Shown here in pieces: positions 1-64,000 of a stretch of 64,000 bases of DNA. The stretch covers positions 155,346-219,345 of the forward strand of contig DATHJY010000013.1 in NCBI GenBank assembly GCA_035489575.1. The letters run 5' to 3'. The notes beneath the pieces were generated by a model. It made no database searches. It worked only from the letters and a program-made list of their open reading frames with translations, and was not told the DNA's origin. Numbering within the stretch: the stretch's first letter is position 1; each line of letters opens with the position of its first letter. The position numbers and the translations under genes are program-made. Source of the DNA: Verrucomicrobiia bacterium (GTDB lineage: Bacteria; Patescibacteriota; Saccharimonadia; Saccharimonadales; JAGQNK01).

Positions 1-800
1 TGACGTACGTCACGTACGGCTCGGCCCGCCACCAGCCCGTCCACTACAGCTTCTACCAGAACCGCGCCAGCGAGCGTGTGCCCGGCCAGGGACCCAACTG
101 CATGTTCTTGCAGTTCCCGACCGCGCATCTGGAGGCAGTGGACGGCCCCAACCACACCCACGACTTCATGCGCGACGTCACGGCCGGGCTGCCCGACCTG
201 GTGTACGTCCCCCGCATGCGCGGAGCAACCCTGGGCGGCCTCGCCACCCGGTCAGCCCTCGGCGCGCCCGTGGTCGTGGAGCATGGTGACTACCACCTCA
301 TCCTGTGCAGCTCGCCCAGCCGCATCCTGGAAGCCCTGGATCAGGTGCCCCCCAGCCGTCGGCCGGCGCATACCGCGCAGCTCGAGGCCCTGGCCGCCTG
401 GTACGGGGAGTGGTACCCGGATCACTCGTTCGTGCTGGCCTGCTTCAACGGCAGCGCCAACCCGCGGCACCCGATCGCCGTCAGGTACGTCCCCAACAAC
501 GACGACGTGGTGTTCGCCCCCGGACTGGACGGCCACACTGGCAACGTGCCGATCATCGGCCAGCCCATCGTGCGTGACTTCTACGTCGCGTTCGCGGTCC
601 AGGGCCAGCAGCTGCCGATCAGCTTCCGCTACCAGCACGGCGGCTTCATCATCCAGCCCGACTGGGCCCCGCTGCCGAACCTGGGAGTCGCCGGCTTCCA
701 CGACAACCGCTTCGACGCCCCCAACGGCGACTACACCGTCGCGGTCGACAGCCTCCGGCAGGGCGCTTCCGGCCACGAGCTGGTGGACGTCCTGATCTGA
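1..800 (+). CDS. hypothetical protein, 5' end outside window (high-GC island I1)
   Basis: Frame 3 is open from nt 3 to TGA at 798-800 (the ORF track starts it at GTG 78). Codon usage is GC3-rich, unlike the adjacent genes. No motif recognised. Confidence 0.6.
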   Translation, partial: TYVTYGSARHQPVHYSFYQNRASERVPGQGPNCMFLQFPTAHLEAVDGPNHTHDFMRDVTAGLPDLVYVPRMRGATLGGLATRSALGAPVVVEHGDYHLILCSSPSRILEALDQVPPSRRPAHTAQLEALAAWYGEWYPDHSFVLACFNGSANPRHPIAVRYVPNNDDVVFAPGLDGHTGNVPIIGQPIVRDFYVAFAVQGQQLPISFRYQHGGFIIQPDWAPLPNLGVAGFHDNRFDAPNGDYTVAVDSLRQGASGHELVDVLI

Positions 801-850
801 CGCAACTTCGATAGGTGATCGAGTAGAACCGATCAAACAACACAAAAAGC

Positions 851-901
851 CCTAGGGTGATGACCTGTTCTTTCGCATTTATGCGAAGTCATCACTCTAG
901 G
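851..901 (+). other. long imperfect RNA hairpin 3' of island I1
   Basis: 851-864 pairs with 888-901 (14 bp, including a G856.U896 wobble valid only on the + strand). An inner hairpin pairs 872-877 with 882-887, with a 7-nt bulge at 865-871. No U-run follows on the + strand. Confidence 0.45.
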
Positions 902-953
902 CACTACCATGTCTTAATCTCCAAGATGTATAAAGTGGTTTATACTCTTATAT

Positions 954-1220
954 ATGGCAAAAAAGACTTATAACGAAGACGACCTGAAGCGCATAGCCGA
1001 GCTCATCACAGAAGACATTGGAATGCGAATCGACGCCCTGGAAGAAAATATGGGTGCCATAGTCGAAAGGAAAGTCCGTCCGGTTGTACAAGAAGAGCTT
1101 GTCGAGGCAAGGGAGGACATCAAACTCATTAAAGCTGCGGTCACTGATACCAGTAATGACCTTCATAAACTTGAAAGACGAGTGGCTCGCCTAGAGGCCA
1201 CACGGGGGATTCCTGGGTGA
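954..1220 (+). CDS. small coiled-coil hypothetical protein
   Basis: 88-aa ORF with a charged heptad-like sequence. Its stop overlaps the xth start by 4 nt (translational coupling). Confidence 0.55.
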   Translation: MAKKTYNEDDLKRIAELITEDIGMRIDALEENMGAIVERKVRPVVQEELVEAREDIKLIKAAVTDTSNDLHKLERRVARLEATRGIPG

Positions 1221-2020
1221 AAATCTACAGCTGGAATGTCAATGGAATCCGCGCCGTGGTCAACAAAGGTGCTTTTCAAGAGTTTATAAAAACGCACCAG
1301 CCAGACATCTTGTGCCTGCAAGAAACCAAGGCCATGCAAGGGCAGGCCGTTATAGAACTACCTGATTATGAGGAGTACTGGCACTCAGCCGAAAAGAAGG
1401 GGTACAGTGGCACCGCCATCTTTACCAAGCACCAGCCCATAGCTGTCATCAACAGTTTGCCAGAAGATATCCAGAAAAAATACGGTCTGGTGGCCGACAA
1501 ATATGGCAACCCCAATAGCGAGGGCAGGGTCATCGCTGCCGAGTTTGAAGATTTTTATATTGTTACCGTCTACACCCCCAATGCCAAGGACGACCTCAGC
1601 CGCGTACCACTGCGCCACAAACAGTGGGATCCAGCTTTCCTGGCCTACTGCCAACAGCTAGAAAAGAAAAAGCCCGTCATCTTTTGCGGCGATCTCAATG
1701 TCGCTCATACACCCGACGACCTAGCCCGCCCCAAACCAAATGAGGGCAAGAAAGGCTTTACCACCGAAGAGCGCGAAGGCTTCCAAAAGTTCATAGACCA
1801 CGGCTTTGTAGACACCTTCCGTATGTTTACCGAAGGCAACGGACACTACAGCTGGTGGTCCCACTGGGGCAATGCCCGCGCCAATAATGTTGGCTGGCGG
1901 ATTGACTATTTCCTGGTGTCAGAGGGCTTGAAGAAAAAGATCAAAAAGGCCCAAATCCATGCCGACGTCATGGGGTCCGACCACTGTCCCATCAGCATAA
2001 CCCTGCAAACATCAGCCTAG
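1217..2020 (+). CDS. xth: exodeoxyribonuclease III (AP endonuclease, ExoIII/APE1 family)
   Basis: N-terminus MKIYSWNVNGIRA, LCLQETK, C-terminus GSDHCP, and typical length (267 aa). Confidence 0.9.
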   Translation: MKIYSWNVNGIRAVVNKGAFQEFIKTHQPDILCLQETKAMQGQAVIELPDYEEYWHSAEKKGYSGTAIFTKHQPIAVINSLPEDIQKKYGLVADKYGNPNSEGRVIAAEFEDFYIVTVYTPNAKDDLSRVPLRHKQWDPAFLAYCQQLEKKKPVIFCGDLNVAHTPDDLARPKPNEGKKGFTTEEREGFQKFIDHGFVDTFRMFTEGNGHYSWWSHWGNARANNVGWRIDYFLVSEGLKKKIKKAQIHADVMGSDHCPISITLQTSA

Positions 2021-2032
2021 GATAGGACAGCA

Positions 2033-2431
2033 ATGGCCAAAACACGTACCATCAGACAAAGCGACACCAGCTTTGAAGAGATAAGTCAGCTGATCTGGAA
2101 ACATCTGGAAGAGCGGGATTGGCTCGGCAATTCGCCCCGAGGCTATGCAACATCTATTGCTATCGAGGCTGGTGAACTGCTCGAGCACTATCAGTGGTCC
2201 GAGAAAGCAGTGGGCGACAAGCAAGCCCTAGCTGATGAACTAGCCGATATACTTATCTACTGCTTCCAGTATGCCCAACGAACTGACATTGATATGACCC
2301 AAGCTATCAAACAAAAACTGAAGAAGGCTGCCCAGAAGTATCCAGCCGAAAATTTTAAGAATAGATCCAAAGCAGACAGACACCAAAACTGGCAAGAAGC
2401 ACTCAGGGCTTATCGCACCGAAAAAACATGA
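2033..2431 (+). CDS. MazG-like nucleotide pyrophosphohydrolase
   Basis: EAGELLEHYQW ... ELADILIYCFQ helix pair typical of the MazG/NTP-PPase fold; 132 aa. Confidence 0.75.
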   Translation: MAKTRTIRQSDTSFEEISQLIWKHLEERDWLGNSPRGYATSIAIEAGELLEHYQWSEKAVGDKQALADELADILIYCFQYAQRTDIDMTQAIKQKLKKAAQKYPAENFKNRSKADRHQNWQEALRAYRTEKT

Positions 2432-2916
2432 AAGAACTAACTCTTGTGTTCCTCATCCGTGACCACCAGGTACTGCTGGCCATGAAAAAACGTGGCTTTG
2501 GTGCCGGCAGATGGAACGGAGCAGGAGGCAAGCTCGAGCCAAACGAGAGCACCACAGAGGCTTTGGTCCGCGAATGCCAGGAAGAAATAGGTGTCACCCC
2601 CACTAGCTACGAAAAAGTAGCAGACCTCACCTTTGACGCCTATATGAACGACCAACGTACTGATCTACATGTCCATGCCTTTCTGTGCCATGAGTGGACT
2701 GGCCAGCCAACCGAGTCCGAAGAAATGCGTCCTCAGTGGTTCAAAACAACCGACATACCTTATGGCGACATGTGGCAAGACGACAAACACTGGCTGCCAC
2801 AAGTTCTGAACGGCAAGAAAGTAGTCGGTACGTTTGCATTTGATAAACAAGATGTCATGCTCAGCCATAAAGTGCAGGAGGTAACAGATTTTGGATCATC
2901 CAACATTTTGGCATAG
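2428..2916 (+). CDS. NUDIX hydrolase (MutT-like)
   Basis: Nudix box GGKLEPNESTTEALVRECQEEIGV. The start overlaps the previous stop by 4 nt. Confidence 0.85.
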   Translation: MKELTLVFLIRDHQVLLAMKKRGFGAGRWNGAGGKLEPNESTTEALVRECQEEIGVTPTSYEKVADLTFDAYMNDQRTDLHVHAFLCHEWTGQPTESEEMRPQWFKTTDIPYGDMWQDDKHWLPQVLNGKKVVGTFAFDKQDVMLSHKVQEVTDFGSSNILA

Positions 2917-3691
2917 ACAAACCATCGACAAACCTCTGTATCCAGATTTGGTATGGAGCCGGCCAGAACGGCGCAGTGCCGCGGGCAAGCTGTTGATCAT
3001 TGGGGGCAACTTACACGCCTTTGCCGCTCCGGCCGAGGCTTTTGCCCGGGCCGAAAAAACCGGTGCCGGTGTTGTCAGGGTAATGCTGCCAGACGCTGCC
3101 AAGAAGATCGTGGGACCCATACTGGAACATGTAGAGTACGCACCCAGCACCCTCAGCGGCAGCTTTGGGCAAAAAGCCCTGGCAGAACTAGTAGCCGCCA
3201 GCGCCTGGGCAGACGCCGTGCTAATAGCCGGCGACCTAGGCAGAAATTCTGAAACAGCCATTCTGCTCGAAAAGCTCGCTCAAAAATACCCGGGCCATCT
3301 GACGCTCACCAAAGACGCCGCAGACTATGTGACATCTGCGCCAGACGCCTTTGTGCACCGCCAAAACACCCTGCTGGTGCTCAGCTTTGCGCAACTGCAG
3401 AAGCTGGCGACAAAGATGGGATACACCAGAGCCTTTACATTCGATATGGACCTACTGCGACTAGTTGATACGCTGCACGACTTTACCACCCAGCACACCA
3501 TCATGATCGTCGTGCAACACCTAGAGCAACTGATTATAGGCGTGAATGGCCAGGTGGTAACCACCACATTACCGGAGGTCCCAGAAGCCTGGCGAGTCCA
3601 AACAGCCGCAGCCGCTAGCGTCTGGTGGATGCAGAACCCGTCCAAGCCGCTGGAGGCTTTGGCGACCACCCTTGTTGCAGATCACGCTTAA
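2891..3691 (+). CDS. YjeF-C/carbohydrate-kinase-like protein (tentative)
   Basis: KLLIIGGN...GAGVVRVMLP...AVLIAGDLGRN...LTKDAADYV resembles NAD(P)HX dehydratase-fold blocks. TTG start; divergent sequence. Confidence 0.4.
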   Translation: MDHPTFWHRQTIDKPLYPDLVWSRPERRSAAGKLLIIGGNLHAFAAPAEAFARAEKTGAGVVRVMLPDAAKKIVGPILEHVEYAPSTLSGSFGQKALAELVAASAWADAVLIAGDLGRNSETAILLEKLAQKYPGHLTLTKDAADYVTSAPDAFVHRQNTLLVLSFAQLQKLATKMGYTRAFTFDMDLLRLVDTLHDFTTQHTIMIVVQHLEQLIIGVNGQVVTTTLPEVPEAWRVQTAAAASVWWMQNPSKPLEALATTLVADHA

Positions 3692-3711
3692 CTCCTTTAC
3701 TGTTGGCCTTT

Positions 3712-5007
3712 ATGTCTGAAGCATTGCCACCTATCATAGAGCACCTAATCGACCAAGTCCCAGAGCACGAGGGCTACCCACGCCCACACGAACTACGCAC
3801 AAACCTAGAGAATCTCGAGACCAAGTATCGCGACGACCCAGACATCTGCGCCGAGTTTAGGGAGCATGTAGACAGCATGGGCCGGTTTTTTGAGGTGTTT
3901 GTTATTGAGTTAACCGACGCAGATCCCGATGCCGGCGTCTTATATATCAAGGACGACGTGCATTCAAACGAGCACGTCGCCAAGGGCACTATGGATCATC
4001 TGGCACCTCGCGTACTGGAAGAGCCCAAGTTCATGGTCCAGCTTGGCCTTAGGCAAATCATCTACTACGACGCAGAATCAGAAAGCGCCGAACGCAACGG
4101 GGACCAGGTATATCAAGGCCCACTGACCACCGAACTCTTCCTGCAGGGCAGCCACCGATCCATGACCAACATAGATTACAGCTACCACCTTGGGTCCCAG
4201 GCGCCCCCAGGCACAATGGCATCCATGAAAATCATGGAGTTCTACCAGCCTACCGTTTTCTTTCCCGGCCACTGCGCTGCCCTCAACGAAGGCGCCTACT
4301 GGCTGATGTCGCACGATATTCCACTGCTGAATGAGTGGCTGATCGCTCTCTCGGATCATGAAGGTATCCCCCGCACTTCGTATGGCAATACTGCCGCCGT
4401 GCTTGCTGACGGAATCTTTGCACGTCGATCGTCTGCCGAGGGCAAGATGTCTCACGAGTACCTCAAAAAAGTAGCGGGGCTCACTGCTTTGGCCGCATTA
4501 AGCGAGGGACCCTACTTGCTGTCTCAGGCCTCGGAGGCTGACACGCCGCCAGGTCAACGCCTAGATCAACTGGGTCATATGGAAGACCTTGTCAGTATTT
4601 ATCAAACCGTCAGAGACACTATAGCTTGCGACGACCTAGCACCAGAAACACAGCCACACTACGACGCGGTAGCAGGATGGCTAGCAGAAGTTGAGCCATA
4701 TCTTGCCGGTGTTACCAACAAGCCAATAGCAGAGCTACCCCAGCTTGATGCCTCTCTCAGACAGATGCTCTACTTTGCCGTCCCGCTTAACAGCGCCCGG
4801 CAAGTGGCCGAATTAAGTAACAAGCCAAAGTTGGCACGGCGAGCGAACGACAAGATCATCGAAATAGCTCAGGCAGTCGATGAAGGGCTGCAGCCTATCG
4901 GGCTCAGACCCCGTCAGCTCATAGCCCTACAGGTAGGCACCATTGCCGCTGCTGCACTAGCACAGAAGCAAGGACTGATTACCGCTGAGAATAATGTAGT
5001 GCTATGA
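3712..5007 (+). CDS. hypothetical protein
   Basis: Long ORF. I prefer ATG 3712 (MSEALPP) over the track start at 3625, which overlaps the upstream gene. Confidence 0.6.
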   Translation: MSEALPPIIEHLIDQVPEHEGYPRPHELRTNLENLETKYRDDPDICAEFREHVDSMGRFFEVFVIELTDADPDAGVLYIKDDVHSNEHVAKGTMDHLAPRVLEEPKFMVQLGLRQIIYYDAESESAERNGDQVYQGPLTTELFLQGSHRSMTNIDYSYHLGSQAPPGTMASMKIMEFYQPTVFFPGHCAALNEGAYWLMSHDIPLLNEWLIALSDHEGIPRTSYGNTAAVLADGIFARRSSAEGKMSHEYLKKVAGLTALAALSEGPYLLSQASEADTPPGQRLDQLGHMEDLVSIYQTVRDTIACDDLAPETQPHYDAVAGWLAEVEPYLAGVTNKPIAELPQLDASLRQMLYFAVPLNSARQVAELSNKPKLARRANDKIIEIAQAVDEGLQPIGLRPRQLIALQVGTIAAAALAQKQGLITAENNVVL

Positions 5008-5030
5008 CATAGAACTGGGTAAGCAATAAG

Positions 5031-5276
5031 CTAGGCAGAAAGCTTATAACCAATCTTTTTGGCTAGCTCGTGAGTCCAACGGTCTAGACGCTCAAGTTGG
5101 TGTCCCATGACAAGCCTTTCGTCATCAGAAATTTCCTGTCGCTTGGCCATCTCATCCAGCAGGGCAAGCACTCGTTGCATATCTAAGCTACTGGCTTTCT
5201 CTGCCAGAGATTTATCAACTTTATCAAAGCGCTCAGTCATATATTTGAATAGCCGTGTGAATTCGTCTTCGCTCAT
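5031..5276 (-). CDS. small hypothetical protein (81 aa)
   Basis: Internal ATG at 5276 (MSEDEFTRLF...). The upstream part of the track ORF runs into the tRNA-fragment region. Confidence 0.5.
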   Translation of the reverse strand: MSEDEFTRLFKYMTERFDKVDKSLAEKASSLDMQRVLALLDEMAKRQEISDDERLVMGHQLERLDRWTHELAKKIGYKLSA

Positions 5277-5344
5277 AACTACCAGTATACGCCAGCCTAC
5301 AGAAGAAGAGGGGGCTGTCTTTAGCACAGCGATTGAGGTTTTTA

Positions 5345-5440
5345 GGTGCCGGAGGAGGGACTGCCTTCGGCAAGTTGCAGAGCTTTCTCGGTGCAAGCAC
5401 CTGCGAGAGCTCTTTGCGAGCGAACCCTCGGCTTCGCCGT
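5345..5440 (-). pseudogene. tRNA-Leu 3'-half fragment interrupted by a 58-nt insertion in the T-loop
   Basis: 5345-5362 is identical (18/18) to tRNA-Leu 5503-5520. 5421-5429 (cgaaccctc) matches the other T-arm half at 5521-5529. The two blocks are separated by 58 nt (5363-5420). Confidence 0.5.
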
Positions 5441-5470
5441 ACGGGTCCGAGGTACTTTCAATACCAAAGT

Positions 5471-5497
5471 AAAAAGCCCGCCAAGAGCGGGCCTTTT
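5471..5497. terminator. bidirectional rho-independent terminator
   Basis: Stem gcccgc/gcgggc (5476-5481 with 5487-5492), flanked by an A-run at 5471-5475 and a T-run at 5494-5497. It lies directly 3' of tRNA-Leu on the minus strand. Confidence 0.7.
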
Positions 5498-5501
5498 ACT
5501 T

Positions 5502-5589
5502 TGGTGCCGGAGGAGGGACTCGAACCCTCAAGCCTTGCGGCACACGATTTTGAGTCGTGCGCGTATACCAATTCCGCCACTCCGGCTCC
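5502..5589 (-). tRNA. tRNA-Leu (anticodon CAA), CCA encoded
   Basis: The reverse complement folds as a class II tRNA. Anticodon arm cacga-CUCAAAA-tcgtg, long variable arm, T-arm gaggg-ttcgagt-ccctc, 3' CCA. Confidence 0.9.
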
Positions 5590-5687
5590 TCTGTGTTAAA
5601 GCACAACCTATACACGGATAGGTTTGACCGTCCTACTGTACTATAATTACCCTGTTAGCGCCAGCGTATGCGGCCACAAGACACCCC

Positions 5688-6929
5688 ATGGATAACCCCT
5701 TTCAAGACAACCCACTATTTCAGAACCTCCAACCCAAAAGACGGGTGGTAGAACCATTACCCGAACAAACCGGCAAGAACGATAATCCGGCCGTTGATTT
5801 GATTCGCCAAAAAATTGGCAACCTCTATATCGAAGAACCAAACGCCAAAGAAGAGCTGGTCGAGGCCAAAGCAGCCGGCAAGAAGCGGTCCAAACACCAG
5901 CAGTTTTTGTACGAGATTAGCCAGTCGGGCAAGCCCCTAGCAGAGATACAAAAAGCCTGGCACACCTATTACCAAGAGCTACCCGACAAAGACAAGCACG
6001 AGGTATGGCAGGAATTTTACGAAGACCACCAGCCCAAGCACACCAAGATAGAACCACATCACACAGAAACCAAACCCAGCAAGCCAGACAAACCCGTGGT
6101 TCACCCCCAGGCCAGCGCACACGTCACCACAGACGCCCCAACAACCGACCTGCGCAGTGTGTCAGATGTCAAAGATCAGCTGCTGGGCCGTATCCAAAAA
6201 CGAGGGACCGCAAAAAAAGGACACCTGCAATCATTGCTGTTTGGTTTGGGCTTGGGAGCTGTCGCGGTTGTTATATTACTCTTTGGTTTTTTTAACGAAC
6301 GATTTATTGCGCCGTTTATCACACCCAGCAAATCTGTCAGCAATAGCCCCATCATCATAGATCCAGCCAGCACCACCGTAGGGACTGCGCCCACCGTTCT
6401 GATACCCAAGATCAACGCCGAACTGCCCGTTGTCTACGACGAACCATCTGTCAGCGAAGCAGCCGTACAAAAGGCCCTAGAGCGCGGAGTAGTGCACTAC
6501 GCCACCACGCCCGGCCCGGGTGAACTAGGCAACGGCGTTATCTTTGGCCACTCTAGCAACAACATCCTCAACAAAGGGCAGTACAAGTTTGCCTTTGTGC
6601 TGCTGCACCGCCTAGAGATTGGCGATACCTTTATGATTCAAAAAGATAGCAAACGGTATATATACCGCATATTCGAGAAGAAGGTGGTCAAACCAACCGA
6701 AGTGGCCGTATTGGGCAAAACCACCAAGGCAGCCACCTTTACCCTCATAACCTGCGACCCACCCGGCACTTCCATAAACCGTCTGGTAGTCATTGGCGAA
6801 CAGATCAGCCCCGACCCCGCAAGCAACATAGCCAGCACCATCCCCCAAGACGAAGCCACCCAACCCCAAGAACTCCCCAGCAACTCCCCCAGCCTCTGGC
6901 AAAGAATAACCTCCTGGTTCACCTCGTAA
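5688..6929 (+). CDS. sortase-family transpeptidase with long N-terminal region
   Basis: One TM segment, then a sortase domain with the catalytic TLITCDP (TLxTC) motif. Confidence 0.85.
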   Translation: MDNPFQDNPLFQNLQPKRRVVEPLPEQTGKNDNPAVDLIRQKIGNLYIEEPNAKEELVEAKAAGKKRSKHQQFLYEISQSGKPLAEIQKAWHTYYQELPDKDKHEVWQEFYEDHQPKHTKIEPHHTETKPSKPDKPVVHPQASAHVTTDAPTTDLRSVSDVKDQLLGRIQKRGTAKKGHLQSLLFGLGLGAVAVVILLFGFFNERFIAPFITPSKSVSNSPIIIDPASTTVGTAPTVLIPKINAELPVVYDEPSVSEAAVQKALERGVVHYATTPGPGELGNGVIFGHSSNNILNKGQYKFAFVLLHRLEIGDTFMIQKDSKRYIYRIFEKKVVKPTEVAVLGKTTKAATFTLITCDPPGTSINRLVVIGEQISPDPASNIASTIPQDEATQPQELPSNSPSLWQRITSWFTS

Positions 6930-7265
6930 CTCCTGAAGTTCCACTGAATAAACCCAGAAACTCTTATTTAAACAGTGCATTCCCCACATACAAGCCAGTA
7001 CGCGGTTGGCCAAACATTACTAGCCAGTAGCTCCCAACTGTCTGGGTCCTGCGGGATTTATTATTGACTTAAAAGATTGCAGGGCCGCAAACAGGTCCTC
7101 GGACCGCAGGCGGCTGGGAGCTACTGGCTAATCAGTTTTGGCCAAAGCGTACGTGACTTCCATGTGGGGAATGCCGCCACGAAACGTGGATGGCTTACCC
7201 CACCTCCGACCAGATCAGGCTTTCCAGAAACTGATTGGGTGGCTGGTCAAGGCTACCGTAATGGT

Positions 7266-8257
7266 TCAATACCTTCGCACCACCAGTCCGAGCGGCGAAG
7301 CCGCGAGCTGGTGGAAAGAAGGGATAATGAACCATATGCCATACACCACTAATCCCAAACTCCCCCGCCTGCGTATGCAGGCTGTGCTCATGGTTCGCCG
7401 TGGCCACAGTGTGCGAGCGGTAGCTCGCCACTTTGGGTACAGCCACAGCACCGTGTCCCGCTGGGTGGCTCGTGCTCCGTTCGATGGACGAGAAACCATC
7501 CCCACACTCCGCAGCAAACCCAAGTCCCATCCCCGGGCTTTGGCCCCAGGGCTTGTGTCAGCCATTGTGGAGGAACGCTTGCGCACCAAGCGCTGCGCCG
7601 AGGTGATCCAGGCGAGCCTTGCCCGCCGTGGCATCACCGTCTCGTTGAGCAGCGTGAAACGCACGCTCAAGCGACACGAACTGGTGCCGTCCCGCAAATG
7701 GAAACGGTATCGCCCACCAGTGGCTCGGCCTCCGGCCGAGACCCCTGGTGCCCTCGTGCAGACAGATACCATTCACTTCCTGGATTGGCAGACCAAGGAG
7801 ATGTTCTACCTCTACACGGTGATTGATCTGCACAGCCGCATGGCACATGCGGCTGTGCACGACCACATCTCACAACACTGGAGCTACCAAACAATCCTGG
7901 AGGCCCAGGCCCTGTTCGGCTTTGCCTTCCAGACGGTCCAGGCAGACAACGGACCAGAGTTTGCCACTTGGCTCAAAGACATGTTGAAGAGCAAAGACAT
8001 ACAACTTCGCCACAGCCGAGTCCGCCAGTCCAATGACAATGCCCACATTGAACGCTTCAACCGGACCATTCAGCAGGAACTGCTGGGCACCAGGCCGCTC
8101 CGCGGCCAGGTGACTAAGACCAGGCTAGACGCCTGGCTCCACTACTACAACCACGACCGGCTACACCTTGGTATTGGACTTAAGACACCAAAAGAACAAC
8201 AAGAACTGGCTGCAAGACAACCGGCCTAACGGCCGGTTAGTGGTGCGAAGGTATTGA
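7266..8257 (+). mobile_element. IS481-family-like insertion sequence (boundaries tentative)
   Basis: 18-bp perfect terminal inverted repeat tcaataccttcgcaccac (7266-7283 with 8240-8257) brackets a DDE transposase. A second, outer imperfect IR pair lies at 7091-7114 and 8270-8293. No clear target-site duplication. Confidence 0.65.
7327..8229 (+). CDS. DDE transposase/integrase-core protein (IS481-like)
   Basis: N-terminal HTH (RAVARHFGYSHSTVSRW) and rve-type core (DNGPEF ... NDNAHIERFNRTIQQE). ATG 7327 is preferred to the track start at 7138. Confidence 0.85.
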   Translation: MNHMPYTTNPKLPRLRMQAVLMVRRGHSVRAVARHFGYSHSTVSRWVARAPFDGRETIPTLRSKPKSHPRALAPGLVSAIVEERLRTKRCAEVIQASLARRGITVSLSSVKRTLKRHELVPSRKWKRYRPPVARPPAETPGALVQTDTIHFLDWQTKEMFYLYTVIDLHSRMAHAAVHDHISQHWSYQTILEAQALFGFAFQTVQADNGPEFATWLKDMLKSKDIQLRHSRVRQSNDNAHIERFNRTIQQELLGTRPLRGQVTKTRLDAWLHYYNHDRLHLGIGLKTPKEQQELAARQPA

Positions 8258-8461
8258 TTAGATTGCGGGCTACCTGCGCTCCGAGGACTGTCTGAAGTTC
8301 TGCTATTCCGTTAAATCAATGACAAAAGCAGAACGAGTTCCGCAGGAGCCGGATAGCTTTGCCGGCTGCCCAGTCACGTTTTTGGAACCGCCTGTCTGGC
8401 GAAGGTGGGGTAAGTACTAGGATCCGAAGGGGTGGGTGTTTTTGGCTTTTAGGTTAGCGAG

Positions 8462-9511
8462 CTACATCGAGGCGGCGATGCGGAGGAGTTGGTCGCTATT
8501 TAATGAGGAGTTGCCCTCTATTTGGTACCAGACGCCTTCATCTACCCAAGTGGCGTTGCTGCCATCGTATATATAAATGGTCCGCTCGCCATCCTGAAAA
8601 GTCTGATAAGCGCGGCGATCACTGGCAACGTATTCCTCGCGCAAAGTCTCGGTATTCCATTCGGATGTCTTCTGGCTTACCCGGAATCCCCGAGTATCAG
8701 AGTTTGACTTGTAGCTAATAGTAATTTGGCCAGGCTTGTACTGAATAGGACCATTCATACCAAAGCCAGCCGGCTGGTAGGCGGGCAGGCTGCCTTGTAC
8801 GCCAGCACGGGCAGTGGCCACTCGCATAGCTAGATTGGGCACGTTCTGAAAGGCAATAAAGCCTGCCAGTAGAACAGTCGCCAAACTGGCTGCTGCTATA
8901 TTGGTTGTTTTGCTGCTGACACGCAGTCTGTGCGCAACTTTTTGCCGCTTAGATAATTTCTTGTGCTTGGGCTGGGTGTGGCTGGTAGCTTGCTCTATAG
9001 CTTTTTCCAGAGACAAGGGTTGCAGATTAGAACCAAAAACTTCGTGGTGCTGGGTGAGGGGGCTGATAGGCGGTGCCGTTGGCTCTGGCTGCACAGGCAA
9101 AACAGATGTGGTTGGGGTTATGGGTGCATGTACGCCAAACCGGCTCACCATGTGGCTCTTGCTAATAGTGGTGGTGCGCGAATGTCGGCCGGGATCTATG
9201 TCCAGGTGCGGAGTAACGTGACGCTTTACACGCATGCGCTCGGGCCCGGCCTTTGGCGTGGTCGGTTTTTTGACCGCGTGACGCATGAGGGTCTTAGATT
9301 TTTCGGTCCTTTGGTGTACTTTTTTGGCGGGTGTTTTGGCATGGGTGCGCTTGGCAAACCCATCTAGCACTACACCACTTTGTTGGGCGAGCGGTTTTAC
9401 GTAGGTCTTATTGCCGCTCGTGACTGTCTCTTGAGCCGACATTAATTTGCCGGTCCGAGCATCGTAGTGCCGACCATTCAACTGGATAGTGTTTTGTTTG
9501 GCAGAACCCAT
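8462..9511 (-). CDS. membrane-anchored hypothetical protein
   Basis: Basic/proline-rich N-terminal half, one TM segment (AAASLATVLLAGFIAF), and a globular C-terminal domain. Start ambiguous (ATG 9511 or TTG 9532). Confidence 0.6.
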   Translation of the reverse strand: MGSAKQNTIQLNGRHYDARTGKLMSAQETVTSGNKTYVKPLAQQSGVVLDGFAKRTHAKTPAKKVHQRTEKSKTLMRHAVKKPTTPKAGPERMRVKRHVTPHLDIDPGRHSRTTTISKSHMVSRFGVHAPITPTTSVLPVQPEPTAPPISPLTQHHEVFGSNLQPLSLEKAIEQATSHTQPKHKKLSKRQKVAHRLRVSSKTTNIAAASLATVLLAGFIAFQNVPNLAMRVATARAGVQGSLPAYQPAGFGMNGPIQYKPGQITISYKSNSDTRGFRVSQKTSEWNTETLREEYVASDRRAYQTFQDGERTIYIYDGSNATWVDEGVWYQIEGNSSLNSDQLLRIAASM

Positions 9512-9723
9512 CTTATTTGTTTGTACCCTCAAAGATTTCCGAAAAAAGCTTTTGCTTCATTTATCTTAACCCTTGATCAGGGTTTTCGCAAATGAATGGA
9601 ACGGAAGGAGCTCAGAGCCTATTCCAGATCTCGCTTTCGATACCAAAATCGATACATTCCGGGCGGTTTTGGGGCAAAATTGGAGATCTGGAATAGGTTC
9701 TGGAGTTATACTAGTGGTGGAAT

Positions 9724-11202
9724 ATGGATTTTCTCGACCCAAAAAAGAAAAAGGCCCACATCATACGACTGTACATCGGCTACTTTTTGATGGCCGTTGC
9801 CCTGAGTATCGGCACCCTTATCTTACTGTTTGAGGTATCAGGTTACGACTACGACCGCAAGACCGGCACCGTTATTCAAAATGGCCTGGTATTTGTAGAT
9901 GCTCACCCAGAGCAGGCCACCATTTTTATGAATGGCAAGCAGGAAGGCCAGACCGACACCAGACTGACCCTGCCAGCCAACAAATACGACTTCGAGCTCA
10001 AACGTGACGGCTACCGGACATGGCGCCGAACGCTACAGCTAGAGGGCGGCAGCATAGAACGCATGGTGTATCCGTTCTTGTTCCCTGAAAAGCTAGAGCC
10101 AAAAGACGTACAACTATATGGCAGCAGTCCCGGACTGGCCACCCAGAGCCCGGACCGCAAGTGGCTCTTGGTCCAAAAACCCGCCACCCTCACGTCTTTC
10201 GACATAGTAGACCTTGGCAATAGCGCCAACCCCGCCACCACGCTGACACTGCCAGACACACTTTTTGCAGCGGCCAGCGGCGACCACAAGCTGGAGGCAG
10301 TAGAGTGGTCTACCGACAACCGACACGTATTGGTCAAGCATGTCTACGCCGGTGGGCCAGAATTTGTCATGGTAGACCGCGAACAACCAGCCACCAGCTT
10401 CAACATAAACAAAACATTTAACCTAGCGCTGAGCGACGTCGCGTTGCGTGACAAAAAGTTTGATCAGTTCCATTTGCTAGAAAAAAGCGGTGGCATCTTG
10501 CGGCATGGCGACGCCAAATCTGCCCAGCTAACTCTGCTAGCCAACAGAGTGCTGGTCTTCAAGTCATACGGCGACGACACACTTGTCTACGTTACAGAAG
10601 AAGGCGCTGCGGTCGGCAAGACCGTGGTCCAGCTACGCAAGGGCAACGACAGCTACAAACTACGAGAACTACCAAAAGGTGATATCAACGTAGTAGACGT
10701 CAGCCGGTTCGACGACCGGTGGTATGTGGCTGCCGGCACCAGTGCCGAGAACAAGGTCTATGTCTACGAACAACCCTTTGAGGCGCTGATTCAACAAAAA
10801 GACAGAGCCCTGGCACCCGTCGCCGTACTGAAGCTAGACAAACTAGAATATCTGTCAGTATCGGCCAACAGTCGATTTATTGGCGCGCAGGGCGGCAGTA
10901 ACTTTGCGGTATACGACTCCGAGCACGACCGCACCTATCACTACGATACCAAGCTGCCCCTGACACCCGGCTACAAGGCCCGTTGGATGGATGGCCACCG
11001 CTACATGGTAGTCTCCGAGGGACAGGTGGCAGTCTTTGATTTTGACGGTATCAACATACAAAAGCTAAACCCTTCAGACGCCGCCTTCTTGCCATTCTTT
11101 GATAGAGATTATGACTTCTTATACAGCATAGGTCCGTCGGTGACAGTCCAGGGCAAGCCGGCGTTACTGAGAGCTCCCATGCGAATCTCTTCGGATCAGT
11201 AG
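9724..11202 (+). CDS. PEGA-domain membrane protein
   Basis: N-terminal TM segment, then a PEGA-like block (HPEQATIFMNGKQEGQTDTRLTLPANKYDFELKRDGY), then a long beta-rich region. Confidence 0.65.
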   Translation: MDFLDPKKKKAHIIRLYIGYFLMAVALSIGTLILLFEVSGYDYDRKTGTVIQNGLVFVDAHPEQATIFMNGKQEGQTDTRLTLPANKYDFELKRDGYRTWRRTLQLEGGSIERMVYPFLFPEKLEPKDVQLYGSSPGLATQSPDRKWLLVQKPATLTSFDIVDLGNSANPATTLTLPDTLFAAASGDHKLEAVEWSTDNRHVLVKHVYAGGPEFVMVDREQPATSFNINKTFNLALSDVALRDKKFDQFHLLEKSGGILRHGDAKSAQLTLLANRVLVFKSYGDDTLVYVTEEGAAVGKTVVQLRKGNDSYKLRELPKGDINVVDVSRFDDRWYVAAGTSAENKVYVYEQPFEALIQQKDRALAPVAVLKLDKLEYLSVSANSRFIGAQGGSNFAVYDSEHDRTYHYDTKLPLTPGYKARWMDGHRYMVVSEGQVAVFDFDGINIQKLNPSDAAFLPFFDRDYDFLYSIGPSVTVQGKPALLRAPMRISSDQ

Positions 11203-11236
11203 CAAATCTACCTCTGTTTTCGTATAATCAACCAAT

Positions 11237-12661
11237 ATGACAGTTAGAACCAGGTTTGCCCCCAGCCCCACGGGCTATATGCATGTCGGTGGTGTACGTA
11301 CCGCTCTGTTCGCGTGGCTGATCGCCAAGCAGAACAATGGCGTGTTTATGCTGCGGCTAGAAGATACCGACAAAATCCGCGAAGTCGAAGGCTCCGAACA
11401 GCACATCATGGAATCACTCAGGTGGCTCGGCCTGGAATGGCAAGAGGGCATCGATATTGGTGGGGCCTATGGCCCTTACAAGCAGAGTGAACGGCTGGAT
11501 ACTTATAAGGAATGGGGCCAAAAGCTGGTGGACGCCGGCAGGGCCTACGGCGACCCCTATACAGCCGAAGAAGTACAAGCCTTTCGTGAGCAAGCCAAGA
11601 CCGCCAAAAAGCCATTCTTGTTCCGCGACCACCGACCAGATAACCCACCCACGTGGGATGGCAGTCAACCCCTCCGGTTCAAGTCCCAGCCCAAAGCTTA
11701 CACCTGGCATGACGCTGTCATGGGAGATTTGTCGGCCGGCGACGAAGCCGTGGACGACTTTATCCTCATAAAATCAGACGGCTATCCAACTTATAACTTT
11801 TGCCATATCATTGACGACCTCCTGATGGAGATCACCCACATCATCCGCTCGCAAGAGTTTATTGCCAGTGTCCCCAAGTATTTAAATTTGTACGAAGCCC
11901 TGGATATCAAACCGCCGGTGTTGGCCACCGTTCCTATGGTTATGGGGCCAGACGGCAAGAAAAAACTCAGCAAGCGTGACGGCGCCAAAGATATCCTGGA
12001 TTACGCCAAGGAAGGCTATCTGCCAGAAGCCCTTATCAATTTTATGGCTACCCTGGGTTGGAACGACGGTACCGAGCAAGAGATCTTTACCGCAGACGAA
12101 CTTATTCAAAAGTTCAGCCTAGAACGGGTCCAAAAGGGCGGTGCCCATTTTGATGATCAGCGGCTGATTTGGCTAAACGGCGCGCATATCAGAAAGCTGG
12201 AACTGGACGATCTGTACCAAAAGGTCAAAGACTTTTGGCCACCAGAAGCCAAAGACTATGATGATGTTCATAAAAAACAGGTGCTTGGGCTGGTACAAGA
12301 ACGCCTAAAATACTTTGCCGAGCTGCCAGACCTAACCCGATTCTTCTTTACAGACCTACCACTCAATCCGGCACTTATCAGCGAGCACAAGCAGCTGAAA
12401 AAGCTAGAGAAAGAAACACTCAAAACGCTATTAGAAACTGCCCAAACTCAACTAGAGCAAAGCGATTTTAGCGTGGACGACCTGACCACACGCCTGAACG
12501 AACTGTTGGCCGCAACCGACACCAAACCAGCCGTGTTATTCAGCCTGGTCCGTATTGCCACTACCCAGGCCCCGGCCAGCCCCGGCCTGGCAGAGACCCT
12601 GGCCGTCCTGGGCAAAGAGGTTAGTCTGCGCCGCCTGCAAACTCAGCTTGCAGCCCTCTAG
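11237..12661 (+). CDS. gltX: glutamate--tRNA ligase
   Basis: RFAPSPTGYMHVGG (HIGH motif), KLSKRDG (KMSKS motif), 474 aa. Confidence 0.95.
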   Translation: MTVRTRFAPSPTGYMHVGGVRTALFAWLIAKQNNGVFMLRLEDTDKIREVEGSEQHIMESLRWLGLEWQEGIDIGGAYGPYKQSERLDTYKEWGQKLVDAGRAYGDPYTAEEVQAFREQAKTAKKPFLFRDHRPDNPPTWDGSQPLRFKSQPKAYTWHDAVMGDLSAGDEAVDDFILIKSDGYPTYNFCHIIDDLLMEITHIIRSQEFIASVPKYLNLYEALDIKPPVLATVPMVMGPDGKKKLSKRDGAKDILDYAKEGYLPEALINFMATLGWNDGTEQEIFTADELIQKFSLERVQKGGAHFDDQRLIWLNGAHIRKLELDDLYQKVKDFWPPEAKDYDDVHKKQVLGLVQERLKYFAELPDLTRFFFTDLPLNPALISEHKQLKKLEKETLKTLLETAQTQLEQSDFSVDDLTTRLNELLAATDTKPAVLFSLVRIATTQAPASPGLAETLAVLGKEVSLRRLQTQLAAL

Positions 12662-12688
12662 CTTCCCGCGCATAGGATGCCTAACTCT

Positions 12689-12745
12689 CTATCGTTTCGC
12701 TGCTATTACAGCTCATCAGCACAATTATTACTTTGTGGACGATAG
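12689..12745 (-). ncRNA. hammerhead ribozyme, type III (HHR-4)
   Basis: Minus-strand RNA: CUAUCGUC|CACAA-AGUAAUAA-UUGUG-CUGAUGA-GCUG-UAAUAG-CAGC-GAAA-CGAUAG. Stem III is 7 bp (12739-12745 with 12689-12695), C17 is at 12738, and the core is intact. It lies 104 nt 3' of the stop of ORF 12850-14094. Confidence 0.85.
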
Positions 12746-12849
12746 TGGCGGGTGGCCGTGAGAGGGGTGCCAAAAAAGGCAACAATCTCAGAGGACCACC
12801 CACCGTGGTAGTTGTTGACCGTCATACCAGGACGGCTAGGGGAGAGGAC

Positions 12850-14094
12850 TCAGCGGGCGTAGGGCTTGCAGACCCGGTGCCTGGTCTCTTGGAAGATCAT
12901 GCGGTAGGTCCTCTTCCGGGGTGGGCCGCCAGGACGCGAACACGACAGCAGCTCCACAGCCGCACGGGTCTGCTTGACCTGCTCACGCCGCTTCTCCTCG
13001 TCACGCTGGGCGCGAGTCTGGCGACGATCCCGCCGGCCTTCGACGATCCGCTCGTACACCTTGCCGAACACGGGAATGCCGCTGACAGCGCCCGCGAACA
13101 GAGCCAGTCCGGCAATGATGCCCAGAAGGACCAGCGGCACCAGGTGCAACAGCAGGCTCACGCCCAAGCATTCCCACCAGCTCCAGCCGAGCCAGTGCAC
13201 AACTCGCTCGTTCTCGGTCACGTGCCAGCTGCTGATCCCCAAGATGATCAGGGCAACCGCCAGCGGCGACAGGGGGTTCAGGGGCAACCGCCAGGCGGGC
13301 AAGCGACGACCCTCTCTGTCGAACCACCAGATGGAGTTGTCGGCCTGCTCGCTGACGTGCCGGATCCGATAGCGCAAGGGGTGGGCAAAGCTCTTGTACT
13401 GCAGGTCGCGCAAGCCCAGCGCAAGCCCGAAAACGACCTGGAGGGTCCGCAACAGGTAGGCCCATGGAAAGTACAGCGGGGCGTAGAGGCCCAGCAGGAT
13501 CATGCGGGCACGGCCCTTGCACTGATCGAACGCCGCGTCGTCCACGAACTTGCCGGTGTAGTCCCGGAACCACTGGGGCAACGGCTTGGCGAACATCTCC
13601 TCCGGCACCACCATGGTGATCTCGTCGAAGACCTCGTACAACAGACAGGCCTCTCGGTTGCCACGGTCATGCCGTCGCACTCGTCGAAGCTCGCCGTCGT
13701 AGTTGTCGAACACGACTCCCGGGCGGAAGACATCACCAAGGCGCCAGCTGCCGTGACCTTCATCATTCCAGATCACAGTGGCACTGATGGCGTTGTTGCC
13801 CGGCCGCGAGCAGGACACATACTGCTGGCCTTCGCTGAACGGCACGATGTACTGCTTGGTCACGCTGGAGTAGAGACGCCTCTCCTCGCCATCTCTCTGG
13901 GTGACCGAGTATGGCCGCACCATGATGAGGACGAAGGGGTTGACGATCTCGTGGTGATCCACCAGATCCTGCAGCTCGGAGGTCGGAGCACACCACGTCA
14001 CTTTGACGTTGGCTTCACTCGTCCCATCCTCGTGTATCACCGCACTGAGCTGCAACGGCTCTTGCCGCTCGGTGGGAGTAACGGTGTCAGTCAC
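12850..14094 (-). CDS. hypothetical membrane protein (high-GC island I2)
   Basis: 414-aa ORF with a GTG start preceded by GGAGG at a 7-nt spacing. Soluble N-terminal half, several TM segments, basic C-terminal tail. GC3-rich; the + strand 474-aa ORF is a shadow ORF. Confidence 0.7.
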   Translation of the reverse strand: MTDTVTPTERQEPLQLSAVIHEDGTSEANVKVTWCAPTSELQDLVDHHEIVNPFVLIMVRPYSVTQRDGEERRLYSSVTKQYIVPFSEGQQYVSCSRPGNNAISATVIWNDEGHGSWRLGDVFRPGVVFDNYDGELRRVRRHDRGNREACLLYEVFDEITMVVPEEMFAKPLPQWFRDYTGKFVDDAAFDQCKGRARMILLGLYAPLYFPWAYLLRTLQVVFGLALGLRDLQYKSFAHPLRYRIRHVSEQADNSIWWFDREGRRLPAWRLPLNPLSPLAVALIILGISSWHVTENERVVHWLGWSWWECLGVSLLLHLVPLVLLGIIAGLALFAGAVSGIPVFGKVYERIVEGRRDRRQTRAQRDEEKRREQVKQTRAAVELLSCSRPGGPPRKRTYRMIFQETRHRVCKPYAR

Positions 14095-14237
14095 CGTGTA
14101 ACCTCCATAGGTAAAAGAGCAACGAGACGATCTCGTTACTACGCTACTATATCCTAAAGTGGCTGGAGTTTCTACTTTATTCTCTAGCCCGTGTAAGTAG
14201 GCTGGCTGCAGTTGACATCCACGTCATCCACATCTAT

Positions 14238-14438
14238 CTAGTCAGAAGGGCTGAGTCCGTGCCTCTCGTTGGCAGCCCGAACATCAGCAAGCAACTGAAC
14301 CGCTTCGTCCTCAAGGTAGGCAGCGGTATCTTCTAGACATGCCGTTCTGGCCAAGACAGTCAGTGTTTGGTCATCAAGTTTACGCAACGTTTCGTCGGGC
14401 GTATCAAACTGGGCCTCGAAAGCATCCATATTATCCAT
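14238..14438 (-). CDS. small acidic hypothetical protein, probably leaderless mRNA
   Basis: 66-aa ORF. Its ATG lies 7 nt downstream of a near-consensus -10 box. Confidence 0.5.
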   Translation of the reverse strand: MDNMDAFEAQFDTPDETLRKLDDQTLTVLARTACLEDTAAYLEDEAVQLLADVRAANERHGLSPSD

Positions 14439-14445
14439 GAGGTAT

Positions 14446-14474
14446 ATAATACCACTATTTTACTAAATAGTCAA
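14446..14474 (-). promoter_or_regulatory. sigma70-type promoter TTGACT-17-TATTAT
   Basis: -35 at 14469-14474 and -10 at 14446-14451 (minus strand), 17-nt spacer. Confidence 0.5.
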
Positions 14475-14478
14475 TATC

Positions 14479-17415
14479 TTATCTGAGGCGAATGACTGTT
14501 TCGTCGCCACTCGTCGTGGAGGGCTTTGGGGGCTCTGGCGTGGGCTTGTCCGTCTTGGGAGCAGGAGTTTCAGATCTCCGAGGCTCGGCAGGCTTGGGGG
14601 CCGGCCTTTCTTCGCCTCTTTCTCTTGGCTGGCGGTTGCCAGTGCGATCGGATTGCTCGGTAGACACGCCGGGTTTTTTGCGACGTCGGCTGCGCGTTCG
14701 TTTGCGCTTGGGCCTATCAGCCTCTTCACTGGCTGGCGCCAGAGGCGGTACGGGTATAGGCTTAGGCTCTGGTTTGGGTTTTTCCGGGGGCGCTGCAGGT
14801 CTGGGTGCTTCAGCGGGGGCTGGTACAGCAGGTGCAGCTGCTTCAGATGCAGGCTTGGGCTGTGCCATGTGCGTCACGGCTTTGCCGAGGTCTTTTACTT
14901 TAGTGACGGTATCTTTCACTTTCTTTTCTACTGGCCGAACGACGGCAGCTACTGCTGCTGGTGCAGCAGGTGCAGCCACGGGCTTATGTGCTGGCGTGGC
15001 AGGCTTGGGGGCCTGGTGAGCAGGCTTTGGATTGTTATTTGGATTATTAGCAGGCCTGGGCTTGTCCTGATGGTGACCTTTTGGCTTGGTGTTGGTCTGG
15101 ATGGCTTTTGCTATTTGTTCCGGCGTTAGGTAGCGTTCACGAACGTAATCTTCTATGTCGGATTTCTTATAAGCAAAGTTTTCACGGCTGGCAGCAATAA
15201 TCTGCTCGCTGTAGTCTTGATTCTGGGGCGGTAGTTCTAGCGAGGTGGCAGAGAAAGCCTGCACCTTTTCACCCTCTATGGTCATGCTGATAACAAAGTG
15301 ACGGTTATGCATGTGCACCAGGTCATGTTCTTCAAACTTTGGTTCGAAATACTTGGTCATAATACGCGAGTCGTCGGCACTCATACGGAAGCCAACTATA
15401 GAACCCACGTTGCCAAAGACAGCATCTTTGACTTCCATGCTCATCTGGGCAATGTACTGGTTGGCTACGGTCAGATTTAGGCCGTACTTACGAGCCTCGG
15501 ACAAGATGGTAGCAAACGAGTCAGTGGCAAAGTTCTGGAATTCGTCCACATACAGATAGAAAGGCACACGCTCGCTCAGGTCCATATCTGCCCGGGACAT
15601 AGCTGCCATCTGAATCTTGGTTACCAGCAGCGCACCTAGCAGGCTGGCGTTATCTTCGCCGATCAGGCCACGTGACAAGTTGACGATCAAAATCTTGCGC
15701 TCGTCCATGATCTTGCGGATATTAAAGCTGCTGTGCGGTTGGCCGATGATATTACGAACAGTAGGGTTGGCGGTAAAGGCACCTACTTTGTTCAGCACTG
15801 GCGCTACGGCCTCGGTGGCAAATTTGTCGTTCCAGCTGGCAAATTCTACATTCCAGAAGTTGACCACTACGGGGTCAGTCACGTGCTTTATAACGTCCTG
15901 GCGGAACTTTTTCTCTGTCAGCATGCGGGTGATATCCAACATGGTCGCTTCCGGGAACTCCACCAGCGCCAGCAGAGTGTAGCGCAAGATATATTCCAAA
16001 CGTGGACCCCATGACTCGAACATACGCTTGAGCACCCCAATCAGTTCCGACACAATGTGAGTACGCAAGTTGGGGTCAGAGACCTCTAGGGGGTTAAAGG
16101 CTACCGGGAAATTAGTATCAGAAGGGTTAAAATAAATAACGTCGTTCACCCGCGCCTCAGGGACGCGGCGCATGACGCTCAGGGCATAGTCACCATGAGG
16201 GTCAATAATCGCAAAGCCAAAGGGACTATAAATATCAGATATACTCAGTAGCTCGAGCAGACCAGACTTACCAACACCGGTCTGTCCAATAATATACAAG
16301 TGACGTCCACGGTCGTTCCGTGGCAGACCAAACATAGAGTTATGGCCCCTAAAGTTGGTGACAGCAACGGGGCTGATAGTGTCTCGGTTCTTCTCGTTTA
16401 CAATGGGCAGGATAGCCGGTGGTTCGGCCGTCTTGGCCCGAGCCCACAAAATATTCGGCGTCTCTACGTTGGTATGGGGCAGGTGATACAAGCTGGCAAC
16501 TTCTTCGATGTTACAGACAAACCCCCGGCGGCCAACAGTGCGCGCCCGATACAACTCGACATACCGAGGGTCCTCACCCAAATACTTGGCCGTAAAACCG
16601 TTCAGGTAGGTGGTGTTGAACTGTTTGAAGCTGGCAGTAATAGCCTGAATACGCATACGGGCCTGGGGCGCACTGGTGTTGCCACGGTAAATCAACCGCA
16701 CGGCAGTTTCGTAGGCTAGCTTGTGGCTTTTGGCTTCGGCCGCACTGGCCCGGGCTGTTTCGTGCTCGGCCAGCTTGGGCGCGCTGCCACCACCGCCACC
16801 CTCACCGGGCGGTTCCCACAGTACTTTGATCATGCCAAACCCCATAGGCCCGGCGCCGCCGCCACGAATACCGGCTACGTATGATTCGCTTCGTTTATGC
16901 CAGTTGGAAGGGGCGGGGCGTATCACCACCTGCAACCAGGCCTCTTCGTCTTCGTCAAACTGGGCCAGGGCAGCTGTTATGGCCGCCAGAGGATCAACCT
17001 CGAAGCTCGGAAAGGTCTTGATAGGCAAAGCCTCGTTGGCAGTAAACTTTATCTCTGCTGCTGCCTGGACAACCACCTGGGCGTCGGCCGTGTGGGTATA
17101 ATCATCAACTTCGGCAATGTGCACGTCTGGGTATTGGGCATAAATTTGTTCTTCGACAAAGCTCTTCAAATGTTCGGGCACCCAGATATAAAAGCCAATG
17201 CTTTTGTTTTGCACGGCAATCTCAAAACTCACCCGCTCGTGCACCTCTGTTTTGAAAAAAGAAGCCTGGGCTGTGGTTAATAAGCCATGCAAGCTGGCAA
17301 ACATCTGCTCTGCGGCCAGTTCCTTCTTTTCGTTGGTACGGGGGACTTGCAGCAGCAGGACGGTGCCAGGGTCGGTGGCGACGGGATTAGATAATTTTCC
17401 GAACAGTGAACCCAT
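14479..17415 (-). CDS. VirD4/TraG/TraD-like type IV coupling ATPase with low-complexity C-terminal tail
   Basis: Walker A GQTGVGKSG and a TraD/TraG C-terminal block (VDEFQNFATDSF...EARKYGLNLTVANQY). ATG 17415 is preceded by GGAGGGG. The last ~230 aa are Pro/Ala/Lys/Glu-rich. Confidence 0.8.
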   Translation of the reverse strand: MGSLFGKLSNPVATDPGTVLLLQVPRTNEKKELAAEQMFASLHGLLTTAQASFFKTEVHERVSFEIAVQNKSIGFYIWVPEHLKSFVEEQIYAQYPDVHIAEVDDYTHTADAQVVVQAAAEIKFTANEALPIKTFPSFEVDPLAAITAALAQFDEDEEAWLQVVIRPAPSNWHKRSESYVAGIRGGGAGPMGFGMIKVLWEPPGEGGGGGSAPKLAEHETARASAAEAKSHKLAYETAVRLIYRGNTSAPQARMRIQAITASFKQFNTTYLNGFTAKYLGEDPRYVELYRARTVGRRGFVCNIEEVASLYHLPHTNVETPNILWARAKTAEPPAILPIVNEKNRDTISPVAVTNFRGHNSMFGLPRNDRGRHLYIIGQTGVGKSGLLELLSISDIYSPFGFAIIDPHGDYALSVMRRVPEARVNDVIYFNPSDTNFPVAFNPLEVSDPNLRTHIVSELIGVLKRMFESWGPRLEYILRYTLLALVEFPEATMLDITRMLTEKKFRQDVIKHVTDPVVVNFWNVEFASWNDKFATEAVAPVLNKVGAFTANPTVRNIIGQPHSSFNIRKIMDERKILIVNLSRGLIGEDNASLLGALLVTKIQMAAMSRADMDLSERVPFYLYVDEFQNFATDSFATILSEARKYGLNLTVANQYIAQMSMEVKDAVFGNVGSIVGFRMSADDSRIMTKYFEPKFEEHDLVHMHNRHFVISMTIEGEKVQAFSATSLELPPQNQDYSEQIIAASRENFAYKKSDIEDYVRERYLTPEQIAKAIQTNTKPKGHHQDKPRPANNPNNNPKPAHQAPKPATPAHKPVAAPAAPAAVAAVVRPVEKKVKDTVTKVKDLGKAVTHMAQPKPASEAAAPAVPAPAEAPRPAAPPEKPKPEPKPIPVPPLAPASEEADRPKRKRTRSRRRKKPGVSTEQSDRTGNRQPRERGEERPAPKPAEPRRSETPAPKTDKPTPEPPKPSTTSGDETVIRLR

Positions 17416-17826
17416 CTTAAGCCACCCCTCCAGCCTCAGCCCGTTCTGACGGCACAACAAGGTCCCCACAAAATCTGTTTTGTGGGGTGTGTGCGCTTTG
17501 CCAGTCTTGCTTGTCGGCGTACCTACGGGTACGCCTTCGTACAAGAACTGACAAATCGTACTTATCAGAATAGGCTTTGCTTAACAGACGAGGGGCTTTA
17601 GGAGGATTCATAGACATATCAATTATACGGTGTTTTGTTTATGGTAACTACCGGAACACGCCAGAGGAGTGGGTTTCCGGGCAGCCAACACCTGAATACA
17701 CTGAGCCAAAAATGTATTTAGGTGTTGTCAGGAGAGAGGAGAATGCGCGAATGGGTGAAGGAGCCGTAGGGCCACAATGCACGCACCGCGCACCTCCTCG
17801 CTCCTGGGAGCTCATGTAGAAGTGGG

Positions 17827-18000
17827 TTAGCGCTCGGCAGAGTGACCGGGCACGATCAGGCCGAGGATCAGGAACACTGCGCCAACGATGATGGGGATAG
17901 CGACGACGGGAACATCGACGGAGTCAGTGTTGCCATCAGCAACGAGCTTGAGGGCCGTGAGGCAAGCCACGAAGGCAATGAAGTAGAGCAGAACTTTCAT
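17827..18000 (-). CDS. 57-aa hydrophobic peptide, 2 TM (high-GC island I3)
   Basis: MKVLLYFIAFVACLTALKLV...PVVAIPIIVGAVFLILGLIV; GC3-rich. It has its own promoter and a ~170-nt leader. Confidence 0.55.
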   Translation of the reverse strand: MKVLLYFIAFVACLTALKLVADGNTDSVDVPVVAIPIIVGAVFLILGLIVPGHSAER

Positions 18001-18178
18001 ATCCGCCGACCTTTCAAAGGTTGTCTGCAACGTGCAGCCCGATCGCTGGGGAGCGATTTCTTATCTTGCGATTGGGAGTAAGGGCACATTCATCTGGATG
18101 CACTTATATCCAATCACAAGTTCACTTCTTAGAACTTAAGGTGCGTTGTCCCTTTGCAGGGTACTAACACAGTAATAT

Positions 18179-18207
18179 ATTTTACACTATTTTATATTAA
18201 AAGTCAA
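18179..18207 (-). promoter_or_regulatory. sigma70-type promoter TTGACT-17-TAAAAT for island I3
   Basis: -35 at 18202-18207 and -10 at 18179-18184 (minus strand), 17-nt spacer. Confidence 0.55.
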
Positions 18208-18264
18208 TCATCGTCTGTACTCAGCATAAAAGAAGCTTCGAACAGTATTTAGATATTTGTCAAA

Positions 18265-18504
18265 ATGTCATTATTGCATATCATGATAGGTATGATCGAG
18301 TCCGAGGTAACCGAACGCAGGAGTATTGAAGCCACTATGCCTGATGTGGCTCAGCAGCTGGTAGGTATAGGCACAGAGATCGAGACTGCACAGGAAGCGG
18401 CTGCAGTAGCTAGCGAGCTGCTCGCAGTGCGGCACGAGCTGGGTGATGACCGGATTGGTCTGCAGGGCGAGCGGATGCTAGAGGGATTCGAGGCCCCACA
18501 CTGA
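18265..18504 (+). CDS. small hypothetical protein
   Basis: 79-aa ORF immediately upstream of, and probably co-transcribed with, 18509-20614. Start uncertain. Confidence 0.4.
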   Translation: MSLLHIMIGMIESEVTERRSIEATMPDVAQQLVGIGTEIETAQEAAAVASELLAVRHELGDDRIGLQGERMLEGFEAPH

Positions 18505-18508
18505 TCTG

Positions 18509-20614
18509 ATGCTTCGGGTAGGCAAAACCATCCTTGAACTAGGGTCTAGCGCAGCAGGAATAGCGATTGTGCAACATGTGACTTACCGCAGTGGGGAAGC
18601 CACGCCCGGTCGGTTCAAGCGCTCACCTAAATTTCGCCGTTTTATGGGTGACTGCCAGCGACTAGCCCGAGCGGTTCTGGACGAAGACGAACCAGATGTA
18701 GTCGGCGCGACCAACGCCGCAGATCTGTCTATCCCTGGCTGGCTACGCGACCAACGCCGCACCGATTCCAGCCTGACCAACCAACTGCCCCTGGCCGAAC
18801 TGCACAATCAGACCAAGCAAGTACACCAACGGGCCACAGAAACAGTTACACCTGCCGACGCGGCTCTATTTGTAGCACGGACTTTTGTGGATTCGGTAGC
18901 CCTGTTCGATGCCTGTGACCCAGACAGCCTGGACCAGGTGCGAGCCGCACTGTCAGAAGAGCAGGACTGGAACCCCATATTCTACAAGCAACCCTGGCAA
19001 CAAGCCCTGATCATGGCTGGGTCGTTAGTGGACAACGATCCTGACAACGGCTATGCCAGATTGGCTACCGTCCACACCGTTCTCTTGGGATTTGTTGACC
19101 CAGACCGTCTAGAAGGCCGCGCCAAGAGCAGCGACGGTGGGCTATTCAAAAGACTTCGGCAGCGCCGACTGGGCCTGGACCCAGCAGCGTCACCCTTGCC
19201 CCAAATACACAAGACTATCACCGCCAACTACCAGACCTTGCGTGGCGACATAGACAGTTTGGCAGTACAGTGGGGGGACTGTTTTGCAGACGGATACCAG
19301 CAAGTACGAACAACTCGAGAATCCCTATTAGAGGCACTGGCTGGCCGAGACCTTAGCTCGCCCGATGCCATGCTGGGTGCGCTCTCCCTAGAAAAACTCC
19401 TGACCGCCGGGACACTGCAGTTGTGGGAAAAGCGGCCCCGGTTCCGGCAGATGCAGCCGCTGGCAGCCGTCACTGGTGAACTCGCACTACACGAGGCACT
19501 GGCCCGGGCCATAGAAGTCGAGGGTGTCGAGGCACGCCGACAGCAAGTTCAAACATTGCTGACCGAACATGCCGAGGTACACGCGCCGTACGAGCTATCG
19601 CGCACCAACTTCCGCAAGCTGGTCGATCCCGACAGTCGGTATGTCCGCCAACTGATGGATGGCTTTGGCTCGGAGCTGGTGGGCCGAGCGCGGATTGCTC
19701 CTGTAGATAAAAGTTTTGCCCGTGACTTCCTGACCATGATGTATGTGGTCAACGAACGGCTAGCCACTACCGATCATCAGGTTGTTTTTGACGAACTACT
19801 AGAGGACGCGCAGCGCCTAGAAACAATTCGGACCGACCTGGAAGATCTCAGAGCCGCCCACCGCCTGGAGCGCCCAACTCCCCAGTTGCAGCAGGTACTG
19901 AGCTGGTACTTGGCTAACGAGCTCATCCTAACCAGCTCCTACATCAAACTACTGCCAGACTTTGCCCAAAATGTCATAAAACAGTTTGATGCCTACTGGA
20001 ACGAAACCCAGGGCGAAGAGGCTGTCGCTACAGATGAGACCAAACAGGCAATCGAGCCACTGCCCGCATCCGACCCACGACGGGCAGCCATCTTAGAAAT
20101 TATTAACAAATCCACCCCCTTAAACTTCCGGGTTTTCCCACCTGGAGTCAGCATGTCCGAGCTGCGCGGCGAACTAGAAGCGCATTTGGCCACGGACAAA
20201 AAGGCGCTCCAGCGCGTAGAGTGGGAGCGGCTGGAAACAATGCATGAACTCTATCTACAACTGGGAGCAATCGATGATATCACGGCTACTCTCTACCGGG
20301 CCTTACCCGGTTCGCTCAAGCAAAAGATCCCGTACTTTGTGCTAGAGCTGAAGTTTAAGCACCCCGAAAAAAAGATCGAACAAATCGTCACTGTGGGCGA
20401 CAATCCACTGTACGGCAACGCTGCCTATGCCTACGCGGAGCGCCCGTACCTGAAATGGCGCGAACTCTATCGCTTGTCCAAGGCCAACGCCCAGGCTCAC
20501 GGTGCCGAGGCGCTTCGTCACCCCCACGGCAGCGATATGCGTAGACACCGCATGCGAATGGTAGCCAGCATCCAGGCTTTGGCCGCCCAGGCAGCTGCCG
20601 CGGCCGAAGAATAA
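18509..20614 (+). CDS. large hypothetical protein (701 aa)
   Basis: Uninterrupted ORF, helical-looking, no motif recognised. Confidence 0.65.
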   Translation: MLRVGKTILELGSSAAGIAIVQHVTYRSGEATPGRFKRSPKFRRFMGDCQRLARAVLDEDEPDVVGATNAADLSIPGWLRDQRRTDSSLTNQLPLAELHNQTKQVHQRATETVTPADAALFVARTFVDSVALFDACDPDSLDQVRAALSEEQDWNPIFYKQPWQQALIMAGSLVDNDPDNGYARLATVHTVLLGFVDPDRLEGRAKSSDGGLFKRLRQRRLGLDPAASPLPQIHKTITANYQTLRGDIDSLAVQWGDCFADGYQQVRTTRESLLEALAGRDLSSPDAMLGALSLEKLLTAGTLQLWEKRPRFRQMQPLAAVTGELALHEALARAIEVEGVEARRQQVQTLLTEHAEVHAPYELSRTNFRKLVDPDSRYVRQLMDGFGSELVGRARIAPVDKSFARDFLTMMYVVNERLATTDHQVVFDELLEDAQRLETIRTDLEDLRAAHRLERPTPQLQQVLSWYLANELILTSSYIKLLPDFAQNVIKQFDAYWNETQGEEAVATDETKQAIEPLPASDPRRAAILEIINKSTPLNFRVFPPGVSMSELRGELEAHLATDKKALQRVEWERLETMHELYLQLGAIDDITATLYRALPGSLKQKIPYFVLELKFKHPEKKIEQIVTVGDNPLYGNAAYAYAERPYLKWRELYRLSKANAQAHGAEALRHPHGSDMRRHRMRMVASIQALAAQAAAAAEE

Positions 20615-20647
20615 AATTACCACGTAGTTTACCCTTACGAACCGGTA

Positions 20648-21937
20648 ATGGTAAACTACATGGTAATGATGGATGACATAAAGCCGTCTCGGCCGCGCCC
20701 AGAGGCGTCGCCAGAAATGGCACACACAAAAACCAATATCAAAAACGTAGCGGTCATGCCAGCACCGGCTTTTGTAACACCCGAACAAGCCGCAGAGGCT
20801 GACATGGGTGGTCCGCCGCCCACGCAGCCGACCACCTTTCATCGGCATGCACCGCCAAAAGGACGGGGGCCAAAGGCTTGGCTGGCCAAGTGGAAACACC
20901 TCAGCCGCAACAAGAAAATCATTATATTGAGTATCATTGCCGGACTGCTCATTGCCGGCGGACTCATTTGGTGGTTTGTATTACGTGACAAACCGCAGCC
21001 CGCCAAACCTGCCACCAAACAAGAAGCCAAAGTAGAGGAGCCACCCAAGCCCACCACCGTCGCCTCTCGCCTGACAGGTGTACAGGTTGCCCCCGAGCTC
21101 AATAATTTGCCCATGACCGGTGTCATGATAGAAAACAGCCCAGATGCCCGCCCCCAGGCCGGCCTGTACGACGCAGGCGTTGTCTACGAGGCAATCGCCG
21201 AGGGCGGTATAACTCGTTTCCTGGCCCTATTCTTAGAGACCAAGCCCGGATATATCGGGCCCGTGCGCTCTGTGCGGCCATATTTCCTGGATTTCTTGGT
21301 GCCCTATGATGCTGCTATCGCTCATGCCGGCGGCAGTGGTGAAGCCCTGGCCCAGATCAAGCGCGAACAGATAAAAGACATCGACCACGGCGCCAACGGC
21401 AGCACCTTCCAGCGTGTCAATAACCGCTTTGCACCCCACAATCTCTATACCAGCCGAGACGCACTGCTAACCGCCCAAAGCGCCAGGGGGTACAACAGCA
21501 GTAACTTCAGTGGCTTTGTTCGCAAGGCCGACAAACAAGTTTCGCCAGCCACAGCCCGGACTATCGACCTGACTATTAGCGGCTTCCTCTACAACCCGCA
21601 CTTTGACTACGACGCCACCAACAATACCTACTACCGCAGCGAGGGTGGCAAGCCACATATGGACGAGAAAGCAGCCAAACAGATCAATCCCAAGGTGATC
21701 GTAGTGCTGGTTATGTCACACCGTTACGCCGGAGTGTACTCGCAGTACGGCACTACGGGTTCGGGCAAGGCTTATTTCTTCCAAGATGGCACCATGACCG
21801 AAGGCATATGGGAGAAGTCGCAGCGTAATAGCCAATTCAAGTTTGGCGATGCTAACGGGGCCCCGCTTGCCCTCAATGCCGGGCAAACATGGGTGTCTAT
21901 AGTAAGTTCAGCCGGAGCAGTAGTAGCAAAGCCATAG
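20648..21937 (+). CDS. DUF3048-like (YerB-type) membrane-anchored protein
   Basis: One TM segment, a Pro/Lys linker, then GVMIENSPDARPQAGLYDAGVVYEAIAEGGITRFLALF, which is typical of DUF3048. Start among several Met codons at 20648-20671. Confidence 0.6.
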   Translation: MVNYMVMMDDIKPSRPRPEASPEMAHTKTNIKNVAVMPAPAFVTPEQAAEADMGGPPPTQPTTFHRHAPPKGRGPKAWLAKWKHLSRNKKIIILSIIAGLLIAGGLIWWFVLRDKPQPAKPATKQEAKVEEPPKPTTVASRLTGVQVAPELNNLPMTGVMIENSPDARPQAGLYDAGVVYEAIAEGGITRFLALFLETKPGYIGPVRSVRPYFLDFLVPYDAAIAHAGGSGEALAQIKREQIKDIDHGANGSTFQRVNNRFAPHNLYTSRDALLTAQSARGYNSSNFSGFVRKADKQVSPATARTIDLTISGFLYNPHFDYDATNNTYYRSEGGKPHMDEKAAKQINPKVIVVLVMSHRYAGVYSQYGTTGSGKAYFFQDGTMTEGIWEKSQRNSQFKFGDANGAPLALNAGQTWVSIVSSAGAVVAKP

Positions 21938-22112
21938 AAAGGGAAGTACCCCGCTCCACCCACCATGACCACCTCAGACTCACCTCAGCGCACAGGAGCA
22001 CTCCCGCAGATCCGCTCCGCACTCATCGTAGCTACGGCTACGACTCGTTTACGGTGCGTTCCACAGCAGCACTCCCGCACAGCTGACGAGAGCCTGAGGC
22101 TGGCCACAGTAG

Positions 22113-23663
22113 GTGGAGCAGGGTACTAGGGTGGACAATTTTCAGAAGCTGGAGCGCAAAGCTTACACCTACCTCATAGTGCTGCATTGTCTGTTGATAG
22201 TCTTTGCCTTGTCCATATGGCTGGTCGGAACCCAGTTTGGCCTTCCTCCAGTGGTGATAGTCTCGACAGACGCCATCGTTACGCTAGTACTGGCCCATTT
22301 TGCCGCCAAAGCTGGCAGCAGCTACCTCATGAAACCCCTCAAGGCCCTGTGGCAGGCAATATTGCACGTAGCGCCCGACACAACAACAGTAGCCGCCCCC
22401 AATATGACCGAGCTGCGCATGGGTCGCGAGCTCATCACCTCACTGGCCAATCGAGTGTATCAGTTTGCCAGCCAAGAAGATGGCCGAGACCTAGCCACTC
22501 ACCGCAAGTCAATTCTGCAAGCCGTTAACGTAGTTAGCCGGTTTCCGCTGCCCGTCTTTGTGTTTAACAAAGAACAATTTGTTACCAACGCCAGCCTAAA
22601 AGCCCTGGAATACCTCCAACTGGAAAGCCCACAGGTGTTTGGACAACGCATTTTCGACAGCGTTAACTTTGAATTTCCCAGCGAATTTACACTGGAAAAG
22701 TGGATTGATGATTGCCAGCAAAACAAAGTAACCGACCAAGCCTACTGGGAGCGCGTCCATGTGGTTTTACGGGACGGCAAGACCGTAAAGCAGTGTGACA
22801 TTGCCGCCTACTACAACCGAGACAACGAAAGTGGCACCGAATTCATCGTGACCCTCTTTGACCACACAGAAGAGTACAGCAAAGACGATCAGTCGCTAAG
22901 CTTTGTGGCCTTGGCCGTACATGAACTGCGTACCCCACTGACGGTTATGCGCGGCTACATAGAGGTGTTCGAAGAAGAATTAGAAGGCAAGCTAGACGAC
23001 GAACTGCAAACCTACATGGATCGCTTGCGTGTCTCTGCAGATCAGTTATCTGCTTTTGTAGGCAATATCTTGAACGTTGTCAAAATAGAAGAAAACCAGC
23101 TGTCGCTACAGATGGTAGAAGGCACGTGGGAGTCGCTCCTGAGAACTGCCTCGCTCCCTATGCAAAACCACGCCCAGGCTCTTGGCAAGTCTATAACCTT
23201 CACCATAGAGCCCAATCTGCCCACGGTGGCAGCTGACCCCGTCAGCATTTCACAAGTGGTGAACAACCTGCTGGACAATGCCATCAAGTACAGCAACACC
23301 ACTACCGAGATTATCGTTACCTCATCCTTAAACCAAGAGGGAATGGTAGAGACAACCGTACAAGATTTTGGCGTAGGTATTCCAGAAAGCGTGCTGCCCA
23401 ACCTGTTTGAGAAGTTTTATCGCAACCACCGCACCAAGGCGCAAATCGGCGGAACGGGCCTGGGACTGTACCTGAGCAAGGCCATTGTAGACGCCCACGG
23501 TGGAAACATTTGGGTCCGCTCCAAGCCAGGGAAGGGCAGTAGCTTTAGCTTTACCCTACAACCCTACGCTCAGCTTGCTGACGAAGTAAAAAACAGTAAT
23601 AATACAGACATTGTGCGCCACGCCCATGGCTGGATAAAAAATCACTCGTTGTATCGAAAATAA
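22113..23663 (+). CDS. sensor histidine kinase
   Basis: Two N-terminal TM segments, H-box HELRTPLTVMRGY, N/G boxes (DNAIKYS, DFGVGIP, GGTGLGL). Confidence 0.85.
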   Translation: MEQGTRVDNFQKLERKAYTYLIVLHCLLIVFALSIWLVGTQFGLPPVVIVSTDAIVTLVLAHFAAKAGSSYLMKPLKALWQAILHVAPDTTTVAAPNMTELRMGRELITSLANRVYQFASQEDGRDLATHRKSILQAVNVVSRFPLPVFVFNKEQFVTNASLKALEYLQLESPQVFGQRIFDSVNFEFPSEFTLEKWIDDCQQNKVTDQAYWERVHVVLRDGKTVKQCDIAAYYNRDNESGTEFIVTLFDHTEEYSKDDQSLSFVALAVHELRTPLTVMRGYIEVFEEELEGKLDDELQTYMDRLRVSADQLSAFVGNILNVVKIEENQLSLQMVEGTWESLLRTASLPMQNHAQALGKSITFTIEPNLPTVAADPVSISQVVNNLLDNAIKYSNTTTEIIVTSSLNQEGMVETTVQDFGVGIPESVLPNLFEKFYRNHRTKAQIGGTGLGLYLSKAIVDAHGGNIWVRSKPGKGSSFSFTLQPYAQLADEVKNSNNTDIVRHAHGWIKNHSLYRK

Positions 23664-23684
23664 CCACAGCCACGCACCACAAAA

Positions 23685-23720
23685 GCACAGAGGGGCTTTG
23701 CCCCTCTGTGCTTTTGTTTT
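23685..23720 (+). terminator. rho-independent terminator after the kinase gene
   Basis: Stem gcacagagggg/cccctctgtgc (23685-23695 with 23701-23711), followed by cttttgtttt. Confidence 0.75.
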
Positions 23721-23850
23721 CAGGCACTAGACCTGATTTTCGCCTGCGTTACTCCTGGGCAGTGCCTTTTGCACAGCCCGGTCCGTTACTCGTCGAGAAA
23801 TCAACCCTAGCACCCGAATGCATGGCTGTGGACGTGCTACTATTTAATGA

Positions 23851-24240
23851 ATGGATGAACCAATATCCCAAACTGTTAAAAAAGTTCTCTGCATAGAGGA
23901 CGAACACTTTATAAACGAGCTCTATGAACGCGCTCTGAAAAAAGCCGGCTACCAGGTAAAGATGATCATAGACGGGGAAGAGGGCCTGCACGAAGCCCTG
24001 ACCGATATTTACGACATTATCCTGCTGGACATTATGATCCCCAACATGACCGGCACCGAGGTGCTCAAACGCTTGCGAGCCGAAAAACCAGACCTAAAGG
24101 CAAAGATCGTCATAACCACCAACCTCGAGATGGGCGACGAAGACCGGGCCGCCATAGAGAGCCAAGCCGACGGCTATGTAGTCAAGGCCGAGATGACTCC
24201 ACGACAACTGGCCGAGTTTTTAGGCCAGCTCAACACCTAG
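23851..24240 (+). CDS. single-domain response regulator (CheY-like receiver)
   Basis: KVLCIEDE...ILLDIMIPNMTG...K(IVITT) receiver signature; 129 aa. Confidence 0.85.
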   Translation: MDEPISQTVKKVLCIEDEHFINELYERALKKAGYQVKMIIDGEEGLHEALTDIYDIILLDIMIPNMTGTEVLKRLRAEKPDLKAKIVITTNLEMGDEDRAAIESQADGYVVKAEMTPRQLAEFLGQLNT

Positions 24241-24277
24241 GCACGCGGACTTGCCACTATCTCCTCTCTATTTAATT

Positions 24278-24306
24278 TTGCAAAAATATAAAAAATGTGT
24301 TAAAGT
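24278..24306 (+). promoter_or_regulatory. sigma70-type promoter TTGCAA-17-TAAAGT
   Basis: -35 at 24278-24283, 17-nt spacer, -10 at 24301-24306. Upstream of ORF 24382-24603. Confidence 0.5.
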
Positions 24307-24381
24307 AACATAACTTCTACATCACCATTGTGTCGAAGATTCTTTGTCGGCAACAGAACAACAATCTCTCCGGAGGTAGCC

Positions 24382-24603
24382 GTGTCCTTTCAAGATCACT
24401 CCGTCCTAGTCCCTCACCTCCCTCTCAAGAAGAGAGAGATCCCCAGCGAGCCCGAAGACTGCGACGAGATCGCACGAATCGCCCAAGCCTTCTGGGAAGG
24501 AACTCTCGAGTGCCTTCCGAAGGGCTACACACCCAGCGAGTGGAGATCTGCAGTAACCCGCAAGCCTAACTGCTCCGCGATGATGCTGATCTACAACACC
24601 TGA
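24382..24603 (+). CDS. small hypothetical protein (island I4, moderately GC-rich)
   Basis: GTG 24382 is preceded by GGAGG (24372-24376) at 5-nt spacing and is in frame with track ORF 24328-24603. Confidence 0.5.
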   Translation: MSFQDHSVLVPHLPLKKREIPSEPEDCDEIARIAQAFWEGTLECLPKGYTPSEWRSAVTRKPNCSAMMLIYNT

Positions 24604-24625
24604 TCGCCCTACGCACGCCACCACC

Positions 24626-24724
24626 AAGATGCCACCGCCGCGCGTGGAACTCGGCCACCAGCCGAGCACCACGCGCCGGTGGCGCATCTTATCCGTGAGG
24701 AACTCCTGTTGTTTTTGTCTTTTA
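24626..24724 (+). terminator. large GC-rich hairpin plus T-rich tract
   Basis: 24626-24647 pairs imperfectly with 24669-24690 (~20 bp), with an inner hairpin ctcggc/gccgag, followed by tgttgtttttgtctttt. Confidence 0.55.
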
Positions 24725-24833
24725 CGTCCTAGAGCCGCCCGCATACTGGCACCCCGCTCCGTAAAACCCCCGTTGCCGACAAAAACACCTTATTATTCTG
24801 TGCGCAAAGGGGATACTTCTCAAGCTTAAGGTA

Positions 24834-24861
24834 TTGTATATTCTGATAAATATTGTAAAAT
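24834..24861 (+). promoter_or_regulatory. sigma70-type promoter TTGTAT-16-TAAAAT for island I5
   Basis: -35 at 24834-24839 and -10 at 24856-24861. Confidence 0.45.
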
Positions 24862-24867
24862 AGCTTG

Positions 24868-24907
24868 GTCATTCTGACATAGGTGCTAGGCCTACCCTAG
24901 AAGTGAA
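24868..24907 (+). promoter_or_regulatory. conserved leader element, copy A
   Basis: gtcattctgacat-aggtgctaggcctaccctagaagtgaa is nearly identical to 25969-26012. It contains the palindrome GTCAttcTGAC, the hairpin ctagg/cctag, and AAGUGAA. Confidence 0.6.
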
Positions 24908-24951
24908 CGCAGGGCCTCCCTGCAGTTTGCGCCGTTCCCTGAGGAGGGGAC

Positions 24952-25125
24952 ATGTTCAAGTTGTTCCTGTTCCTGGTTGTCATCGTCGTCACCGTCGTCA
25001 CCGTCTACGTGATGGCCAGCCTCCTGGCTGCGGTCGTCGCCGGGTTCATCCTGGTCGTCGGCACGCTGGCCTACCTGATCATCGGTGGCAAGCGCCTCGT
25101 CGAGAGCCAGACCCCGGCCAGCTAA
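24952..25125 (+). CDS. 57-aa hydrophobic peptide, 2 TM (high-GC island I5); not in ORF track (<60 aa)
   Basis: ATG 24952 is preceded by GAGGAGGGGA. Sequence: MFKLFLFLVVIVVTVVTVYVMASLLAAVVAGFILVVGTLAYLIIGGKRLVESQTPAS. The overlapping 155-aa Arg-rich track ORF is a frame artefact. Confidence 0.6.
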   Translation: MFKLFLFLVVIVVTVVTVYVMASLLAAVVAGFILVVGTLAYLIIGGKRLVESQTPAS

Positions 25126-25319
25126 CCAGCGCCGCCGACGCCCCCCTCACACCCCGGACCTCTTACCGAGAGGATAAGTTCCTGCCAAAGGGACAAAGAC
25201 GGACTCTGTGCCCCAGAGACCCTCCACCACACCCCAAGAGACCATACACTTTGTACCCGCGCTTTCATGCGTTGGCCCCACACAGTGCATTTGGTCTCTT
25301 TTTACATACTGGGTATATC

Positions 25320-25328
25320 TGTTATAGA
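25320..25328 (+). promoter_or_regulatory. extended -10 promoter TGtTATAGA for island I6
   Basis: TG at 25320-25321 and hexamer at 25323-25328. The palindrome-like GTCAATCCTGACA follows at 25337-25349. Confidence 0.4.
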
Positions 25329-25371
25329 ATGAATCGGTCAATCCTGACACCGCGCACCCCCAAGGAGTGAA

Positions 25372-25863
25372 GTGGAACTATTACTCAATGCCTCCATCGC
25401 CGAGGACTCCATCCAGGACGCCGTCCCCACCATCGACAACATCGTCAGTGGTGGCCTGACCAACGGCAGCGACAAGCTGTACATCGTTGCCGGCTTCCGC
25501 AACCCGGACGGTACGGGTGGCATCCTGACCACCTTCGCCTACGGCGACAGAAGGGGATGGAAGTACCCCATCGACGACATCGCCCTCGGCAAGTTCGACA
25601 TCTCCGCAGCCACCGGCTTGCCCTCGCGCCTGGTACAGACCCAGGAACCCGAGCGTCTTCGTGACGGCGACGTCAAGTACGGCGGCAGCTGGGTCCTGGG
25701 ATCCATCGTGGTCGCCGCCTCCGGGTTTCCGTCCTACTGGGACGAGCAGATCTGTGCCATCATCTGCCACATCATGAGGGGCCGGGTGCACGTGCTGCGC
25801 GAGCGCCTAGAGAAGGCAGCAGGCGAGGACGTCTACCTCGTGCGCTCCCGGCTGGCGGCCTAG
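25372..25863 (+). CDS. hypothetical protein, possibly GlcG/DUF336-like (high-GC island I6)
   Basis: GTG start with AAGGAG 4 nt upstream; 163 aa. YGGSWVLGSIVVAASGFPSYWDEQICAI weakly resembles DUF336 blocks. Confidence 0.6.
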   Translation: MELLLNASIAEDSIQDAVPTIDNIVSGGLTNGSDKLYIVAGFRNPDGTGGILTTFAYGDRRGWKYPIDDIALGKFDISAATGLPSRLVQTQEPERLRDGDVKYGGSWVLGSIVVAASGFPSYWDEQICAIICHIMRGRVHVLRERLEKAAGEDVYLVRSRLAA

Positions 25864-25875
25864 GGGTCACCGCTA

Positions 25876-25943
25876 AAGGGTTTGAGCTGGTTGCTTGCTA
25901 TGCGCATGATGCGTGCAAGCGACCAGCTCACCCTTGATTTTTT
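25876..25943 (+). terminator. rho-independent terminator after island I6
   Basis: 25876-25898 pairs with 25915-25935 (~21 bp, two mismatches), followed by gatttttt. Confidence 0.75.
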
Positions 25944-25970
25944 AATAGAAATGTGTTAGAGTAGTATAGT
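25942..25970 (+). promoter_or_regulatory. sigma70-type promoter TTAATA-17-TATAGT for island I7
   Basis: -35 at 25942-25947 and -10 at 25965-25970. Confidence 0.45.
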
Positions 25971-26012
25971 CATTCTGACATGATAGGTGCTAGGCCTCCC
26001 CCTAGAAGTGAA
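25969..26012 (+). promoter_or_regulatory. conserved leader element, copy B
   Basis: gtcattctgacatgataggtgctaggcctccccctagaagtgaa. See copy A. Confidence 0.6.
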
Positions 26013-26061
26013 GACAGAGGTAATTCTCTGACTTTGCGCTCTCCCCACAAAGGAGACTCTC

Positions 26062-26547
26062 GTGCAAGAAGCCAAGTGGGCTGCCATCGGAGCTGTCTGG
26101 GCCGCGATCGTCCTGATCGTGTCAATCGGCGGCGGCGGCGGCGGAGTGCTGATCGTCGGCATTTGTGTGCCGCTCATCATCTTCGGCATCGTCCGTCTTG
26201 TCAATCGGTTCCGCAACAAGCCCGCCGAGAAGAAGACACTGACACCGGATGACAGGCGACGCCACGTCCGCAAGGAAGACCAAGCCACAGTGGACGCCCT
26301 GATCGACGCCGTCCAGGAACGGATCGACGACTACACCACCTCGACAGTGCCCGACTGGGAGACCTCCTACTCGCTGGTCGACAACGCCAGCAAGCAAGTG
26401 CCGAGGGCAATCGTCGAGAACGTCAGGGTCCACTTCGAGGACAACGGCTGGGAGACCGGTATCAAAGACGACGAACTCGTCGTACGCGACCCAAAGAACG
26501 CGCCCAAGCCAGCCACCCCGCCGACTGCGCCGTCCACCACCAGCTAG
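26062..26547 (+). CDS. hypothetical membrane protein (high-GC island I7)
   Basis: GTG start with AAAGGAGA upstream. Two N-terminal TM segments around a GGGGGG tract, then a cytoplasmic domain and a Pro-rich C-terminus. Confidence 0.65.
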   Translation: MQEAKWAAIGAVWAAIVLIVSIGGGGGGVLIVGICVPLIIFGIVRLVNRFRNKPAEKKTLTPDDRRRHVRKEDQATVDALIDAVQERIDDYTTSTVPDWETSYSLVDNASKQVPRAIVENVRVHFEDNGWETGIKDDELVVRDPKNAPKPATPPTAPSTTS

Positions 26548-27041
26548 ACCAGCTCCGGCTGATCAACGCGAGACTAGGGGTGTCTAGGATTTATAAGTGC
26601 TCCCGCATCGGAGCTGCCTAGACACCCCACCGTGGGACCAAGACTTTTGCTTTGCCACGCTTTCAAGCGTTGCACCCCCAAGCAAATATCTCGGTCCCTC
26701 TTTCTTTTTTGGTTTATACTAAGGGGAGTCATGGGAGTACTTTCTGGCAGAACCTATCCCAGACCTCCAGTCCCGCCCCAAAACCACTCATTCCGGCGCC
26801 AATCCGCCCTGACTTTCCAGCCGTAACTATGGTTACGCCTGAAAAGACCAGAACGAATTGTCATCCGAAATGTATCGGTTTTGGCATCGGGAGCGAGATC
26901 TGACATAGGCTCTAAGAATTTCCACCCCCAGGCTCTATCAATTACCTTGTCTTCGTTCTTCTGGACGATGGCTCTAGCCAGCCTCACTGGCTTCAAACCT
27001 AACTCTTTTTTATAACCTTCTAGTCTCGAAAGGTAATTGAT

Positions 27042-27380
27042 ATGTATTATGAAAAACCCGGCGGCGTGTCTGTGCACGATGGTTTTCCCAACCCCGCCAC
27101 CGACGCCAGCTTGCAAGGCGTCGACCTCAACAAGATGCTGGTGCGCAATGGTGCCAGCACGTACTTTATGCGCATCCTTGGCAACGATTGGCAGGACAGT
27201 GGGATCTTTGACGCCGATATCATTCTGATAGACCGTGCCCTGGCACCGCGCAAGACCGACCTAGTGGTGTGGTGGTACGACGGCAGCTTTGCCGTATCGC
27301 CCCATCACCAGCTGCCAGAGGGCAGTGAAGTATGGGGAGTTATCACCACCGCTATTCATCCGTACAGGAACAAGACATGA
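27042..27380 (+). CDS. umuD: UmuD-like S24-family protein lacking the catalytic Ser/Lys dyad
   Basis: By-eye alignment to E. coli UmuD: GFPNPA...ASTYFMRILGNDWQDSGIFDADIILID. GDSM is replaced by GNDW, and the Lys97 position reads FAVSPH. It overlaps the umuC start by 4 nt. Confidence 0.7.
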   Translation: MYYEKPGGVSVHDGFPNPATDASLQGVDLNKMLVRNGASTYFMRILGNDWQDSGIFDADIILIDRALAPRKTDLVVWWYDGSFAVSPHHQLPEGSEVWGVITTAIHPYRNKT

Positions 27381-28669
27381 ACGCGCCCATATTTGCACTC
27401 ATAGACTGCAACAACTTTTTCGTGTCCTGCGAGAAAGTATTTCGGCCCGACCTAGAAGGCAAGCCAGTGGTAGTACTCAGTAGCAACGACGGCTGTGCCG
27501 TGGCTCGCAGTAACGAGGCCAAAGCCCTGGGCATTGCCATGGCCGCACCGGCTTTTAAATACCGTGACTTGTTCAAGCAGCACAACGTGGTGCAGTTCAG
27601 TGCCAACTTTGACCTGTACGGCGACATGTCTCGCCGCATTACCGAGCTGCTGACCACTATCACTCCACGCATAGAAGTATATTCGGTAGACGAGTCTTTT
27701 CTAGACCTCAGCCAACTGCCCATCCAAGACTACGCCGCCTGGGCCCAAGGGGTACGCGAGGCTATCTGGCGCTGGACCGGTATACCGGTGTCTATTGGTG
27801 TAGCCCCCACCAAAACCCTAGCCAAGCTGGCCAGTGAGCGTGCCAAGAAAGATCCAGAACTCAACGGAGTCCTGAGCTTTATAGATATGCCTGCGCAACT
27901 CGTAGGCCGGCAGCTGCACACCGTGCCCGTGTCAGAGGTATGGGGTATTGGTTGGCGACTGGCACCCAAAATGCGCGCCGAAGGCATCAGCACCGCCTAC
28001 CAGCTCTCTCAGCTGCGCCCTCAGCGGGCCCAGCAACTCATGGGTATCAAGGGGCGACAGCTCATTGCCGAGCTAAATGGCGTCAGTTGCCATCCACTCG
28101 GGCTCGAAGCACGACTGCCCAAAAGTATTGCCCGAACCCGTACTTTTGGCGAAGATACTAATCAGAGTGCAGTGGTAGAGGCTGCCTTGGCATCGTTTGC
28201 CGCCCAAGCCGCTTTTCGGTTGCGGCGCAGTGGGCAACTCACCAGACGAGCGGCGCTGTTTGCCACCACCAATAAACACAAACCAGGCTATCGTCGCTGG
28301 AGCAGAGAAGTGGTGTACGACGTTCCCACGGCAGACACCAGCCGCATTATCAGCGACCTTGTTGGGCTATGGCACCAGCTATACAAGCCTCAGCAGGCCT
28401 ACCACCGAGCCGGTGTGATGCTGTACGATTTTGCCCCCAGCCGCTTTGTACAAACAGATCTCATGGGATATATAGACATCCCTCTGCACGATGCCGCTAC
28501 TCGGCGCATGCAAGCCGTAGACTCCCTCAACGAGCGCTTTGGCAAGCGCACCATCCGCAATGCTACCGAGCTCCTGGCTCAGACCTGGCGGCCTCGCTAC
28601 AACTTGCGCAGCCCACGCTACACCACCCACCCGAGCGAACTCCCCCAAGCCAGGATTGTCACACATTAA
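27377..28669 (+). CDS. umuC: Y-family DNA polymerase (UmuC-like, Pol V catalytic subunit)
   Basis: FALIDCNNFFVSCEKVF...VVLSSNDGC, SVDESFLD, and typical length. ATG 27377 is preferred over the track start. Confidence 0.9.
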   Translation: MNAPIFALIDCNNFFVSCEKVFRPDLEGKPVVVLSSNDGCAVARSNEAKALGIAMAAPAFKYRDLFKQHNVVQFSANFDLYGDMSRRITELLTTITPRIEVYSVDESFLDLSQLPIQDYAAWAQGVREAIWRWTGIPVSIGVAPTKTLAKLASERAKKDPELNGVLSFIDMPAQLVGRQLHTVPVSEVWGIGWRLAPKMRAEGISTAYQLSQLRPQRAQQLMGIKGRQLIAELNGVSCHPLGLEARLPKSIARTRTFGEDTNQSAVVEAALASFAAQAAFRLRRSGQLTRRAALFATTNKHKPGYRRWSREVVYDVPTADTSRIISDLVGLWHQLYKPQQAYHRAGVMLYDFAPSRFVQTDLMGYIDIPLHDAATRRMQAVDSLNERFGKRTIRNATELLAQTWRPRYNLRSPRYTTHPSELPQARIVTH

Positions 28670-28683
28670 GTTAAGGTACCAGT

Positions 28684-28711
28684 TTGATTTTTTATCTCAT
28701 CCTTCTATAGT
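28684..28711 (+). promoter_or_regulatory. sigma70-type promoter TTGATT-16-TATAGT for island I8
   Basis: -35 at 28684-28689 and -10 at 28706-28711. Confidence 0.5.
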
Positions 28712-28778
28712 AGGTAAGTTATCGCCTCGGTGATGGCACGTTAATACTCTCTGTTATCTGACTCCCGAAGGGAATTCT

Positions 28779-29411
28779 GTGTCCACGACAACCACCATAC
28801 ACACACCGTGTACGGTCAACATGCGCGTCTTCGACCTCAGCGCCGACGACGCACCCGGCCATGTCGTCTTCGGCCGACTGGCCTTCCAGATCGACCAGCT
28901 CTCCCCGACTTCGGTCGTGGCACTGCAGCAGGTGCTCAACGGTCACCGCGGGCAGCTCACCAAGGCATGCCTGGCAGACATCGTCATCTGGGCTACCGAT
29001 CACGCCACCAAGCAAGAGGGCCGACTCCGTCTGCTGCTCAGCAGCCAAGCCGATCGAGAAGGTCGCCGGATTGGGATTGGCCTGGTCAATCCGACCCTTC
29101 CCACCGTCTGCACGGTTGCCGTCAGCGTGTTCAACGACGACGGAGCCATCAAGTCCTTCGAGTTGCCAGATGTGCCCACCGACACGGTCCGCTACATCCA
29201 GCGGGGGATGAGCCACTTCAGTGGCGTACTCACCAACCCCTGTGGCGATCTGATGCATGCCTGGGCCGTCATGTGCTGTCCTCATGTCGTACCAACGCTC
29301 CTGACCGAGCTGCGGGGCTACCACAACATCGGCTTCAAGATCGACGCCGTTCGGATGGAGCACACCACGGTGTTCGTGGCCGAACCACCTAGCGAGGACA
29401 TCATGCCATAA
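28779..29411 (+). CDS. hypothetical soluble protein (high-GC island I8)
   Basis: GTG start with AAGGGA upstream; 210 aa; GC3-rich. The antisense 279-aa ORF is a shadow ORF. Confidence 0.65.
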   Translation: MSTTTTIHTPCTVNMRVFDLSADDAPGHVVFGRLAFQIDQLSPTSVVALQQVLNGHRGQLTKACLADIVIWATDHATKQEGRLRLLLSSQADREGRRIGIGLVNPTLPTVCTVAVSVFNDDGAIKSFELPDVPTDTVRYIQRGMSHFSGVLTNPCGDLMHAWAVMCCPHVVPTLLTELRGYHNIGFKIDAVRMEHTTVFVAEPPSEDIMP

Positions 29412-29539
29412 CAGAGAGTTCGGGACGGAAACCCAGTGCGGCCGAAGCTTCAGCTTCCCCCTGGCTCCGTCCCGACCCTCTCTTTTGTCCAATCCAGTTC
29501 GTATTCCAAAAGGGGTCAGCAAAATTCTTGGTATTGAAT

Positions 29540-30466
29540 ATGAAAGTGCCCATGACATACGCTAGGTCTATGTCTTATTCACTGCGCCCAGGACCAAACT
29601 ATAGACCAAATACGCCAATTACTATTGAAGTTTGCTTTTTTGATATAGATAACACCCTTATCTCAAATGACAGTGCCGAGTTACCAAGCAAGCGCTTTCA
29701 ACAGATCTCGCGCAAAGCAGGCAAAAACACCCTCATAGGTGTAGCAACCGCTCGTTCACTCCAGCGTGCGCAGCACATTCTAGATGCAATTGGCTCAAAT
29801 AGCATATCAATACTAAGCAATGGCGCCGTGCTTTATGATGCGGCAAGCAAAAAGATCGTTGTCGACAATAGCCTCCCGCTTGACGCAACCAACGAGCTTA
29901 TTCGGGAATTTCGTAGGCGCACCTTTAGCTACGAAGTCCAAGATGATGGCATTGATTACACTTGGGCATATCCGGCAGGGAATGCGCCAGGAAACATGAC
30001 CTACACTTCTGCAATTGATCCACTTCATCCTCAGGGGCCTCGCAGGAAGGTACCGGACTACACTCCACGCCACCCTCGAATACTGTGTGCAACTGTTTTT
30101 AGTGATGTTGATGTAGAGCGAGTACACGCGCTGGCGTCAAAATATGCAGACAAAGATGTGACTTCTCTTGTTGGGCATACAACTCTACTTGCCGGCGGAA
30201 AGACTAAGTACGAAATCTTTGTTGTTCACAAGAACGCAAACAAGCAATGGGCAATGGCTAAGGCACTGGAAATTTTAGGCATACCTGCAAAAAACGCACT
30301 AGCAGTAGCCGACGGCCACAATGACCTGGCGTTAATGCAAATGGCGGGGATTGGAGTTGCCGTTGATAACGCAGTTCCCGAGGTGCTTGCTAACGCAACT
30401 TTTATAGCTCCCAGCCAAGAGGATGATGGCGCCGCAACTGCGCTTGAACAGTTGATAAAATTATAG
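29540..30466 (+). CDS. HAD-IIB (Cof-type) phosphatase
   Basis: FFDIDNTL (DxD motif) and ADGHNDLALMQMAGIGVAVDNA (motifs III/IV). Confidence 0.8.
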   Translation: MKVPMTYARSMSYSLRPGPNYRPNTPITIEVCFFDIDNTLISNDSAELPSKRFQQISRKAGKNTLIGVATARSLQRAQHILDAIGSNSISILSNGAVLYDAASKKIVVDNSLPLDATNELIREFRRRTFSYEVQDDGIDYTWAYPAGNAPGNMTYTSAIDPLHPQGPRRKVPDYTPRHPRILCATVFSDVDVERVHALASKYADKDVTSLVGHTTLLAGGKTKYEIFVVHKNANKQWAMAKALEILGIPAKNALAVADGHNDLALMQMAGIGVAVDNAVPEVLANATFIAPSQEDDGAATALEQLIKL

Positions 30467-30669
30467 ACAAAAGAGACGATATGTTCGTTTCTAGACTGTT
30501 TGTCACGCGCTAGGTAATAGGGGTACTTTTCAGCACCCGAAGGTTAAGATTGCTAAGGAGTTCGTTGCTTGTGAGAATGGCATGCCAGTAGGGCACATAA
30601 AAAGTCTCACCGCGACGGACGAGACTTTTTCTATCTGGGAGCGTTTCGACAAACGCTCAAAATTCAGCA

Positions 30670-30701
30670 TGGTAAGGCCATAGGGTGGTTAAGGTCGAAA
30701 C
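30670..30701 (-). repeat. ~31-nt repeat (copy 1) ending in ..ACCA, upstream of a terminator
   Basis: Minus strand: gtttcgaccttaaccaccctatggccttacca. Related to 32867-32897 and 33968-33998. Terminator hairpin at 30604-30626. Confidence 0.55.
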
Positions 30702-30765
30702 AATTTTAGAGATTGCTGAACAGCTTGACCCTAAACTTAAAGCTTTAGAGACTGTAGATACTAAG

Positions 30766-31800
30766 CTACGAACCAGTCGTAAGATTACTGTCGTCCTCAA
30801 GTGGCTTTCTGAATCGATGGTGTTCTTTCAGCGCTGAGAATCCAAGATTATCATAAAGCTGTCGACCGCCCATCTTACCATCGGCATCTGTATGCAAACG
30901 AACTATTTCCATTCCCCGAACATGAAGTGACCTAAGACTCTCCGCCATTAGCGCACCCGCCAACCCTTTACGGCGAAAAACAGGCAATACACCCACTTGT
31001 GTCACTTCGGCCACCTGAGTGTCGCTACCCGCTGCACTTTGCCTAGCCTCAACCCTGCTTAAGACAAAGCCTGCCACTTCATTGCCATGCCATGCTACGC
31101 GCCACAAGGATGAGTCGGGGCTTTGTGCTAGAAAATCTTGGTAATCCTCATCCGAATCGGGCGTATTCCCCCATGTGCCCTCATAAATTTCTTTATTTGC
31201 TTTGTATACTTTGTGTTTATCTTCTTCAGATTCTACCGGGCGGAGTTCATACCCCTCGGGCAGTGTGATGCCGTCTATTTTAGAAAAGTCCGTGAACTCC
31301 ATCTCAAGCGACGACCAGACCTTTTGATAGCCATTTTTATCGATTAACGCCAATGTGTCTTTTTCGCTTTCAGATGCATTGGCGCCCAACATCTTGGGCG
31401 CATCAATCGGATGCTCTGCGACGATCTCTTTTATCCTGTCTTGAAGTGTTTCGAGGAGACTGCCACCCACACCCTGTCTACGGTGAGCCGGATCTACCCG
31501 ACCCTGATGTAGGTACAAAAAAGTTCCATCCTCTTCGTCCCACCAGCTAACTTTTCCGTAGCCAACCACTTCATTCGTCTCACCATCAACAGCAACAAAA
31601 ACGTCAGCATCAGTGTCCGAGTTATTGGCTTCCAGAGAATTCACCAAATCTTCCAAGCTAGGGATGGATTCGAGCGTTGACAGGGAATCCACCCCATCAT
31701 TAAGTGCTGCCCTCACAGCCACTCTGTGCATGCTTGCAGCATCATCTGGTTGATAGGGCCGTATGTAGTGATTGCCGTTTTGGTCAGCCATGCTCATCAC
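30766..31800 (-). CDS. tandem-GNAT N-acetyltransferase
   Basis: Two acetyl-CoA binding blocks (HRRQGVGGSLL and FRRKGLAGALM); 344 aa. Confidence 0.8.
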   Translation of the reverse strand: MMSMADQNGNHYIRPYQPDDAASMHRVAVRAALNDGVDSLSTLESIPSLEDLVNSLEANNSDTDADVFVAVDGETNEVVGYGKVSWWDEEDGTFLYLHQGRVDPAHRRQGVGGSLLETLQDRIKEIVAEHPIDAPKMLGANASESEKDTLALIDKNGYQKVWSSLEMEFTDFSKIDGITLPEGYELRPVESEEDKHKVYKANKEIYEGTWGNTPDSDEDYQDFLAQSPDSSLWRVAWHGNEVAGFVLSRVEARQSAAGSDTQVAEVTQVGVLPVFRRKGLAGALMAESLRSLHVRGMEIVRLHTDADGKMGGRQLYDNLGFSALKEHHRFRKPLEDDSNLTTGS

Positions 31801-32518
31801 CGATTTGTGGATCTATGGGACTATACAAACTTTCTGATTTTCCATAAAACCAAGCCCATACTTGGTCACCATACGAAAAGTGATACCACTCAGGCATGCA
31901 GCTTGCAAAGCCTGCATCTAGCATGGCCCTTAAAAGTATTTGTCTAGTATTTTTTTGCTCTTGAGTTAGGTCGGAATAGTACAAGAAAGTTTCATCAGAA
32001 TCATCATTTATTTTGGCACCAAAATCCATGGACTTATTAGACTTAGCATCCAATATATACACGTCTACGGCAGCGGCACAAACATGTGGAGGCAGCGTTA
32101 TGTCGGGGTCACTTATAAAGGTCCGTGCGTGCTTCAGTGCCTCCTTTTCAGTAGCATCAGGATGCTCATCTTTATACTCTCTAGCGCATTCCACCAAGAG
32201 CTTACGTTGCACTTCAATTGGCCTATGTCCGGCTCGAATGACAAGTCTATACTGTTCATCCAATGAGTTGGCTGCTACTTGCAGTCTTTTGGCTACTTCC
32301 GAACGCAAATAGATATCGTCATATTCCGGATGTTCGACAATATAATCTCTGTATTGTTTTCCATCCCAATCGTCCTCAACCGTCCAACACGGCTCGACAA
32401 TCAGCTTGCCTGCACTGCTAACTTTTACAAGTGGGTCATCAATATTGGCAGACTGATACTTTGAAAAATCAATTCTCTCAGTGCTTTTTGATCGCTGTAT
32501 TTTTTCATCTAAGTTCAT
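31784..32518 (-). CDS. M15-family D-Ala-D-Ala dipeptidase-like protein (VanX/DdpX-like)
   Basis: AGHRPIEVQ, AAAVDVYILD and PEWYHFSYG resemble VanX blocks but are divergent. Confidence 0.55.
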   Translation of the reverse strand: MNLDEKIQRSKSTERIDFSKYQSANIDDPLVKVSSAGKLIVEPCWTVEDDWDGKQYRDYIVEHPEYDDIYLRSEVAKRLQVAANSLDEQYRLVIRAGHRPIEVQRKLLVECAREYKDEHPDATEKEALKHARTFISDPDITLPPHVCAAAVDVYILDAKSNKSMDFGAKINDDSDETFLYYSDLTQEQKNTRQILLRAMLDAGFASCMPEWYHFSYGDQVWAWFYGKSESLYSPIDPQIGDEHG

Positions 32519-32683
32519 TACTAGTTAGTATACAACAATCACCTCTGTTAACTACGTAAGCACAACAACACAAGGGAATCGAACCTTGCCAACAGATGAG
32601 ACTTTTCGGTAAACAAAAAGTTCCAGCTACTGCTAGAACTTTTCCTATCTGTCGGTGTTCGACAAATCTATTTCCCTAAAAAT

Positions 32684-32822
32684 GGTGACCTCGGGGAATC
32701 GACCGACGTTCCGCCGGCCCGGAACTTCTGCCATGGCAACAAGTTGCCAGGTGAAGATTCCCTTGCGAACAGCCACAGGCTGTTCTCACCCGATTGCGGC
32801 AATCGAGGGTTCGATGCTCAAG
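32684..32822 (-). ncRNA. candidate small RNA: structured module M fused to a degenerate tRNA-Glu 3' end, then a U-run
   Basis: Minus strand: ...gcaatcggg-[74-nt module, 32718-32791]-...ggtcgattccccgaggtcacca-ttttt. The last ~22 nt match the 3' end of tRNA-Glu (34748-34772) apart from indels. Confidence 0.4.
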
Positions 32823-32866
32823 AAATAACCAAGAAAAATACCCCACACGAGGTGGGGTATTTTTCT

Positions 32867-32897
32867 TGGTGAACCATAGGGTGAGTAGGGTCGAAAC
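32867..32897 (-). repeat. ~31-nt repeat (copy 2)
   Basis: Minus strand: gtttcgaccctactcaccctatggttcacca, directly followed by terminator hairpin 32838-32860 plus a U-run. Confidence 0.55.
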
Positions 32898-32988
32898 GTT
32901 CTTCGGTGAGATGGAATATCTTGAACCAAGGCTGAAAGCACTCGAGGTATGATAAATGCATGAAGACGGGGTGCTACACACGCTGTGT

Positions 32989-33903
32989 CTAGCCTTCAAA
33001 AACATGAATTGGACCATTCGCTAACCATGCCTCAATATTGGCGATCATCATATCATTGCCAATTCTGCTGGTAGTAGTGCTGTATGAAGCGATGCATGGA
33101 GTGGCGAGCACTTTGGGATGCGTTTGTAATTTCAAATATAGTGGATTCGTGATGTCACCAGGCTTTGCATTCATAACATCAAAAGCTACTACAGCCAGCC
33201 TGTTGCTATCAAGCGCATCAAGCATTGCGTCAAAATCAACCGTAGCATCTACGGTTACAGAGATAAATGCGGCGCCGGTCTTGAGTGACTGAAAGAACCT
33301 CTGATCCAGTAATCCTTTGGTAGTAGGATTAGCACTGAGGGTATCTACGACTATGTCGGCATCCTTAACTTTTTCGACCAAAGTATCGCCTCGCTTAAAA
33401 TACTGTACATCCATATCCAAGGCCTTGCATACCGAGCCAACGCGCTTGCCGATATTGCCACAACCCAGAATTGTTATATTCTTATCGGCTAAGCCAGGCG
33501 AGCGAACAGGCGTTGGGGTAGTGGGTTCTTCTGTTGTATTTATATAGTGCATGAACTTGCGCGTAGTCTCGAGCACCATAAAAATGATCCATTCCGAAAC
33601 AGCATGACGATTACTGCCAGGGCTATTACAAAGGGTGATCTTTCTTGACGCGAGTATTTCCGAATCTGCAAAGCTACTCACCCCAACGAAAGGTACCGTG
33701 ACAAGCACATCACTTAGTCCGCTATAACTCTCTCGGAGCCCCGTTATTCCTGAACATACAACATCGAAGCCAGCGCAGCGCCTGAGCCATTCTTCTGGTG
33801 TTACTGCTATATCATCATAGAATGTCACAGTCCCCAAGCTGTTAAGCTTAGTCTTTTGTTCTTTTGACAAATCTAAAGGCTGAGTAACAACAATTTTCGT
33901 CAT
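32989..33903 (-). CDS. D-isomer-specific 2-hydroxyacid dehydrogenase family protein
   Basis: NAD-binding ILGCGNIGKRVG. ATG 33903 (MTKIVVTQPL) is preferred to the track start. Confidence 0.8.
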   Translation of the reverse strand: MTKIVVTQPLDLSKEQKTKLNSLGTVTFYDDIAVTPEEWLRRCAGFDVVCSGITGLRESYSGLSDVLVTVPFVGVSSFADSEILASRKITLCNSPGSNRHAVSEWIIFMVLETTRKFMHYINTTEEPTTPTPVRSPGLADKNITILGCGNIGKRVGSVCKALDMDVQYFKRGDTLVEKVKDADIVVDTLSANPTTKGLLDQRFFQSLKTGAAFISVTVDATVDFDAMLDALDSNRLAVVAFDVMNAKPGDITNPLYLKLQTHPKVLATPCIASYSTTTSRIGNDMMIANIEAWLANGPIHVFEG

Positions 33904-33967
33904 ACTGTCATGATAGCAATCGACGTAACAAATGAAAAAGCCCGAATTTGACGTTCGGGACTTTTCA

Positions 33968-33998
33968 TGGTGAATCATAGGGTGAGTAGGATCGAAAT
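33968..33998 (-). repeat. ~31-nt repeat (copy 3)
   Basis: Minus strand: atttcgatcctactcaccctatgattcacca, followed by terminator hairpin 33941-33959 plus a U-run. Confidence 0.55.
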
Positions 33999-34098
33999 CT
34001 TGCTTGACGATTTGGAGGAGATGGATTTAAAATTTGAAAGTATTAGGTATATAATAGTATACGAAGGTTTACATAGTACTTAGTCAGGAGAAATAGTT

Positions 34099-34374
34099 AT
34101 GTCGGCAACCCAAGCCATAAAGCTAGATGATGAAACCAATAATCGCCTAAAGGCACTGGCACAGCAGCGCGATAGGTCTGCACACTGGTTAGTGCGCGAT
34201 GCACTACAACGATACCTCGCCGAGGAAGAACGCTTTGAACGCGAGAAAGCGGAAGACTTAGCAGAATATGAAGATTATCTACTTACCGGTAAGGCCATCG
34301 ATAACGAAACAGTTACGTCTTGGCTTACGGAACTCGCAGACGGCAAGAAGACAGCATGGCCAAGGCAAAAATAG
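34099..34374 (+). CDS. ribbon-helix-helix antitoxin (ParD/CopG-like)
   Basis: N-terminal RHH (IKLDDETNNRLKALAQQRDRSAHWLVRDALQRYL). It overlaps the toxin gene. Confidence 0.7.
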   Translation: MSATQAIKLDDETNNRLKALAQQRDRSAHWLVRDALQRYLAEEERFEREKAEDLAEYEDYLLTGKAIDNETVTSWLTELADGKKTAWPRQK

Positions 34375-34655
34375 TCTGGCGCGAACGCGCTCTTGGTGAT
34401 ATTGATCGCCTATACAATTTCTTGTTCGACAAAAATGAGGAGACGGCCGCAAAAGCAGCTCAAGTAATCTTGCGAGGCAGCTCACTGCTTGAGCAGTCGC
34501 CACGACTAGGGCGTCCCATGGCAGACGGCACAGGGAGACGTGAAATATTTATTCCATTTGGGGCTGGTTTTTATGTACTGCGTTACTTCCTCGCAGATGA
34601 CATTGTTGTTATTATTCGCGTTTGGCATGGACGCGAGAATCGAAAAGAAGCTTAA
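34356..34655 (+). CDS. ParE/RelE-family toxin
   Basis: MAKAKIVWRERALGDIDRLYNFL...YVLRYFLADDIVVIIRVWHGRE is typical of the ParE/plasmid-stabilisation fold. Confidence 0.75.
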   Translation: MAKAKIVWRERALGDIDRLYNFLFDKNEETAAKAAQVILRGSSLLEQSPRLGRPMADGTGRREIFIPFGAGFYVLRYFLADDIVVIIRVWHGRENRKEA

Positions 34656-34716
34656 AAACTGGATTACGACTGGCAAACATGCAGTAAAAGTTCGATGCCC
34701 AAAGAAATAGCCAAGT

Positions 34717-34744
34717 AAAAAGCCCACGCATTGGTGGGCGTTTT
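34717..34744. terminator. bidirectional terminator 3' of tRNA-Glu
   Basis: Stem gcccac/gtgggc (34722-34727 with 34734-39), flanked by an A-run and a T-run. Confidence 0.7.
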
Positions 34745-34747
34745 ACT

Positions 34748-34822
34748 TGGTGACCTCACGGGGAATCGAACCCCGATTGCCAGGATGAGAACCTGGTGTC
34801 CTAACCGTTAGACGATGAGGCC
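34748..34822 (-). tRNA. tRNA-Glu (anticodon CUC), CCA encoded
   Basis: The reverse complement GGCCUCAUCGUCUAACGGUUAGGACACCAGGUUCUCAUCCUGGCAAUCGGGGUUCGAUUCCCCGUGAGGUCACCA folds as a cloverleaf. Confidence 0.9.
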
Positions 34823-34930
34823 AAATATCGAGTAGGCAAGAAATTTGCGGCTCATACAAAGCATGAGGCCATGAACGATGAAATTCGAGAAGTATACTAC
34901 CACAACAGAGAGGGAATGTCGAGAAATAAA

Positions 34931-34959
34931 TTGACTTAATTATGATAAAATGTTATAAA
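34931..34959 (+). promoter_or_regulatory. sigma70-type promoter TTGACT-17-TATAAA for island I9
   Basis: -35 at 34931-34936 and -10 at 34954-34959. Confidence 0.55.
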
Positions 34960-35015
34960 TACATAGTTCATCAACCATCCGACAGGACCGTTGTCCTTCA
35001 CAATTCGAGGTAACC

Positions 35016-35345
35016 ATGACACTTCCTCTCGCATCCGAGCGCCTGCGCGACGAATCCGCCGCCAAGTGGCGATGGGCCTTCCTACAGTTCATCCTGCTCC
35101 TGGGCGCCCTCGCCGCCGCAGTCTGGGTGAGTCTGGACGTTACCGTCTGGATCCCCAAGGGAACCGAGCCCGATCCCGGCTTCGTTGATACGTTCGCGAT
35201 CTGCGGCTGGGTCGTCGTGGCATTCATGTTGCTCCGTTCGATCCCGGCAACCATCATGGAAGCCAAGCTCCTCTACCAGCGAGCCAAGCTGGCCATCGTC
35301 AGCGAACATGCCGTTCGCAGCGGGCCAACCACCACACCACGCTAA
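35016..35345 (+). CDS. 109-aa membrane protein, 2 TM (high-GC island I9)
   Basis: ATG preceded by GAGGT at 5-nt spacing. Contains WAFLQFILLLGALAAAVWV and FAICGWVVVAFMLL. GC3-rich. Confidence 0.65.
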   Translation: MTLPLASERLRDESAAKWRWAFLQFILLLGALAAAVWVSLDVTVWIPKGTEPDPGFVDTFAICGWVVVAFMLLRSIPATIMEAKLLYQRAKLAIVSEHAVRSGPTTTPR

Positions 35346-35601
35346 CCCGCCGATGAACAACCCCTCGGGGCAGCCCATGCGTCCGCCACCCGGCAGGCAG
35401 CACTGGAACCCTCGAGGGAAGCGCCGTGCGATAAGCATATGTACCTGGACTTTCACCGTCCATCTACCTCTATAAACTTACCGCACGTCTCCCCTCATTT
35501 TTATACACACCAGAAGCCCACGTAAATTACCCTTATCACCTTATTTGGCTTATACTGAACATCAAAGCATAAGATGTTTGTATGGTGGTAGATAGCAAAA
35601 C

Positions 35602-37443
35602 ATGAATCACGTCCCTCGTTCTTGGCTCCAACGTTTCCAGGCTAGCCTGGCTGTTTTTGACCTATTGCTCATAGGCGTCTTTGTCTACACTAGATTTCTG
35701 TCCGATGCCGTACCTCAGGCTCTGGAAGGTGGCATCCATTCCCACGGCGCAGGTATTGTGGGAGCTCCCTGGGGTGTCACGTCGCTTGTCGCTGGCCTGG
35801 CTTTGTTCCAGCTGGTCTACCTTGCCGGATTTGTCTGGTGGCTGGACAAAAAGTATCAGCTATGGCGAATACATGCGCCGAGCGTCCTCATAACCGGAAT
35901 CATATTGTCGCTGTTGGTCAATGCCGACACGCCCGCACATATGCCTTACCATATACTGCTCATGATCTTTATGTTCTTGGCGGCCATGGTTGGCACGTTG
36001 GTTGTGGGCCTCACTTTCTCTCTGGCGTTCACACTCCTGATTATCGGATCCTTGGGCTCAGGGCACCTTGTTCATGATCCCAGCGGACATGTCATAGAAA
36101 TGATCTTGGTCAGCCTGTCTGGTGTAGCTGGCAGCGCAGGATGGTTTGTGTTTCACAAAAAATACGTGCAGGCCGTAGATACCAAGGCGCTAGCTAGCCT
36201 GACCAACCTTATCAAGCAAGAGCGCACCACGGTCAGCCTCATACTCGAGTCAATTGCCGATGGTGTCATGGTTATCAATACCGAAGGCATTGTGCAGGTT
36301 GTCAACGCCAGCTGTGCCAAGATGCTAGGCTGGACCAAAGAAGACGCCCAAAACTTGCAGTATGAGGTTTTGCTGCAGCTCGTAAAGCCCGAGGAAAAAT
36401 CAACCAACCCAACGCCTGAAGCCACACAGGAATCTCTGATAATACCCCTGAGTGCCAGCACCGGACAGCCGCAGCAACAAGTCAGCTTGGTCAAAACGCG
36501 GGACGGCCGGCAGATCTACGTAGACATCACAGCCTCGCCCATCTTCCAAGAAGAAAGGGCAGCCGCGGGCACCCTCAAAAAAGTAGTAGGTGTCATTGTG
36601 GTGCTCCGTGATGTTGACAAACAAAAGCGCGAAGAGCAACAACGCAGCGAGTTTATATCGACAGCCAGCCACGAAATGCGCACCCCCGTAGCCGCCATAG
36701 AGGGCTACTTGGCGCTAGCACTCAATGCCCAGGTCAGCCAGGTAGACGCCAAAGCTCGGAGCTTCCTGGAAAAAGCCCATGCCAGCACCGAGCACCTCGG
36801 TAAGCTATTCCAAGATCTGCTGACCAGCGCAAAAGCAGAGGACGGACGCCTGGTCAGCCATCCTCAGGCTGTAGAGATGGGAGCTTACCTAGAGCAGTTG
36901 GTCGACAGCCTACGGTTTGCAGCAGAGAAAAAAGGACTGCTTATGGACTTCACCGTAGGGGCCGGCAACGAGGCCGCCGAACTATCCACGGGTAAGGTTA
37001 TAAAACCCCTATATTTTGTGCATGTTGACCCGGACCGCCTGCGCGAGGTTATCACCAATCTGTTCGACAACGCCGTCAAATACACGCCTTCGGGCAAGAT
37101 CTCTGTCGGGCTAACCGGCAACCAACAGGTTGTCCAGTTTTTCATCCGCGACACTGGCCCAGGCATTCCTGCAAACGACGTCCCGCATCTGTTCCAAAAG
37201 TTCTACCGGGTAGACAACTCGGCCACCCGCACCGTCGGCGGTACCGGTCTAGGGTTATTCATTTGCCGCAAGATAGTCGAACTCTACAAGGGCCGCATCT
37301 GGGCAGAGAGCGAGCTAGGGCAGGGCAGCAGCTTCTATATAAACCTGCCTCGTATTGACAGCCAAAAAGCCTCCGAGCTCCAAACCCTCGAGGCACAAGC
37401 CCAGGCCAACACCAGTCCCCTCGACAACTCAACCCAGCACTGA
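35602..37443 (+). CDS. multi-TM PAS sensor histidine kinase
   Basis: About six N-terminal TM segments, a PAS-like region, H-box SHEMRTPVAAIEGY, and an HATPase domain (DNAVKYT, DTGPGIP, GGTGLGL). Confidence 0.85.
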   Translation: MNHVPRSWLQRFQASLAVFDLLLIGVFVYTRFLSDAVPQALEGGIHSHGAGIVGAPWGVTSLVAGLALFQLVYLAGFVWWLDKKYQLWRIHAPSVLITGIILSLLVNADTPAHMPYHILLMIFMFLAAMVGTLVVGLTFSLAFTLLIIGSLGSGHLVHDPSGHVIEMILVSLSGVAGSAGWFVFHKKYVQAVDTKALASLTNLIKQERTTVSLILESIADGVMVINTEGIVQVVNASCAKMLGWTKEDAQNLQYEVLLQLVKPEEKSTNPTPEATQESLIIPLSASTGQPQQQVSLVKTRDGRQIYVDITASPIFQEERAAAGTLKKVVGVIVVLRDVDKQKREEQQRSEFISTASHEMRTPVAAIEGYLALALNAQVSQVDAKARSFLEKAHASTEHLGKLFQDLLTSAKAEDGRLVSHPQAVEMGAYLEQLVDSLRFAAEKKGLLMDFTVGAGNEAAELSTGKVIKPLYFVHVDPDRLREVITNLFDNAVKYTPSGKISVGLTGNQQVVQFFIRDTGPGIPANDVPHLFQKFYRVDNSATRTVGGTGLGLFICRKIVELYKGRIWAESELGQGSSFYINLPRIDSQKASELQTLEAQAQANTSPLDNSTQH

Positions 37444-37515
37444 CCTTCAAAAACACACATGGTACAATGAAAAGGATAAGCATTACTTAGCTAAATAACA
37501 GAGGAAAAAAGCCGT

Positions 37516-38772
37516 ATGCCAAAAATTATGCTCGTCGAAGACGACAATAACCTACGCGAAATATACGAAGCGCGTCTGCTCGCCGAAGGCTACGAGATTG
37601 TTTCCGCAAAAGACGGCGAAGAAGCGCTGGCAATGGCCGTAAAAGAAAAGCCAGATCTTATCATATCTGACGTCATGATGCCCAAAATAAGCGGCTTCGA
37701 CATGCTAGATATCCTGCGTTCTACCCCAGAAACCAAGAACGCCAAGGTTATTATGATGACAGCCCTCAGCCAGGCAGAAGATAAATCTCGAGCAGACAAG
37801 CTTGGCGCAGACCGATACCTGGTAAAATCCCAGGTTACCCTAGAAGATGTCGCCAAAGTAGCCCGCGAGGTCCTGAACGGCGAAGACTCCACACCACCTG
37901 CCGCTAAACTAGTGGCCTCAGTAGACATGCCAGCCAACAATCCTCCAACGCCACCACCTGCCGCTCCAGCAGTTACACCGGTGCCCGTAACACCCGCGCC
38001 AGACCCTACGCCACCAGTAGAGCCGCCCGCCGCCGATCCTCCCATACCACCGGCGCCCTCTCCACCGGCCGAACCACCAACCCCTCCAACGCCACCCGAG
38101 CCGCCCGTAACACCGGCGGCTACTACTTCTGAGCCCCCTGTGGCAGCGCCTACGATCGATCCGGCACAAGCCCAGACCGCGGCCAGCGAAGAAAAAGCCG
38201 TAGACGACCAGATCAACCAATTTATCAACAACCTGCCTACTCAGGCACCGCCCGCAGTGACGCCCACACCTAACCCCACACCACCGGCAGAGCCCCCAGT
38301 CCCTGTCACACCACCCGAACCTACAGCCCCTACGCCACCAATAGAAAACCCATCGCCCCAGCCAGAGGAACCAACCCCAGGCCCAACAGTCCAGGCCGCA
38401 GCCGACGCCGCTAATCTGGCACACACCGTAAACGACATATTCGACAAGAAAGATACCCCGTCAGCCCCGCAAGCCGTAGACACCACCACCTCAGGCACCA
38501 GCAGTGGCGGCAGTATGTCCATTGCCGGCAAAAAAGTTATAAAGCCGCTGAACGATATCACCACTCAAGGTCCCGACCTGAACAAACTGCTCGAGAAAGA
38601 GCAACAGGCTTCTTCAGTATCTCCGCCTCCAGCCACGTCAGTAGTAGCCCCCGGCGGCGAAACTGTTACACCAGCGGCGCCCAATAAAGCCCCAGACAAC
38701 CATGCCCCTGGCAATGTTATTCAACCCGGTGGCGGACCAACTGGGGTAGACCCCAACTCAATTGCGCTCTAA
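37516..38772 (+). CDS. response regulator receiver fused to ~290-aa Pro/Thr/Ala-rich low-complexity region
   Basis: Receiver signature (MLVEDD...DLIISDVMMPKISG...K), then PPTPPPAAPAVTPVP-type repeats up to the C-terminus. Confidence 0.8.
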   Translation: MPKIMLVEDDNNLREIYEARLLAEGYEIVSAKDGEEALAMAVKEKPDLIISDVMMPKISGFDMLDILRSTPETKNAKVIMMTALSQAEDKSRADKLGADRYLVKSQVTLEDVAKVAREVLNGEDSTPPAAKLVASVDMPANNPPTPPPAAPAVTPVPVTPAPDPTPPVEPPAADPPIPPAPSPPAEPPTPPTPPEPPVTPAATTSEPPVAAPTIDPAQAQTAASEEKAVDDQINQFINNLPTQAPPAVTPTPNPTPPAEPPVPVTPPEPTAPTPPIENPSPQPEEPTPGPTVQAAADAANLAHTVNDIFDKKDTPSAPQAVDTTTSGTSSGGSMSIAGKKVIKPLNDITTQGPDLNKLLEKEQQASSVSPPPATSVVAPGGETVTPAAPNKAPDNHAPGNVIQPGGGPTGVDPNSIAL

Positions 38773-38782
38773 ACTCTAGGAT

Positions 38783-39436
38783 ATGAGACTTAACAAATAC
38801 CTAGCCCTCGCTACCGGTATGTCGCGTCGTGCTGCCGACACGGCTATTGCCAACGGACGAGTCAAGCTAGGAAGTCAACACGCAGAATTGGGTCAGCGTG
38901 TCCAAGAAGGCCAAACAGTCACCCTGGACGACCAACCGCTCGCCATACCAGAGCACACTACTACCATCATGCTCCATAAGCCCGTCGGTTTTGTGTGCTC
39001 ACGCGACGGGCAGGGCAGCCAGACCATATACAACCTCTTGCCGCCGGACTATCAGCGCCTAAAACCAGTGGGCCGTCTAGACAAAGATTCCTCTGGTCTG
39101 CTGCTGCTTACCAACGACGGTCGACTTGCCCAGGACTTGACTCACCCCAGTCACCAAAAAACCAAAATCTACGAGGTACAGCTGAACCAAGAACCCACCA
39201 AAGCCGACCTGACCAAGCTCATGACCACCGGTGTCATGCTGGACGATGGACCCAGCTCATTCGAGGCACGAGTCATAAAGGGAAGCAGCCTAAAAGTCAC
39301 CATGCACGAGGGGCGCAACCGCCAAATCCGTCGTACCTTCGCAGCCCTTGGCTACAAGGTCTTCAAGCTCCACCGAACCCACTTTGGCTCCTATGCACTG
39401 GGAGCGTTGGCTTCCGGAAAAACCACATCTGTATAA
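38783..39436 (+). CDS. pseudouridine synthase, RsuA/RluB family
   Basis: S4 domain (MRLNKYLA...) and catalytic GRLDKDSSGLLLLTNDG. Confidence 0.85.
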   Translation: MRLNKYLALATGMSRRAADTAIANGRVKLGSQHAELGQRVQEGQTVTLDDQPLAIPEHTTTIMLHKPVGFVCSRDGQGSQTIYNLLPPDYQRLKPVGRLDKDSSGLLLLTNDGRLAQDLTHPSHQKTKIYEVQLNQEPTKADLTKLMTTGVMLDDGPSSFEARVIKGSSLKVTMHEGRNRQIRRTFAALGYKVFKLHRTHFGSYALGALASGKTTSV

Positions 39437-39439
39437 CAG

Positions 39440-40987
39440 TTACTTCTCAGCTTCGTAACTCTGGACCAAGCTCTGTGCATGCTCCAACCAAGACCTCACT
39501 GTTCTCAGGGCCGTACGCATCTGCTCGCCGCCCGTATGGTAAGTCAGCAGATCTTGCACATCATCCCAGTGGACTAAGACCGAGTCTACCGCGTCCCAGA
39601 GGGGCGACTGACGCACCGCATCCTTCGGTACTTCTGCTGAATGATTAGCAATGACAGCAGCAGCGTCATCGTACTCTCGCTGCAACTTAATCTCGTAATC
39701 TATGGCCCTCAAGAAACTCATGCGACCTTCTTTGGCCACCGCCTCGTCCTCTGCTAGGGCTGCGTCCCGCAAGTGAGTCACTATCGATATCATGCCCGTA
39801 GCCCGTATTCGGTCTATGTCAGGCAATAGTCGGTCCAAGAACTGAGCACTCTCAGCAACTGTCGCGTTTCGATCATCGTCTTCTGGCATCTGCAGCCAAG
39901 GCTCAGCCAATTCTTTGTGCCTGTCGGGCAATTCCCGTAGCTCTACGATAAAGGGGTCGGCAGCCTCCTGGAGGGCAGCCTTGTGGGGCTCAAAGAGTTC
40001 CACCATTTTAGCATCACCAGCTTCCCAGGTATCTGCTAGCGCGTCATAGCGGGCCAGGGCTACAATCAGCTCCCTGCGGGTATCACGCAGCTTGCTATCA
40101 GTTGGTCCGGGTTTTACCCTATTTTCAAACACAACCGGAACTGCCGCGCCTATTTTACGGACAAGGGTAGTACGTCGCTGTAGATCAGCCGGCTCCCGCG
40201 ACAGGGTGGGGATAGCATCTATACCAATCCTCCACTGGCTCAGTAAGCGGTCTCTGTTGAACGCCTCTACAACGTTTCTCCGGTCAAAGACACCCTTAAG
40301 ACGCGACAGGCAGAAAGCAGCCATATACTCTTCGGCTATGTCTATCCGAGCCATTCCGCTTCCCCAGGCCGCCCGCATAACCCCTACGCGCTGAACAGGG
40401 TACAAATCAACCAAACTATGCAGGTCAAATGGTTCTGCCTCGGCCATATACTTTTCAAAGCGAGAGGCGACAATCTGCTGCTGCTCGCTCATATCGGTTG
40501 GCATAGTGTCATCACCCCATGACTCAAGATTTTCAAGCATATCCGTATCACCCACCAGAGCATGCCCTAAAGCAATCTGGTAGTCATAGCTCCTTGTGGT
40601 CAACCGAGCAATGCGTATAACTTCTTCCAATCTATAGTGGTGGCCAACGTAAGAAACCTGTGGCCCTGTGGCCCCTGGAACGGCTGCAGCTCGTTTGGCA
40701 GGGTTGCCAGAACGTGATTTATTCGGCTTTCTCGATTGTCCACCTTTGTTTTTGTTTATTTTTTGAGGCTGCAAGTCCTGTCTCATCCCCTCAAATCGTG
40801 GCTCCAGCTCCAAGAAGTCTACGGCGATACTGCCCAGGTACCGATCACCATCACCCAAGACGGCGCGGGTAGAGCGCACCAAGTCCAGCGACTCTTCAAC
40901 GACCTTTCCCGGCATGAGCAACTCAAGGGCGCATGTCTCTACGTCCAAGGGCTCTTCCAGAGAACTTTCCAGAGCTTGTCTAGGCAT
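39440..40987 (-). CDS. hypothetical protein (515 aa)
   Basis: ATG 40987 (MPRQALESS). The 156-codon N-terminal extension in the track overlaps der on the opposite strand and is rejected. Confidence 0.6.
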   Translation of the reverse strand: MPRQALESSLEEPLDVETCALELLMPGKVVEESLDLVRSTRAVLGDGDRYLGSIAVDFLELEPRFEGMRQDLQPQKINKNKGGQSRKPNKSRSGNPAKRAAAVPGATGPQVSYVGHHYRLEEVIRIARLTTRSYDYQIALGHALVGDTDMLENLESWGDDTMPTDMSEQQQIVASRFEKYMAEAEPFDLHSLVDLYPVQRVGVMRAAWGSGMARIDIAEEYMAAFCLSRLKGVFDRRNVVEAFNRDRLLSQWRIGIDAIPTLSREPADLQRRTTLVRKIGAAVPVVFENRVKPGPTDSKLRDTRRELIVALARYDALADTWEAGDAKMVELFEPHKAALQEAADPFIVELRELPDRHKELAEPWLQMPEDDDRNATVAESAQFLDRLLPDIDRIRATGMISIVTHLRDAALAEDEAVAKEGRMSFLRAIDYEIKLQREYDDAAAVIANHSAEVPKDAVRQSPLWDAVDSVLVHWDDVQDLLTYHTGGEQMRTALRTVRSWLEHAQSLVQSYEAEK

Positions 40988-41075
40988 AATGTCAATACTA
41001 CCTAAATACTTTTCACGGTCAAAGCATAAGTAACCCGCTTTGTTTGACGCTGTTTTCTCTGTTAGGATAGATGGA

Positions 41076-42419
41076 GTGAAGAAATTGCCTATTGTCGCCA
41101 TAGTCGGACGAGCCAACGTTGGCAAATCCAGCCTGTTTAACGCCATCCTCAACCGCCGAGAGGCTATTGTGGCGCGCGAGGCCGGTACAACGCGCGACAG
41201 TATCACGGCCAAGGCTATATACCGGGACCAACATTTCTGGCTGGTTGACACGGCCGGCATGAAAGATGCCGAAGACGAGTTCGAGTTTACCATCCAAGAG
41301 CAGATCCTCCAGGCCGCCGACAGCGCTGACATCATCTGGGTCGTCATAGAGGCCAACACTATTATTAGCGAAGAAGACCGCCGGGTCGCCAAGCTGGCGC
41401 TGAAGAGCCGCAAGCCAGTCTTTTTGGTAGTCAACAAAATAGACAAAAAACCCAAGGTTATACCCGAAGATTTTCAGCGGCTGGGCATCAAACCCATTCT
41501 ACTAACCAGCACCACCCAAAACCGGGGCATCGAGGACTTGCTAGAGACTCTGGTAGCCCAGATACCCAAAGCAACCCTGCACGAGGCCGACGACCGGGTC
41601 CATCTGGCTATCCTGGGCCGCCCCAACGTTGGTAAGTCAGCTATGTTTAACTCGCTCGCCAAAAAGCAGCAGGCCATCGTGGCGGACAGGGCAGGCACCA
41701 CCCGCGACGTCAACCGCGCAACTGTCCGATACCAAAGTAGAGAGATAGAAATCATGGACACCGCCGGTATCCGCCGGTCAGGCAAGATAGGCCAGGGCAT
41801 AGAGCGCTTCAGTGTCGTCAGAGCCCTCGCTGCTATCGAGCAAGCCGACGTAGCCCTCATGCTCATGGATGCCAACGAGCTCAATGTTGCACTCGACCAA
41901 AAAATTGCCGGGCTCATCAAAGAGGCAGGCAAGGGGCTCATACTGGTGGTCAGCAAATGGGACAGCGTGCATAAAGACGCCTATACCCGCGACGCGCTTG
42001 CCCCGCAGATAGCCCATAACTATGCCTTTGTGCCATGGGCACCACTGATCTTTACCAGCTCTATTACCGGGCAGAATGTCACCAAGCTGTTCGACCTCGT
42101 CCTAGATATCGTCCAAAAGCGCCAGACACCCATCAAGACTACCGAACTCAACCGCTGGCTCCAACAGATTACTGACGAACACCCACCAGCCGGGCTCAAA
42201 AACCGCGCCCCCAAGCTGAACTACATAGTCCAAGAAAAAGAGAATCCCACCAACTTCAAAGTATATGGGTCGCATACCAAGTATTTGCACTGGAGCTACA
42301 AACGTTTCATGGACCGCCGACTGCGCGAGGCCTACGGGTTCGAAGGCACACCGATCCGCTTCTGGTTCTTTGAAAAACACGAGACCCACAAACACGGTCG
42401 CAGCCCCACAAAAGATTAG
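41076..42419 (+). CDS. der: ribosome-associated GTPase Der/EngA
   Basis: Two G domains (GRANVGKSSLFN and GRPNVGKSAMFN) plus a KH-like C-terminus. GTG 41076 is the preferred start. Confidence 0.9.
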   Translation: MKKLPIVAIVGRANVGKSSLFNAILNRREAIVAREAGTTRDSITAKAIYRDQHFWLVDTAGMKDAEDEFEFTIQEQILQAADSADIIWVVIEANTIISEEDRRVAKLALKSRKPVFLVVNKIDKKPKVIPEDFQRLGIKPILLTSTTQNRGIEDLLETLVAQIPKATLHEADDRVHLAILGRPNVGKSAMFNSLAKKQQAIVADRAGTTRDVNRATVRYQSREIEIMDTAGIRRSGKIGQGIERFSVVRALAAIEQADVALMLMDANELNVALDQKIAGLIKEAGKGLILVVSKWDSVHKDAYTRDALAPQIAHNYAFVPWAPLIFTSSITGQNVTKLFDLVLDIVQKRQTPIKTTELNRWLQQITDEHPPAGLKNRAPKLNYIVQEKENPTNFKVYGSHTKYLHWSYKRFMDRRLREAYGFEGTPIRFWFFEKHETHKHGRSPTKD

Positions 42420-42540
42420 ATCCTTTCTTTAACGCATACGCTTGCATCCCAGGCGGCGCAGTGCCAAACTTACAGGAATGGCGTTATTTCAGAGAAACCC
42501 TTTCGCGACCCGGCAAGAGCAACCCCTCTTTACCATCGGT

Positions 42541-43125
42541 ATGAATAAAACCGTCCTGGTCGTCGGCCTTGGCAATAGTGGCAAGCAGTACGACGGTAGC
42601 CGTCATAACATTGGCTTTGCCAGCGTCGACGCCTTTGCCAACAGCCAGGAATTCGAACCTTGGACAGACAAAAAAGACCTCAAGTGTCTGCTAACCAGCA
42701 AGGTCCTGGGCGATACGCGCGTCCTTATAATCAAGCCCACAACCTTCATGAACCTCAGCGGCGAGGCCGTCCAAAAGGCCACCCACTTTTATAAAATCCC
42801 AGTCCAAGACGTCATTGTGGTGCACGACGAACTAGATGTAGCATTTGGCCAGATTCGTACCCGTGTAGGGGGCGGCTCGGCCGGCAACAACGGTATCAAG
42901 TCACTCATACAACATGTGGGCCCAGACTTCAACCGCGTACGCGTGGGTATTGGCCCCGCCCAAGACAAAATGGACAGCGCCGACTTTGTCCTAGCCAAAT
43001 TCTCCAAAGAAGAAAAAGCCCATATCCCGGCTCTGACCAAAGAAGTTATCAGCATTTTGACCGAGTATATATTTAGTAATCAGCTGCCACATGACACCCG
43101 CCAAGTGATCGATATCACCCCTTAA
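42541..43125 (+). CDS. pth: peptidyl-tRNA hydrolase
   Basis: MNKTVLVVGLGNSGKQYDGSRHNIGF and GGSAGNNGIKS. Alternative upstream ATG at 42478. Confidence 0.85.
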   Translation: MNKTVLVVGLGNSGKQYDGSRHNIGFASVDAFANSQEFEPWTDKKDLKCLLTSKVLGDTRVLIIKPTTFMNLSGEAVQKATHFYKIPVQDVIVVHDELDVAFGQIRTRVGGGSAGNNGIKSLIQHVGPDFNRVRVGIGPAQDKMDSADFVLAKFSKEEKAHIPALTKEVISILTEYIFSNQLPHDTRQVIDITP

Positions 43126-43143
43126 GCACCCAGATAAAAGCGC

Positions 43144-43172
43144 TAGACTTATAAATAAAAAGATGGTATAGT
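43144..43172 (+). promoter_or_regulatory. sigma70-type promoter TAGACT-17-TATAGT for the PspA island
   Basis: -35 at 43144-43149 and -10 at 43167-43172. The leader motif GTCATCCGACAG lies at 43187-43198. Confidence 0.5.
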
Positions 43173-43231
43173 TTTCCGGTCTGATTGTCATCCGACAGTC
43201 ATCGAACATCCCAGAGAGAAGGTCAACACCG

Positions 43232-44023
43232 ATGTTGAAGCTCTTCCGCAAGTGGTGGAAGTACCTGACGGCCAAGCTGTCCTCGTCGTTCAGCGAGAAC
43301 GCGGACCCCAAGGTCCAGCTGGAACAGGCTCTCATCGAGGCCCAGGACCAGCAGCGGCGGCTGAAGGAGCAGGCGGCCAACGTCATCGCCCATCAGAAGC
43401 AGACCGAGATGCGGCTCAACCGCACCATGGACGAGCTCGAGAAGGTCAACACCAACGCCGTCCAGGCCGTCAAGATGGCCGATCAGGCTGCCGTGGCGGG
43501 TGACGAGGCCAGGGCGTCGCAGTACACCAACACCGCGCAGACCTTCGCCACCCGGCTGATCCAGCTCGAGAAGGAGGTCGCCGACCTCAAGACCATGCAG
43601 CTGCAGGCGACCGGCGCAGCCGACCAGGCCAAGAAGGCCGTCTCGCAGAACGCCATGGCCCTCCAGCAAAAGCTGGCCGAGCGTCAGAAGCTGCTGTCGC
43701 AGCTGGACCAGGCCAAGATGCAGGAAACCATGAACAAGGCCATGTCGTCGCTGTCCGAGACGGTCGGCCAAGACGTGCCCACGCTCAACGAGGTCCGCGA
43801 CAAGATCGAGGCGCGCTACGCCAAGGCCAAGGGCGCCGCCGAGCTCAACGCCGACTCCGTCGAGGTCCACATGCTCGAGGTCGAGGCCGCGACCATGGAC
43901 GCCGAAGCCACGACCCGTCTGGACGAGATCAAGGCCCAGCTCGGCATCGCGACCGCCCCGGTCACCGACGCCATCCCGGCGATCCCGGCGACCCAGCCGC
44001 AGGAAGCCGAGTCGGGCAACTAG
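43232..44023 (+). CDS. pspA: PspA/IM30-family protein (high-GC island I10)
   Basis: N-terminus MLKLFRKWWKYLTAKLSSSFSENADPKVQLEQALIEAQ with long coiled coils, typical of PspA/IM30. GC3-rich; the antisense 215-aa ORF is a shadow ORF. Confidence 0.85.
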   Translation: MLKLFRKWWKYLTAKLSSSFSENADPKVQLEQALIEAQDQQRRLKEQAANVIAHQKQTEMRLNRTMDELEKVNTNAVQAVKMADQAAVAGDEARASQYTNTAQTFATRLIQLEKEVADLKTMQLQATGAADQAKKAVSQNAMALQQKLAERQKLLSQLDQAKMQETMNKAMSSLSETVGQDVPTLNEVRDKIEARYAKAKGAAELNADSVEVHMLEVEAATMDAEATTRLDEIKAQLGIATAPVTDAIPAIPATQPQEAESGN

Positions 44024-44054
44024 TCCTTCGGGACGCCCACTCTCTACACCCAGG

Positions 44055-44098
44055 CCCGGGTATCATGTCATGCTGCCAGCATGATTTTGGTACCCGGG
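44055..44098. terminator. compound hairpin between convergent pspA and pcm
   Basis: cccgggta/tacccggg (44055-62 with 44091-98) and inner catgctg/cagcatg. Only weak T-runs on both sides. Confidence 0.5.
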
Positions 44099-44110
44099 TC
44101 GTAAATTCTT

Positions 44111-44734
44111 TTATGGGGCCATGAGTGGCACAAACAAGAAACCTTCGTAGGTCTCAGTGTGCACCTGACCATGCTCATCTTTTATAACTTGTACCAAGGC
44201 ATGCCCAATCGGCATAACCAACACTCCTGGCGCTGCCAGCTGATCTAATAACTCTTGCGGAACCTCTTGAGCCGCCGCCGATACCAAAATCCGATCGAAC
44301 GGTGCCTCCTCGGGCAGGCCCATCACCCCTGACGCACACTCATGCATGTGCAAATGGGACATGTTGAACTTGGCGACGGCCTTGCGACTCTTGTCTACCA
44401 GTTCGGGGATTCGTTCCACCCCGTGGACTACGCCCTGAGGCCCCACAATATAAGCCAATAACGCCGAGGTCCACCCAGAACCCGAGCCCACATCCAGCAC
44501 CTTATTGCCCGTCTCGGGCCGCAGCAGTTCCAGCATAAAGCCCACAGTGTAGGGCTGCGAGATAGTCTGGTGGTGGCCAATAGGCAGTGCCTGGTCGTAG
44601 TAGGCCTGGGCCTTATGAAAAAGCGGCACAAATTGCCGCCTGTCGATATGGACAAATGCCTCGTAAATACGAGGCGTGTGCGCCACATGATCGTTTCTGA
44701 GCCTTCGTGCGAGTGATCTGTTACTCATATCCAA
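44111..44734 (-). CDS. pcm: protein-L-isoaspartate O-methyltransferase
   Basis: TISQPYTVGFMLELL and SAM motif VLDVGSGSGWTSALLA. Confidence 0.85.
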   Translation of the reverse strand: MDMSNRSLARRLRNDHVAHTPRIYEAFVHIDRRQFVPLFHKAQAYYDQALPIGHHQTISQPYTVGFMLELLRPETGNKVLDVGSGSGWTSALLAYIVGPQGVVHGVERIPELVDKSRKAVAKFNMSHLHMHECASGVMGLPEEAPFDRILVSAAAQEVPQELLDQLAAPGVLVMPIGHALVQVIKDEHGQVHTETYEGFLFVPLMAP

Positions 44735-44759
44735 AAAATATCATAAACCCCGCTTAAAA

Positions 44760-45500
44760 ACAGCCAAAAACCTCTCACAACATGAGAGACCCCGAGCGGG
44801 TCTCTCATCGCGCGGGGAAAATGTGCTCCATTTTCTCCGGCTGCTCTTCCTGAAAACGGATAAGTACTTTTGGGAGTAAATCCCAAAAGTACTTGCTTTA
44901 TCAATGGGTTTGCACAAGAGGAAAGCCCGAGAACTTGTTCCTCGGCGCGCTAGGAGGGGAAATCATCTCCTCCTAAAATTAACTAAAAAGAGCCCGCAGA
45001 GGGTGAGACATGCCTGTGGCATGTTGCAAGGGAACCTTCCGATGGCAACTTGTTGCCAATCGCGAAGTTCCGGGGTCGCGCTAGCGCGACTGGGCACCTG
45101 GCCGTAACTAAAAACGGGCCTCCGAGAGGGGGTGGGCACCACTCGAAGACCCGATTTTAGGGAACAACCGAAGTTGCTCCCAACCACCCTTCAACCCACC
45201 CCAGCGAAGCGTCGATGTCCAAAACTCCATAAAGACTCGCGCCGGCCTCGAAAGGCCATACTTGCATACTCACTTTGAAACGGGGACCCTTAGATTCTCG
45301 AAAGATCCTAAGGGGCTAGTTAAAGGGGTTAGTTTGTTTTAGAACGCCGCCCGCCGGCAAGCCAGTAAGCAACGCCAAGAATAAGTGGAGGGTAACAACT
45401 CATAATCAGCACGTTCTAAAACAATCTAACAAAACATTCTGTGTAAACACAGAACTGTTAGAATAGGGGGTATAAGGTGCGTAATTTACCATTACAGTAA
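44760..45500 (+). ncRNA. large structured non-coding region (candidate ncRNA of unknown class)
   Basis: About 750 nt with no credible ORF, densely packed with perfect local hairpins (for example gtacttttggga/tcccaaaagtac at 44874-44902 and gtcgcgc/gcgcgac at 45085-45100). It contains module P at 45011-45084. Strand is inferred from a G.U pair in hairpin 44825-44849. Confidence 0.3.
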
Positions 45501-45533
45501 TTACAAATTGTCATTTTACCAAAAATATTATAT

Positions 45534-46406
45534 TTGTCAACACCTTTTATGAAAAAAGTCAACATGGTTACGCTTGAGGAATCCGCACTTCCGGACAGGA
45601 TTACCTCTGTTATACCACCACCAAAACAGCTCTATATACAGGGACCTCTAAAAAGTTTTTTGCAGGCCCCTTGTATTGCTATTGTGGGCAGTCGCCGGGT
45701 CAGTCCCTACGGTCGGGCGGTCACCCTTAGATTGGCCCAGGAACTGGCCGAACGGGGCATTGTTATTGTCAGTGGGCTGGCCATTGGCGTTGATAGCCTG
45801 GCCCACCAGGCAGCCCTGGATGCCGGGGGACGGACTATTGCCATTTTGCCGACGGCCCTCAGTAGCATCTATCCACGCAGCCATACCCACCTGGCGCAGA
45901 GCATATTACAGGCAGGCAACGTCCTGGTAAGCGAATATGCCGACGATACCCCGCCCATGAAGCACCAGTTTATTGCTCGCAATCGCCTTATTGCCGGACT
46001 GGCAGATGCCGTCCTGATACCAGAGGCAGCAGAGAAGAGTGGCAGCCTACACACCGCAGCCTTTGCGCTAGAGCAGGGCAAAACCATCCTGGCAGTACCT
46101 GGTAACATCACCAGCGAGTTATCACGGGGCACGAACAACCTGGTCAAAACAGGGGCCATTCCCGTCACGGCTGTGTCAGATATTTTCTATGCGCTTGGCA
46201 TAGAACCCACCCTCAGACAACTCCGCCTCCCCGCGGACGAAACAGAGTCAATTATCTTAGACCTGCTCCAACAAGGCACAACCGATATGACCCAGCTCCA
46301 GATCCAGAGTGGACTAGACCCGGCTCTATTTAATCAAACACTCACGATGCTGGAACTAGCTGGCAAGATCCGTTCCGTGGGCGCTGGTCATTGGGCCACC
46401 ACATAA
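45534..46406 (+). CDS. dprA: DNA-processing protein DprA (Smf)
   Basis: IVGSRRVSPYGR...IVSGLAIGVDSLAHQAAL. Start uncertain (TTG 45534 or ATG 45549). Confidence 0.85.
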   Translation: MSTPFMKKVNMVTLEESALPDRITSVIPPPKQLYIQGPLKSFLQAPCIAIVGSRRVSPYGRAVTLRLAQELAERGIVIVSGLAIGVDSLAHQAALDAGGRTIAILPTALSSIYPRSHTHLAQSILQAGNVLVSEYADDTPPMKHQFIARNRLIAGLADAVLIPEAAEKSGSLHTAAFALEQGKTILAVPGNITSELSRGTNNLVKTGAIPVTAVSDIFYALGIEPTLRQLRLPADETESIILDLLQQGTTDMTQLQIQSGLDPALFNQTLTMLELAGKIRSVGAGHWATT

Positions 46407-46516
46407 AAATACACATGGCTTTATAATCATAAATATGATATAAATGCAGGCTAACGTACGTCTTACGGCTGACGTTTGTTTTTTTGATAGATGTATGAGA
46501 AGCGTTTCTTCGGTGA

Positions 46517-46577
46517 GACGGTTTATTTGGGATAGGACAGCAGCAGTCAATGCTGTGCTATCCCAAATAAACCCGTC
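46517..46577 (+). promoter_or_regulatory. long hairpin in the leader of island I11
   Basis: 46517-46535 pairs with 46558-46577 (19 bp, one bulged C). It ends 26 nt before ATG 46604. Confidence 0.45.
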
Positions 46578-46603
46578 TTGTGCTCCGTGCACCATCGAAA
46601 GGA

Positions 46604-47062
46604 ATGCCCGTGTCTTCTGCCCCCGTCACCAGCTTTCCCCAAGAGCTCCGCCGGGTCCGACCCATTGTCTGGATCGGGTCCGCGCTCGTCTGCTTCTTCC
46701 TCGGCGTGGGACTCACCCTGTGGGTGACCCATAACGACAGGATCGAGGTCGACAAAATCAGCACCGTGGTCTACAGCCATGGACCGGCCGAACGCGCCAG
46801 TTACATCGCCGAATTCACGGTGACCGACTGCTACCCTGCGGATGCCGATTTCAGCGGACCCACCTGGAGCGCAACCCAGACCGAGTTGTCCAGGAACTAT
46901 CCCTCCGCACGTTTCGACTTCCACGGTGGTGACCCCAAGGGATTCGTCACCGTTAGGCTCGACCTGGACGGCTTCAAGGAAAGTCCGGAGCTTCGATTGG
47001 TCGCCAACGACATCCACCGTGTCTTGCACAGCAAGCACGCCTGCGAGCCCCCGAAGTCCTGA
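46604..47062 (+). CDS. membrane-anchored/secreted hypothetical protein (high-GC island I11a)
   Basis: N-terminal TM segment (IVWIGSALVCFFLGVGLTLWV), then a soluble domain. Start ATG 46604, or TTG 46580 / GTG 46610. Confidence 0.6.
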   Translation: MPVSSAPVTSFPQELRRVRPIVWIGSALVCFFLGVGLTLWVTHNDRIEVDKISTVVYSHGPAERASYIAEFTVTDCYPADADFSGPTWSATQTELSRNYPSARFDFHGGDPKGFVTVRLDLDGFKESPELRLVANDIHRVLHSKHACEPPKS

Positions 47063-47109
47063 TCTCCCAGATCTCAGTCCCTCAAAAACCTCGAAAGGGG
47101 GGAAACAAC

Positions 47110-47193
47110 ATGGGTTACGTCATCGGTGTCATCGTGGTCGCAGCTGCTGCGGCCTTCGGCTGGAACAAGTACAAGCAGAGCCGCTCGGCCTAG
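47110..47193 (+). CDS. 27-aa hydrophobic peptide (island I11b); not in ORF track
   Basis: ATG preceded by AAAGGGGGG. Sequence: MGYVIGVIVVAAAAAFGWNKYKQSRSA. GC3-rich. Confidence 0.45.
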   Translation: MGYVIGVIVVAAAAAFGWNKYKQSRSA

Positions 47194-47211
47194 TCGCCGG
47201 CGTAGGTCTTC

Positions 47212-47260
47212 GGTGGTAGCCGGCTCGTTCGTGCCTTTGGCGCAACAGCCGGCTGCCACC
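47212..47260 (+). other. 14-bp GC-rich hairpin in the 3' UTR of island I11
   Basis: ggtggtagccggct (47212-25) pairs with agccggctgccacc (47247-60), including one U.G wobble valid only on the + strand. Confidence 0.5.
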
Positions 47261-47368
47261 AGGCCGCCCCTTCATACATCATCAAACTTTTACAGGCTCC
47301 TGGCAGTCAGCGACCACACAGACCGCACCCTTGGTGCATTCTTTAATACCTCCTGCCAGTCCTGTACC

Positions 47369-47434
47369 CGCTTCTATGAATGTGCGATACCTTTCGCAAA
47401 ACTCATACTGATGAGTCCAAGAGGACGAAAAGCG
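47369..47434 (+). ncRNA. hammerhead ribozyme, type III (HHR-1)
   Basis: CGCUUC|UAUGA-AUG-UGCGA-UACCUU-UCGCA-AAAC-UCAUA-CUGAUGA-GUCC-AAGA-GGAC-GAAA-AGCG. Stem III is 5 bp (47369-73 with 47430-34), C17 is at 47374, and the G10.1-C11.1 pair is present. Confidence 0.9.
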
Positions 47435-47449
47435 AGTACAATTTGATAT

Positions 47450-47620
47450 ATGGAAACCAAAACAATGGTCTGGATTGGCCTAGGTGTCGGCAGTACCGTA
47501 GGGGGCTTGCTGGGTACCATGCTAGACCATGGAAACTTTCTAGGCCTGTGGTCACTAGCCCTTGGCACCCTGGGTTCACTTATAGGCATCTGGGCCGGTT
47601 TCAAACTGGCTAATATGTAA
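47450..47620 (+). CDS. 56-aa Gly-rich small membrane protein; not in ORF track
   Basis: METKTMVWIGLGVGSTVGGLLGTMLDHGNFLGLWSLALGTLGSLIGIWAGFKLANM. Backbone-like GC content; it starts 16 nt after HHR-1. Confidence 0.55.
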   Translation: METKTMVWIGLGVGSTVGGLLGTMLDHGNFLGLWSLALGTLGSLIGIWAGFKLANM

Positions 47621-47700
47621 ACGGAATTTGCTTTTACATACCGTAACGTAGTAGTGTTACTTGCTGTAACTCAAATAATCAGTACACTAAGCGTAAGCAC

Positions 47701-49986
47701 ATGGCAAAAAATCTCGTTATTGTAGAAAGTCCGGCCAAGGCCAAGACCATAGAGAAATATCTTGGCAAGGATTACTCGGTCAAAAGCAGCTTTGGACACA
47801 TCCGTGACCTGCCTAAAAAAGGCATGTCTATAGATATTGCCAAAAATTTTGCACCCACCTACGAAATCAGTCCAGAAAAGAAGAAGGTCGTTGCCGAACT
47901 CAAAAAAGCCCTCAAAGGCGCCGAAGTCTGGCTGGCAAGCGACGAAGACCGCGAAGGGGAGGCTATAGCCTGGCATTTATGCGAGGCTCTCAAACTAGAC
48001 CCCAAGAAAACCAAACGCATTGTCTTCCACGAAATTACCAAGTCCGCCATAGAGGCAGCCATAGAAAACCCCCGCACCGTAGACATGAATCTAGTAGACG
48101 CTCAGCAAGCTCGACGCATCCTAGACCGTCTAGTAGGGTACGAACTCAGCCCCGTCCTCTGGAAAAAGGTCCGTCCGGGCCTCAGTGCTGGTCGCGTCCA
48201 GTCGGTAGCCGTCCGCCTCATTGTCGAGCGCGAGCGCGAGATAAAAGACTTCCAGACACAGAGCAGCTTCAAGGTTACTGCCACATTCCATACCCCAGAG
48301 AAAGCCGAGCTACCGGCAGAATTAACAGATAAGATCGTAGACGAAGAGAAGGCCGAAGCCTTCCTGCAAGCCTGCGCAGGCGCTACCTTTACCGTCAAAG
48401 ACGTCGCCACCAAACCCGGCACGCGCAACCCGGGCGCCCCCTTTACTACCTCTGTCCTACAGCAAGAAGCCGCCCGTCGCTTGGGCTATAGCGTCAAACA
48501 AACCATGACTCTAGCTCAGCGTTTATACGAAAACGGTCATATCACTTACATGCGTACCGACAGTACCATCCTGTCCGGCCTGGCTATAAAGGCAGCCGAA
48601 GACTACATCACCAAAGAATACGGTGCCCAGTATCATCAGGTTCGCCAATACAAGACCAAAGACAAGGCCGCCCAAGAGGCCCACGAAGCCATTCGCCCCA
48701 CAGACTTCCGCAAGGTAGCCGCTGGCGATGATCCCCAGCAAAAGAAGCTATACGACCTTATCTGGCGCCGCGCCCTGGCTAGCCAAATGGCCCCCGCCCA
48801 GATAGACCGCACCGAAATACTTATAGATGTCAGCGACCGCACAGAACAATTCTTGGGCAAAGGCGAGATCGTCAAATTCGACGGTTGGTTCAAGGTGTAC
48901 GGCGGCGGCAAAGAAGATGTCCTGTTGCCACCAGTACAAGTAGGCGAGAAGCTAGCGCTGCAAGCCGCAGAGGCCCATCAGACCTTTAGCCGCCCGCCAG
49001 CCCGCTATGGCGAGGCCGGCCTGGTGCGCAAGCTCGAAGAGCTGGGCATCGGTCGCCCAAGCACCTACGCGCCAACCATCAGCACCATCCAGACCCGTGG
49101 CTACGTAGAAAAGGGCGACTTGCAGGGAGAAGAACGGACAGTAGTACACCTAGCACTCCTGAAAGGCGCCGTCCTGCGCGACGAACAAACAGAGGTACAT
49201 GGGGCAGATCGCAGCAAACTCACTCCCACCTCTGCGGCAGATGTAACTACCGACTTCTTGGTTAGGCACTTCGCTTCAGTTGTCGACTATGATTTTACTG
49301 CCACCGTCGAAGAAGACTTTGACGCCATTGCTGACGGCAAGCGCAAATGGGAAGACATGCTCAAAGAGTTTTATAAAGATTTCCACGCCCTCGTGAAAGA
49401 AGGCGAGAACGTCAGCCGCGAAGAAACTTCTCAGGCACGCGTACTTGGCCCAGACCCCAAGAGCAGCAAGCCTATTATCGCTCGTTATGGCCGCTTTGGA
49501 CCAATGCTCCAACGGGGAGAAACCGAAAGCGAAGAAAAACCAGACTTTGCACCGCTTCCAGAAGGCGTAGACCTAGAGGACGTCACATTAGAGCAAGCAC
49601 TCGAGATGTTCAAGCTTCCACGCACCGTCGGCACGACAGAGCAGGGCGAGGAGATAAAATCCAACATCGGCCGCTACGGCCCGTATATCCAGATAGGCAA
49701 GCTGTTTGTGTCCATCAAAGGTCACGACCCTATGAAGATTACCGAGGAAGAAGCCCGAGAACTATACGCTGCCAAGCTCAAACAAGAGGCAGAGAGGCAC
49801 ATAGCCGACTTCGGCAAGATCAAGATACTGAACGGCCCCTATGGTCCGTACGTAACAGATGGCACGAAGAACGCCCGTATCCCCAAAGAAACAGACGCCA
49901 CAAAGCTAACAGAGACAGACGCCAAAAAAATACTGGACGAAGCACCCGCCAAAAAGCGCTTCGGCAAGCGTGCCGCTAAGAAGTAA
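47701..49986 (+). CDS. topA: DNA topoisomerase I (type IA)
   Basis: Toprim N-terminus MAKNLVIVESPAKAKTIEKYLG, the catalytic-Tyr region ITYMRTDS, and a basic C-terminal tail. Confidence 0.95.
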   Translation: MAKNLVIVESPAKAKTIEKYLGKDYSVKSSFGHIRDLPKKGMSIDIAKNFAPTYEISPEKKKVVAELKKALKGAEVWLASDEDREGEAIAWHLCEALKLDPKKTKRIVFHEITKSAIEAAIENPRTVDMNLVDAQQARRILDRLVGYELSPVLWKKVRPGLSAGRVQSVAVRLIVEREREIKDFQTQSSFKVTATFHTPEKAELPAELTDKIVDEEKAEAFLQACAGATFTVKDVATKPGTRNPGAPFTTSVLQQEAARRLGYSVKQTMTLAQRLYENGHITYMRTDSTILSGLAIKAAEDYITKEYGAQYHQVRQYKTKDKAAQEAHEAIRPTDFRKVAAGDDPQQKKLYDLIWRRALASQMAPAQIDRTEILIDVSDRTEQFLGKGEIVKFDGWFKVYGGGKEDVLLPPVQVGEKLALQAAEAHQTFSRPPARYGEAGLVRKLEELGIGRPSTYAPTISTIQTRGYVEKGDLQGEERTVVHLALLKGAVLRDEQTEVHGADRSKLTPTSAADVTTDFLVRHFASVVDYDFTATVEEDFDAIADGKRKWEDMLKEFYKDFHALVKEGENVSREETSQARVLGPDPKSSKPIIARYGRFGPMLQRGETESEEKPDFAPLPEGVDLEDVTLEQALEMFKLPRTVGTTEQGEEIKSNIGRYGPYIQIGKLFVSIKGHDPMKITEEEARELYAAKLKQEAERHIADFGKIKILNGPYGPYVTDGTKNARIPKETDATKLTETDAKKILDEAPAKKRFGKRAAKK

Positions 49987-49991
49987 AATCA

Positions 49992-50020
49992 TTGACTTTT
50001 AGCTAATTTTATACTATAAT
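49992..50020 (+). promoter_or_regulatory. consensus sigma70 promoter TTGACT-17-TATAAT for island I12
   Basis: -35 at 49992-49997 and -10 at 50015-50020. The leader hairpin GAGUG...CACUC follows. Confidence 0.65.
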
Positions 50021-50087
50021 ACACTTGAGTGATTTTCCACACTCGTCAAATGGAAATGGACCCCCAAGCACCCCTGGGAGAAACCCC

Positions 50088-50597
50088 ATGCTTTCCAATC
50101 GAACCCTCGGCCTCATGGCCGGCATCATCGTGACGCTCATCGGCATCACGCTCTGGCTCAGCTGGAACTTCGGCTACTGGAGCGACGACGGCCCGCGTGT
50201 CGACCACACCAGCCTGTTCCTGCCCAGCGCAATCTGCGGTACCCTCGGCATCATCGCCGCGGCCATCATCATGATCGCGACCATCTACGGCCCCAAGTCG
50301 GTGTACGGCAATCCCGGATTCGTCAAGCATCTCGCAAACGAGTGCGCTGGCTGGGGAGCTGTTGTCCTGATCCTGCCGTCCTTCATGGGCGCCCTCATGG
50401 CTGGGACCGACATCCCCAACAACGTGTCCAACGGTTCTGTCCCGTTCCACTGGGCCACCTTCGGCAGCTACTCCGGTAGCCTCCTCGCTGGCCTGCTGGT
50501 GACCAACCTGTTGCTGTCCCTGGTGCTGTACTTCTGGGCAGACCGGCCTGGTGACCTGACCATCGACAGCTGGCTGAGCCGAGTCGTCCAAGCCTGA
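50088..50597 (+). CDS. 169-aa 4-TM membrane protein (high-GC island I12)
   Basis: ATG 50088 is preceded by GGGAG, and the GC shift begins ~50060. The antisense 181-aa ORF is a shadow ORF. Confidence 0.7.
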   Translation: MLSNRTLGLMAGIIVTLIGITLWLSWNFGYWSDDGPRVDHTSLFLPSAICGTLGIIAAAIIMIATIYGPKSVYGNPGFVKHLANECAGWGAVVLILPSFMGALMAGTDIPNNVSNGSVPFHWATFGSYSGSLLAGLLVTNLLLSLVLYFWADRPGDLTIDSWLSRVVQA

Positions 50598-50657
50598 GGG
50601 CTGGCCCTAGGACAAGGCAACACGCCGCCGTGCATGATACCTGGAGGGTCCAGGACG

Positions 50658-50713
50658 TGAAGTGGTAGAGGTGATGGATCATCCATCGACAACCCCTCAT
50701 ACCTCCCACTTCA
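50658..50713 (+). repeat. 56-nt perfect direct repeat (copy 1), structured 3'-UTR element
   Basis: Identical to 51422-51477. Outer stem ugaagugg/ccacuuca encloses GAGGUGAUGGAU-C-AUCCAUC-(GACAACC bulge)-CCUC. Confidence 0.85.
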
Positions 50714-50720
50714 CGCCCAC

Positions 50721-50790
50721 ACAGTTTCTATGAATGTGCAGCCAACACTGCAAGAGTCATACTGATGAGTCCAAGAGGACGAAAAGCTGT
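50721..50790 (+). ncRNA. hammerhead ribozyme, type III (HHR-2)
   Basis: ACAGUUUC|UAUGA-AUG-UGCAG-CCAACA-CUGCA-AGAG-UCAUA-CUGAUGA-GUCC-AAGA-GGAC-GAAA-AGCUGU. Stem III is 7 bp including one G.U, C17 is at 50728, and the distal stem I covaries with HHR-1. Confidence 0.9.
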
Positions 50791-50809
50791 AAAACTTCTT
50801 TGACATTAG

Positions 50810-50818
50810 TGCTATAAT
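50810..50818 (+). promoter_or_regulatory. extended -10 promoter TGcTATAAT for island I13
   Basis: TG at 50810-11 and hexamer at 50813-18. The adjacent TTGACA (50800-05) is only 7 nt away, too close to serve as its -35. Confidence 0.5.
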
Positions 50819-50878
50819 ATTTTGCGAGTGATTCGTTTCTGCACTCACAAATAACCCTCGAGGCCTCTTGGAGGAATC

Positions 50879-51373
50879 ATGTTCAGCATGCTGACGTTCC
50901 GTCGCATGACACTCGCCACGCTCGGCTTGGGCGCGCTGCTTTTCCCGATCTGTTGGTTTGCCGCCTACGGAACCCAGGAATTGTCCAGGGCACCTCATGG
51001 TGACCTATTCAGCGCTGGCGTCATATCCGGCATTATCGGTGTGGTGATCGCCTACGTGCTCCTCATGGGCACCATCCATGTCGAAGATGCCGACTTCGGT
51101 GAAAGTCAGTTCCTGGGACACCTGATGGCAGCCTTCGGGATCGTCGCAGCTGTGCTGTTCGTGTTGGGCTGCATAATCGCCGGCTTCGTCTCCAGCTCCC
51201 CCGAAGGTGGTCCCATCGACACGGGCGTGTTCGGCACCATCGTCATCAGCCTACTCGCCAGCTACCTCACCACCTTTTTCGTCCTGGTGGGTGCGTTCGG
51301 CGACGAGACGTGGATCGGTGGCAAGAAGACTGACAACAACCTCTTCCGGGACGGTGTTATCAGCGGGCCCTAA
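50879..51373 (+). CDS. 164-aa 4-TM membrane protein (high-GC island I13)
   Basis: ATG preceded by GGAGG at 5-nt spacing. GC3-rich (63% GC in the first 60 nt by hand count). Confidence 0.7.
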   Translation: MFSMLTFRRMTLATLGLGALLFPICWFAAYGTQELSRAPHGDLFSAGVISGIIGVVIAYVLLMGTIHVEDADFGESQFLGHLMAAFGIVAAVLFVLGCIIAGFVSSSPEGGPIDTGVFGTIVISLLASYLTTFFVLVGAFGDETWIGGKKTDNNLFRDGVISGP

Positions 51374-51421
51374 GGCACACACTGGCCAACAGAGAGTTAC
51401 AAATCCTGGAGTACCAGGTCA

Positions 51422-51477
51422 TGAAGTGGTAGAGGTGATGGATCATCCATCGACAACCCCTCATACCTCCCACTTCA
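51422..51477 (+). repeat. 56-nt perfect direct repeat (copy 2)
   Basis: Identical to 50658-50713. Confidence 0.85.
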
Positions 51478-51483
51478 TGTCAC

Positions 51484-51533
51484 AGCTTCTACAAATGCGA
51501 TTTGTACTGATGAGTCCAAAAGGACGAAAAGCT
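51484..51533 (+). ncRNA. hammerhead ribozyme, type III (HHR-3)
   Basis: ACAGCUUC|UACAAAU-GCG-AUUUGUA-CUGAUGA-GUCC-AAAA-GGAC-GAAA-AGCU. Stem III is 5 bp and C17 is at 51489. Confidence 0.9.
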
Positions 51534-51564
51534 ATAGCCACAGAGGCAACAGAGAAGGAAATAG

Positions 51565-51593
51565 TTGACAAATACTGTTTTTATTATTAAAAT
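51565..51593 (+). promoter_or_regulatory. sigma70 promoter TTGACA-17-TAAAAT upstream of island I14
   Basis: -35 at 51565-70 and -10 at 51588-93, followed by a ~225-nt leader. Confidence 0.55.
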
Positions 51594-51820
51594 AACATAG
51601 TTTTACATGGGTTTTCACCCCTAAAACGTATTATTGACAAGCAGGCAGACAGAGCGGAGTATTGTGGGCTTTTTGTAAGCAAAGAGCACAGAATATTCTG
51701 CTCCTGTCACCACAAGAACAGACACATCCGTGGCTTTAGCCGTGGGGACTCGCAAAAGCAGGTCAAACTGCGCGAGTTAGAAGGAAATCTCAGTCCAGCC
51801 AACCGAAAGGCTTCGGCACC

Positions 51821-52081
51821 ATGAGCATCACCACCCTCGCCAGCATCCCCGCCACCTACAACACCCCCACGTACTACGCCCCCGCCTACCAGCCGCGGGT
51901 CGACCTCGTGTCGATCAGCCTCACCCTGGTGTTCGAGCGGCAGAGCGTGATCCGCCTGGGCTACGCCTGGATCGATGGCTACTTCGTCGCCATCGACCTC
52001 CTGGTCGTCACCCAGTACGCCGTGGTCATCGAGAAGACCGCCCTCCTCGTCGACGGCGACATCGTCGTCTTCATCGGCTAG
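51821..52081 (+). CDS. 86-aa hypothetical protein (high-GC island I14)
   Basis: ATG start, GC3-rich, beta-rich hydrophobic sequence. Weak Shine-Dalgarno site. Confidence 0.5.
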   Translation: MSITTLASIPATYNTPTYYAPAYQPRVDLVSISLTLVFERQSVIRLGYAWIDGYFVAIDLLVVTQYAVVIEKTALLVDGDIVVFIG

Positions 52082-52097
52082 TCGACTTCGTCGGCTC

Positions 52098-52203
52098 GGT
52101 ATGACGAGTAGGTGGGTGCGGATGTGTACAGCAAAAGGATGTGGCCTATGGCTGCAACTCTCCTTTTTCTGTTCCCCTCTGTTCACCCGCCTGCTGTCAT
52201 ACC
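52098..52203 (+). other. long-range 20-bp stem closing the 3' UTR of island I14
   Basis: 52098-52118 pairs with 52184-52203 (one bulged G and two U.G wobbles, which would be A.C mismatches on the other strand). Confidence 0.5.
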
Positions 52204-52544
52204 AACATGATTTTATAAAAAAGCATTTGACACAAAAGTAATATGCTGTTATTATATTTAAGACCTATCTGTTTTACAGAGCTGTACATAACAAGCATAA
52301 GCGTTTACGAACAGTCGAATTGTAGAGTAATATTCGCTCTAACAGATTTAGGTTGAATATTTATCCACAATTTTACAGAGATACAACATATACCTCTTAT
52401 AGCTTCCTATGCAACAGTTTAAGCATAACCGTCCATTTAGTGATACAATAGCTATATCTACAAAGGGTATTGACTCAGCAGACTATTTGTTTTACAATAA
52501 TATTAAAACTTGAGATTACCCAGACCGGGTAAGGGAAGTAAATA

Positions 52545-53582
52545 ATGACAGAAGCTAATCGAAACCGGCTGCAGATCGAAAAGATCATTACCGACATTTT
52601 GGGCACTATTGATCGCGAACGTGAACGCGAGATTATTGCACGTCGTTATGGTTTGTTCGACCGCAAAGAAACTCTCGAACAAATCGGCGAGCTTCTTGGT
52701 ATTACCCGTGAGCGCGTTCGGCAGCTCGAGAAGGCCGTTATGGCTCGTCTCAAGGCAATGGCTGACGCTGGGCAACTACCGCATATCAAAGAAGTACAGA
52801 CCCTTTTGCTCGACGAAGTTAACACTATGGGCAAAGTTGGCCGCGTAACCGACCTCAGCGGACGACTTACCAAAGACAACAGCCGCGTAGACCAGGCTCG
52901 TATCTCTTTCTTGGCAGAGCTCAGTCCTAAGCTGGCTGTCGTAGAAGACAACGACCACTTCCATCACGCTGTTGGCGTAGCTGAAGTTCACGACGAAAAG
53001 ACCATTAAAGAGCACGTCATGACTATTATTGCCGCCATCAAAGATATCGGCGAACCTAGCGCTATCGAGCATGTCACCACGACAGCCGGTAAAGAAGACG
53101 CTGAGCACGTAGCCGCTCTGGCTAGCACTAGCAAGCAGCTTGCTACCCTTAACGGACGCTGGGGCCTCGTGAAGTGGCCCATGGTCAACCCAAAGAACAT
53201 TCGTGACAAAATCTACGTTATCTTGCACGAAGCAGGGCAGCACATGCACTTCAACGAGATCTCTGAAGCCATCAAGGGTTCAGACTTCAAGCGCAAAGAC
53301 GTAACTACCCAAGCTATCCACAACGAACTCATCAAAGACAAACGCTTTGTCCTGATTGGTCGTGGTATCTACGCCCTCAAAGAGTGGGGCTACGAAAAGG
53401 GTACCGTTGCTGACATCATAGAAGAAGTCTTGCGTACCGCAAGCGAACCTATGCACCGCGACGAGATCGTTAAAGAAGTCCTGAAGAGTCGTCACGTCAA
53501 AGAGACAACCATTCTTCTGAATCTACAAGGCAAGCCGCAATTCAAGCGCGTTGCCAAAGCTACCTACGCCCTCGCTGAGTAA
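52545..53582 (+). CDS. sigma-70 region-4 HTH plus HARE-HTH-like domain protein
   Basis: REIIARRYGLFDRKETLEQIGELLGITRERVRQLEKAV (region 4.2-like). The C-terminal half resembles the winged-helix domain of RNAP delta. Confidence 0.6.
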   Translation: MTEANRNRLQIEKIITDILGTIDREREREIIARRYGLFDRKETLEQIGELLGITRERVRQLEKAVMARLKAMADAGQLPHIKEVQTLLLDEVNTMGKVGRVTDLSGRLTKDNSRVDQARISFLAELSPKLAVVEDNDHFHHAVGVAEVHDEKTIKEHVMTIIAAIKDIGEPSAIEHVTTTAGKEDAEHVAALASTSKQLATLNGRWGLVKWPMVNPKNIRDKIYVILHEAGQHMHFNEISEAIKGSDFKRKDVTTQAIHNELIKDKRFVLIGRGIYALKEWGYEKGTVADIIEEVLRTASEPMHRDEIVKEVLKSRHVKETTILLNLQGKPQFKRVAKATYALAE

Positions 53583-53700
53583 GTTCTGGATATCCCATGG
53601 TCACCTCCTCACCGTGAGGTTGATACACCATGGGACCCAGAGCCTATCATATGGCAGGGTAAAGGCCCCGGTGGCAAGAGGGGAAGGAAGCCTTTCGGTA

Positions 53701-54237
53701 ATGGAAAGACACGAACAAGAAGATACCACCAGTAACATGATGGAGCTCACTAATGGCTCTACGTTTCTGGGCCGTGACGAAGAGCCATACATAGAGCTAC
53801 TCGCTCAAGCAGGCGAAGAGGGCCTTACGGCCGCTGATTTCGTAAACGCCCACATCCACAAAAGAACTGCAGTATATAGCACCTTAGCCCGGCTAGCAGC
53901 AGACGAAGTTATCGTGAAACGAATCGATCGTTCGGGTCTGGCTTCTCGTCCACCGGAAAGAATAGTCCTTGACCCCAAACGCCTCCCAGAAGTCATAGCT
54001 CATTTCGAATACCTCGCACAGCGAGTCCAAGGCACCTTGCGGCGCTCAATGCCCAAGCAGAGCAGGAGACAGAGCAAGAGTTATAAACAAAAAGCGAACA
54101 TTACTAGTAGCATAGTACGAACAAAGAAATACAAAAACCGAACAAGTGTTCATAAAAAATACAGCTCGAGAAATTATAAGACAAGACAAAACAGCCAGCA
54201 TTTTTCAAAGGCCATGCAGAACGGGCAGGGACAATAA
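53701..54237 (+). CDS. hypothetical protein with winged-helix-like N-terminus and Lys/Arg/Ser-rich tail
   Basis: ATG 53701 (MERHEQ...) is preferred to the track start, which overlaps the previous gene. Confidence 0.45.
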   Translation: MERHEQEDTTSNMMELTNGSTFLGRDEEPYIELLAQAGEEGLTAADFVNAHIHKRTAVYSTLARLAADEVIVKRIDRSGLASRPPERIVLDPKRLPEVIAHFEYLAQRVQGTLRRSMPKQSRRQSKSYKQKANITSSIVRTKKYKNRTSVHKKYSSRNYKTRQNSQHFSKAMQNGQGQ

Positions 54238-54747
54238 AAATCAAAGCCAAACATAAGGGCAGAGGGCACAAAACAGCCGCGGGTGATTGGCGAGCGAACC
54301 AAAACCAAACATACACATGACGTCGCACAATGTATATTTTGCGACTCACATATAGGATTTATAGACGACTATCGATACCCCTCCTGCAGGGGATAAGCAC
54401 AGGCAGTATGGCACTTGGCTTACGGTTTACATTTATGCGTGCCCTAAAGCACACACCTAACGCTGTTTAAGCCCCGCGGCCGTCCAGCCACTCGTTTGCT
54501 GTACCGGAAAGCTCTGTTGTATTTACCGACATTCCCACGACTTTTCCACACCCGGCCGTGAAAACATTTGCTTTTTCGCTATTTACTTTGTTTTATATAT
54601 TATTCCCCTTTACTTCCTCTGCTCTGCTTTTTTTGACTTTTGCCCTACTTTGTATTTTTGTATAGTTTTTTCACGGCCTTCCACAGCACTTTTATATTGA
54701 ACGTTTTACGAACATGAGGGAGGGGTAAAGCGGGGGACCTTCACTGC

Positions 54748-55653
54748 TTACTTATAAAAGGCTTTTTCTGATACCCGCACATCTATGTACTCTGCTGGCA
54801 GGACGTTGTCCTTTTCCAGTCGTTGCTTGACCGCTATAAACGTCCCTGCCTGAAGCTTCCCCTCCCCTTGGGTGTCAAACTTGACGTAATATGGCCTGTC
54901 TTTGGGACGGACTCGTAATTCTCGGGCGGCTGGCAGGCTCATGCTATCCAAAGGGATGTTCTTGGCCCGTAACTGCGCTGACACATCGGTAATAAATTGC
55001 ACCACCTCCTTAGGCAGGGCGGATTTGCCAGGCTCTAGCGATACACCTGATTCATCACGCACGAGAGGCAGCCTGTCACGCGTCGAGCTATCGACCTCGC
55101 TGGCTTTTACAATAGCACGACCATGCACATCCACGATAAACGCACCACTACTACGCGTCCCCAGTACCAGCGCCGGCTGAGCGGGCTGGGCCTGTATTAC
55201 CAGCCGCCGGCCCATCAGCGGCATAACAACAGCAATATCACCCAGCTCCGGAAAGGCTTCTCGCAGTTCGGCCGCCAGCTTTGTGGTATCTATGGTCAAC
55301 TTACTACTGTTCAGTAATGACCGGGCCAGTATATCCCGGGCTTCTTTTTCATACACCGCTCTGTTTCCAACCAATGTTTGGTCACTGCTGCGCAGTATCT
55401 GTACGTTGGGTAGCGTACTGAGTGTCGACATATACACCAGCGACACCAGCAGGACGACAGCAGCAACCATAGAAGGTGCATACTTCAGCGCCTCTTTGTT
55501 TACACGACGGCTCGTAGCCGTTTTCTTGGGAGTCATATTCCGACCAACCGACGGCTCTGACGAGCGACTGGCATAATATGAAAAGACTTGTGCCGATTGC
55601 TGGGCACGAACGTTTCGTTGGGCTGGTTGTGGTTTTTGTTTTTTGCGGAACAT
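54748..55653 (-). CDS. ftsQ: cell-division protein FtsQ/DivIB-like
   Basis: Position after murG in the dcw cluster; basic N-terminus, one TM segment, POTRA-like region. Confidence 0.7.
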   Translation of the reverse strand: MFRKKQKPQPAQRNVRAQQSAQVFSYYASRSSEPSVGRNMTPKKTATSRRVNKEALKYAPSMVAAVVLLVSLVYMSTLSTLPNVQILRSSDQTLVGNRAVYEKEARDILARSLLNSSKLTIDTTKLAAELREAFPELGDIAVVMPLMGRRLVIQAQPAQPALVLGTRSSGAFIVDVHGRAIVKASEVDSSTRDRLPLVRDESGVSLEPGKSALPKEVVQFITDVSAQLRAKNIPLDSMSLPAARELRVRPKDRPYYVKFDTQGEGKLQAGTFIAVKQRLEKDNVLPAEYIDVRVSEKAFYK

Positions 55654-55670
55654 AGTGCTAATTGGGGGTT

Positions 55671-56822
55671 TTATTTGGTCTGTACTTCTAATAATAACAG
55701 TGCCAGCTTGCGGGACGCATCAGGTATGCTGATATCTTGTAGTTTGCTGGCCAATTTCTGACGGCGTTCAGGATCTTGCAACAGACTCCGTATTGCCGCG
55801 TCCAGAGCAGAAGTGTCTCTCTTAAAATCAGCCTCATCTACAACCAACACCGCATTATGCCTTACCAGATTTTCGGCATTTTTGAGCTGGTGGCCCCCTG
55901 TTAGGAGGGGATTTGGCACAACCACACAAGCCTTGCCCTGTACCCCAAACTCAGCCAGTGCATTGGCGCCCGCTCGCGTCACCACCACGTCCGCAGCACC
56001 GCTGTACCGATATAAAGGTTGTAAAAATTCCAACACCTCCAGGCGCTCATGACTGAAATCCCCATAAGTATCTGCCTGTCCCTTCCCTACCTGGTGAATA
56101 ACAAAAAGATCTGCATAGTCCTGAAGTAGCCCGGGCACCACCTGTCGCATGCCGTCGTTCAACCGACGCGCACCTGTGCTACCCCCTGTTATCATAAGTA
56201 CCCTGCTCTTCCCTGGCAGAGATAGTTCTTTTTTGTACTGTGCCTGCAGGTGCGCATCTACCGGCTTGTAGTCGGCAGTGGTCAGAACACCCACATACCT
56301 CACGCTCTCTGGTGGGTAGGTGTAGAATTCGGCAGGCATGCCTGTGGCATGATATACAGCCCACTTGGCCACCAACCGGTTAGCCAGCCCTGGCATAGCG
56401 TCGGAATCATGGGTGACAAACGGCTTGCGCCAAAAAGCCGAGGCTACCCCTATGGGCACCCCTACAAAGCCGCCCTTTAAAAGCACTACATCTGGCCGCA
56501 ATTTCTTGACCAGGAAGATGCCCTGGATAATGCCCAGCACTATGTACACGGCATCTCGTATGTTCAGGGCAATGGTCTTCAGGTCCAGCAAGCGGCGCAG
56601 CCACGACTCGCCATGATACCTGCGGAACTTGCCCGCAAAGATGGTAACTATTTTATCAATATCAGCGTTTCCGTCAGTCATGTGTGCAAACCGTCCGTTA
56701 CGTTCACCAGCGTATATGACGTAACAATCCGGGTCGGCTTTTTTCAGCTGGTGGGCCACTGCCAATAGTGGCGATATGTGCCCACCAGTACCTCCACCGG
56801 TCAGTAGGATCCGTTTAGGCAT
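55671..56822 (-). CDS. murG: UDP-N-acetylglucosamine--N-acetylmuramyl-(pentapeptide) pyrophosphoryl-undecaprenol GlcNAc transferase
   Basis: GGTGGHISPLLAVA N-terminal motif and dcw cluster context. Confidence 0.9.
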   Translation of the reverse strand: MPKRILLTGGGTGGHISPLLAVAHQLKKADPDCYVIYAGERNGRFAHMTDGNADIDKIVTIFAGKFRRYHGESWLRRLLDLKTIALNIRDAVYIVLGIIQGIFLVKKLRPDVVLLKGGFVGVPIGVASAFWRKPFVTHDSDAMPGLANRLVAKWAVYHATGMPAEFYTYPPESVRYVGVLTTADYKPVDAHLQAQYKKELSLPGKSRVLMITGGSTGARRLNDGMRQVVPGLLQDYADLFVIHQVGKGQADTYGDFSHERLEVLEFLQPLYRYSGAADVVVTRAGANALAEFGVQGKACVVVPNPLLTGGHQLKNAENLVRHNAVLVVDEADFKRDTSALDAAIRSLLQDPERRQKLASKLQDISIPDASRKLALLLLEVQTK

Positions 56823-58071
56823 TGGCTTCGCTCCTAGCTCGGTAGCGACTGATTGGCCGGCCGCTAGCTGGCTGTCGATCGGTCGAGACGCCTCCCGTAT
56901 TTACCCCATAGGAAGTGTACCGGGATATATTAAACACCAGCCCTACGGCAGCCATCACGAATATGACGCTCGTACCACCATAACTAATAAACGGCAATGT
57001 AATACCTTTGAGCGGCAGCAGACCAATCATCGCCCCAATGTTGATAACTGTCTGGGTACTGAGCCAAGCCAACACCCCAGCTACGATCAGGCGTGAAAAA
57101 TCGTCAGTGGTACGTTCCATAATGTTTTTTATGCGTACAAAGAAGGCCATAAGCAGACAAATCAACAGTGTCGCCCCTATAAAGCCGAACTTCTCTGCAA
57201 TGATAGCAAAGATAGAATCGTTGGCAGCCTCTGGAAGATAGCCAAAAGCTTGGCCGCTATTTTGCAAGCCAATACCAAATATACCCCCAGAGCCCACTGC
57301 AATCAGCGCCTGACAGGCCTGGTAACCCGTACTCTGACAGTCACGCTCAGGGTTCAGAAAGGTGCTTACCCGGTCACGGCGATAGCTAAAAGGCAGAATG
57401 AGCAGTGCCAGACCAATGACCACGACTCCACCGGTTTGAGCAATGCGCTTGAGCGGCAGCCCCGCCACAAATGACATGGCAGCTAGCATAGCCAGAACAA
57501 CCGCAGTAGACCCCAGGTCCTTTTGGGCGATAGCAACCACTACACCAACCACTGCCAGTACGAACATCAGCGGCTTGAGTGTTTTTTGGGTGCTTCCTAT
57601 CTCGCCCTTTCTAATTTGCTGCTCCAGAAATGCAGACAGGCAGATAACCAGTCCAAGCTTTACCAGCTCTACCGACTGTAGCGACAGGCCACCAAAGCGT
57701 ATCCAACGATGTGCCGGATATTCGGCGCTGACGGGCAGCACCAGCGAAATAAGGGTAGCCAACACCGCAGCCACCAGCAGTGGTCGTTGCAGTTGGCGCC
57801 ATTTTGTCAGAGGAATCGCCGCCACAATGGCAAAGGCCACTACCCCCAAGCCAATGGCTGTTAGCTGCTTGGTTACAAAATAATTCTCGCCGACATTCTT
57901 CTGGGCACTCAGGCCGGGGCTAATGGCATATACCACAATCAAACCCACGGCCAACAGCAAGGCGCTGATAAGTACCAGTGTATAGTCTGGCTTGTGTCGC
58001 CTTTGCAGCGTACCACTGTCACGCGCCAGAACTGCTGGCCGTCGACGCCCTCCTGTAGTTCGCGCAAACAT
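56815..58071 (-). CDS. ftsW: SEDS-family peptidoglycan polymerase FtsW/RodA
   Basis: About 10 TM segments, C-terminal PFISYGGTS motif, dcw cluster context. ATG 58071 is preferred. Confidence 0.85.
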   Translation of the reverse strand: MFARTTGGRRRPAVLARDSGTLQRRHKPDYTLVLISALLLAVGLIVVYAISPGLSAQKNVGENYFVTKQLTAIGLGVVAFAIVAAIPLTKWRQLQRPLLVAAVLATLISLVLPVSAEYPAHRWIRFGGLSLQSVELVKLGLVICLSAFLEQQIRKGEIGSTQKTLKPLMFVLAVVGVVVAIAQKDLGSTAVVLAMLAAMSFVAGLPLKRIAQTGGVVVIGLALLILPFSYRRDRVSTFLNPERDCQSTGYQACQALIAVGSGGIFGIGLQNSGQAFGYLPEAANDSIFAIIAEKFGFIGATLLICLLMAFFVRIKNIMERTTDDFSRLIVAGVLAWLSTQTVINIGAMIGLLPLKGITLPFISYGGTSVIFVMAAVGLVFNISRYTSYGVNTGGVSTDRQPASGRPISRYRARSEANA

Positions 58072-58082
58072 ATCTAGTACCC

Positions 58083-59117
58083 CTAACTGTTGCCAAGCAG
58101 GTACAAGATGAGACCGAGGACACCGAACACCTGACCCAGTATCCAAAAGCGCATCGTTACTTTTGTTTCGGGCCAGCCAATAGCTTCAAAGTGGTGGTGG
58201 ATAGGAGACGATAGAAATACCTTCTTGCCATGGCGCAATTTGCGCGAGGTGCGGTTGATGATAACCGAGCCAGTCTCTGCAACATACACAGCGCCAATGA
58301 TAGGCAGCACGTAGATAGTATCTGTCTGCAAAGCAATGATACCCAGGGCGGTACCCATAGCAAACGACCCAATATCGCCCATAAAGAAACGCGCCGGATA
58401 GATATTAAACCAGGTATAGCTCAGCAGTGCTCCCACAATAGCCAGACAGAATCCTGCCAGAGCGTACTGCTGTTGAAAGGCACAGATAATGGTATAGACC
58501 CCGAAAGAAGAGGCCAACAACCCGCCAGCCAACCCATCAAGTCCATCAGACATGTTCACCGCATTGGCCGTCGCAATAACTACGAACCAGAACAAAACAA
58601 TAACAAAGACACCCAGCATAACATCGCCAAAGCCAAAATTCAGACTGGTAACGTCAAGCTTGGCATAAAACCACCACCCACCAACAAGCCCCACCGTACT
58701 ATGCAGCAAGAACTTTACCTTGGCACGCATACCAGCAACTTTACTGCTGCCACGAATATTCATCCAATCATCTATAAATCCAACCGTGGCAGCCCCTAGC
58801 ATACCGGCCAGCGGTAGCCAAGTCTCTTGCCTGTCCAAGTTGGCAACAAGGGTCACGAACGTGACCGCCAAAACAAAAACGATGCCAGCCATATTAGGAA
58901 TGTTGCGCTTGTGTTTGGCAGCATGCAGCTTGGCATAGACAGGCGCCTTGACGCCACCCATTGCCTCTGTTCGTTGCTTCTTCCACCACTCGTATTTGTA
59001 CGCAACGGTGGTGTACAACGGCGTCAATACCATACTAAAAGCAAAGCTCAGAAAGCCTAGTAGCAATATCTGCATGACGGTGCTGGTTTCAACGACGAGG
59101 CTTATTGTTTCTGTCAT
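58083..59117 (-). CDS. mraY: phospho-N-acetylmuramoyl-pentapeptide transferase
   Basis: NAVNMSDGLDGLAGG, multi-TM topology, dcw cluster context. Confidence 0.9.
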   Translation of the reverse strand: MTETISLVVETSTVMQILLLGFLSFAFSMVLTPLYTTVAYKYEWWKKQRTEAMGGVKAPVYAKLHAAKHKRNIPNMAGIVFVLAVTFVTLVANLDRQETWLPLAGMLGAATVGFIDDWMNIRGSSKVAGMRAKVKFLLHSTVGLVGGWWFYAKLDVTSLNFGFGDVMLGVFVIVLFWFVVIATANAVNMSDGLDGLAGGLLASSFGVYTIICAFQQQYALAGFCLAIVGALLSYTWFNIYPARFFMGDIGSFAMGTALGIIALQTDTIYVLPIIGAVYVAETGSVIINRTSRKLRHGKKVFLSSPIHHHFEAIGWPETKVTMRFWILGQVFGVLGLILYLLGNS

Positions 59118-59140
59118 GGTTAGTTCCTTGTATTATACAC

Positions 59141-60898
59141 TTACTTTTTTGGTGTTACACCAAAGTTATTAATCAGCATGCCCGTTAGATCAACAAAGAG
59201 CGGGGCCGCCGCCTTTGACCCTGCATACCCGCCAATCTTTGGCTTATTTACACGTACCAGTATTACATATTGCGCATCATCTCCACCAACAAATCCCATA
59301 AACGTACCGTTAAATACGTCGTCATAATAGCCACCCTCGGGCTTTGCCACTTCAGCTGTTCCGGTCTTGCCACCAATACTGTAGGCAGGATAGTCTTGTT
59401 TGAATCCATAGGTTACCCGATTTTTGGCAACCGTATATTCCATCATTTCCTTGATAGTGCGGCTCACCTCTGGCTTAACTGCATTAGTACCTATAACTTT
59501 TGGTGCTACCTGCTGCTCGCCCTTATCGGTAATAGTCTTGTCAATCAGGCGTGGCTGGTAATAGGTGCCTCCGTTGACCACAGCTGCCAGAGCGGCGGCC
59601 ATCTGAAGCGGCGTGGCCGTCATACCCTGCCCAAAGGCGGTGTTGGCGTACTGGATATTCAAGCCATAGCCTTCGACTGGGTCAGGTATGGACCCACCAG
59701 ATTCGTACCCCTGTTCTATCCCCGTTGGCTTGCCAAGATGGTAGTGCCCTGTCATGTAGTCGTACCAGCGCTGCCTGGCCTGTTGGTTTATTTCGCCGCC
59801 GCCCATCTGCATGAGCAACCAGGTGGCACCCGTGTTGAGCGACAGTTGCAAAATATCCCGAACGCTATGGGTCCCTGGCCCACCATCTTCTTCGATATTG
59901 CTTACCGTAGCATCGCCCACCTTATATTTGCTGGGGTCGTAATAGGTTGTGTCCTTGCCTACTACACCCATATCCAGTGCGGCTGCGGCGGTCAGAGGCT
60001 TCATGATAGATCCCACTTCTAGCGGATCGCTTACCACGGCGTTGTTAAAGGTATTGCCATCTTCTACTTTAGAAAATTCGCCAGGGTTATAGGTGGGATA
60101 GTTGGCCATGGCCTTTACGGCGCCAGTCTTCGCCTCTAAGATCACGGCGCCACCAGAATCAGACTTGGCCCGGTCAAGCCCCGCTTTTAGCATGTCTTCT
60201 AGCTGCTGTTGCATGCCAATGTCTATGGTCAAGACCACTCTTTCGCCCGACATGGGTTCAGTCATAACGTTTTCGCGGTTAGCCGCCAGCGGCACACCCT
60301 CGGCATCAGTAATCGCCTTGAGCTGTCCCGGCCTGCCCTTTAGGCGCGTGCCCAAGAACTGTTCTAGGCCATATTTGCCCTCACCTTCATCGTTTACAAA
60401 TCCCAGCAGCTGGGCAGCCAAGGCCCCTTGTGGATAGGTCCGGTACGGAATCCCTCGCGTGCCAATCCCTTTCAGCTTTAGCTTGTCTATTTTCTCGCTC
60501 TGGGACTTATCAAGTTTCTTGGCAAGTACCACGTACCGAGTCTCTGGCGTTCGGAGTTTCTCTTCATAGTCGTTGGCGTTGCCCCCTATGGCGCGAGCAA
60601 TCTCATCGGCCGCCTTGCGTTGGTCGTGTACATAGACCGGATCGGCATACAGAGTGTAGCGGGTCTCGTTCAATACAATAGGCACCGTAGCTGACCCATT
60701 GTGAGCCTCTATCACTCCCCGCTCTGCCGGGATTTCATATTGTTTGAGCTGTCCAGTCAGTGCAGCCGTCTGGTAATAATCGTGGCGAATAACCTGCAGA
60801 TAGAAGAGCCGAATAATAAACACCGCGCACAATATCAGCAACAAGGCATACCATATACGGATACGCCTAACAGGATCTACTTCCAGAACCAACTTCAA
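59141..60898 (-). CDS. ftsI: penicillin-binding protein 2/3-type transpeptidase
   Basis: N-terminal TM segment and SxxK motif (GSIMKPLT). TTG start preceded by GGAGGTG. Confidence 0.9.
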   Translation of the reverse strand: MKLVLEVDPVRRIRIWYALLLILCAVFIIRLFYLQVIRHDYYQTAALTGQLKQYEIPAERGVIEAHNGSATVPIVLNETRYTLYADPVYVHDQRKAADEIARAIGGNANDYEEKLRTPETRYVVLAKKLDKSQSEKIDKLKLKGIGTRGIPYRTYPQGALAAQLLGFVNDEGEGKYGLEQFLGTRLKGRPGQLKAITDAEGVPLAANRENVMTEPMSGERVVLTIDIGMQQQLEDMLKAGLDRAKSDSGGAVILEAKTGAVKAMANYPTYNPGEFSKVEDGNTFNNAVVSDPLEVGSIMKPLTAAAALDMGVVGKDTTYYDPSKYKVGDATVSNIEEDGGPGTHSVRDILQLSLNTGATWLLMQMGGGEINQQARQRWYDYMTGHYHLGKPTGIEQGYESGGSIPDPVEGYGLNIQYANTAFGQGMTATPLQMAAALAAVVNGGTYYQPRLIDKTITDKGEQQVAPKVIGTNAVKPEVSRTIKEMMEYTVAKNRVTYGFKQDYPAYSIGGKTGTAEVAKPEGGYYDDVFNGTFMGFVGGDDAQYVILVRVNKPKIGGYAGSKAAAPLFVDLTGMLINNFGVTPKK

Positions 60899-61127
60899 AA
60901 TTCACCTCCGTCCTGCAGCCTTGATGCAGGGAAACCTTGCCGATTTTTGCTTCGCAATGTAGCTATGGCTACCTTTTGTCGCAATAAATCGTCAATCTTT
61001 CTCCTGCATCCGGCCTTCGGAACCGAAGGAAATTCTGAAGTTGGTTCTAATTGTACGGGACTCAGTGTTGGCCGCATGCTTGTCCTTTTGGCCCTCCTGC
61101 CACCCCATGATGCGGCGACTGCATAGA

Positions 61128-61475
61128 TTAGTTTTGCAGTGTAGCAGCTGGAGCAACACCAACCAAATTTTTGGCCGCTTCGCTATTTTTGACACGTTCT
61201 TGTGCCTGCAGCCGTGCCGAGTCAATGGTCAGCTGGTCGTGCTCTGCCTTTAGGCCCGCCTGCTGCTCTTTCAGATCGTTGATCCGGTAGCTATAGGCAT
61301 TAGTCTTGGTAACCTGCGTGAGATACAGCAGTCCAACCAAGCATGCCAAAACAATCAGAATAATAGTGTTGCTAACCGGGCCTACACTTCGGCCACGCTC
61401 ACGGAAGCTTGTCGTATTTTGGTTTCGGGTAGCATAGCGCTGCCGGCCCATCGCCAGTGAGGATGAATATGTCAT
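61128..61475 (-). CDS. ftsL: FtsL/DivIC-like septal protein
   Basis: One TM segment followed by a coiled coil (INDLKEQQAGLKAEHDQL). Located between rsmH and ftsI. Confidence 0.6.
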   Translation of the reverse strand: MTYSSSLAMGRQRYATRNQNTTSFRERGRSVGPVSNTIILIVLACLVGLLYLTQVTKTNAYSYRINDLKEQQAGLKAEHDQLTIDSARLQAQERVKNSEAAKNLVGVAPAATLQN

Positions 61476-61691
61476 GAATGTTTTTGTTTTTTGTTATTTT
61501 TGTATTTCTTTGTTCCCCGACCTCCCCTGGGGGAAGCCGAGGCACACCTTTGTACAAGGGTCAGTCACTTCTAAAGGTTAAACAACCCGGACTTTTACTT
61601 TGTACGCTCGGGAGAGGTTTTTTACCGTAATTGGCATAATCCTCTTCCTTTCTTTTTTTGCTTCTGCCAGAAAATTTTGTCCTGGCAGACG

Positions 61692-62606
61692 CTATTTTTG
61701 TTTCGCTGCGGCACGCAATTTTGCACTGCGCGACCGCGGATTGAAAACAAGTTCATTTGACTCAGCCATAATTGGTTGCTTACTCAGCAACGTTAGGACG
61801 GCGTCGTAGCGGTTACCAGCCAGCTCGTTAAATGCTTGTTTAACGATGCGGTCTTCCAAGCTATGGAAGCTGATAACCACTATTCGCCCTCCCGGGGCAA
61901 GCAGGTCTATCCAGATTGGTATGGCTTGCTTGATTTGGTCAAGTTCGCTGTTCACCGCTATTCGGAGCGCTTGGAACGTCCTGGTAGCTGGATGGACTTT
62001 GCTGTGCCCCGGCCAAGCTGGGGCTATGACAGCTGCAAGTTGTTGGGTTGTTGTTATTGGCCTATGGCTTACTATCAAGCGAGCTATTTTATTCGCCCGT
62101 GGCTCTTCGCCATACTCATGGATTAGATTACTTAACTCCTCCTGGTCATAGCTATTCACTATGACTTCGGCTGTTAAGCTTTGTGTCTGGTCCATGCGCA
62201 TATCAAGTGGTCCATTCAGCTTCAAACTGAATCCTCGACTGGCATTGTCAAGATGTGGTGACGAAACACCCAAATCGGCCAAAATCAAATCGAATTGTCT
62301 ACCTGCTGCTTGCAGTTCTTGGCTTGCACCCAGAAAGTCTTTTTGCACTATCTGGACGCCACCACCTTTGAACTCTTTTTGCAGATGTTCAATTGCATTT
62401 TGATCGCGATCTACAAGAGTAGATTTGCTTGGTTGTAAGGTACGTTCCAGTATTGCCCTAGCATGTCCGCCGTATCCTGCCGTTAGGTCCAGGTACGATT
62501 CCCCTTTTTTTGGTTGGAGATAGTGTACGGCTGCTTCAAGCAGCACTGGAAAATGTGAATTAGTTTGATTTTGGTTGTTTGTTTTGGTGTTTTTGTTTTC
62601 AGTCAC
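61692..62606 (-). CDS. rsmH: 16S rRNA (cytosine1402-N4)-methyltransferase
   Basis: HFPVLLEAAVHYL...DLTAGYGGHA and DLGVSSPHLD motifs. Confidence 0.9.
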   Translation of the reverse strand: MTENKNTKTNNQNQTNSHFPVLLEAAVHYLQPKKGESYLDLTAGYGGHARAILERTLQPSKSTLVDRDQNAIEHLQKEFKGGGVQIVQKDFLGASQELQAAGRQFDLILADLGVSSPHLDNASRGFSLKLNGPLDMRMDQTQSLTAEVIVNSYDQEELSNLIHEYGEEPRANKIARLIVSHRPITTTQQLAAVIAPAWPGHSKVHPATRTFQALRIAVNSELDQIKQAIPIWIDLLAPGGRIVVISFHSLEDRIVKQAFNELAGNRYDAVLTLLSKQPIMAESNELVFNPRSRSAKLRAAAKQK

Positions 62607-63191
62607 GCCATAAAGATTATAGCGTAACTTCTTGTAAGGTCATTACTTTCTGCTTGGCTTTTGGCCTCACAGGGTACCTGTTCCCTACAAGCAAGGTCAC
62701 CTATTTAGCAGTCAACTTTTTGTTTTTTGGAAAGTTTTTGTTTTTATGGTGTTGGTAAATGCGTAATGAAGGGACATTTTTTGCGGGTTTTTGTAACCTG
62801 CGGCGTCCTTTCCGCGTTTACTAACGGTTTGAGAGACTTATGTGTGAGGTGGAGTTTTGGGAGGTGTTTTGATGTAAGGTGCTAAGGTTTTTTATATGGT
62901 TACCTTCAGCCCATATGTTGACTGCCAAATAGCTAACCTCAAATCATTGCACCGGTCGTGCCATCGCCTGGCAAAGCCAGCCGCTTGCCCGCCCTTTCGG
63001 CGCATCGCTGTGCCCGATTCTGCGATACTCCCTCACCGTACTAAAGTACGCCTCGGTCCGTTTCTCGCCTCGGTCCCACCGCTGCATCCGAATGCAACAA
63101 TTTGCCCCTCAACTAGAATTTGAAGTCTAGTGTCGGTCGCTTGTTATTTGGTCTTCTGATCTAATTGTTAAGGGGCAAGATTTCAGGTTGG

Positions 63192-63548
63192 TTAGGACGC
63201 TTGGAGGCGCCAATACTTCCCTGCTCTTACTGCAATGACGTCGCGAGTCATACCTGCGTGGTCCAACAAGTGCTGCTCTATCACAAAGCGGCCCTGCTTT
63301 TGGTCCAAATCTGCCTCGGTTTTACCGGATCTGAATTGTACGTTCAGGTCGGCGGTACGTTCGTCTAGGATATTGCCCTGGAGCTCTGGCTCCATCAGCT
63401 CATCCCAAACAGACTTTGGGTATAGGTGCAGATATTTCTGGAATCCGCGTGTCAGTACTACCCCGCTGGCAAACTCGACTCTAAGCTCTGCAGGTATTGT
63501 CAACCTACGCTTATCATCAAGCTTCCTCTCGAAATAATCTACTGCCAC
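63192..63548 (-). CDS. mraZ: transcriptional regulator MraZ
   Basis: KLDDKRRLTIPAELR (SpoVT/AbrB-like DXXXR motif) and first position in the dcw cluster. Short at 118 aa. Confidence 0.85.
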   Translation of the reverse strand: MAVDYFERKLDDKRRLTIPAELRVEFASGVVLTRGFQKYLHLYPKSVWDELMEPELQGNILDERTADLNVQFRSGKTEADLDQKQGRFVIEQHLLDHAGMTRDVIAVRAGKYWRLQAS

Positions 63549-63787
63549 TCGTTTCCAACGTCCCGTTTAAATTGCTAGTGGTTTTTATTTTTGTCGCGTT
63601 CTAGGTAGTCAGTTTTGGGCTACCCACGATTACCCACTGACATGAGTGTACAACCCACGTTTACCCACATGCAAGCAGTTTCGCAATAAAAACTGCCGCT
63701 TAAGCGGCAGTTATCCACAGTTTTACTTCTGTATTAAAGATATCCACAACATGTAGCGCTTTGCATATATGCTATGACGCTACTGCC

Positions 63788-64000
63788 CTACTTATGGTCA
63801 AGCTGCACGTCATCCTGGTCTGCATATATATCTGCAGCCTCGGGAACATCTGCCGTGTTACCGGGCTGAAAGGTTTCTTGCCCTTTAGGGATCTGCTCGG
63901 ACAGCTGGCGCGCTACAGGCCTAAGATCTACTTCGCTTGGGTCCTGGCCCGTGTTTACTACTATCCTCTCAGCTATGTTTGTCGGGTTGTCCCCAGGTTG
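63788..64000 (-). CDS. C-terminal 70 codons of an unidentified protein (5' end outside window)
   Basis: The minus-strand frame is open from the window edge to TAG (complement of 63788-63790). It is absent from the ORF track because no start codon lies in the window. Confidence 0.4.
   Translation of the reverse strand, partial: QPGDNPTNIAERIVVNTGQDPSEVDLRPVARQLSEQIPKGQETFQPGNTADVPEAADIYADQDDVQLDHK

Follow-up and report, generated by a model that had tools for sequence, protein, structure and literature searches.

Horizontally acquired genes and genomic islets can be recognised by an atypical GC content at third codon positions (GC3), according to the amelioration framework of Lawrence and Ochman. 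Phage 'morons' (Juhala/Hendrix) consist of a single ORF with its promoter and terminator, placed between conserved genes and deviating in base composition. In Patescibacteria, islands and single transferred genes account for up to 13% of genome length, with donors mostly found within Patescibacteria and one event traced to Actinomycetota (PMC12455944).

The window, i.e., the whole stretch of 64,000 nucleotides analysed here, comes from a soil bacterium with a small genome of about 53% GC, probably a CPR/Saccharibacteria-like epibiont; the Saccharibacteria-type recipient considered in the sequence-only reading is plausible. Fifteen listed ORFs between positions 1 and 52081 (Table 1) show a GC3 of 0.71-0.99 (mean 0.84), against 0.568 +/- 0.072 (maximum 0.69) for 41 backbone genes (Mann-Whitney p = 6.7e-9; islet z = 2.0-5.8), which bears out the high-GC ORF islands described from the letters alone; the values for 17827-18000(-) and 24382-24603 are borderline (z = 2.0-2.3). 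All islets are overlaid by long antisense shadow ORFs, such as 12733-14157(+), which covers 12850-14094(-), and TM-like segments occur in 10 of the 16 islet products, as expected from the sequence-only reading, which had described them as mostly short multi-TM or hydrophobic proteins. The count of about 14 independent islands does not hold, as the 15 ORFs correspond to about nine insertion loci, with 50088, 50879, and 51821 forming one tandem paralogue family. The last of these (i15) is probably a truncated third paralogue, judging by the homology of its start to the C-terminal TM region of i14 (repeat D1). Islet i1, available at full length elsewhere (L168 4096-4941), has no match in Pfam, NCBIfam, PHROG, plasmid or viral searches. 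The 33-nt promoter/leader motif upstream of i5 (repeat D14) occurs a second time before i7.

Table 1. Coordinates of the islet ORFs and associated elements in the window.
Feature	Position	Strand	Description
i1	1..800	+	3' part of a soluble orphan of 281 aa; GC 0.69, GC3 0.92
i2	12850..14094	-	414-aa orphan, C-terminal TM segments; GC3 0.82
i3	17827..18000	-	57-aa two-TM ORF; GC3 0.72, marginal
i4	24382..24603	+	73-aa ORF; GC3 0.70, marginal
i5	24952..25125	+	57-aa TM peptide; GC3 0.93
i6	25372..25863	+	163-aa protein, DUF336/GlcG/EfgA-like fold; GC3 0.86
i7	26062..26547	+	161-aa orphan, N-terminal anchor; GC3 0.81
i8	28779..29411	+	210-aa orphan after umuDC; GC3 0.78; 68% identity in sister
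i9	35016..35345	+	109-aa two-TM orphan; GC3 0.76; 64% identity in sister
PspA/IM30	43232..44023	+	Xenologue from Acidimicrobiia; GC3 0.95
i11	46604..47062	+	152-aa single-TM orphan; GC3 0.79; 33% identity in sister
i12	47110..47193	+	27-aa TM peptide; GC3 0.82
i13	50088..50597	+	169-aa four-TM protein, paralogue of i14; GC3 0.85; sister homologue 40% identical
i14	50879..51373	+	164-aa protein with four TM segments, i13 paralogue (27% identity, E = 2e-8); GC3 0.77
i15	51821..52081	+	86-aa ORF; GC3 0.99
Type III hammerhead	12688..12745	-	105 nt downstream of i2 stop; predicted to cleave after C at 12738 (minus-strand reading); 61.9 bits, custom model
Type III hammerhead	47367..47437	+	In the i12-topA spacer; predicted to cleave after 47374; conserved copy in sister (L169 13189-13259)
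Type III hammerhead	50721..50791	+	In the i13-i14 spacer; predicted to cleave after 50728
Type III hammerhead	51482..51536	+	After i14; predicted cleavage after 51489; RF00008 42.3 bits, E = 1e-6; 72.6 bits, custom model
64-nt structured element, copy 1	50650..50713	+	Directly 5' of hammerhead; 97% identical to 51414-51477, 95% to sister
64-nt structured element, copy 2	51414..51477	+	
Promoter-like site	43144-43172		Before PspA
Promoter-like site	49992..50020	+	TTGACT-17-TATAAT, before i13
Promoter-like site	51565-51593		Before i15

Like acquired genomic islets, these ORFs are atypical in composition, bounded near gene ends, accessory and patchy among relatives, and the nearest homologues of the PspA gene belong to another phylum. 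They make up 13.7% of the first 52 kb, close to the highest share described in Patescibacteria. They differ, however, in that the units are single ORFs spread over about nine housekeeping spacers, without integrase, tRNA target or flanking repeat, and in that they are not ameliorated. The resemblance to morons lies in the islet unit, where a single short ORF has a promoter-like site to itself and GC-rich DNA on its 3' side; the unit is inserted between genes that are adjacent in relatives and is unlike its surroundings in composition. Nevertheless, the backbone genes (topA, der, pth, gltX, umuDC) belong to a cellular chromosome and not to a prophage, and hammerhead ribozymes follow the ORFs instead of, or besides, terminators. 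The only PHROG match among the islets is that of i0, located just upstream of the window (phrog_31970, E = 6e-35), with homologues in Mycobacterium phages Myrna and Phabba. The series 50088-52081 also recalls integron cassettes, in that its ORFs are short, foreign in composition and in many cases orphans, and a structured repeat comes after each of them, but the window contains neither an integron integrase nor a common attC-type imperfect inverted repeat, and the islets are scattered among housekeeping genes under their own predicted promoters. Cassette capture, which had been proposed earlier, is not supported, since no integrase, target-site duplication, attC-like or other shared repeat marks the junctions, and the pattern is partly one of local tandem duplication.

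The promoter-like motif noted at 49992-50020 is present as claimed; a similar site precedes the ORF at 46604, and the region contains 16 such sites, compared to 6.3 +/- 2.3 expected. Upstream of the islets, mean GC rises from 0.36 (-90..-61) to 0.45 (-60..-31) and 0.56 (-30..-1), and it stays at 0.60-0.63 over about 60 nt downstream of the stops, whereas backbone genes show 0.43-0.47 at matching positions. As GC-rich DNA thus flanks the ORFs on both sides, AT-richness is confined to the promoter zone and is not a general property of the flanks. The composition switch at start and stop codons is indeed sharp, but not codon-exact, and to speak of ORFs precisely placed into a resident cassette goes too far, since their GC-rich DNA extends about 30 nt upstream and about 60 nt downstream. 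Of the hand counts, 63% GC inside 50879.. and 40% for the start of topA were confirmed; the 60 nt before 50879, given as 33%, contain 46.7%. Synonymous codon usage in the islets, with PspA left out, correlates with that of Acidimicrobiales genes (r = 0.96) far more than with the backbone (r = 0.66). In contrast, GC1 (0.55-0.65 vs 0.715 in Acidimicrobiales genes), GC2, and GARP/FYMINK amino-acid composition are backbone-like and unlike those of Acidimicrobiales genes (GARP 0.37, FYMINK 0.14).

The PspA gene offers the most direct view of an origin. Its product matches Pfam PF04012 at full length (109.7 bits, cut-off 33.9), in agreement with the PspA/IM30 assignment made by eye, and shares 81-84% protein and about 83% DNA identity with genes of Acidimicrobiales MAGs. 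The best 80 genome matches are all from Acidimicrobiia (80/80; 68-74% GC), in conserved chromosomal contexts, and DNA homology to Acidimicrobiales begins about 30 nt before the ATG. The pth-dprA spacer carries no PspA gene in 80 syntenic relatives. These comparisons point clearly to acquisition from Acidimicrobiia. Unlike described PspA/IM30/Vipp1 membrane-stress systems, the gene has pth on one side and a PCMT methyltransferase gene on the other, without pspBC or other partners, and it evolves with a raised pN/pS (0.53, vs 0.23-0.42 among donor genes). The high-GC actinobacterial donor suggested earlier, therefore, stands for PspA; for about 12 other ORFs, the searches returned no homologues in high-GC organisms. 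Searches of seven islets against 1.84 billion representatives gave one or two distant matches each, except for i6 (89% identity in the sister genome), whose family counts about 200 representatives of moderate-GC composition, spread over Rhodococcus, Burkholderia, and Vibrio.

The islets are accessory, being hypervariable or replaced between sister genomes and missing in more distant relatives. The gene order HK-RR-rluA-der-pth-dprA-topA-sigma-murG-ftsW is conserved in the 80 relatives, in which no islet homologue was detected, and in several of them the corresponding spacers contain other high-GC3 ORFs. In a sister genome from a different sample, with a backbone of about 86% DNA identity (dS ~0.8), the same slots are occupied, but their contents are much more diverged (33-89% protein identity for islets, 85-97% for backbone) or replaced by unrelated high-GC3 ORFs, such as a 173-aa ORF (GC3 0.93) in the i7 slot and another in the i14 slot. 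For shared alignable islets, dN/dS is 0.2-0.56, vs 0.02-0.09 for the backbone. Synonymous G<->C differences are equal (0.061 in islets, 0.051 in backbone), whereas S<->W differences are 0.05-0.20 in islets and 0.24-0.30, mostly ~0.28, in the backbone, and G/C-to-A/T synonymous changes in shared islets are suppressed 2- to 5-fold. Since the shared islets predate the split and yet have lost few G/C third positions, their codon bias must have been held in the recipient and is not merely young, which lends real support to the earlier suggestion that foreign codon usage is maintained. Selection on synonymous sites is the favoured force. A GC3 of 0.95 kept over a backbone dS of ~0.8 is not explained by simple recent transfer.

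On balance, the evidence leans towards moron-like imports of single genes drawn from an actinobacterial pool, some of them duplicated locally. Each unit, at about nine intergenic slots, comprises an ORF with its short GC-rich flanks, and the pool would consist of Acidimicrobiia and their phages or mobile elements, as suggested by the donor of PspA and the phage link of i0. For the orphans, codon usage and turnover are what point to a high-GC actinobacterial source. DNA might have been taken up by natural competence, inserted by illegitimate recombination, and trimmed by deletion, while i13, i14, and i15 would then have multiplied locally by tandem duplication. Each islet would be transcribed from its own predicted sigma70-like promoter, like a moron. 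Donor-like G/C-ending codons are actively preserved in the recipient. It is rather unlikely that most islets are instead native, lineage-specific, fast-evolving envelope or host-interface genes, with only PspA, and perhaps i0 and i1, being true imports, and with GC3 raised and held by selection that favours codons ending in G/C, through mRNA stability or translation, or by GC-biased gene conversion at recombination hot spots. The backbone-like GC1, GC2, and amino-acid composition, the missing donor homologues, the local duplication of i13-i15, and a raised dN/dS, as interface proteins would show, all fit such an origin; so do the suppressed S->W changes, which show a force acting in situ, and the C-ending codons for Phe, Tyr, Asn, and Ile (0.89-0.95), close to a signature of translational optimality. 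GC3 values of 0.93-0.99, though, lie beyond the usual product of translational selection, codon selection does not predict GC-rich DNA outside ORFs, and biased gene conversion would run past gene ends. Moreover, a sister 86% identical in DNA holds an unrelated, equally high-GC3 ORF in the same slot, one of these ORFs is fully actinobacterial in composition (GC1/2/3 = 0.70/0.55/0.86), and PspA, certainly imported, has the same composition.

Repeated overwriting by actinobacterial host DNA, through homologous recombination within the gene, could also keep GC3 high by ORF-level allelic replacement and not codon selection. The sister PspA shares more DNA identity with Acidimicrobiales L007 (87.8%) than with the window gene (86.3%), window-sister identity is uneven along the gene (0.74 to 0.97), G<->C changes dominate the divergence, as between donor genes, and dprA adjoins. 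This scenario appears improbable, however, given that the window and sister genes form an exclusive clade (bootstraps 97/100 for all sites, 99/100 for third positions) with a pS of 0.22, lower than that of either to L007 (0.30-0.41), that no donor template is known for the orphan islets, and that the flanks are conserved at backbone level. An assembly or binning chimera mixing Actinobacteria reads into a lower-GC contig would account for the mosaic composition, and the NCBI name of the MAG ('Verrucomicrobiae bacterium') is implausible. Such an artefact is practically excluded by junction continuity: contigs from ENA, JGI, and Logan, three collections that may share their underlying reads, match one another at 100% identity over the junctions of i1, i9, PspA, and i11-i15, the sister from a different sample shares slots and junctions, and the islets evolved together with the backbone.

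The four hammerheads noted with the islands are confirmed, with four core matches against 0.02 expected. As in type III hammerheads of Rfam RF00008, the window copies have the CUGAUGA...GAAA core, three helices with stem III open, predicted cleavage triplets UUC, GUC, and CUC, and compensatory changes in all three stems; 96% of cells are paired, with compensatory changes in 13 of 16 pairs. They differ in their best Rfam score, which is below the gathering score of 48.5 bits, and in the 64-nt element placed in front of two copies. Lying 105-185 nt past islet ORFs, they probably cut the transcript, which would separate islet mRNA from the next cistron, e.g., topA. A literature search found no paper joining 'hammerhead ribozyme' with 'Patescibacteria', and 1.29 Mb of Acidimicrobiales DNA contained no match above 54 bits, a score exceeded by ten matches in this lineage. 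With a fifth copy just outside the window, the density (five in ~68 kb, each after an accessory ORF) is unusual compared with known intergenic hammerheads of bacteria and phages. For the hammerhead located between i13 and i14, stem I of the sister copy shows compensatory changes.

The islets, i.e., the high-GC3 ORFs of the window (overall GC of 53%), are distinguished by their third codon positions from the backbone of resident housekeeping genes, as the sequence-only reading had proposed. GC3 is 0.568 +/- 0.072 (maximum 0.69) in 41 backbone genes, chosen by family match or conservation in relatives, versus 0.71-0.99 (mean 0.84) in the 15 ORFs of that reading (Mann-Whitney p = 6.7e-9; z = 2.0-5.8), the deviation being marginal for two small ORFs, i3 and i4. 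As GC1 (about 0.60) and GC2 (about 0.44) hardly differ from those of the backbone, the deviation is essentially synonymous. The long antisense ORFs reported alongside are present at all islets, and gene callers sometimes chose the wrong strand (e.g., at 15718-16236 of L169, a contig of the sister genome).

Positions of the islets and other features (window coordinates unless a contig is named; (-), reverse strand)
Feature	Position	Identity to sister counterpart (%)	Remark
i0	L168 2772-3752		just upstream of the window; 326-aa lipoprotein-like ORF, GC3 0.90
i1	1-800		
i2	12850-14094(-)		
i3	17827-18000(-)		
i4	24382-24603		
i5	24952-25125		
i6	25372-25863	89	
i7	26062-26547		
i8	28779-29411	68	
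i9	35016-35345	64	
PspA gene	43232-44023	81	
i11	46604-47062	33	
i12	47110-47193		
i13	50088-50597	40	
i14	50879-51373		
i15	51821-52081		
Extra hammerhead	L168 3936-3995		between i0 and i1
Extra hammerhead	L169 13189-13259		sister equivalent of 47367-47437
64-nt element	50650-50713		after i13
64-nt element	51414-51477		after i14
IS481-family transposase	7138-8229		NF033577, E = 2e-54; adjoins no islet
Coupling-protein region	14479-21937		adjoins i2, i3
Low-GC block	29500-34700		GC 0.44-0.47, GC3 0.38-0.47
83-nt direct repeat	32833-32915 and 33934-34016		within the low-GC block
Low-complexity linker	38001-38400		inside response-regulator gene 37516-38772
PCMT gene	44111-44734(-)		adjoins PspA; GC3 0.62
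Conserved non-coding segment	45397-45596		in ORF-free spacer of about 800 nt, 44735-45548; long hairpin at 45323-45431

Upstream of the islets, mean GC rises from 0.36 at -90..-61 (the promoter zone) to 0.45 at -60..-31 and 0.56 at -30..-1; it is 0.55-0.65 within the ORFs, and 0.63 then 0.60 in the first 60 nt past the stop, while backbone genes have 0.43-0.47 at matching flank positions. The boundary is, thus, sharp, yet the GC-rich segment slightly exceeds the ORF. For the 60 nt before 50879, a recount gave 46.7% GC in place of the 33% counted by hand. The sigma70-like promoter described at 49992-50020 does exist, and similar sites lie ahead of PspA, i11, and i15. The suggestion that each ORF had been precisely placed into a resident expression cassette was not supported, given the GC-rich overhang and the lack of any inverted or direct junction repeat shared by the islets apart from the hammerhead module. 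By the latter they also differ from integron cassette arrays, which combine attC sites with an integrase; no integrase occurs among the annotated window genes, the sole mobility gene being an IS481 transposase.

Chimeric assembly, raised as a possible source of the mosaic, does not account for it. Public contigs (ENA ERZ27268085, JGI 3300020034, and Logan SRR7026570, which may share source reads) are 100% identical to the window over the junctions of i1, i9, PspA, and i11-i15, and the sister genome, from another run (SRR33471251; contigs L169, L170, L172), has an equal architecture with flanks diverged at the backbone level.

A metagenome scan with TopA yielded 80 loci, which are 45-70% identical and in some cases come from contigs of 651-715 kb. 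The gene order HK-RR-rluA-der-pth-dprA-topA-sigma-...-murG-ftsW recurs among them. No islet homologue was found in these 80 relatives when synteny was compared around topA (35-57 kb). The pth-dprA, dprA-topA, and topA-sigma spacers measure 2.4, 1.3, and 2.6 kb in the window versus 100-500 bp in many relatives, and other, non-homologous ORFs with raised GC3 occupy these same spacers in L108, L096, L111/L113, and L100. Such slots are, therefore, recurrent sites of gene gain in the clade. The recipient lineage bears CPR-compatible traits (a sortase, a VirD4-like coupling protein, and a reduced dcw cluster), as do its relatives (contigs of about 0.7 Mb, one from a 0.1-um groundwater fraction); these features fit a monoderm, small-genome organism of CPR/Saccharibacteria type, which we infer the recipient to be. 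The NCBI label of the MAG, 'Verrucomicrobiae bacterium' (HTE58397-HTE58448), is at odds with this CPR-like gene content and synteny, and mis-binning or mislabelling is likely. The relative L128 shares 81-91% identity with the window in Der, sigma, and the response regulator, but just 62% in TopA (gene at L128 10001-12262); topA may have been replaced in one of the two lineages.

The gene read from sequence as a PspA/IM30 homologue matches PF04012 over its full length (residues 4-236; 109.7 bits, for a gathering threshold of 33.9). Its best named homologues, the self-match aside, belong to Acidimicrobiales (70-81% identity), and the best 80 PspA loci among GTDB species genomes are all from Acidimicrobiia or Actinomycetota with 68-74% GC, in a chromosomal context (e.g., MurJ-PspA-proB-obg-L27-L21). 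The DNA is 83% identical to that of an Acidimicrobiales locus (L007), with homology starting about 30 nt before the ATG and fading near the stop. An exclusive clade unites the window gene with that of the sister in 97/100 bootstraps with all sites and 99/100 with third positions; pS between the two is 0.22, compared with 0.30-0.41 for each against L007. As the gene is also absent from L128, a closer non-sister relative (Der 85%), it was gained once, after L128 branched off and before the window-sister split. A separate gain in each sister, considered in view of the 92% identity between the sister protein and the actinobacterial P0013, was rejected on the synonymous-site and bootstrap analyses. 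On these comparisons, import of PspA from Acidimicrobiia is demonstrable. In 80 Acidimicrobiia genomes, the 10 kb to either side of PspA contain no homologue of another islet. The adjoining PCMT (isoaspartyl methyltransferase) gene is likewise missing in each of the 80 relatives, but its GC3 is ordinary; it is, accordingly, a second insertion in the PspA spacer, with a different history.

For the remaining islets, the proposed transfer from a high-GC donor, proven for PspA and supported for i0, is plausible. Their codon usage is donor-like, and their protein composition resembles that of the recipient. Synonymous usage of the non-PspA islets correlates at r = 0.96 with Acidimicrobiales genes and at r = 0.66 with the backbone (codon fractions of 0.92 for TTC, 0.91 for ATC, and 0.92 for AAG). 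The donor signature is absent from GC1 and amino acids, with GC1 of 0.55-0.65, GARP of 0.21-0.34, and FYMINK of 0.17-0.26 in islets, versus 0.715, 0.37, and 0.14 in Acidimicrobiales genes; i1 is the exception. The preference for C over G at four-fold sites, at 0.64-0.66 in each of the three sets, is no guide to donor versus recipient. Transfer into Patescibacteria is in itself already known (PMC12455944).

A place within a foreign donor clade that also holds the closest homologues is established for PspA and suggested for i0 through Mycobacterium phages (phrog_31970, E = 6e-35; about 33% identity to Myrna, Phabba, and ScoobyDoobyDoo); for the seven islets put to a deep protein search, no such place was obtained. 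The i6 family counts about 200 representatives by HMMER, versus only i6 itself and its sister counterpart in a word-indexed search. Neither Pfam nor PDB gave a sequence match for i6, and its structure (AF2 pLDDT 93; Foldseek 9jth, 2a2l, 4nkp, and 6bws at TM 0.53-0.63, E = 1e-4 to 2e-3) is confidently predicted to be a DUF336/GlcG/EfgA-like fold; weak homologues occur on Rhodococcus, Burkholderia, and Vibrio plasmids. Among 1.84 billion representatives, i7, i8, i9, i11, i13, and i14 have 0-2 distant relatives each, and some of these homologues share contigs in a manner that indicates further relatives of this lineage. No family, plasmid, or viral-contig match was obtained for i1, i2, and the small ORFs, no close viral relatives in viral-contig scans with i1, i2, and i0, and nothing in plasmid tblastn with i1, i2, and i8. 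Neither Pfam nor NCBIfam provided a family for any islet save PspA, or for ten high-GC3 ORFs of the relatives; a PHROG match is missing for 9 of 10 islets, and TM-like segments are found in 10 of 16 islet products. Phage morons are inserted inside a phage or prophage; the islets are instead flanked by housekeeping genes conserved in the 80 relatives.

Turnover of the islets is visible even between sisters. Backbone proteins of window and sister are 85-97% identical (DNA about 86%; dS 0.6-1.35; dN/dS 0.02-0.09), and the values for islets are listed in the table. In the i7 slot, the sister carries an unrelated 173-aa ORF (GC3 0.93) and a 138-aa ORF, and in the i14 slot an unrelated 164-aa ORF (GC1/2/3 of 0.70/0.55/0.86), so that islet presence, which the earlier reading left to synteny, varies down to this level. 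Local duplication has also contributed: i13 and i14 are paralogous (27% identity, E = 2e-8), and i15 begins with a stretch homologous to the C-terminal TM part of i14. Together with the repeated element-hammerhead unit, this makes the topA-sigma block a tandem family and not three separate imports; the islets occupy about nine loci in all.

Four islets had been described as hammerhead-coupled, and the motif CTGATGAG-stem-CGAAA indeed has 4 exact core matches in the window versus 0.02 expected, all foldable as type III hammerheads with stem III open and GUC or UUC cleavage triplets. In an alignment of 8 copies (the 4 of the window plus L089, L098, L142, and L169), 96% of cells are paired and 13 of 16 pairs have compensatory changes; none of 500 shuffles reaches the observed score, and slid controls are also far below. 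The covariance model recovered two extra copies; 1.29 Mb of Acidimicrobiales DNA gave no hit. With Rfam RF00008, the best copy (51482-51535) scores 42.3 bits (E = 1e-6), below the gathering threshold of 48.5, and the remaining window copies score 20.8 or 24.5 bits or go unreported. To our knowledge of the literature searched, no report links hammerheads with Patescibacteria.

All five hammerheads of this genome share the strand of an islet and lie 105-185 nt past its stop; four of them precede the next co-directional gene (i14, i15, i1, or topA). In L142 and L098, the small ORFs beside hammerheads have no raised GC3, so the association is with variable-spacer ORFs and not with GC3 itself. Directly 5' of two hammerheads lies a 64-nt element with 97% identity between its copies and 95% to the sister; the ORFs beside it have diverged far more. 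The element bears SD-like (GAGGTGAT) and anti-SD-like (ATACCTCC) motifs, and a related ACCTCC motif stands ahead of the hammerhead at 47367. Predicted cleavage would process the transcript and uncouple the islet mRNA from its neighbour; the consistent position after accessory ORFs suggests that the ribozymes act as insulation between newly inserted genes and their essential neighbours.

The age of the codon bias was assessed at third positions, restricted to codons that specify the same amino acid in window and sister. Per G/C site, G<->C differences are equally frequent in islets (30/488 = 0.061) and backbone (66/1294 = 0.051), so that the shared islets are as old as the window-sister split. 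Differences between G/C and A/T amount to 0.24-0.30 in the backbone (mostly about 0.28), and to 0.05 in PspA, 0.14 in i6, 0.17 in i8, and 0.20 in i9, versus about 0.26 expected from backbone rates. GC3 in window/sister is 0.95/0.95 for PspA, 0.86/0.85 for i6, and 0.78/0.77 for i8; by a simple amelioration estimate from backbone rates, that of PspA should drop to about 0.8. Amino-acid change is faster in the shared, alignable islets (dN/dS 0.2-0.56). These comparisons support a bias that is maintained and not merely young, in agreement with one of the options offered earlier, the upkeep of foreign codon usage. Selection on synonymous sites and biased conversion are both candidates for the force holding islet GC3. 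Repeated overwriting by donor DNA would have the same effect, but the exclusive PspA clade and the pS values weigh against it. Donor-like GC3 kept while about 50% of backbone synonymous positions changed contradicts the usual expectation of amelioration, on which the dating of transfers relies. The islets also offer a clean natural case for what maintains synonymous-site composition, with G<->C changes as an internal clock.

A wider reading, which we consider improbable, is that of a standing accessory-gene system, in which short ORFs of an actinobacterial host/phage pool would be installed in fixed slots, expressed as insulated units (conserved structured element plus hammerhead), and held by selection at host-like codon usage. 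Host-like codons might then be kept because the genes or RNAs must work in, or exchange with, a high-GC host; alternatively, G/C-ending codons might be needed for RNA stability near the ribozyme modules. If such a system existed, the codon usage of an epibiont's accessory genes could reveal its host. 

Should the recipient be an epibiotic CPR bacterium, both the imported PspA gene and the islet related to actinophages would suggest Acidimicrobiia or other Actinomycetota as the partners of this uncultured soil lineage. For lineages of this kind, hosts have hardly ever been identified.

Several other features of the window stand apart from the islets. The low-GC block, of opposite type, encodes a HAD hydrolase, an MshD-like GNAT, a VanX-like dipeptidase, tRNA-Ser, a VanH-like 2-hydroxyacid dehydrogenase, an RHH/ParE toxin-antitoxin pair, and tRNA-Glu; past i8, the sister has a radical-SAM gene in its place, and the block is possibly a second, low-GC acquisition. 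The coupling-protein region comprises a 1021-aa VirD4/TraD-like protein and, after it, two large orphan ORFs (701 and 429 aa); it might constitute a module for type IV secretion or conjugation. The conserved non-coding segment before dprA is 96-99% identical to the sister, above the coding backbone, and matches no Rfam family; it could represent an RNA or a regulatory element not described so far. Finally, the low-complexity linker of the response regulator (GC 0.65, GC skew -0.41) is indel-rich between sisters.

Follow-up and report, generated by a model that had tools for sequence, protein, structure and literature searches.

Two open reading frames (ORFs) in the 64-kb stretch of DNA considered here (hereafter, the window) are preceded by nearly the same sequence, which raises the question of what this shared sequence does, and whether it does so as DNA or as RNA. 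A first-pass annotation had offered either a common operator, bound by a repressor that co-regulates several genomic islands, or an RNA element common to several 5' untranslated regions.

Extent and distribution of the repeat

The near-identity reported for positions 24868-24907 and 25969-26012 holds up: their alignment contains 39 matching positions, a single substitution and two indels, one of 3 nt and the other of 1 nt. The repeat is longer than those intervals, however: through shared CAG and TTTGCGC blocks the similarity extends to position 24932 in the first copy and 26039 in the second. Copy A is accordingly taken as 24868-24932 and copy B as 25969-26039, both on the plus strand, the match spanning 65-71 nt. 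The copies lie 1.1 kb apart in a variable hotspot between a response regulator gene and the UmuD/UmuC genes; relatives hold different cassettes at this place.

A covariance model (R1) was built from copy B and its ortholog in the sister strain L007, copy A being left out. It scored copy A at 56.9 bits (E 9e-12 in the 64-kb window) and gave no other match in the window with E below 0.1; a model made from all three copies (R2) had the same outcome there. The ortholog of B, at L007:784-853, scores 99.4 bits. Known copies thus number three, two of which are close orthologs. Run with filters off over the window, seven related loci and the flanking contigs, the two models returned A, B and L007:784-853 only.

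Searches further afield used blastn and both exact and degenerate patterns. Two patterns gave no match in a viral contig collection. A genome contig collection gave five matches, roughly as many as chance would produce; each of them sits in a coding or GC-rich context and is devoid of the second and third hairpins described below. In a metagenome contig collection the strict pattern had no match and the loose pattern 19, none of which scores as the element. Phage and plasmid collections yielded no relevant blastn match. Rfam 15 (4227 covariance models), applied to positions 24700-26200 with E up to 10, produced two irrelevant weak matches elsewhere in that interval and none on the element; over the whole window at gathering thresholds it reported two tRNAs only, and the window contains no rRNA gene. 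No relatives in other lineages were found in the collections searched, and the full element, present twice in the window and once in L007, appears to be lineage-restricted.

These results do not bear out the proposed co-regulation of several islands, in that the full element is confined to the three copies above and the motifs thought to link the islands occur at chance level. The CATCCGACAG 10-mer at 34976 and 43189 had been regarded as a relative; allowing at most one mismatch, it occurs 4 times in the window against 3.9 expected, and by our own estimate about 0.7 exact occurrences would be expected by chance in some 1.2 kb of island leaders, where two are seen. Nor could the hairpin-AAGTGAAC at 18120 be upheld as a relative, neither R1 nor the all-copy model detecting that leader. 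The hairpin-AAGUGAAC at 18120 was rejected as a family member: AAGTGAA occurs 6 times in the window against 7.65 expected, again chance level.

Promoters and the palindrome at the predicted start

The promoter read from the sequence upstream of copy A (24834-24861, plus strand) comprises a -35-like TTGTAT (24834-24839), a 16-nt spacer and the -10 hexamer TAAAAT (24856-24861). Its alignment with that of cassette B holds at every column; it is about 76% identical to this second promoter, which lies ahead of copy B and which has an extended -10 box, TGtTAGAGT (25954-25962, plus strand), kept in L007. A promoter scan suggested TATAGT (25965-25970) as an alternative -10 for B, which would put the start inside the first hairpin; TAGAGT is the better supported of the two, since it is kept in L007 whereas TATAGT reads CATAGT there. 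Both copies begin exactly 6 nt after their best -10 hexamer, in agreement with the initial estimate of 0-6 nt. Judging from this spacing, transcription of both cassettes would start at the G of GTCA or 1 nt before it.

The first 11 nt of either copy, GTCA-TTC-TGAC, form a palindrome (P1). Between the two cassettes lies an ORF for a soluble 163-aa protein with no family assigned (25372-25863, plus strand; 90% identical in L007), and the GTCAATCCTGACA reported in its leader at 25337-25349 is indeed present, 6 nt after a -10 hexamer TAGAAT (25325-25330, plus strand). As RNA it reads GUCA-AUCC-UGAC-A; nothing corresponding to the second and third hairpins follows it. This site is identical in the sister strain (L007:151-163). 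All three adjacent promoters therefore show a -10 box, 6 nt and then GTCA, the starts themselves being predicted ones, and by our calculation the eight specified bases would recur by chance at equal offset in the 163-aa promoter with a probability of about 5e-5 to 3e-4.

This arrangement invites the view that P1 (R-GTCA-N3/4-TGACA, centred at about +6) serves as a DNA operator, with a repressor sitting over the start and co-regulating the genes for the 57-aa, 163-aa and 161-aa products. We hold this to be doubtful, though such an operator could coexist with an RNA role of the sequences downstream of P1. The part of the operator proposal that stands is the palindrome of 11-12 bp shared by three adjacent promoters; a full element linking several islands does not. 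In each of three consecutive promoters the 4+4 palindrome stands equally far from the -10 box, and the sister strain has it unchanged; as in operators of the LexA or TetR/GntR type, the inverted repeat lies a few bases past the start. Unlike these operators, however, it has half-sites of only 4 bp, beyond which the palindrome does not extend, and its spacer varies between 3 nt (GTCA-TTC-TGAC) and 4 nt (GTCA-ATCC-TGAC), a change that can be accommodated by a hairpin loop but seldom by a rigid dimer. SOS boxes have the form CTGT-N8-ACAG or CGAAC-N4-GTTCG, which P1 does not resemble. The motif is not enriched across the window, where GTCA-N3-5-TGAC occurs 5 times against 2.5 expected and 18% of shuffles reach 5; the only notable point is its clustering in the three adjacent promoters.

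Pfam, moreover, makes no DNA-binding regulator evident beside the cluster: the neighbouring response regulator has no domain other than the receiver, and the S24 protein is UmuD-like with no evident DNA-binding domain. The 163-aa protein was considered as a possible regulator; Pfam finds nothing in it, its AlphaFold model is unusable (pLDDT 32) and an impression of a GlcG/HbpS-like fold is unsupported. An antisense match to the first 18 nt of the element (16/18), overlapping the beginning of a backbone gene (33899), is in an orientation that only a DNA site could use and would speak for an operator. It is borderline (E 0.04-0.14), however, and probably fortuitous because it includes the junction that varies among the true copies.

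Predicted structure of the leader

The transcribed copies are predicted to fold into consecutive hairpins. Copy A consists of P1 (GUCA-UUC-UGAC, 24868-24878), the junction AUAGGUG (24879-24885), P2 (CUAGG-CCUAC-CCUAG, 24886-24900), two A residues and P3 (GUGAAC GCAGGG CCU CCCUGC A GUUUGC, 24903-24930). Its counterparts in copy B are P1 at 25969-25979, the junction AUGAUAGGUG at 25980-25989, P2 at 25990-26005, again AA, and P3 (GUGAAG A CAGAGG UAAU UCUCUG A CUUUGC) at 26008-26037. P1 has 4 bp, P2 is formed by CUAGG/CCUAG, and the 12-bp P3 has a conserved basal GUGAA/UUUGC helix with two tandem G.U pairs. Although the junction as a whole varies among the true copies, the single-stranded AUAGGUG between P1 and P2 is invariant.

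A fourth hairpin follows in the minimum-free-energy folds of both leaders. P4 of A (GUUCCCU/AGGGGAC, 24934-24954) buries the Shine-Dalgarno sequence GAGGAGGGG, the ATG start codon (24952-24954) coming next; P4 of B (UCUCC/GGAGA, 26040-26064) buries AAGGAGA ahead of the GTG start codon (26062-26064). The Shine-Dalgarno is thus predicted to be paired in the terminal hairpin of both leaders by different sequences, UUCCCU/AGGGGA and UCUCC/GGAGA. On its own P4 has a folding energy of -9.6 kcal/mol in A and -4.7 kcal/mol in B, and P4 of B differs from that of L007 at 1 of 25 columns.

As an RNA hairpin P1 has very little stability (-0.8 kcal/mol, and -1.6 kcal/mol for its likeness in the 163-aa leader), a point in favour of the operator, and it is displaced in some minimum-free-energy folds, including that of copy A. 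The folds disclosed no mutually exclusive pairing of the kind that would join an aptamer to an expression platform, and no conserved multi-helix junction or pseudoknot; the hairpins look independent. A closing helix between the AGGUG junction and sequence 3' of P3 was dropped, as it is specific to copy A and not conserved.

Evidence for action at the RNA level

Several observations are consistent with the element acting as RNA. All 62 pair cells of the three copies hold standard pairs, 21 of 21 pairs being kept, and pairing falls to 33-53% when the partners are slid by 1-3 columns. Two pairs in P3 change on both sides, one from G-C to C-G, the other appearing as A-U, G-C and G-U. With three sequences this covariation is not statistically strong, as 125 of 500 shuffles reach the observed values. 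Differences between copies sit in loops, junctions and bulges. The sense strands fold at -23.3, -20.6 and -19.4 kcal/mol as compared with -19.9, -16.5 and -10.4 kcal/mol for the antisense strands, and an A-to-G change in L007 leaves a G.U pair in the sense strand, whereas the antisense strand acquires a C.A mismatch, G.U pairs working on the sense strand only. Folding z-scores are modest (-0.9 to -1.9).

The operator would leave the conservation of P3 and its compensatory change unexplained. P1 and P2 show no variation among the copies, so that they provide no evidence for structure over sequence, and recognition at the DNA level fits them equally well; the invariance of the P1 stem speaks for an operator. 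Of the two original suggestions, the shared RNA element of the 5' untranslated region is supported for the two full copies, by virtue of the pairing-compatible stem changes, the sense-strand bias and the placing of variation in loops and junctions.

Selection on the leader and divergence of the downstream ORFs

Similarity between neighbouring leaders could simply record their history, a recent tandem duplication or gene conversion that left no function beyond a promoter and a ribosome-binding site. The distance of 1.1 kb between the copies, their position in a variable hotspot and the mere three instances known all accord with such an origin, which we nevertheless regard as unlikely. The sequences flanking the identical blocks have diverged, the promoters being about 76% identical and the loops, P4 region and ORFs unalignable; because both flanks differ in this way between A and B, the identical blocks are not simply young. 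From promoter to start codon the window and L007 show 9 differences in 134 columns (6.7%), whereas 22-34% of four-fold degenerate sites (about 30%) differ between the same strains, and the terminator just upstream of the compared stretch is 43% different. Measured against a neutral divergence of about 30%, the value of 6.7% has a binomial P of 3e-11; being a comparison of orthologs, it lies beyond the reach of gene conversion within a genome. The substitutions that did occur in stems are, moreover, compensatory.

The promoter and leader are under purifying selection beside very fast-evolving ORFs. ORF B (26062-26547, plus strand) encodes a protein of 161 aa that has two transmembrane segments at its N terminus besides a C-terminal domain, and a search of 5.8 billion proteins found only ORF B itself. 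Its positional ortholog P0125 (154 aa), on a contig whose UmuC is 89% identical (11,015 bp, JGI sample 3300078620), shares 32% of its residues and has a 303-nt gap (3993-4295) upstream of it; for the positional ortholog of L007, which BLASTP fails to detect, a three-way alignment gives 20% identity. Amino-acid identity of the ORF that follows the leader is thus only 20-32% among genomes with UmuC proteins 89-94% identical. Neither the 161-aa nor the 163-aa ORF has homologs outside the lineage. ORF A (24952-25125, plus strand; GC3 0.95) encodes a 57-aa peptide with two transmembrane segments and no Pfam family. The statement that the two downstream ORFs are unrelated is correct insofar as BLASTP relates the 57-aa and 161-aa products at E = 43 only; both open with a two-transmembrane hairpin, however, and an old duplication is therefore possible. 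Cassettes A and B looked alike by eye in their 3' flanks as well, but blastn-short gave no significant similarity and the idea was discarded.

A second cassette pair in the window (50025 and 50879) repeats the theme: its members have in common 3' elements and a 5' hairpin placed 6-7 nt past the -10 box, and their ORFs are 28% identical. A conserved leader in front of divergent membrane-protein ORFs suggests that the proteins act at the surface or in interactions and undergo diversifying selection.

Comparison with known RNA elements

Pairing at the 5' terminus and Shine-Dalgarno-like "STAB-SD" sequences are both known to stabilise bacterial mRNAs, examples being the stem-loops of E. coli ompA and papA and of B. 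subtilis aprE, and the STAB-SD of B. thuringiensis cryIIIA; B. subtilis RppH requires at least two unpaired 5' nucleotides (PMC3997798). The hairpin described here resembles the terminal stem-loops in beginning 0-1 nt from the predicted 5' end but, with 4 bp and -0.8 kcal/mol, is far weaker than the stable helices of that class. Being barely stable and displaced in some folds, P1 makes a poor classical 5' stabiliser. P2 and P3, which are conserved, have no counterpart in ompA, papA, aprE or cryIIIA. The leader does have the sequence features of a putative STAB-SD: AGGUG is invariant in the three copies, lies unpaired in the P1-P2 junction at about +14 from the predicted start, and is followed by 15 nt containing no ATG, GTG or TTG.

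Translational riboswitches, protein-binding leaders and RNA thermometers, all of which hide the Shine-Dalgarno sequence, likewise have a conserved structured domain 5' of the sequestering hairpin, and the conserved junction nucleotides and retained tandem G.U pairs are reminiscent of recognition sites. They differ from the present leader in that here no alternative-pairing switch was found, the genes encode orphan membrane proteins in a single lineage, and no Rfam family applies. The same differences bear on a ligand-sensing riboswitch with P1-P3 as aptamer and P4 as translational expression platform. The compact domain of several hairpins with invariant junction nucleotides, the Shine-Dalgarno-burying hairpin that follows it in both paralogs and the strong purifying selection on the leader would all be in keeping with a riboswitch. 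The hairpins look independent, however, and no pairing was found in which aptamer and platform exclude each other; the genes that follow the leader are fast-evolving orphans rather than transport or metabolic genes united by a ligand-related function; and the element is found in one narrow lineage, with no Rfam match at E up to 10. We judge a riboswitch to be quite improbable.

Less credible still are cassettes of the type I toxin-antitoxin kind, in which the mRNA for a hydrophobic peptide is silenced by its folded leader under the control of an antisense RNA. As in hok, tisB and aapA1, a folded leader buries the Shine-Dalgarno sequence and possibly the start codon; in each of the three leaders the junction downstream of P1 is able to pair around the start codon (a post hoc reading of the folds); one product, the two-transmembrane peptide of ORF A, is hydrophobic and shorter than 60 aa; and the locus adjoins an SOS-type umuDC pair. 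Against this, only ORF A encodes a peptide of the expected sort, ORF B specifying a protein of 161-173 aa with a soluble domain. There is no conserved antisense promoter in either leader (a 9/12 match on the minus strand at A is absent at B), and no candidate antitoxin RNA was found.

Two further classes were rejected. The element has no ribozyme match at E up to 10, which disposes of a self-cleaving ribozyme, be it a hammerhead (CUGAUGA ... GAAA core) or one of another class. True hammerheads were detected elsewhere in the window (E 5e-7). In integron attC sites an imperfect hairpin lies between an R'' (RYYYAAC) and an R' (GTTRRRY) core; at its base P3 has AGTGAAC...GTTTGCG in copy A and AGTGAAG...CTTTGCG in copy B, and neither copy fits this consensus.

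Proposed mode of action and implications

Taken together, these data lead us to favour, with some reserve, a tandemly duplicated module of promoter and structured 5' untranslated leader, of a known general kind, that acts on the mRNA and is held by selection in front of fast-evolving ORFs. From the sequence comparisons we infer both the RNA-level function of the leader and its mechanism, be it stabilisation or translational gating. The element would serve as the untranslated 5' leader in the transcripts of a tandemly duplicated pair of expression cassettes, in each of which a promoter and the leader precede a small membrane-protein ORF with its terminator. Within the mRNA, the initial 65-71 nt would fold into three consecutive hairpins, P1, P2 and P3, after which P4 would bury the Shine-Dalgarno sequence. 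The module would act after transcription: the 5'-proximal structure, possibly together with the Shine-Dalgarno-like AGGUG, may shield the mRNA at its 5' terminus, and P2-P3, in combination with P4, may set or gate the access of ribosomes, the gating probably involving a trans-acting factor that reads the invariant sequence blocks.

A bolder version of this scheme, which we advance only tentatively, makes the leader a lineage-specific and previously undescribed regulatory RNA in which a dedicated trans-acting factor docks on AUAGGUG, the P2 stem and the GUGAA/UUUGC helix and thereby switches on the translation of hyper-variable membrane-anchored proteins. Equally tentatively, the leader would then be a constant control handle while the effector ORFs diversify in an arms race, in an uncultivated and probably Patescibacteria-like host, and leader and terminator, being conserved, might double as homology arms when cassettes are exchanged.

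The immediate significance of the module that we favour is modest, because it is known from three sequences and belongs to a familiar general kind, the structured 5' untranslated region with a sequestered Shine-Dalgarno. The pattern is nonetheless unusual, promoter, leader and terminator scaffolds being nearly constant between strains while the membrane proteins that they serve are only 20-32% identical. If the interpretation is correct, the element would be a candidate cis-regulatory RNA in a lineage about whose post-transcriptional control almost nothing is known, and its leader of some 90 nt would offer a compact handle on how such cassettes get switched on.

A leader shared by two neighbouring cassettes

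Near-identity between 24868-24907 and 25969-26012, noted in the first-pass annotation, holds at 39 identical positions, with one substitution and two small indels. These segments precede a 57-aa ORF (ORF A, 24952-25125) and a 161-aa membrane-protein ORF (ORF B, 26062-26547). The likeness extends up to 24932 and 26039, taking in a CAG and a TTTGCGC block that are both conserved, so that the common unit measures 65-71 nt (copies A and B). When a covariance model was trained on copy B and its ortholog in the sister-strain locus L007 (L007:784-853, 99.4 bits; UmuC 94% identical) alone, it recovered copy A with a score of 56.9 bits (E 9e-12) and returned no other match with E < 0.1 in the 64-kb window; a second model including copy A gave the same outcome there. 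A borderline match at 33899-33968 (+; E 0.04-0.14), where GTCATACTGTCATGATAG agrees with the first nucleotides of copy B at 16 of 18 positions, overlaps, in antisense orientation, the start codon of a minus-strand backbone gene and is probably due to chance. Additional copies were found neither in seven related loci or the contigs flanking the window, nor in GTDB species genomes, JGI metagenomes, viral contigs, or phage and plasmid collections, and Rfam yielded no match to the leader.

Copies A and B adjoin their promoters as originally described, each starting exactly 6 nt past the best -10 hexamer (TAAAAT at 24856-24861 for copy A; extended -10 TGtTAGAGT at 25954-25962 for copy B). The palindrome GTCAATCCTGACA at 25337-25349, in the leader of the intervening 163-aa ORF (25372-25863), likewise lies 6 nt past a -10 box (TAGAAT, 25325-25330), and an identical GTCAATCCTGACA leader is found 5' of the 163-aa ortholog in L007. 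The calculated probability of finding the eight specified bases at equal offset by chance is ~5e-5 to 3e-4; this motif, the first hairpin (P1) of the leader, does reach beyond the two cassettes, into the promoter between them. The wider claim of an element shared by several islands (high-GC3 ORFs) was not sustained: AAGTGAA occurs six times vs 7.65 expected, CATCCGACAG with at most one mismatch four times vs 3.9, GTCA-N3-5-TGAC in the whole window five times vs 2.5, and the leader at 18120 was missed by both covariance models. A common 5'-UTR element is supported for these neighbouring cassettes.

The CATCCGACAG 10-mer is a portion of the leader hairpin of a PspA/IM30 island (leader 43164-43201, ORF 43232-44023; extended -10 TGgTATAGT). 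This perfect 8-bp hairpin, UGAUUGUC-AUCC-GACAGUCA (-9.4 kcal/mol), lies 2-4 nt past the predicted start and has its AUCC loop in common with the P1-like hairpin at 25337. A hairpin occurs within a few nt of the predicted start in seven of eight island leaders examined, which is only suggestive, short hairpins being frequent by chance.

Predicted structure of the leader

Folding gave both leaders an equal architecture: P1 (GUCA-UUC-UGAC, -0.8 kcal/mol); an invariant, single-stranded junction, AUAGGUG; P2 (CUAGG-loop-CCUAG, about -4 kcal/mol); an AA linker; P3 (-11 to -14 kcal/mol), whose base, with two tandem G.U pairs, joins GUGAA(C/G) with (G/C)UUUGC and whose inner stem is CAG(G/A)G / C(C/U)CUG; and P4, which pairs the Shine-Dalgarno sequence (UUCCCU/AGGGGA, -9.6 kcal/mol in copy A; UCUCC/GGAGA, -4.7 kcal/mol in copy B). 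The conserved AAGUGAA of the first-pass annotation is therefore one strand of P3, and the conserved UUUGC block its partner.

When the three copies are aligned with their structure taken into account, every one of the 62 pair cells holds a standard pair, and pairing falls to only 33-53% when partners are slid by 1-3 columns. Two P3 pairs changed on both sides (G-C to C-G; A-U, G-C and G-U), and the remaining differences are confined to the junction, the loop of P2, the bulge and loop of P3, and the 3' tail. The sense fold is the stronger in all three copies, most clearly in L007 (-19.4 vs -10.4 kcal/mol for antisense), where an A-to-G change gives G.U on the sense strand and a mismatch on the antisense strand. 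With three sequences the covariation is statistically not decisive (125 of 500 shuffles match it), and folding z-scores are modest. In all three leaders the junction could pair with the start-codon region, a post hoc observation of little weight.

P1 and P2 show zero variation across the copies. It is possible that P1 acts as a DNA-level operator over the start site, its hairpin being too weak to convince, although the half-sites are only 4 bp and their spacing is unequal (3 nt vs 4 nt). Because changes in the stems preserve pairs, the remaining variation falls outside them and the bias is towards the sense strand, comparison of the copies favours a transcribed, structured RNA.

A frozen control region and fast-evolving ORFs

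Across three flanking genes, 22-34% of four-fold degenerate sites differ between the window and L007, as do 43% of positions in the terminator directly 5' of promoter B. From promoter B through the start codon, only 9 of 134 columns differ (P 3e-11); directly past the start codon the sequences are unalignable, and BLASTP yielded no alignment of the 161-aa ORF with its 173-aa counterpart in L007. An exhaustive HMMER search retrieved P0125, a 154-aa protein 32% identical to ORF B and equivalently placed on a contig with an 89%-identical UmuC. Since P0125 bridges both ORFs in a three-way alignment, where all have two transmembrane segments at the N-terminus and share the C-terminal motif GW...DYFVL...P, the three are, as judged from these alignments, extremely fast-evolving positional orthologs behind a frozen control region. 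Amino-acid identity among them (26062-26547; L007:876-1397; P0125, JGI 3300078620 contig, 4296-4760) is 20-32%, that of UmuC 89-94%, and that of the promoter, leader and terminator flanks about 93-95% at the nucleotide level. These membrane proteins are candidates for strong diversifying selection.

Histidine kinase, response regulator, variable cassettes, UmuD-like protein and UmuC follow in conserved order, with cassette content varying among relatives. The gap between response regulator and UmuD-like/UmuC genes (24241-27041; loci L007-L013) is a variable hotspot: three cassettes in this genome, an additional 138-aa cassette in L007, three other small ORFs in L008, none in L009-L011, and a transposase in L012 and L013. 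Promoter A is separated from the response-regulator gene by some 600 nt (24241-24833) devoid of a convincing ORF (a 73-aa gene is called there in one assembly); these may be what is left of a cassette. On the 3' side of UmuC, relatives have genes for defence or toxins (SduA_C, HEPN, Fic, PIN, BrnT). The closest UmuC homologs are labelled Patescibacteria or Limnocylindria; the NCBI MAG that includes the 163-aa ORF, from an uncultivated bacterium, is labelled Verrucomicrobiae, at odds with the backbone genes, whose relatives are Patescibacteria-like. About a dozen ORFs in the window have GC3 of 0.72-0.99 amid a ~50% GC backbone. Those inspected follow AT-rich consensus or extended -10 promoters, and very large protein collections yielded no homologs of those that were checked.

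A second cassette pair and other repeats

The cassettes at 50025 and 50879 parallel copies A and B, sharing a 5' hairpin (GAGUG...CACUC) 6-7 nt past the -10 box, a 64-nt 3' hairpin and candidate hammerhead ribozymes. Their ORFs (50025-50597 and 50879-51373) are multi-transmembrane paralogs, 28% identical (BLASTP E 4e-10). In this second leader family (50015-50044 and 50810-50846), TATAAT or extended -10 TGcTATAAT is followed after 6-7 nt by the GAGUGAUU...CACUC hairpin. The 64-nt repeat (50650-50713 and 51414-51477, 97% identical), a long hairpin GAAGUGG..GAGGU...ACCUC..CCACUUC, lies in the 3' regions of the paralogs, directly 5' of two hammerheads.

Three type III hammerhead candidates (47393-47436, 50715-50792 and 51482-51535, + strand) have a stem I hairpin beside the CUGAUGA-GUCC..GGAC-GAAA core and differ in stem III by compensatory changes (CGCU/AGCG, AGUU/AGCU, AGCU/AGCU); the best scores 42.3 bits with Rfam Hammerhead_3 (E 5e-7), short of the gathering score, 48.5. 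Two lie 3' of island ORFs, just before the next promoter, and by this location may set the 3' ends of mRNAs. The third, at 47393, lies 5' of a small ORF starting at 47453.

Another unit, a terminator-like hairpin followed by TGGTGAAYCATAGGGTGRKTARGRTCGAAA, recurs at 30678-30701, 32833-32915 and 33934-34016; over 83 nt, identity between the two long copies is 71%, and the third is partial. Rfam gave no hit to this unit at E up to 1, and it may be a tRNA-3'-end-like or att-like remnant.

A possible mode of action

The best-supported reading of the leader is a tandemly duplicated promoter and 5'-UTR module acting on mRNA. The fixed geometry would place the first paired base at the predicted +1 or +2; pairing at the 5' terminus blocks 5'-end-dependent decay, and B. 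subtilis RppH depends on two or more nucleotides being unpaired (PMC3997798). No start codon lies downstream of the invariant unpaired AGGUG, which agrees with the sequence definition of a STAB-SD-type element. P4 would bury the real Shine-Dalgarno sequence of both paralogs. That the junction, P2 and the wobble-containing base of P3 do not vary in sequence suggests that a trans-acting factor would recognise them; no such partner was found. Wherever comparison with the defining features of a riboswitch, type I toxin system, ribozyme or attC site gave a clear answer, the leader failed.

By analogy, the leader would function like 5' stabilisers and Shine-Dalgarno-sequestering translational control elements; it belongs to no RNA family described in Rfam. 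With three sequences only and no partner found, its significance is modest: it is a candidate for a new, lineage-restricted cis-regulatory RNA of the familiar structured-leader type.

Follow-up and report, generated by a model that had tools for sequence, protein, structure and literature searches.

What is the short structured RNA that occurs twice, on opposite strands, in this window (the whole stretch of DNA analysed, 64 kb), and why is one of its copies followed by a piece of a tRNA gene? A sequence-only reading had marked two 74-nt copies of a base-paired module, five compensatory changes between them, a tRNA-like tail behind one copy and no known family to which the module could be assigned.

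The two window copies and their family

Copy A lies at 32718-32791 (minus strand), where it had first been placed. Copy B had been placed at 45011-45084 (plus strand), an interval that matches copy A at 20 of 74 positions; the correct interval is 45001-45074, and here the reported gap-free identity of 58/74 was recovered. Direct reading showed that the five double compensatory substitutions between the copies are genuine, and homologues back them massively. Three fall in hairpin 1 (A-U/C-G, C-G/A-U and A-U/U-A), and the inner part of hairpin 2 has the other two (C-G/G-C and C-G/A-U). The parts described as invariant, GGGUGAGA, GGCAAC-UU-GUUGCC and GGAA(N)CUUC/GAAGUUCC, were the same in both copies, and two hairpins formed in each window copy folded separately. 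Chance was excluded as the source of the resemblance between copies A and B because independent copies in other genomes match both: identity reaches 85% for copy A (E = 1e-17; the lowest E, 7e-20, goes with 83%) and 93% for copy B (E = 4e-23).

As the extent of the module, the 74-nt box was too short, since a third covarying hairpin (P3) comes next. In copy A the box comprised three flanking G, hairpins P1 and P2, and the first base of P3. According to the alignment and the consensus fold, the full module of copy A begins with U-GAGA and spans 32703-32788 on the minus strand (covariance model, 100.9 bits), with P1 at 32764-32788, P2 at 32721-32761 and P3 at 32702-32718; the closing pair of P3 borrows the first base of the tRNA fragment. 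The full module of copy B spans 45004-45090 on the plus strand (92.9 bits), with P1 at 45004-45028, P2 at 45031-45071 and P3 at 45074-45090. Across the 64-kb window the covariance model found exactly two sites, copies A and B.

Copy B is situated, as first read, in the non-coding region between pcm (44111-44734, minus strand) and dprA (45534-46406, plus strand), a spacer of 799 nt. The module encodes no protein, and the ORFs overlapping copies A and B had no Pfam match. In a simple promoter scan, neither the region upstream of copy A nor the plus strand upstream of copy B contained a promoter-like site. The sign of the GC skew is constant along the window even though copies A and B are on opposite strands, and an orientation set by replication was rejected on this ground.

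A pattern scan for GCAAGGGAANCTTC-N18-34-GAAGTTCC across 185,579 species genomes returned 76 loci, of which ~71 were real and ~5 looked like chance matches in unrelated taxa. The real loci were nearly all in Candidatus Saccharibacteria/Saccharimonadales MAGs, with several per genome. The covariance model identified at least 93 full-length copies in 71 loci, often two to four per 8 kb. The window itself was syntenic with Saccharibacteria MAG loci L070, L026 and L068, at 68-73% nucleotide identity, which places it in a Saccharibacterium. Two pattern scans of 2.9 million viral contigs found no module, and a phage origin was rejected on the empty result. In metagenomes, a P2-independent pattern gave two matches, both rejected by the covariance model. 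Copies A and B can thus be assigned, with high confidence, to a multi-copy, Saccharibacteria-specific family of predicted RNA modules of ~87-98 nt. A literature search found no description of the module, which, as far as checked, is undescribed and absent from Rfam and from the papers searched.

The consensus fold was based on an alignment of 74 distinct copies. From 5′ to 3′ the module consists of U-GAGA, P1, an AG linker, P2, a GG linker and P3. P1, of 10 bp, contains a conserved A·G mismatch and carries an NGY triloop. P2 is a long hairpin with the conserved base already seen in the window copies (the GGAA(N)CUUC stem), an inner stem that varies and a loop of CUNG or URY; P3 has 7-8 bp and a GAA-type triloop. 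The consensus ends are TGAGAA at the 5′ side and ...CGTGAC or ...GGTAGG at the 3′ side.

An explicit 34-pair structure was scored over the same 74 copies. Helix cells paired in 96.3% of cases, compared with 79.4% in shuffled alignments and 27-46% when the partners were slid. Whether the apparent covariation would survive the addition of homologues had been left as a question by the first reading; it held, with 417 double-change cells observed against 122 in shuffles and double changes at 22 pairs. None of 500 shuffles attained any of the five fold measures. The search pattern had fixed the base of P2, and 20 pattern-independent copies, found only by the covariance model, served as the control; the P2 base covaried in these copies as well, with one pair present as AU in six, GC in six and CG in six. 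The conserved, base-paired nature of the module was thereby borne out by homologues. Helix cells contained 119 G·U or U·G combinations and 30 A·C or C·A combinations (~4:1). This excess indicates that the structure belongs to the tRNA-sense strand, since the complementary strand would pair much worse.

Mean module identity was ~72% whether copies were compared within one genome in other contexts, between genomes in the same context, or between genomes in other contexts. Module identity being equal within genomes, within contexts and overall, recent bursts and locus-specific lineages were rejected. An identity of ~72% with 96% pairing is the pattern of long-lived, individually constrained RNA genes and not of decaying repeats. 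Taken as a whole, an orthologous unit of tRNA, copied tRNA pieces and module (tRNA-Gln, loci L057 and L024) was 88.8% identical over 258 nt, whereas the flanking coding DNA was only 67-74% identical; on direct reading, the mismatches fell mostly in the spacer separating module and tRNA. These observations support, with moderate confidence, the view that the module is probably expressed as RNA and under selection. The conservation in place could instead reflect a need to keep a harmful fragment folded.

tRNA-gene fragments and the junction rule

Nearly every copy sat in sequence copied from a tRNA gene, with the intact gene ~50-250 nt away. Pieces of the tRNA 5′ part were found upstream of the intact gene, and 3′ pieces downstream, the latter with a CCA end and a terminator. 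Upstream units were organized as a promoter, tRNA positions 1 to X (usually an exact copy), the module, the next ~8-10 nt of the tRNA (which often close a hairpin), a spacer with a promoter-like box, and the intact tRNA. Downstream units were organized as the intact tRNA, its terminator, an inverted copy of tRNA positions ~42-63, positions ~45-53, the module, positions ~55 to CCA, and a further terminator. Both unit types often bracketed one tRNA gene (loci L057, L075, L027, L018, L022, L010 and L048), and tandem arrays with a period of ~190 nt were present in L074, L062 and L022. Altogether, 64 of the partial tRNA copies beside modules were direct and one was inverted; in L016 and L018 two modules were found within one pseudo-tRNA. 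That flanks derived from the tRNA match the intact gene exactly could be due to recent events, to gene conversion or to selection. Such units yield false or missed tRNA calls, an example being the ARAGORN 'tRNA-Ser' beside copy A. The flanks in L005, L064 and L037 resembled the 3′ end of 23S rRNA by eye; no rRNA model matched there, and a 23S rRNA origin was rejected.

Both flanks could be matched to the same-locus tRNA right up to the module in 50 copies, and these were taken as evaluable. Exactly two tRNA nucleotides were missing in 49 of the 50. The missing dinucleotide was GT in 28 copies, CG in 10, TT in seven and others in four. The base preceding the module was G in all 49, and the succeeding base was T in 26, C in 22 and G in one. 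The insertion sites comprised 11 tRNA positions in 19 tRNA species, falling in the D loop, the end of the D stem, the anticodon stem and loop, the variable loop and the T loop. So constant a junction reads as the signature of a precise insertion reaction and not of gradual divergence.

Downstream units carried an additional inverted arm. Their upstream region scored a mean of 12.0 against the reverse-complemented tRNA, compared with 5.5 in shuffles, and in 17 of 24 units the observed score was unmatched by any of 200 shuffles. In individual sequences the inverted arms copied the uninterrupted target, including the two bases replaced by the module (24/24 positions in L033). The signal was clear only for this comparison, the upstream region of downstream-type units against the reverse complement of the intact tRNA. 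A universal fold-back arm was rejected: strict ungapped complements of the immediate flanks barely exceeded shuffles, and a perfect hairpin of at least 7 bp abutted the module in only 24 of 93 copies.

Copy A is a downstream-type unit of tRNA-Glu. Its tRNA-like tail had been recognized as a degenerate tRNA-Glu 3′ end with a T-run, and TCGATTCCCCGAGGTCACCA (32683-32702, minus strand) is the 3′ end of tRNA-Glu(CTC), positions 54-75 plus CCA with one base deleted and the T-run next to it. What had been overlooked is that this tail is more than the end of a putative transcript: it is a displaced 3′ fragment of the neighbouring tRNA-Glu gene, and copy A interrupts the T loop of the fragment. The intact tRNA-Glu(CTC) gene at 34748-34822 (minus strand), called by Rfam (60.9 bits) and by ARAGORN, is the source of the copy A flanks, which hold only tRNA positions ~44-51 and 54-75. 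Within the left flank (32789-32815, minus strand), CAATCGGG resembles tRNA-Glu positions 44-51, and the inverted arm ATCGAACCCTCGATTGCC (32798-32815, minus strand) is a reverse-complement copy of positions ~42-58, with a local alignment score of 15 versus 5.7 in shuffles (z = 8.9). CAATCGGG and ATCGAACCCTCGATTGCC pair as an 8-bp hairpin abutting the module. A 25/26-nt direct repeat, CTTGG(Y)TATTTCTT(T)G(R)GCATCGAAC, has one arm at 32809-32833 (minus strand) and the other at 34690-34715, just past the tRNA-Glu terminator. It encloses a ~1.9-kb low-GC insert with RHH/ParE and a 2-hydroxyacid dehydrogenase; this insert parts tRNA-Glu from the copy A unit, and in locus L070 the same two are 245 nt apart.

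Copy B occupies a target of another kind. Direct reading of the plus strand placed the left half of the target, AACTAAAAAGAGCCCGCAGAGGG, at 44982-45003, the right half, TGGGCACC, at 45091-45098, and an uninterrupted tandem copy, AACTAAAAACGGGCCTCCGAGAGGGGG-TGGGCACC, at 45106-45140. The tandem copy was not called a tRNA by ARAGORN or Rfam. The module therefore interrupts one of two tandem non-tRNA repeats, at AACTAAAAAGAGCCCGCAGAGGG^TGGGCACC, and the filled repeat has two G fewer than the empty one. A module was also present at the position orthologous to copy B in the Saccharimonadales MAG locus L026, where P3 of that module in turn contains a second one, at CCGGG^GT^CGCGG. With the nested L026 module and the copy B target, the two-nucleotide rule extends outside tRNAs. 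Confidence is high for the family, its fold, strand and taxonomic range, and for the junction rule.

Unrelated inserts were seen at similar sites, downstream of the window tRNA-Leu and in L033, L009 and L039. Downstream of tRNA-Leu, positions 67-84 of the tRNA are copied at 5345-5362, and a ~60-nt insert takes the place of two T-loop bases. The insert downstream of tRNA-Leu and the one after copy A had no homologue among the fetched loci. In L020 a bare 12-nt scar lies between two tRNA-Gln 3′ ends. Because unrelated inserts sit at similar sites, part of the architecture may belong to tRNA-fragment units, or to a general displacement of tRNA-gene pieces in these genomes, of which the L020 scar would be a trace.

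Known families and alternative explanations

The failure of the first reading to match the module to a known family was upheld by Rfam. With Rfam 15 at gathering thresholds, the whole window gave two tRNAs only; scans by E-value, run to E <= 10 for the two window loci and also on one three-copy locus, gave chance-level matches only, and a further 18 loci gave nothing over the module. The model DUF3800-VI reached 19 bits against a threshold of 35, in copy A only and without recurrence, and was set aside. A tRNA or tmRNA was rejected, with no ARAGORN or Rfam call across either copy and no 5′ acceptor strand. Small self-cleaving ribozymes (HDV-like, hatchet, hammerhead, twister and pistol) were rejected as well, there being no Rfam match and almost no unpaired core. 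A DDE-type MITE was rejected on the ends of the module, which are not inverted repeats, and on its target, which loses 2 nt and shows no duplication.

Group I introns have a catalytic core with conserved P3-P8 and more than ~200 nt. The module has three simple hairpins totalling ~90 nt and gave no Intron_gpI match even at E <= 10; moreover, none of the 50 evaluable hosts is more than a partial tRNA copy, and in 49 of them two nucleotides are missing at the junction, so that a group I intron was rejected. The marks of a group II intron are 5′ GUGYG, domains V and VI and 3′ AY, mostly along with a reverse transcriptase that the intron encodes. Only the 5′ GUGAG of the module fits; no domain V-like hairpin, Rfam match or nearby reverse-transcriptase gene was found, and this class was rejected too. 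Group II introns have been reported absent from Patescibacteria (PMC13011429).

Partner genes were sought around the copies. The 594 ORFs within ±3 kb clustered into housekeeping families only (ABC ATPase, SPFH, histidine kinase, FAD oxidase and similar). Within ±3 kb of the copies there was no recurrent transposase, integrase or reverse-transcriptase family, and none was present beside the window copies. TnpB, IscB and IS110, the partners of omega-RNA, reRNA and bridge RNA, were not recurrent within ±3 kb or in the window neighbourhoods. With regard to IS200/IS605-type PATE/REPIN elements, hairpins were observed near both module ends, and no Y1 transposase (TnpA/RAYT) gene was found within ±3 kb of 90 copies. 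As for att repeats, the displaced 3′ copies are almost exact matches to the intact tRNA from the T loop on; the stretch separating tRNA and repeat usually measures 65-250 nt, and no integrase was found there, the interval in the window containing RHH/ParE and the dehydrogenase.

The explanation to which we give about an even chance is that the module is a non-autonomous structured RNA that has spread by insertion, resides in tRNA-gene fragments and is kept by selection on its sense-strand fold. A purely selfish miniature element acting at the DNA level (MITE/PATE/REPIN-like), with hairpins that serve as recognition structures in single-stranded DNA, a transposase encoded elsewhere and a functionless RNA, would also account for a multi-copy, non-coding module with a precise junction rule, a nested insertion and no travelling gene, and a strand-specific fold tolerating G·T is possible in single-stranded DNA. 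This is nevertheless rather unlikely. Terminal inverted repeats are lacking, and the target site, instead of being duplicated, loses two bases; copies within a genome are as diverged as those between genomes (~72%), yet 96% of pairs are intact, unlike in decaying MITEs; and the orthologous unit is more conserved than the surrounding coding DNA. The opposite strands of the window copies under a one-sign GC skew argue against insertion tied to the lagging strand. An origin of the module as an arm or remnant of tRNA-targeting integrative elements, in which the tRNA 3′ copies are att repeats left after deletion of the element (CIME-like), is unlikely. The exact direct repeats of the 3′ 20-25 nt after intact tRNAs, sometimes in tandem and each with a terminator, agree with it, as does the 1.9-kb low-GC islet with a ParE/RHH pair between tRNA-Glu and the copy A unit, and archaeal mobile elements are known to leave fragments of the tRNA 5′ part upstream of an intact gene (PMC3293823). 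The module, however, lies inside tRNA-derived sequence and not beside it, at 11 different tRNA positions, and it is also found nested in a further module and in DNA outside tRNA sequences. Protein-binding arm DNA would not be expected to show RNA-type covariation rich in G·U pairs, no integrase is near any locus, and the 2.9 million viral contigs held nothing.

Two further explanations concern the RNA itself. Were the module the scaffold of an RNA-guided or RNA-templated system (omega-RNA, reRNA or bridge RNA-like), the tRNA-identical flanks would be its guides; the conserved structured core whose flanks are identical in sequence to a target close by in the genome, the sense and antisense target copies in one unit, and the individual conservation of the copies would follow. 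We regard this as quite improbable, given that no TnpB, IscB, IS110 or Cas gene lies within ±3 kb, that the module is shorter than known scaffolds and has guide-like flanks on both sides, and that, unless the effector were nuclease-dead, guiding it to an essential tRNA gene would be self-destructive. A true intron of tRNA genes, self-splicing or protein-spliced, is highly improbable. Although the insertions lie at loop positions of tRNA sequences and run in the sense direction, and 5′ GUGAG resembles the group II or spliceosomal 5′ consensus, every interrupted tRNA is a fragment with the intact gene alongside, and removal of the module would leave the tRNA two bases short. Splicing of the archaeal bulge-helix-bulge type would likewise give no tRNA, the hosts being fragments. 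At ~90 nt, with three plain hairpins and no unpaired core, the module is far below any known self-splicing intron, and no Rfam intron model matches. That Patescibacteria are rich in tRNA group I introns (PMC13011429) is the remaining point in favour of an intron.

Possible route of spread and biological meaning

On the favoured explanation, a structured RNA spread by insertion and retained by selection, the module would most likely be made as RNA within tRNA-linked leader or trailer transcripts. It would enter the tRNA-sense strand, taking the place of just two nucleotides, with a G before them and a pyrimidine after them, and purifying selection on the sense-strand fold would then retain each copy. 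A mechanism of insertion, for which an enzyme acting in trans would be required, can be proposed with low confidence. Insertion into one strand only, either of transcription-opened DNA or of RNA, is suggested because the inverted arms copy the uninterrupted target and the orientation is strictly sense; an uninterrupted arm is what would be expected if the module was then in one strand only and the site on the other strand was still intact. A nearby break may, speculatively, have been repaired with partial duplication of the gene. We know of no process that makes a two-nucleotide replacement coupled to a partial duplication of the target.

A more far-reaching possibility, which we put forward tentatively, is that the module represents a new mobile element working at the RNA or single-strand level, or alternatively the scaffold of a system using tRNA fragments as guides. 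As a mobile element, a protein-less three-hairpin cassette would insert at G^NN^Y, in tRNA genes or their transcripts, and in the sense strand alone. Its insertion would be mechanically coupled to a break a few bases away, the repair of which would duplicate the target. The outcome would be an intact tRNA gene flanked by invaded fragments capped by fold-back repeats; a selfish element would force the duplication of essential RNA genes and would then be locked in.

Archaeal (Thermoproteales) tRNA introns occur at non-canonical positions and transpose between tRNA genes. Like these introns, the modules are short homologous inserts, all in the sense direction, at a variety of positions (D arm, anticodon arm, variable loop and T loop) in a wide range of tRNA species, and, as in the archaeal intron and disruption systems, tRNA fragments adjoin intact genes. 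Unlike the archaeal introns, the module occupies only fragments and never a working gene, and two target bases are lost. The host is a bacterium that is not known to have a splicing endonuclease. A model in which a mobile element disrupts tRNA genes has been proposed for Caldiarchaeum (PMC3293823); unlike in that model, no recombinase gene lies between fragment and intact gene here. With tRNA-integrated islands and cis-mobilizable remnants the units share the exact 3′ 20-25-nt repeats after an intact tRNA and the tandem arrangement, and the copy A locus has a small acquired islet. In contrast to such islands, the module interrupts the repeat itself, 5′ fragments are present upstream as well, there is no integrase, and the inserted DNA is only ~100-200 nt with an RNA-like fold.

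The module is, like MITEs, REP/REPIN/BIME elements and PATEs, short, non-coding, multi-copy, rich in strong hairpins and exclusively intergenic, and, like bacterial miniature repeats in general, it would need mobilisation in trans. It differs from them in having no terminal inverted repeats or target duplication and an orientation fixed relative to the target, in copies that have diverged like members of an RNA family with 96% of pairs kept, and in a target that is tRNA-derived sequence. With the tRNA group I introns of Patescibacteria it shares the bacterial group and the presence of structured RNA in tRNA genes, and it differs from them in its ~90-nt length, its location in fragments and its lack of a group I core.

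Saccharibacteria, which live as ultra-small epibionts, are naturally competent and have genomes of ~1 Mb in which little DNA is to spare. Around their tRNA genes they nonetheless keep many conserved ~90-nt modules and dozens of partial tRNA copies. If the module is a mobile element, its sense-only, geneless replacement of two nucleotides at G^NN^Y, with an intact target always alongside, would correspond to no known chemistry of transposition, integration or splicing, and it would offer a way to understand how genes for essential RNAs come to be split, duplicated and decorated, a question raised until now mostly for the split and intron-containing tRNAs of archaea. We know of almost no characterised non-coding RNA in the Saccharibacteria phylum, and if the module is a functional RNA, it would constitute a large new family tied to tRNA expression.

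tRNA-derived units and an islet beside the first module

The window contained, downstream of tRNA-Leu(CAA) (5502-5586), a second type of tRNA-derived unit (5340-5465, minus strand). Its build was the same as that of the unit carrying copy A, the module within the displaced tRNA-Glu 3' fragment, but the insert was unrelated. Behind the tRNA-Leu terminator an inverted arm (ACCTCGG...CCGAGGGT) was joined by tRNA-like GAGGGTTCG, two T-loop bases were replaced by an insert of ~60 nt, and beyond the insert tRNA-Leu positions 67-84 were repeated exactly (5345-5362). No homologue of this ~60-nt insert was found in the fetched loci.

Immediately behind copy A, ARAGORN called a tRNA-Ser(GGA) at 32565-32654 (minus strand), although this segment fell below the threshold of the Rfam tRNA model. 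The T arm was good (CAAGGTTCGATTCCCTTG), the acceptor stem was poor, and CCA was absent. Ahead of the segment stood GTCGAACACCGAC, resembling an inverted T arm. The segment is likely a further displaced tRNA-like unit and not a working gene.

The tRNA-Glu gene was separated from the unit carrying copy A by a segment of ~1.9 kb (32834-34689), flanked by a 25/26-nt direct repeat (32809-32833 and 34690-34715). This segment encoded an RHH antitoxin, a ParE toxin, and a 2-hydroxyacid dehydrogenase, and had a terminator of its own. Its surroundings were GC-poor, at 0.46-0.48 in sliding 4-kb windows across 30001-36000 as compared with ~0.53 for the entire window. In the syntenic locus L070, tRNA-Glu and the copy-A-type unit are parted by 245 nt, which marks 32834-34689 as a small acquired islet.

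The pcm-dprA spacer

The spacer between pcm and dprA, which carries the module copy B, had further features in 45106-45220 and 45323-45431. Among them was the uninterrupted copy of the copy B target, which ran on into GGGCACCACTCGAAGACCCGATTTTAGGGAA; ATTTTAGGGAA was found behind copy A as well. The spacer also held a long inverted repeat (GTTTGTTTTAGAACG ... CGTTCTAAAACAA), and strong promoter-like sites occurred on the minus strand at 45513-45540. Other small RNA genes may be present in this spacer.

Modules and other inserts among the relatives

At the ortholog position of copy B, locus L026 (1-210, minus strand) carried nested modules, with hairpin P3 of the outer module interrupted by a second module whose P2 base was a compensated variant (GGCCAUUCGAC / GUCGAUGGC). 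Variant modules were found in two other loci: a short CCGGAAGCCGG hairpin stood in place of P2 in L048 (4756-4822), and P1 was interrupted by an insertion of ~14 nt in L006 (4540-4651). Genuine modules also occurred in L001 and L066, labeled Nevskiaceae and Limnocylindria, respectively; these may be mis-binned Saccharibacteria contigs. Near module-bearing tRNA loci, Rfam identified a LOOT RNA in L066 (6436-6544; 66 bits) and RNase P RNA and tmRNA in L016 (3617-3992 and 463-856), all of which are unrelated to the module.

Many Saccharibacteria tRNA genes were followed by additional units whose last part repeated the tRNA 3' end exactly and which carried other inserts: L033 3408-3506; L009 1140-1284 and 1440-1622; L039 1320-1480 and 1839-1990; L070 4360-4502; and L006 4800-4938. 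These inserts were a 26-nt hairpin, multi-hairpin segments of 54-110 nt and, in L039, a recurring type, '...GAAGT-hairpin-ACTTCTCGG|GTTCGAATCC'. In L020 (3235-3290, minus strand), two tandem copies of the 3' 22 nt of tRNA-Gln were separated by only 12 nt (GGAAGCAAGTAC), an arrangement resembling a scar left behind by an insertion since lost.

Upstream pseudo-copies of tRNA-Val in four genomes (L010 2720-2765; L051; L006 4500-4540; L003 3340-3385) had NNTGGTC in place of the D-stem 3' strand TAGAGCA, while the anticodon arm was intact. This common D-stem change suggests that the displaced fragment either is constrained or has a shared ancestry.
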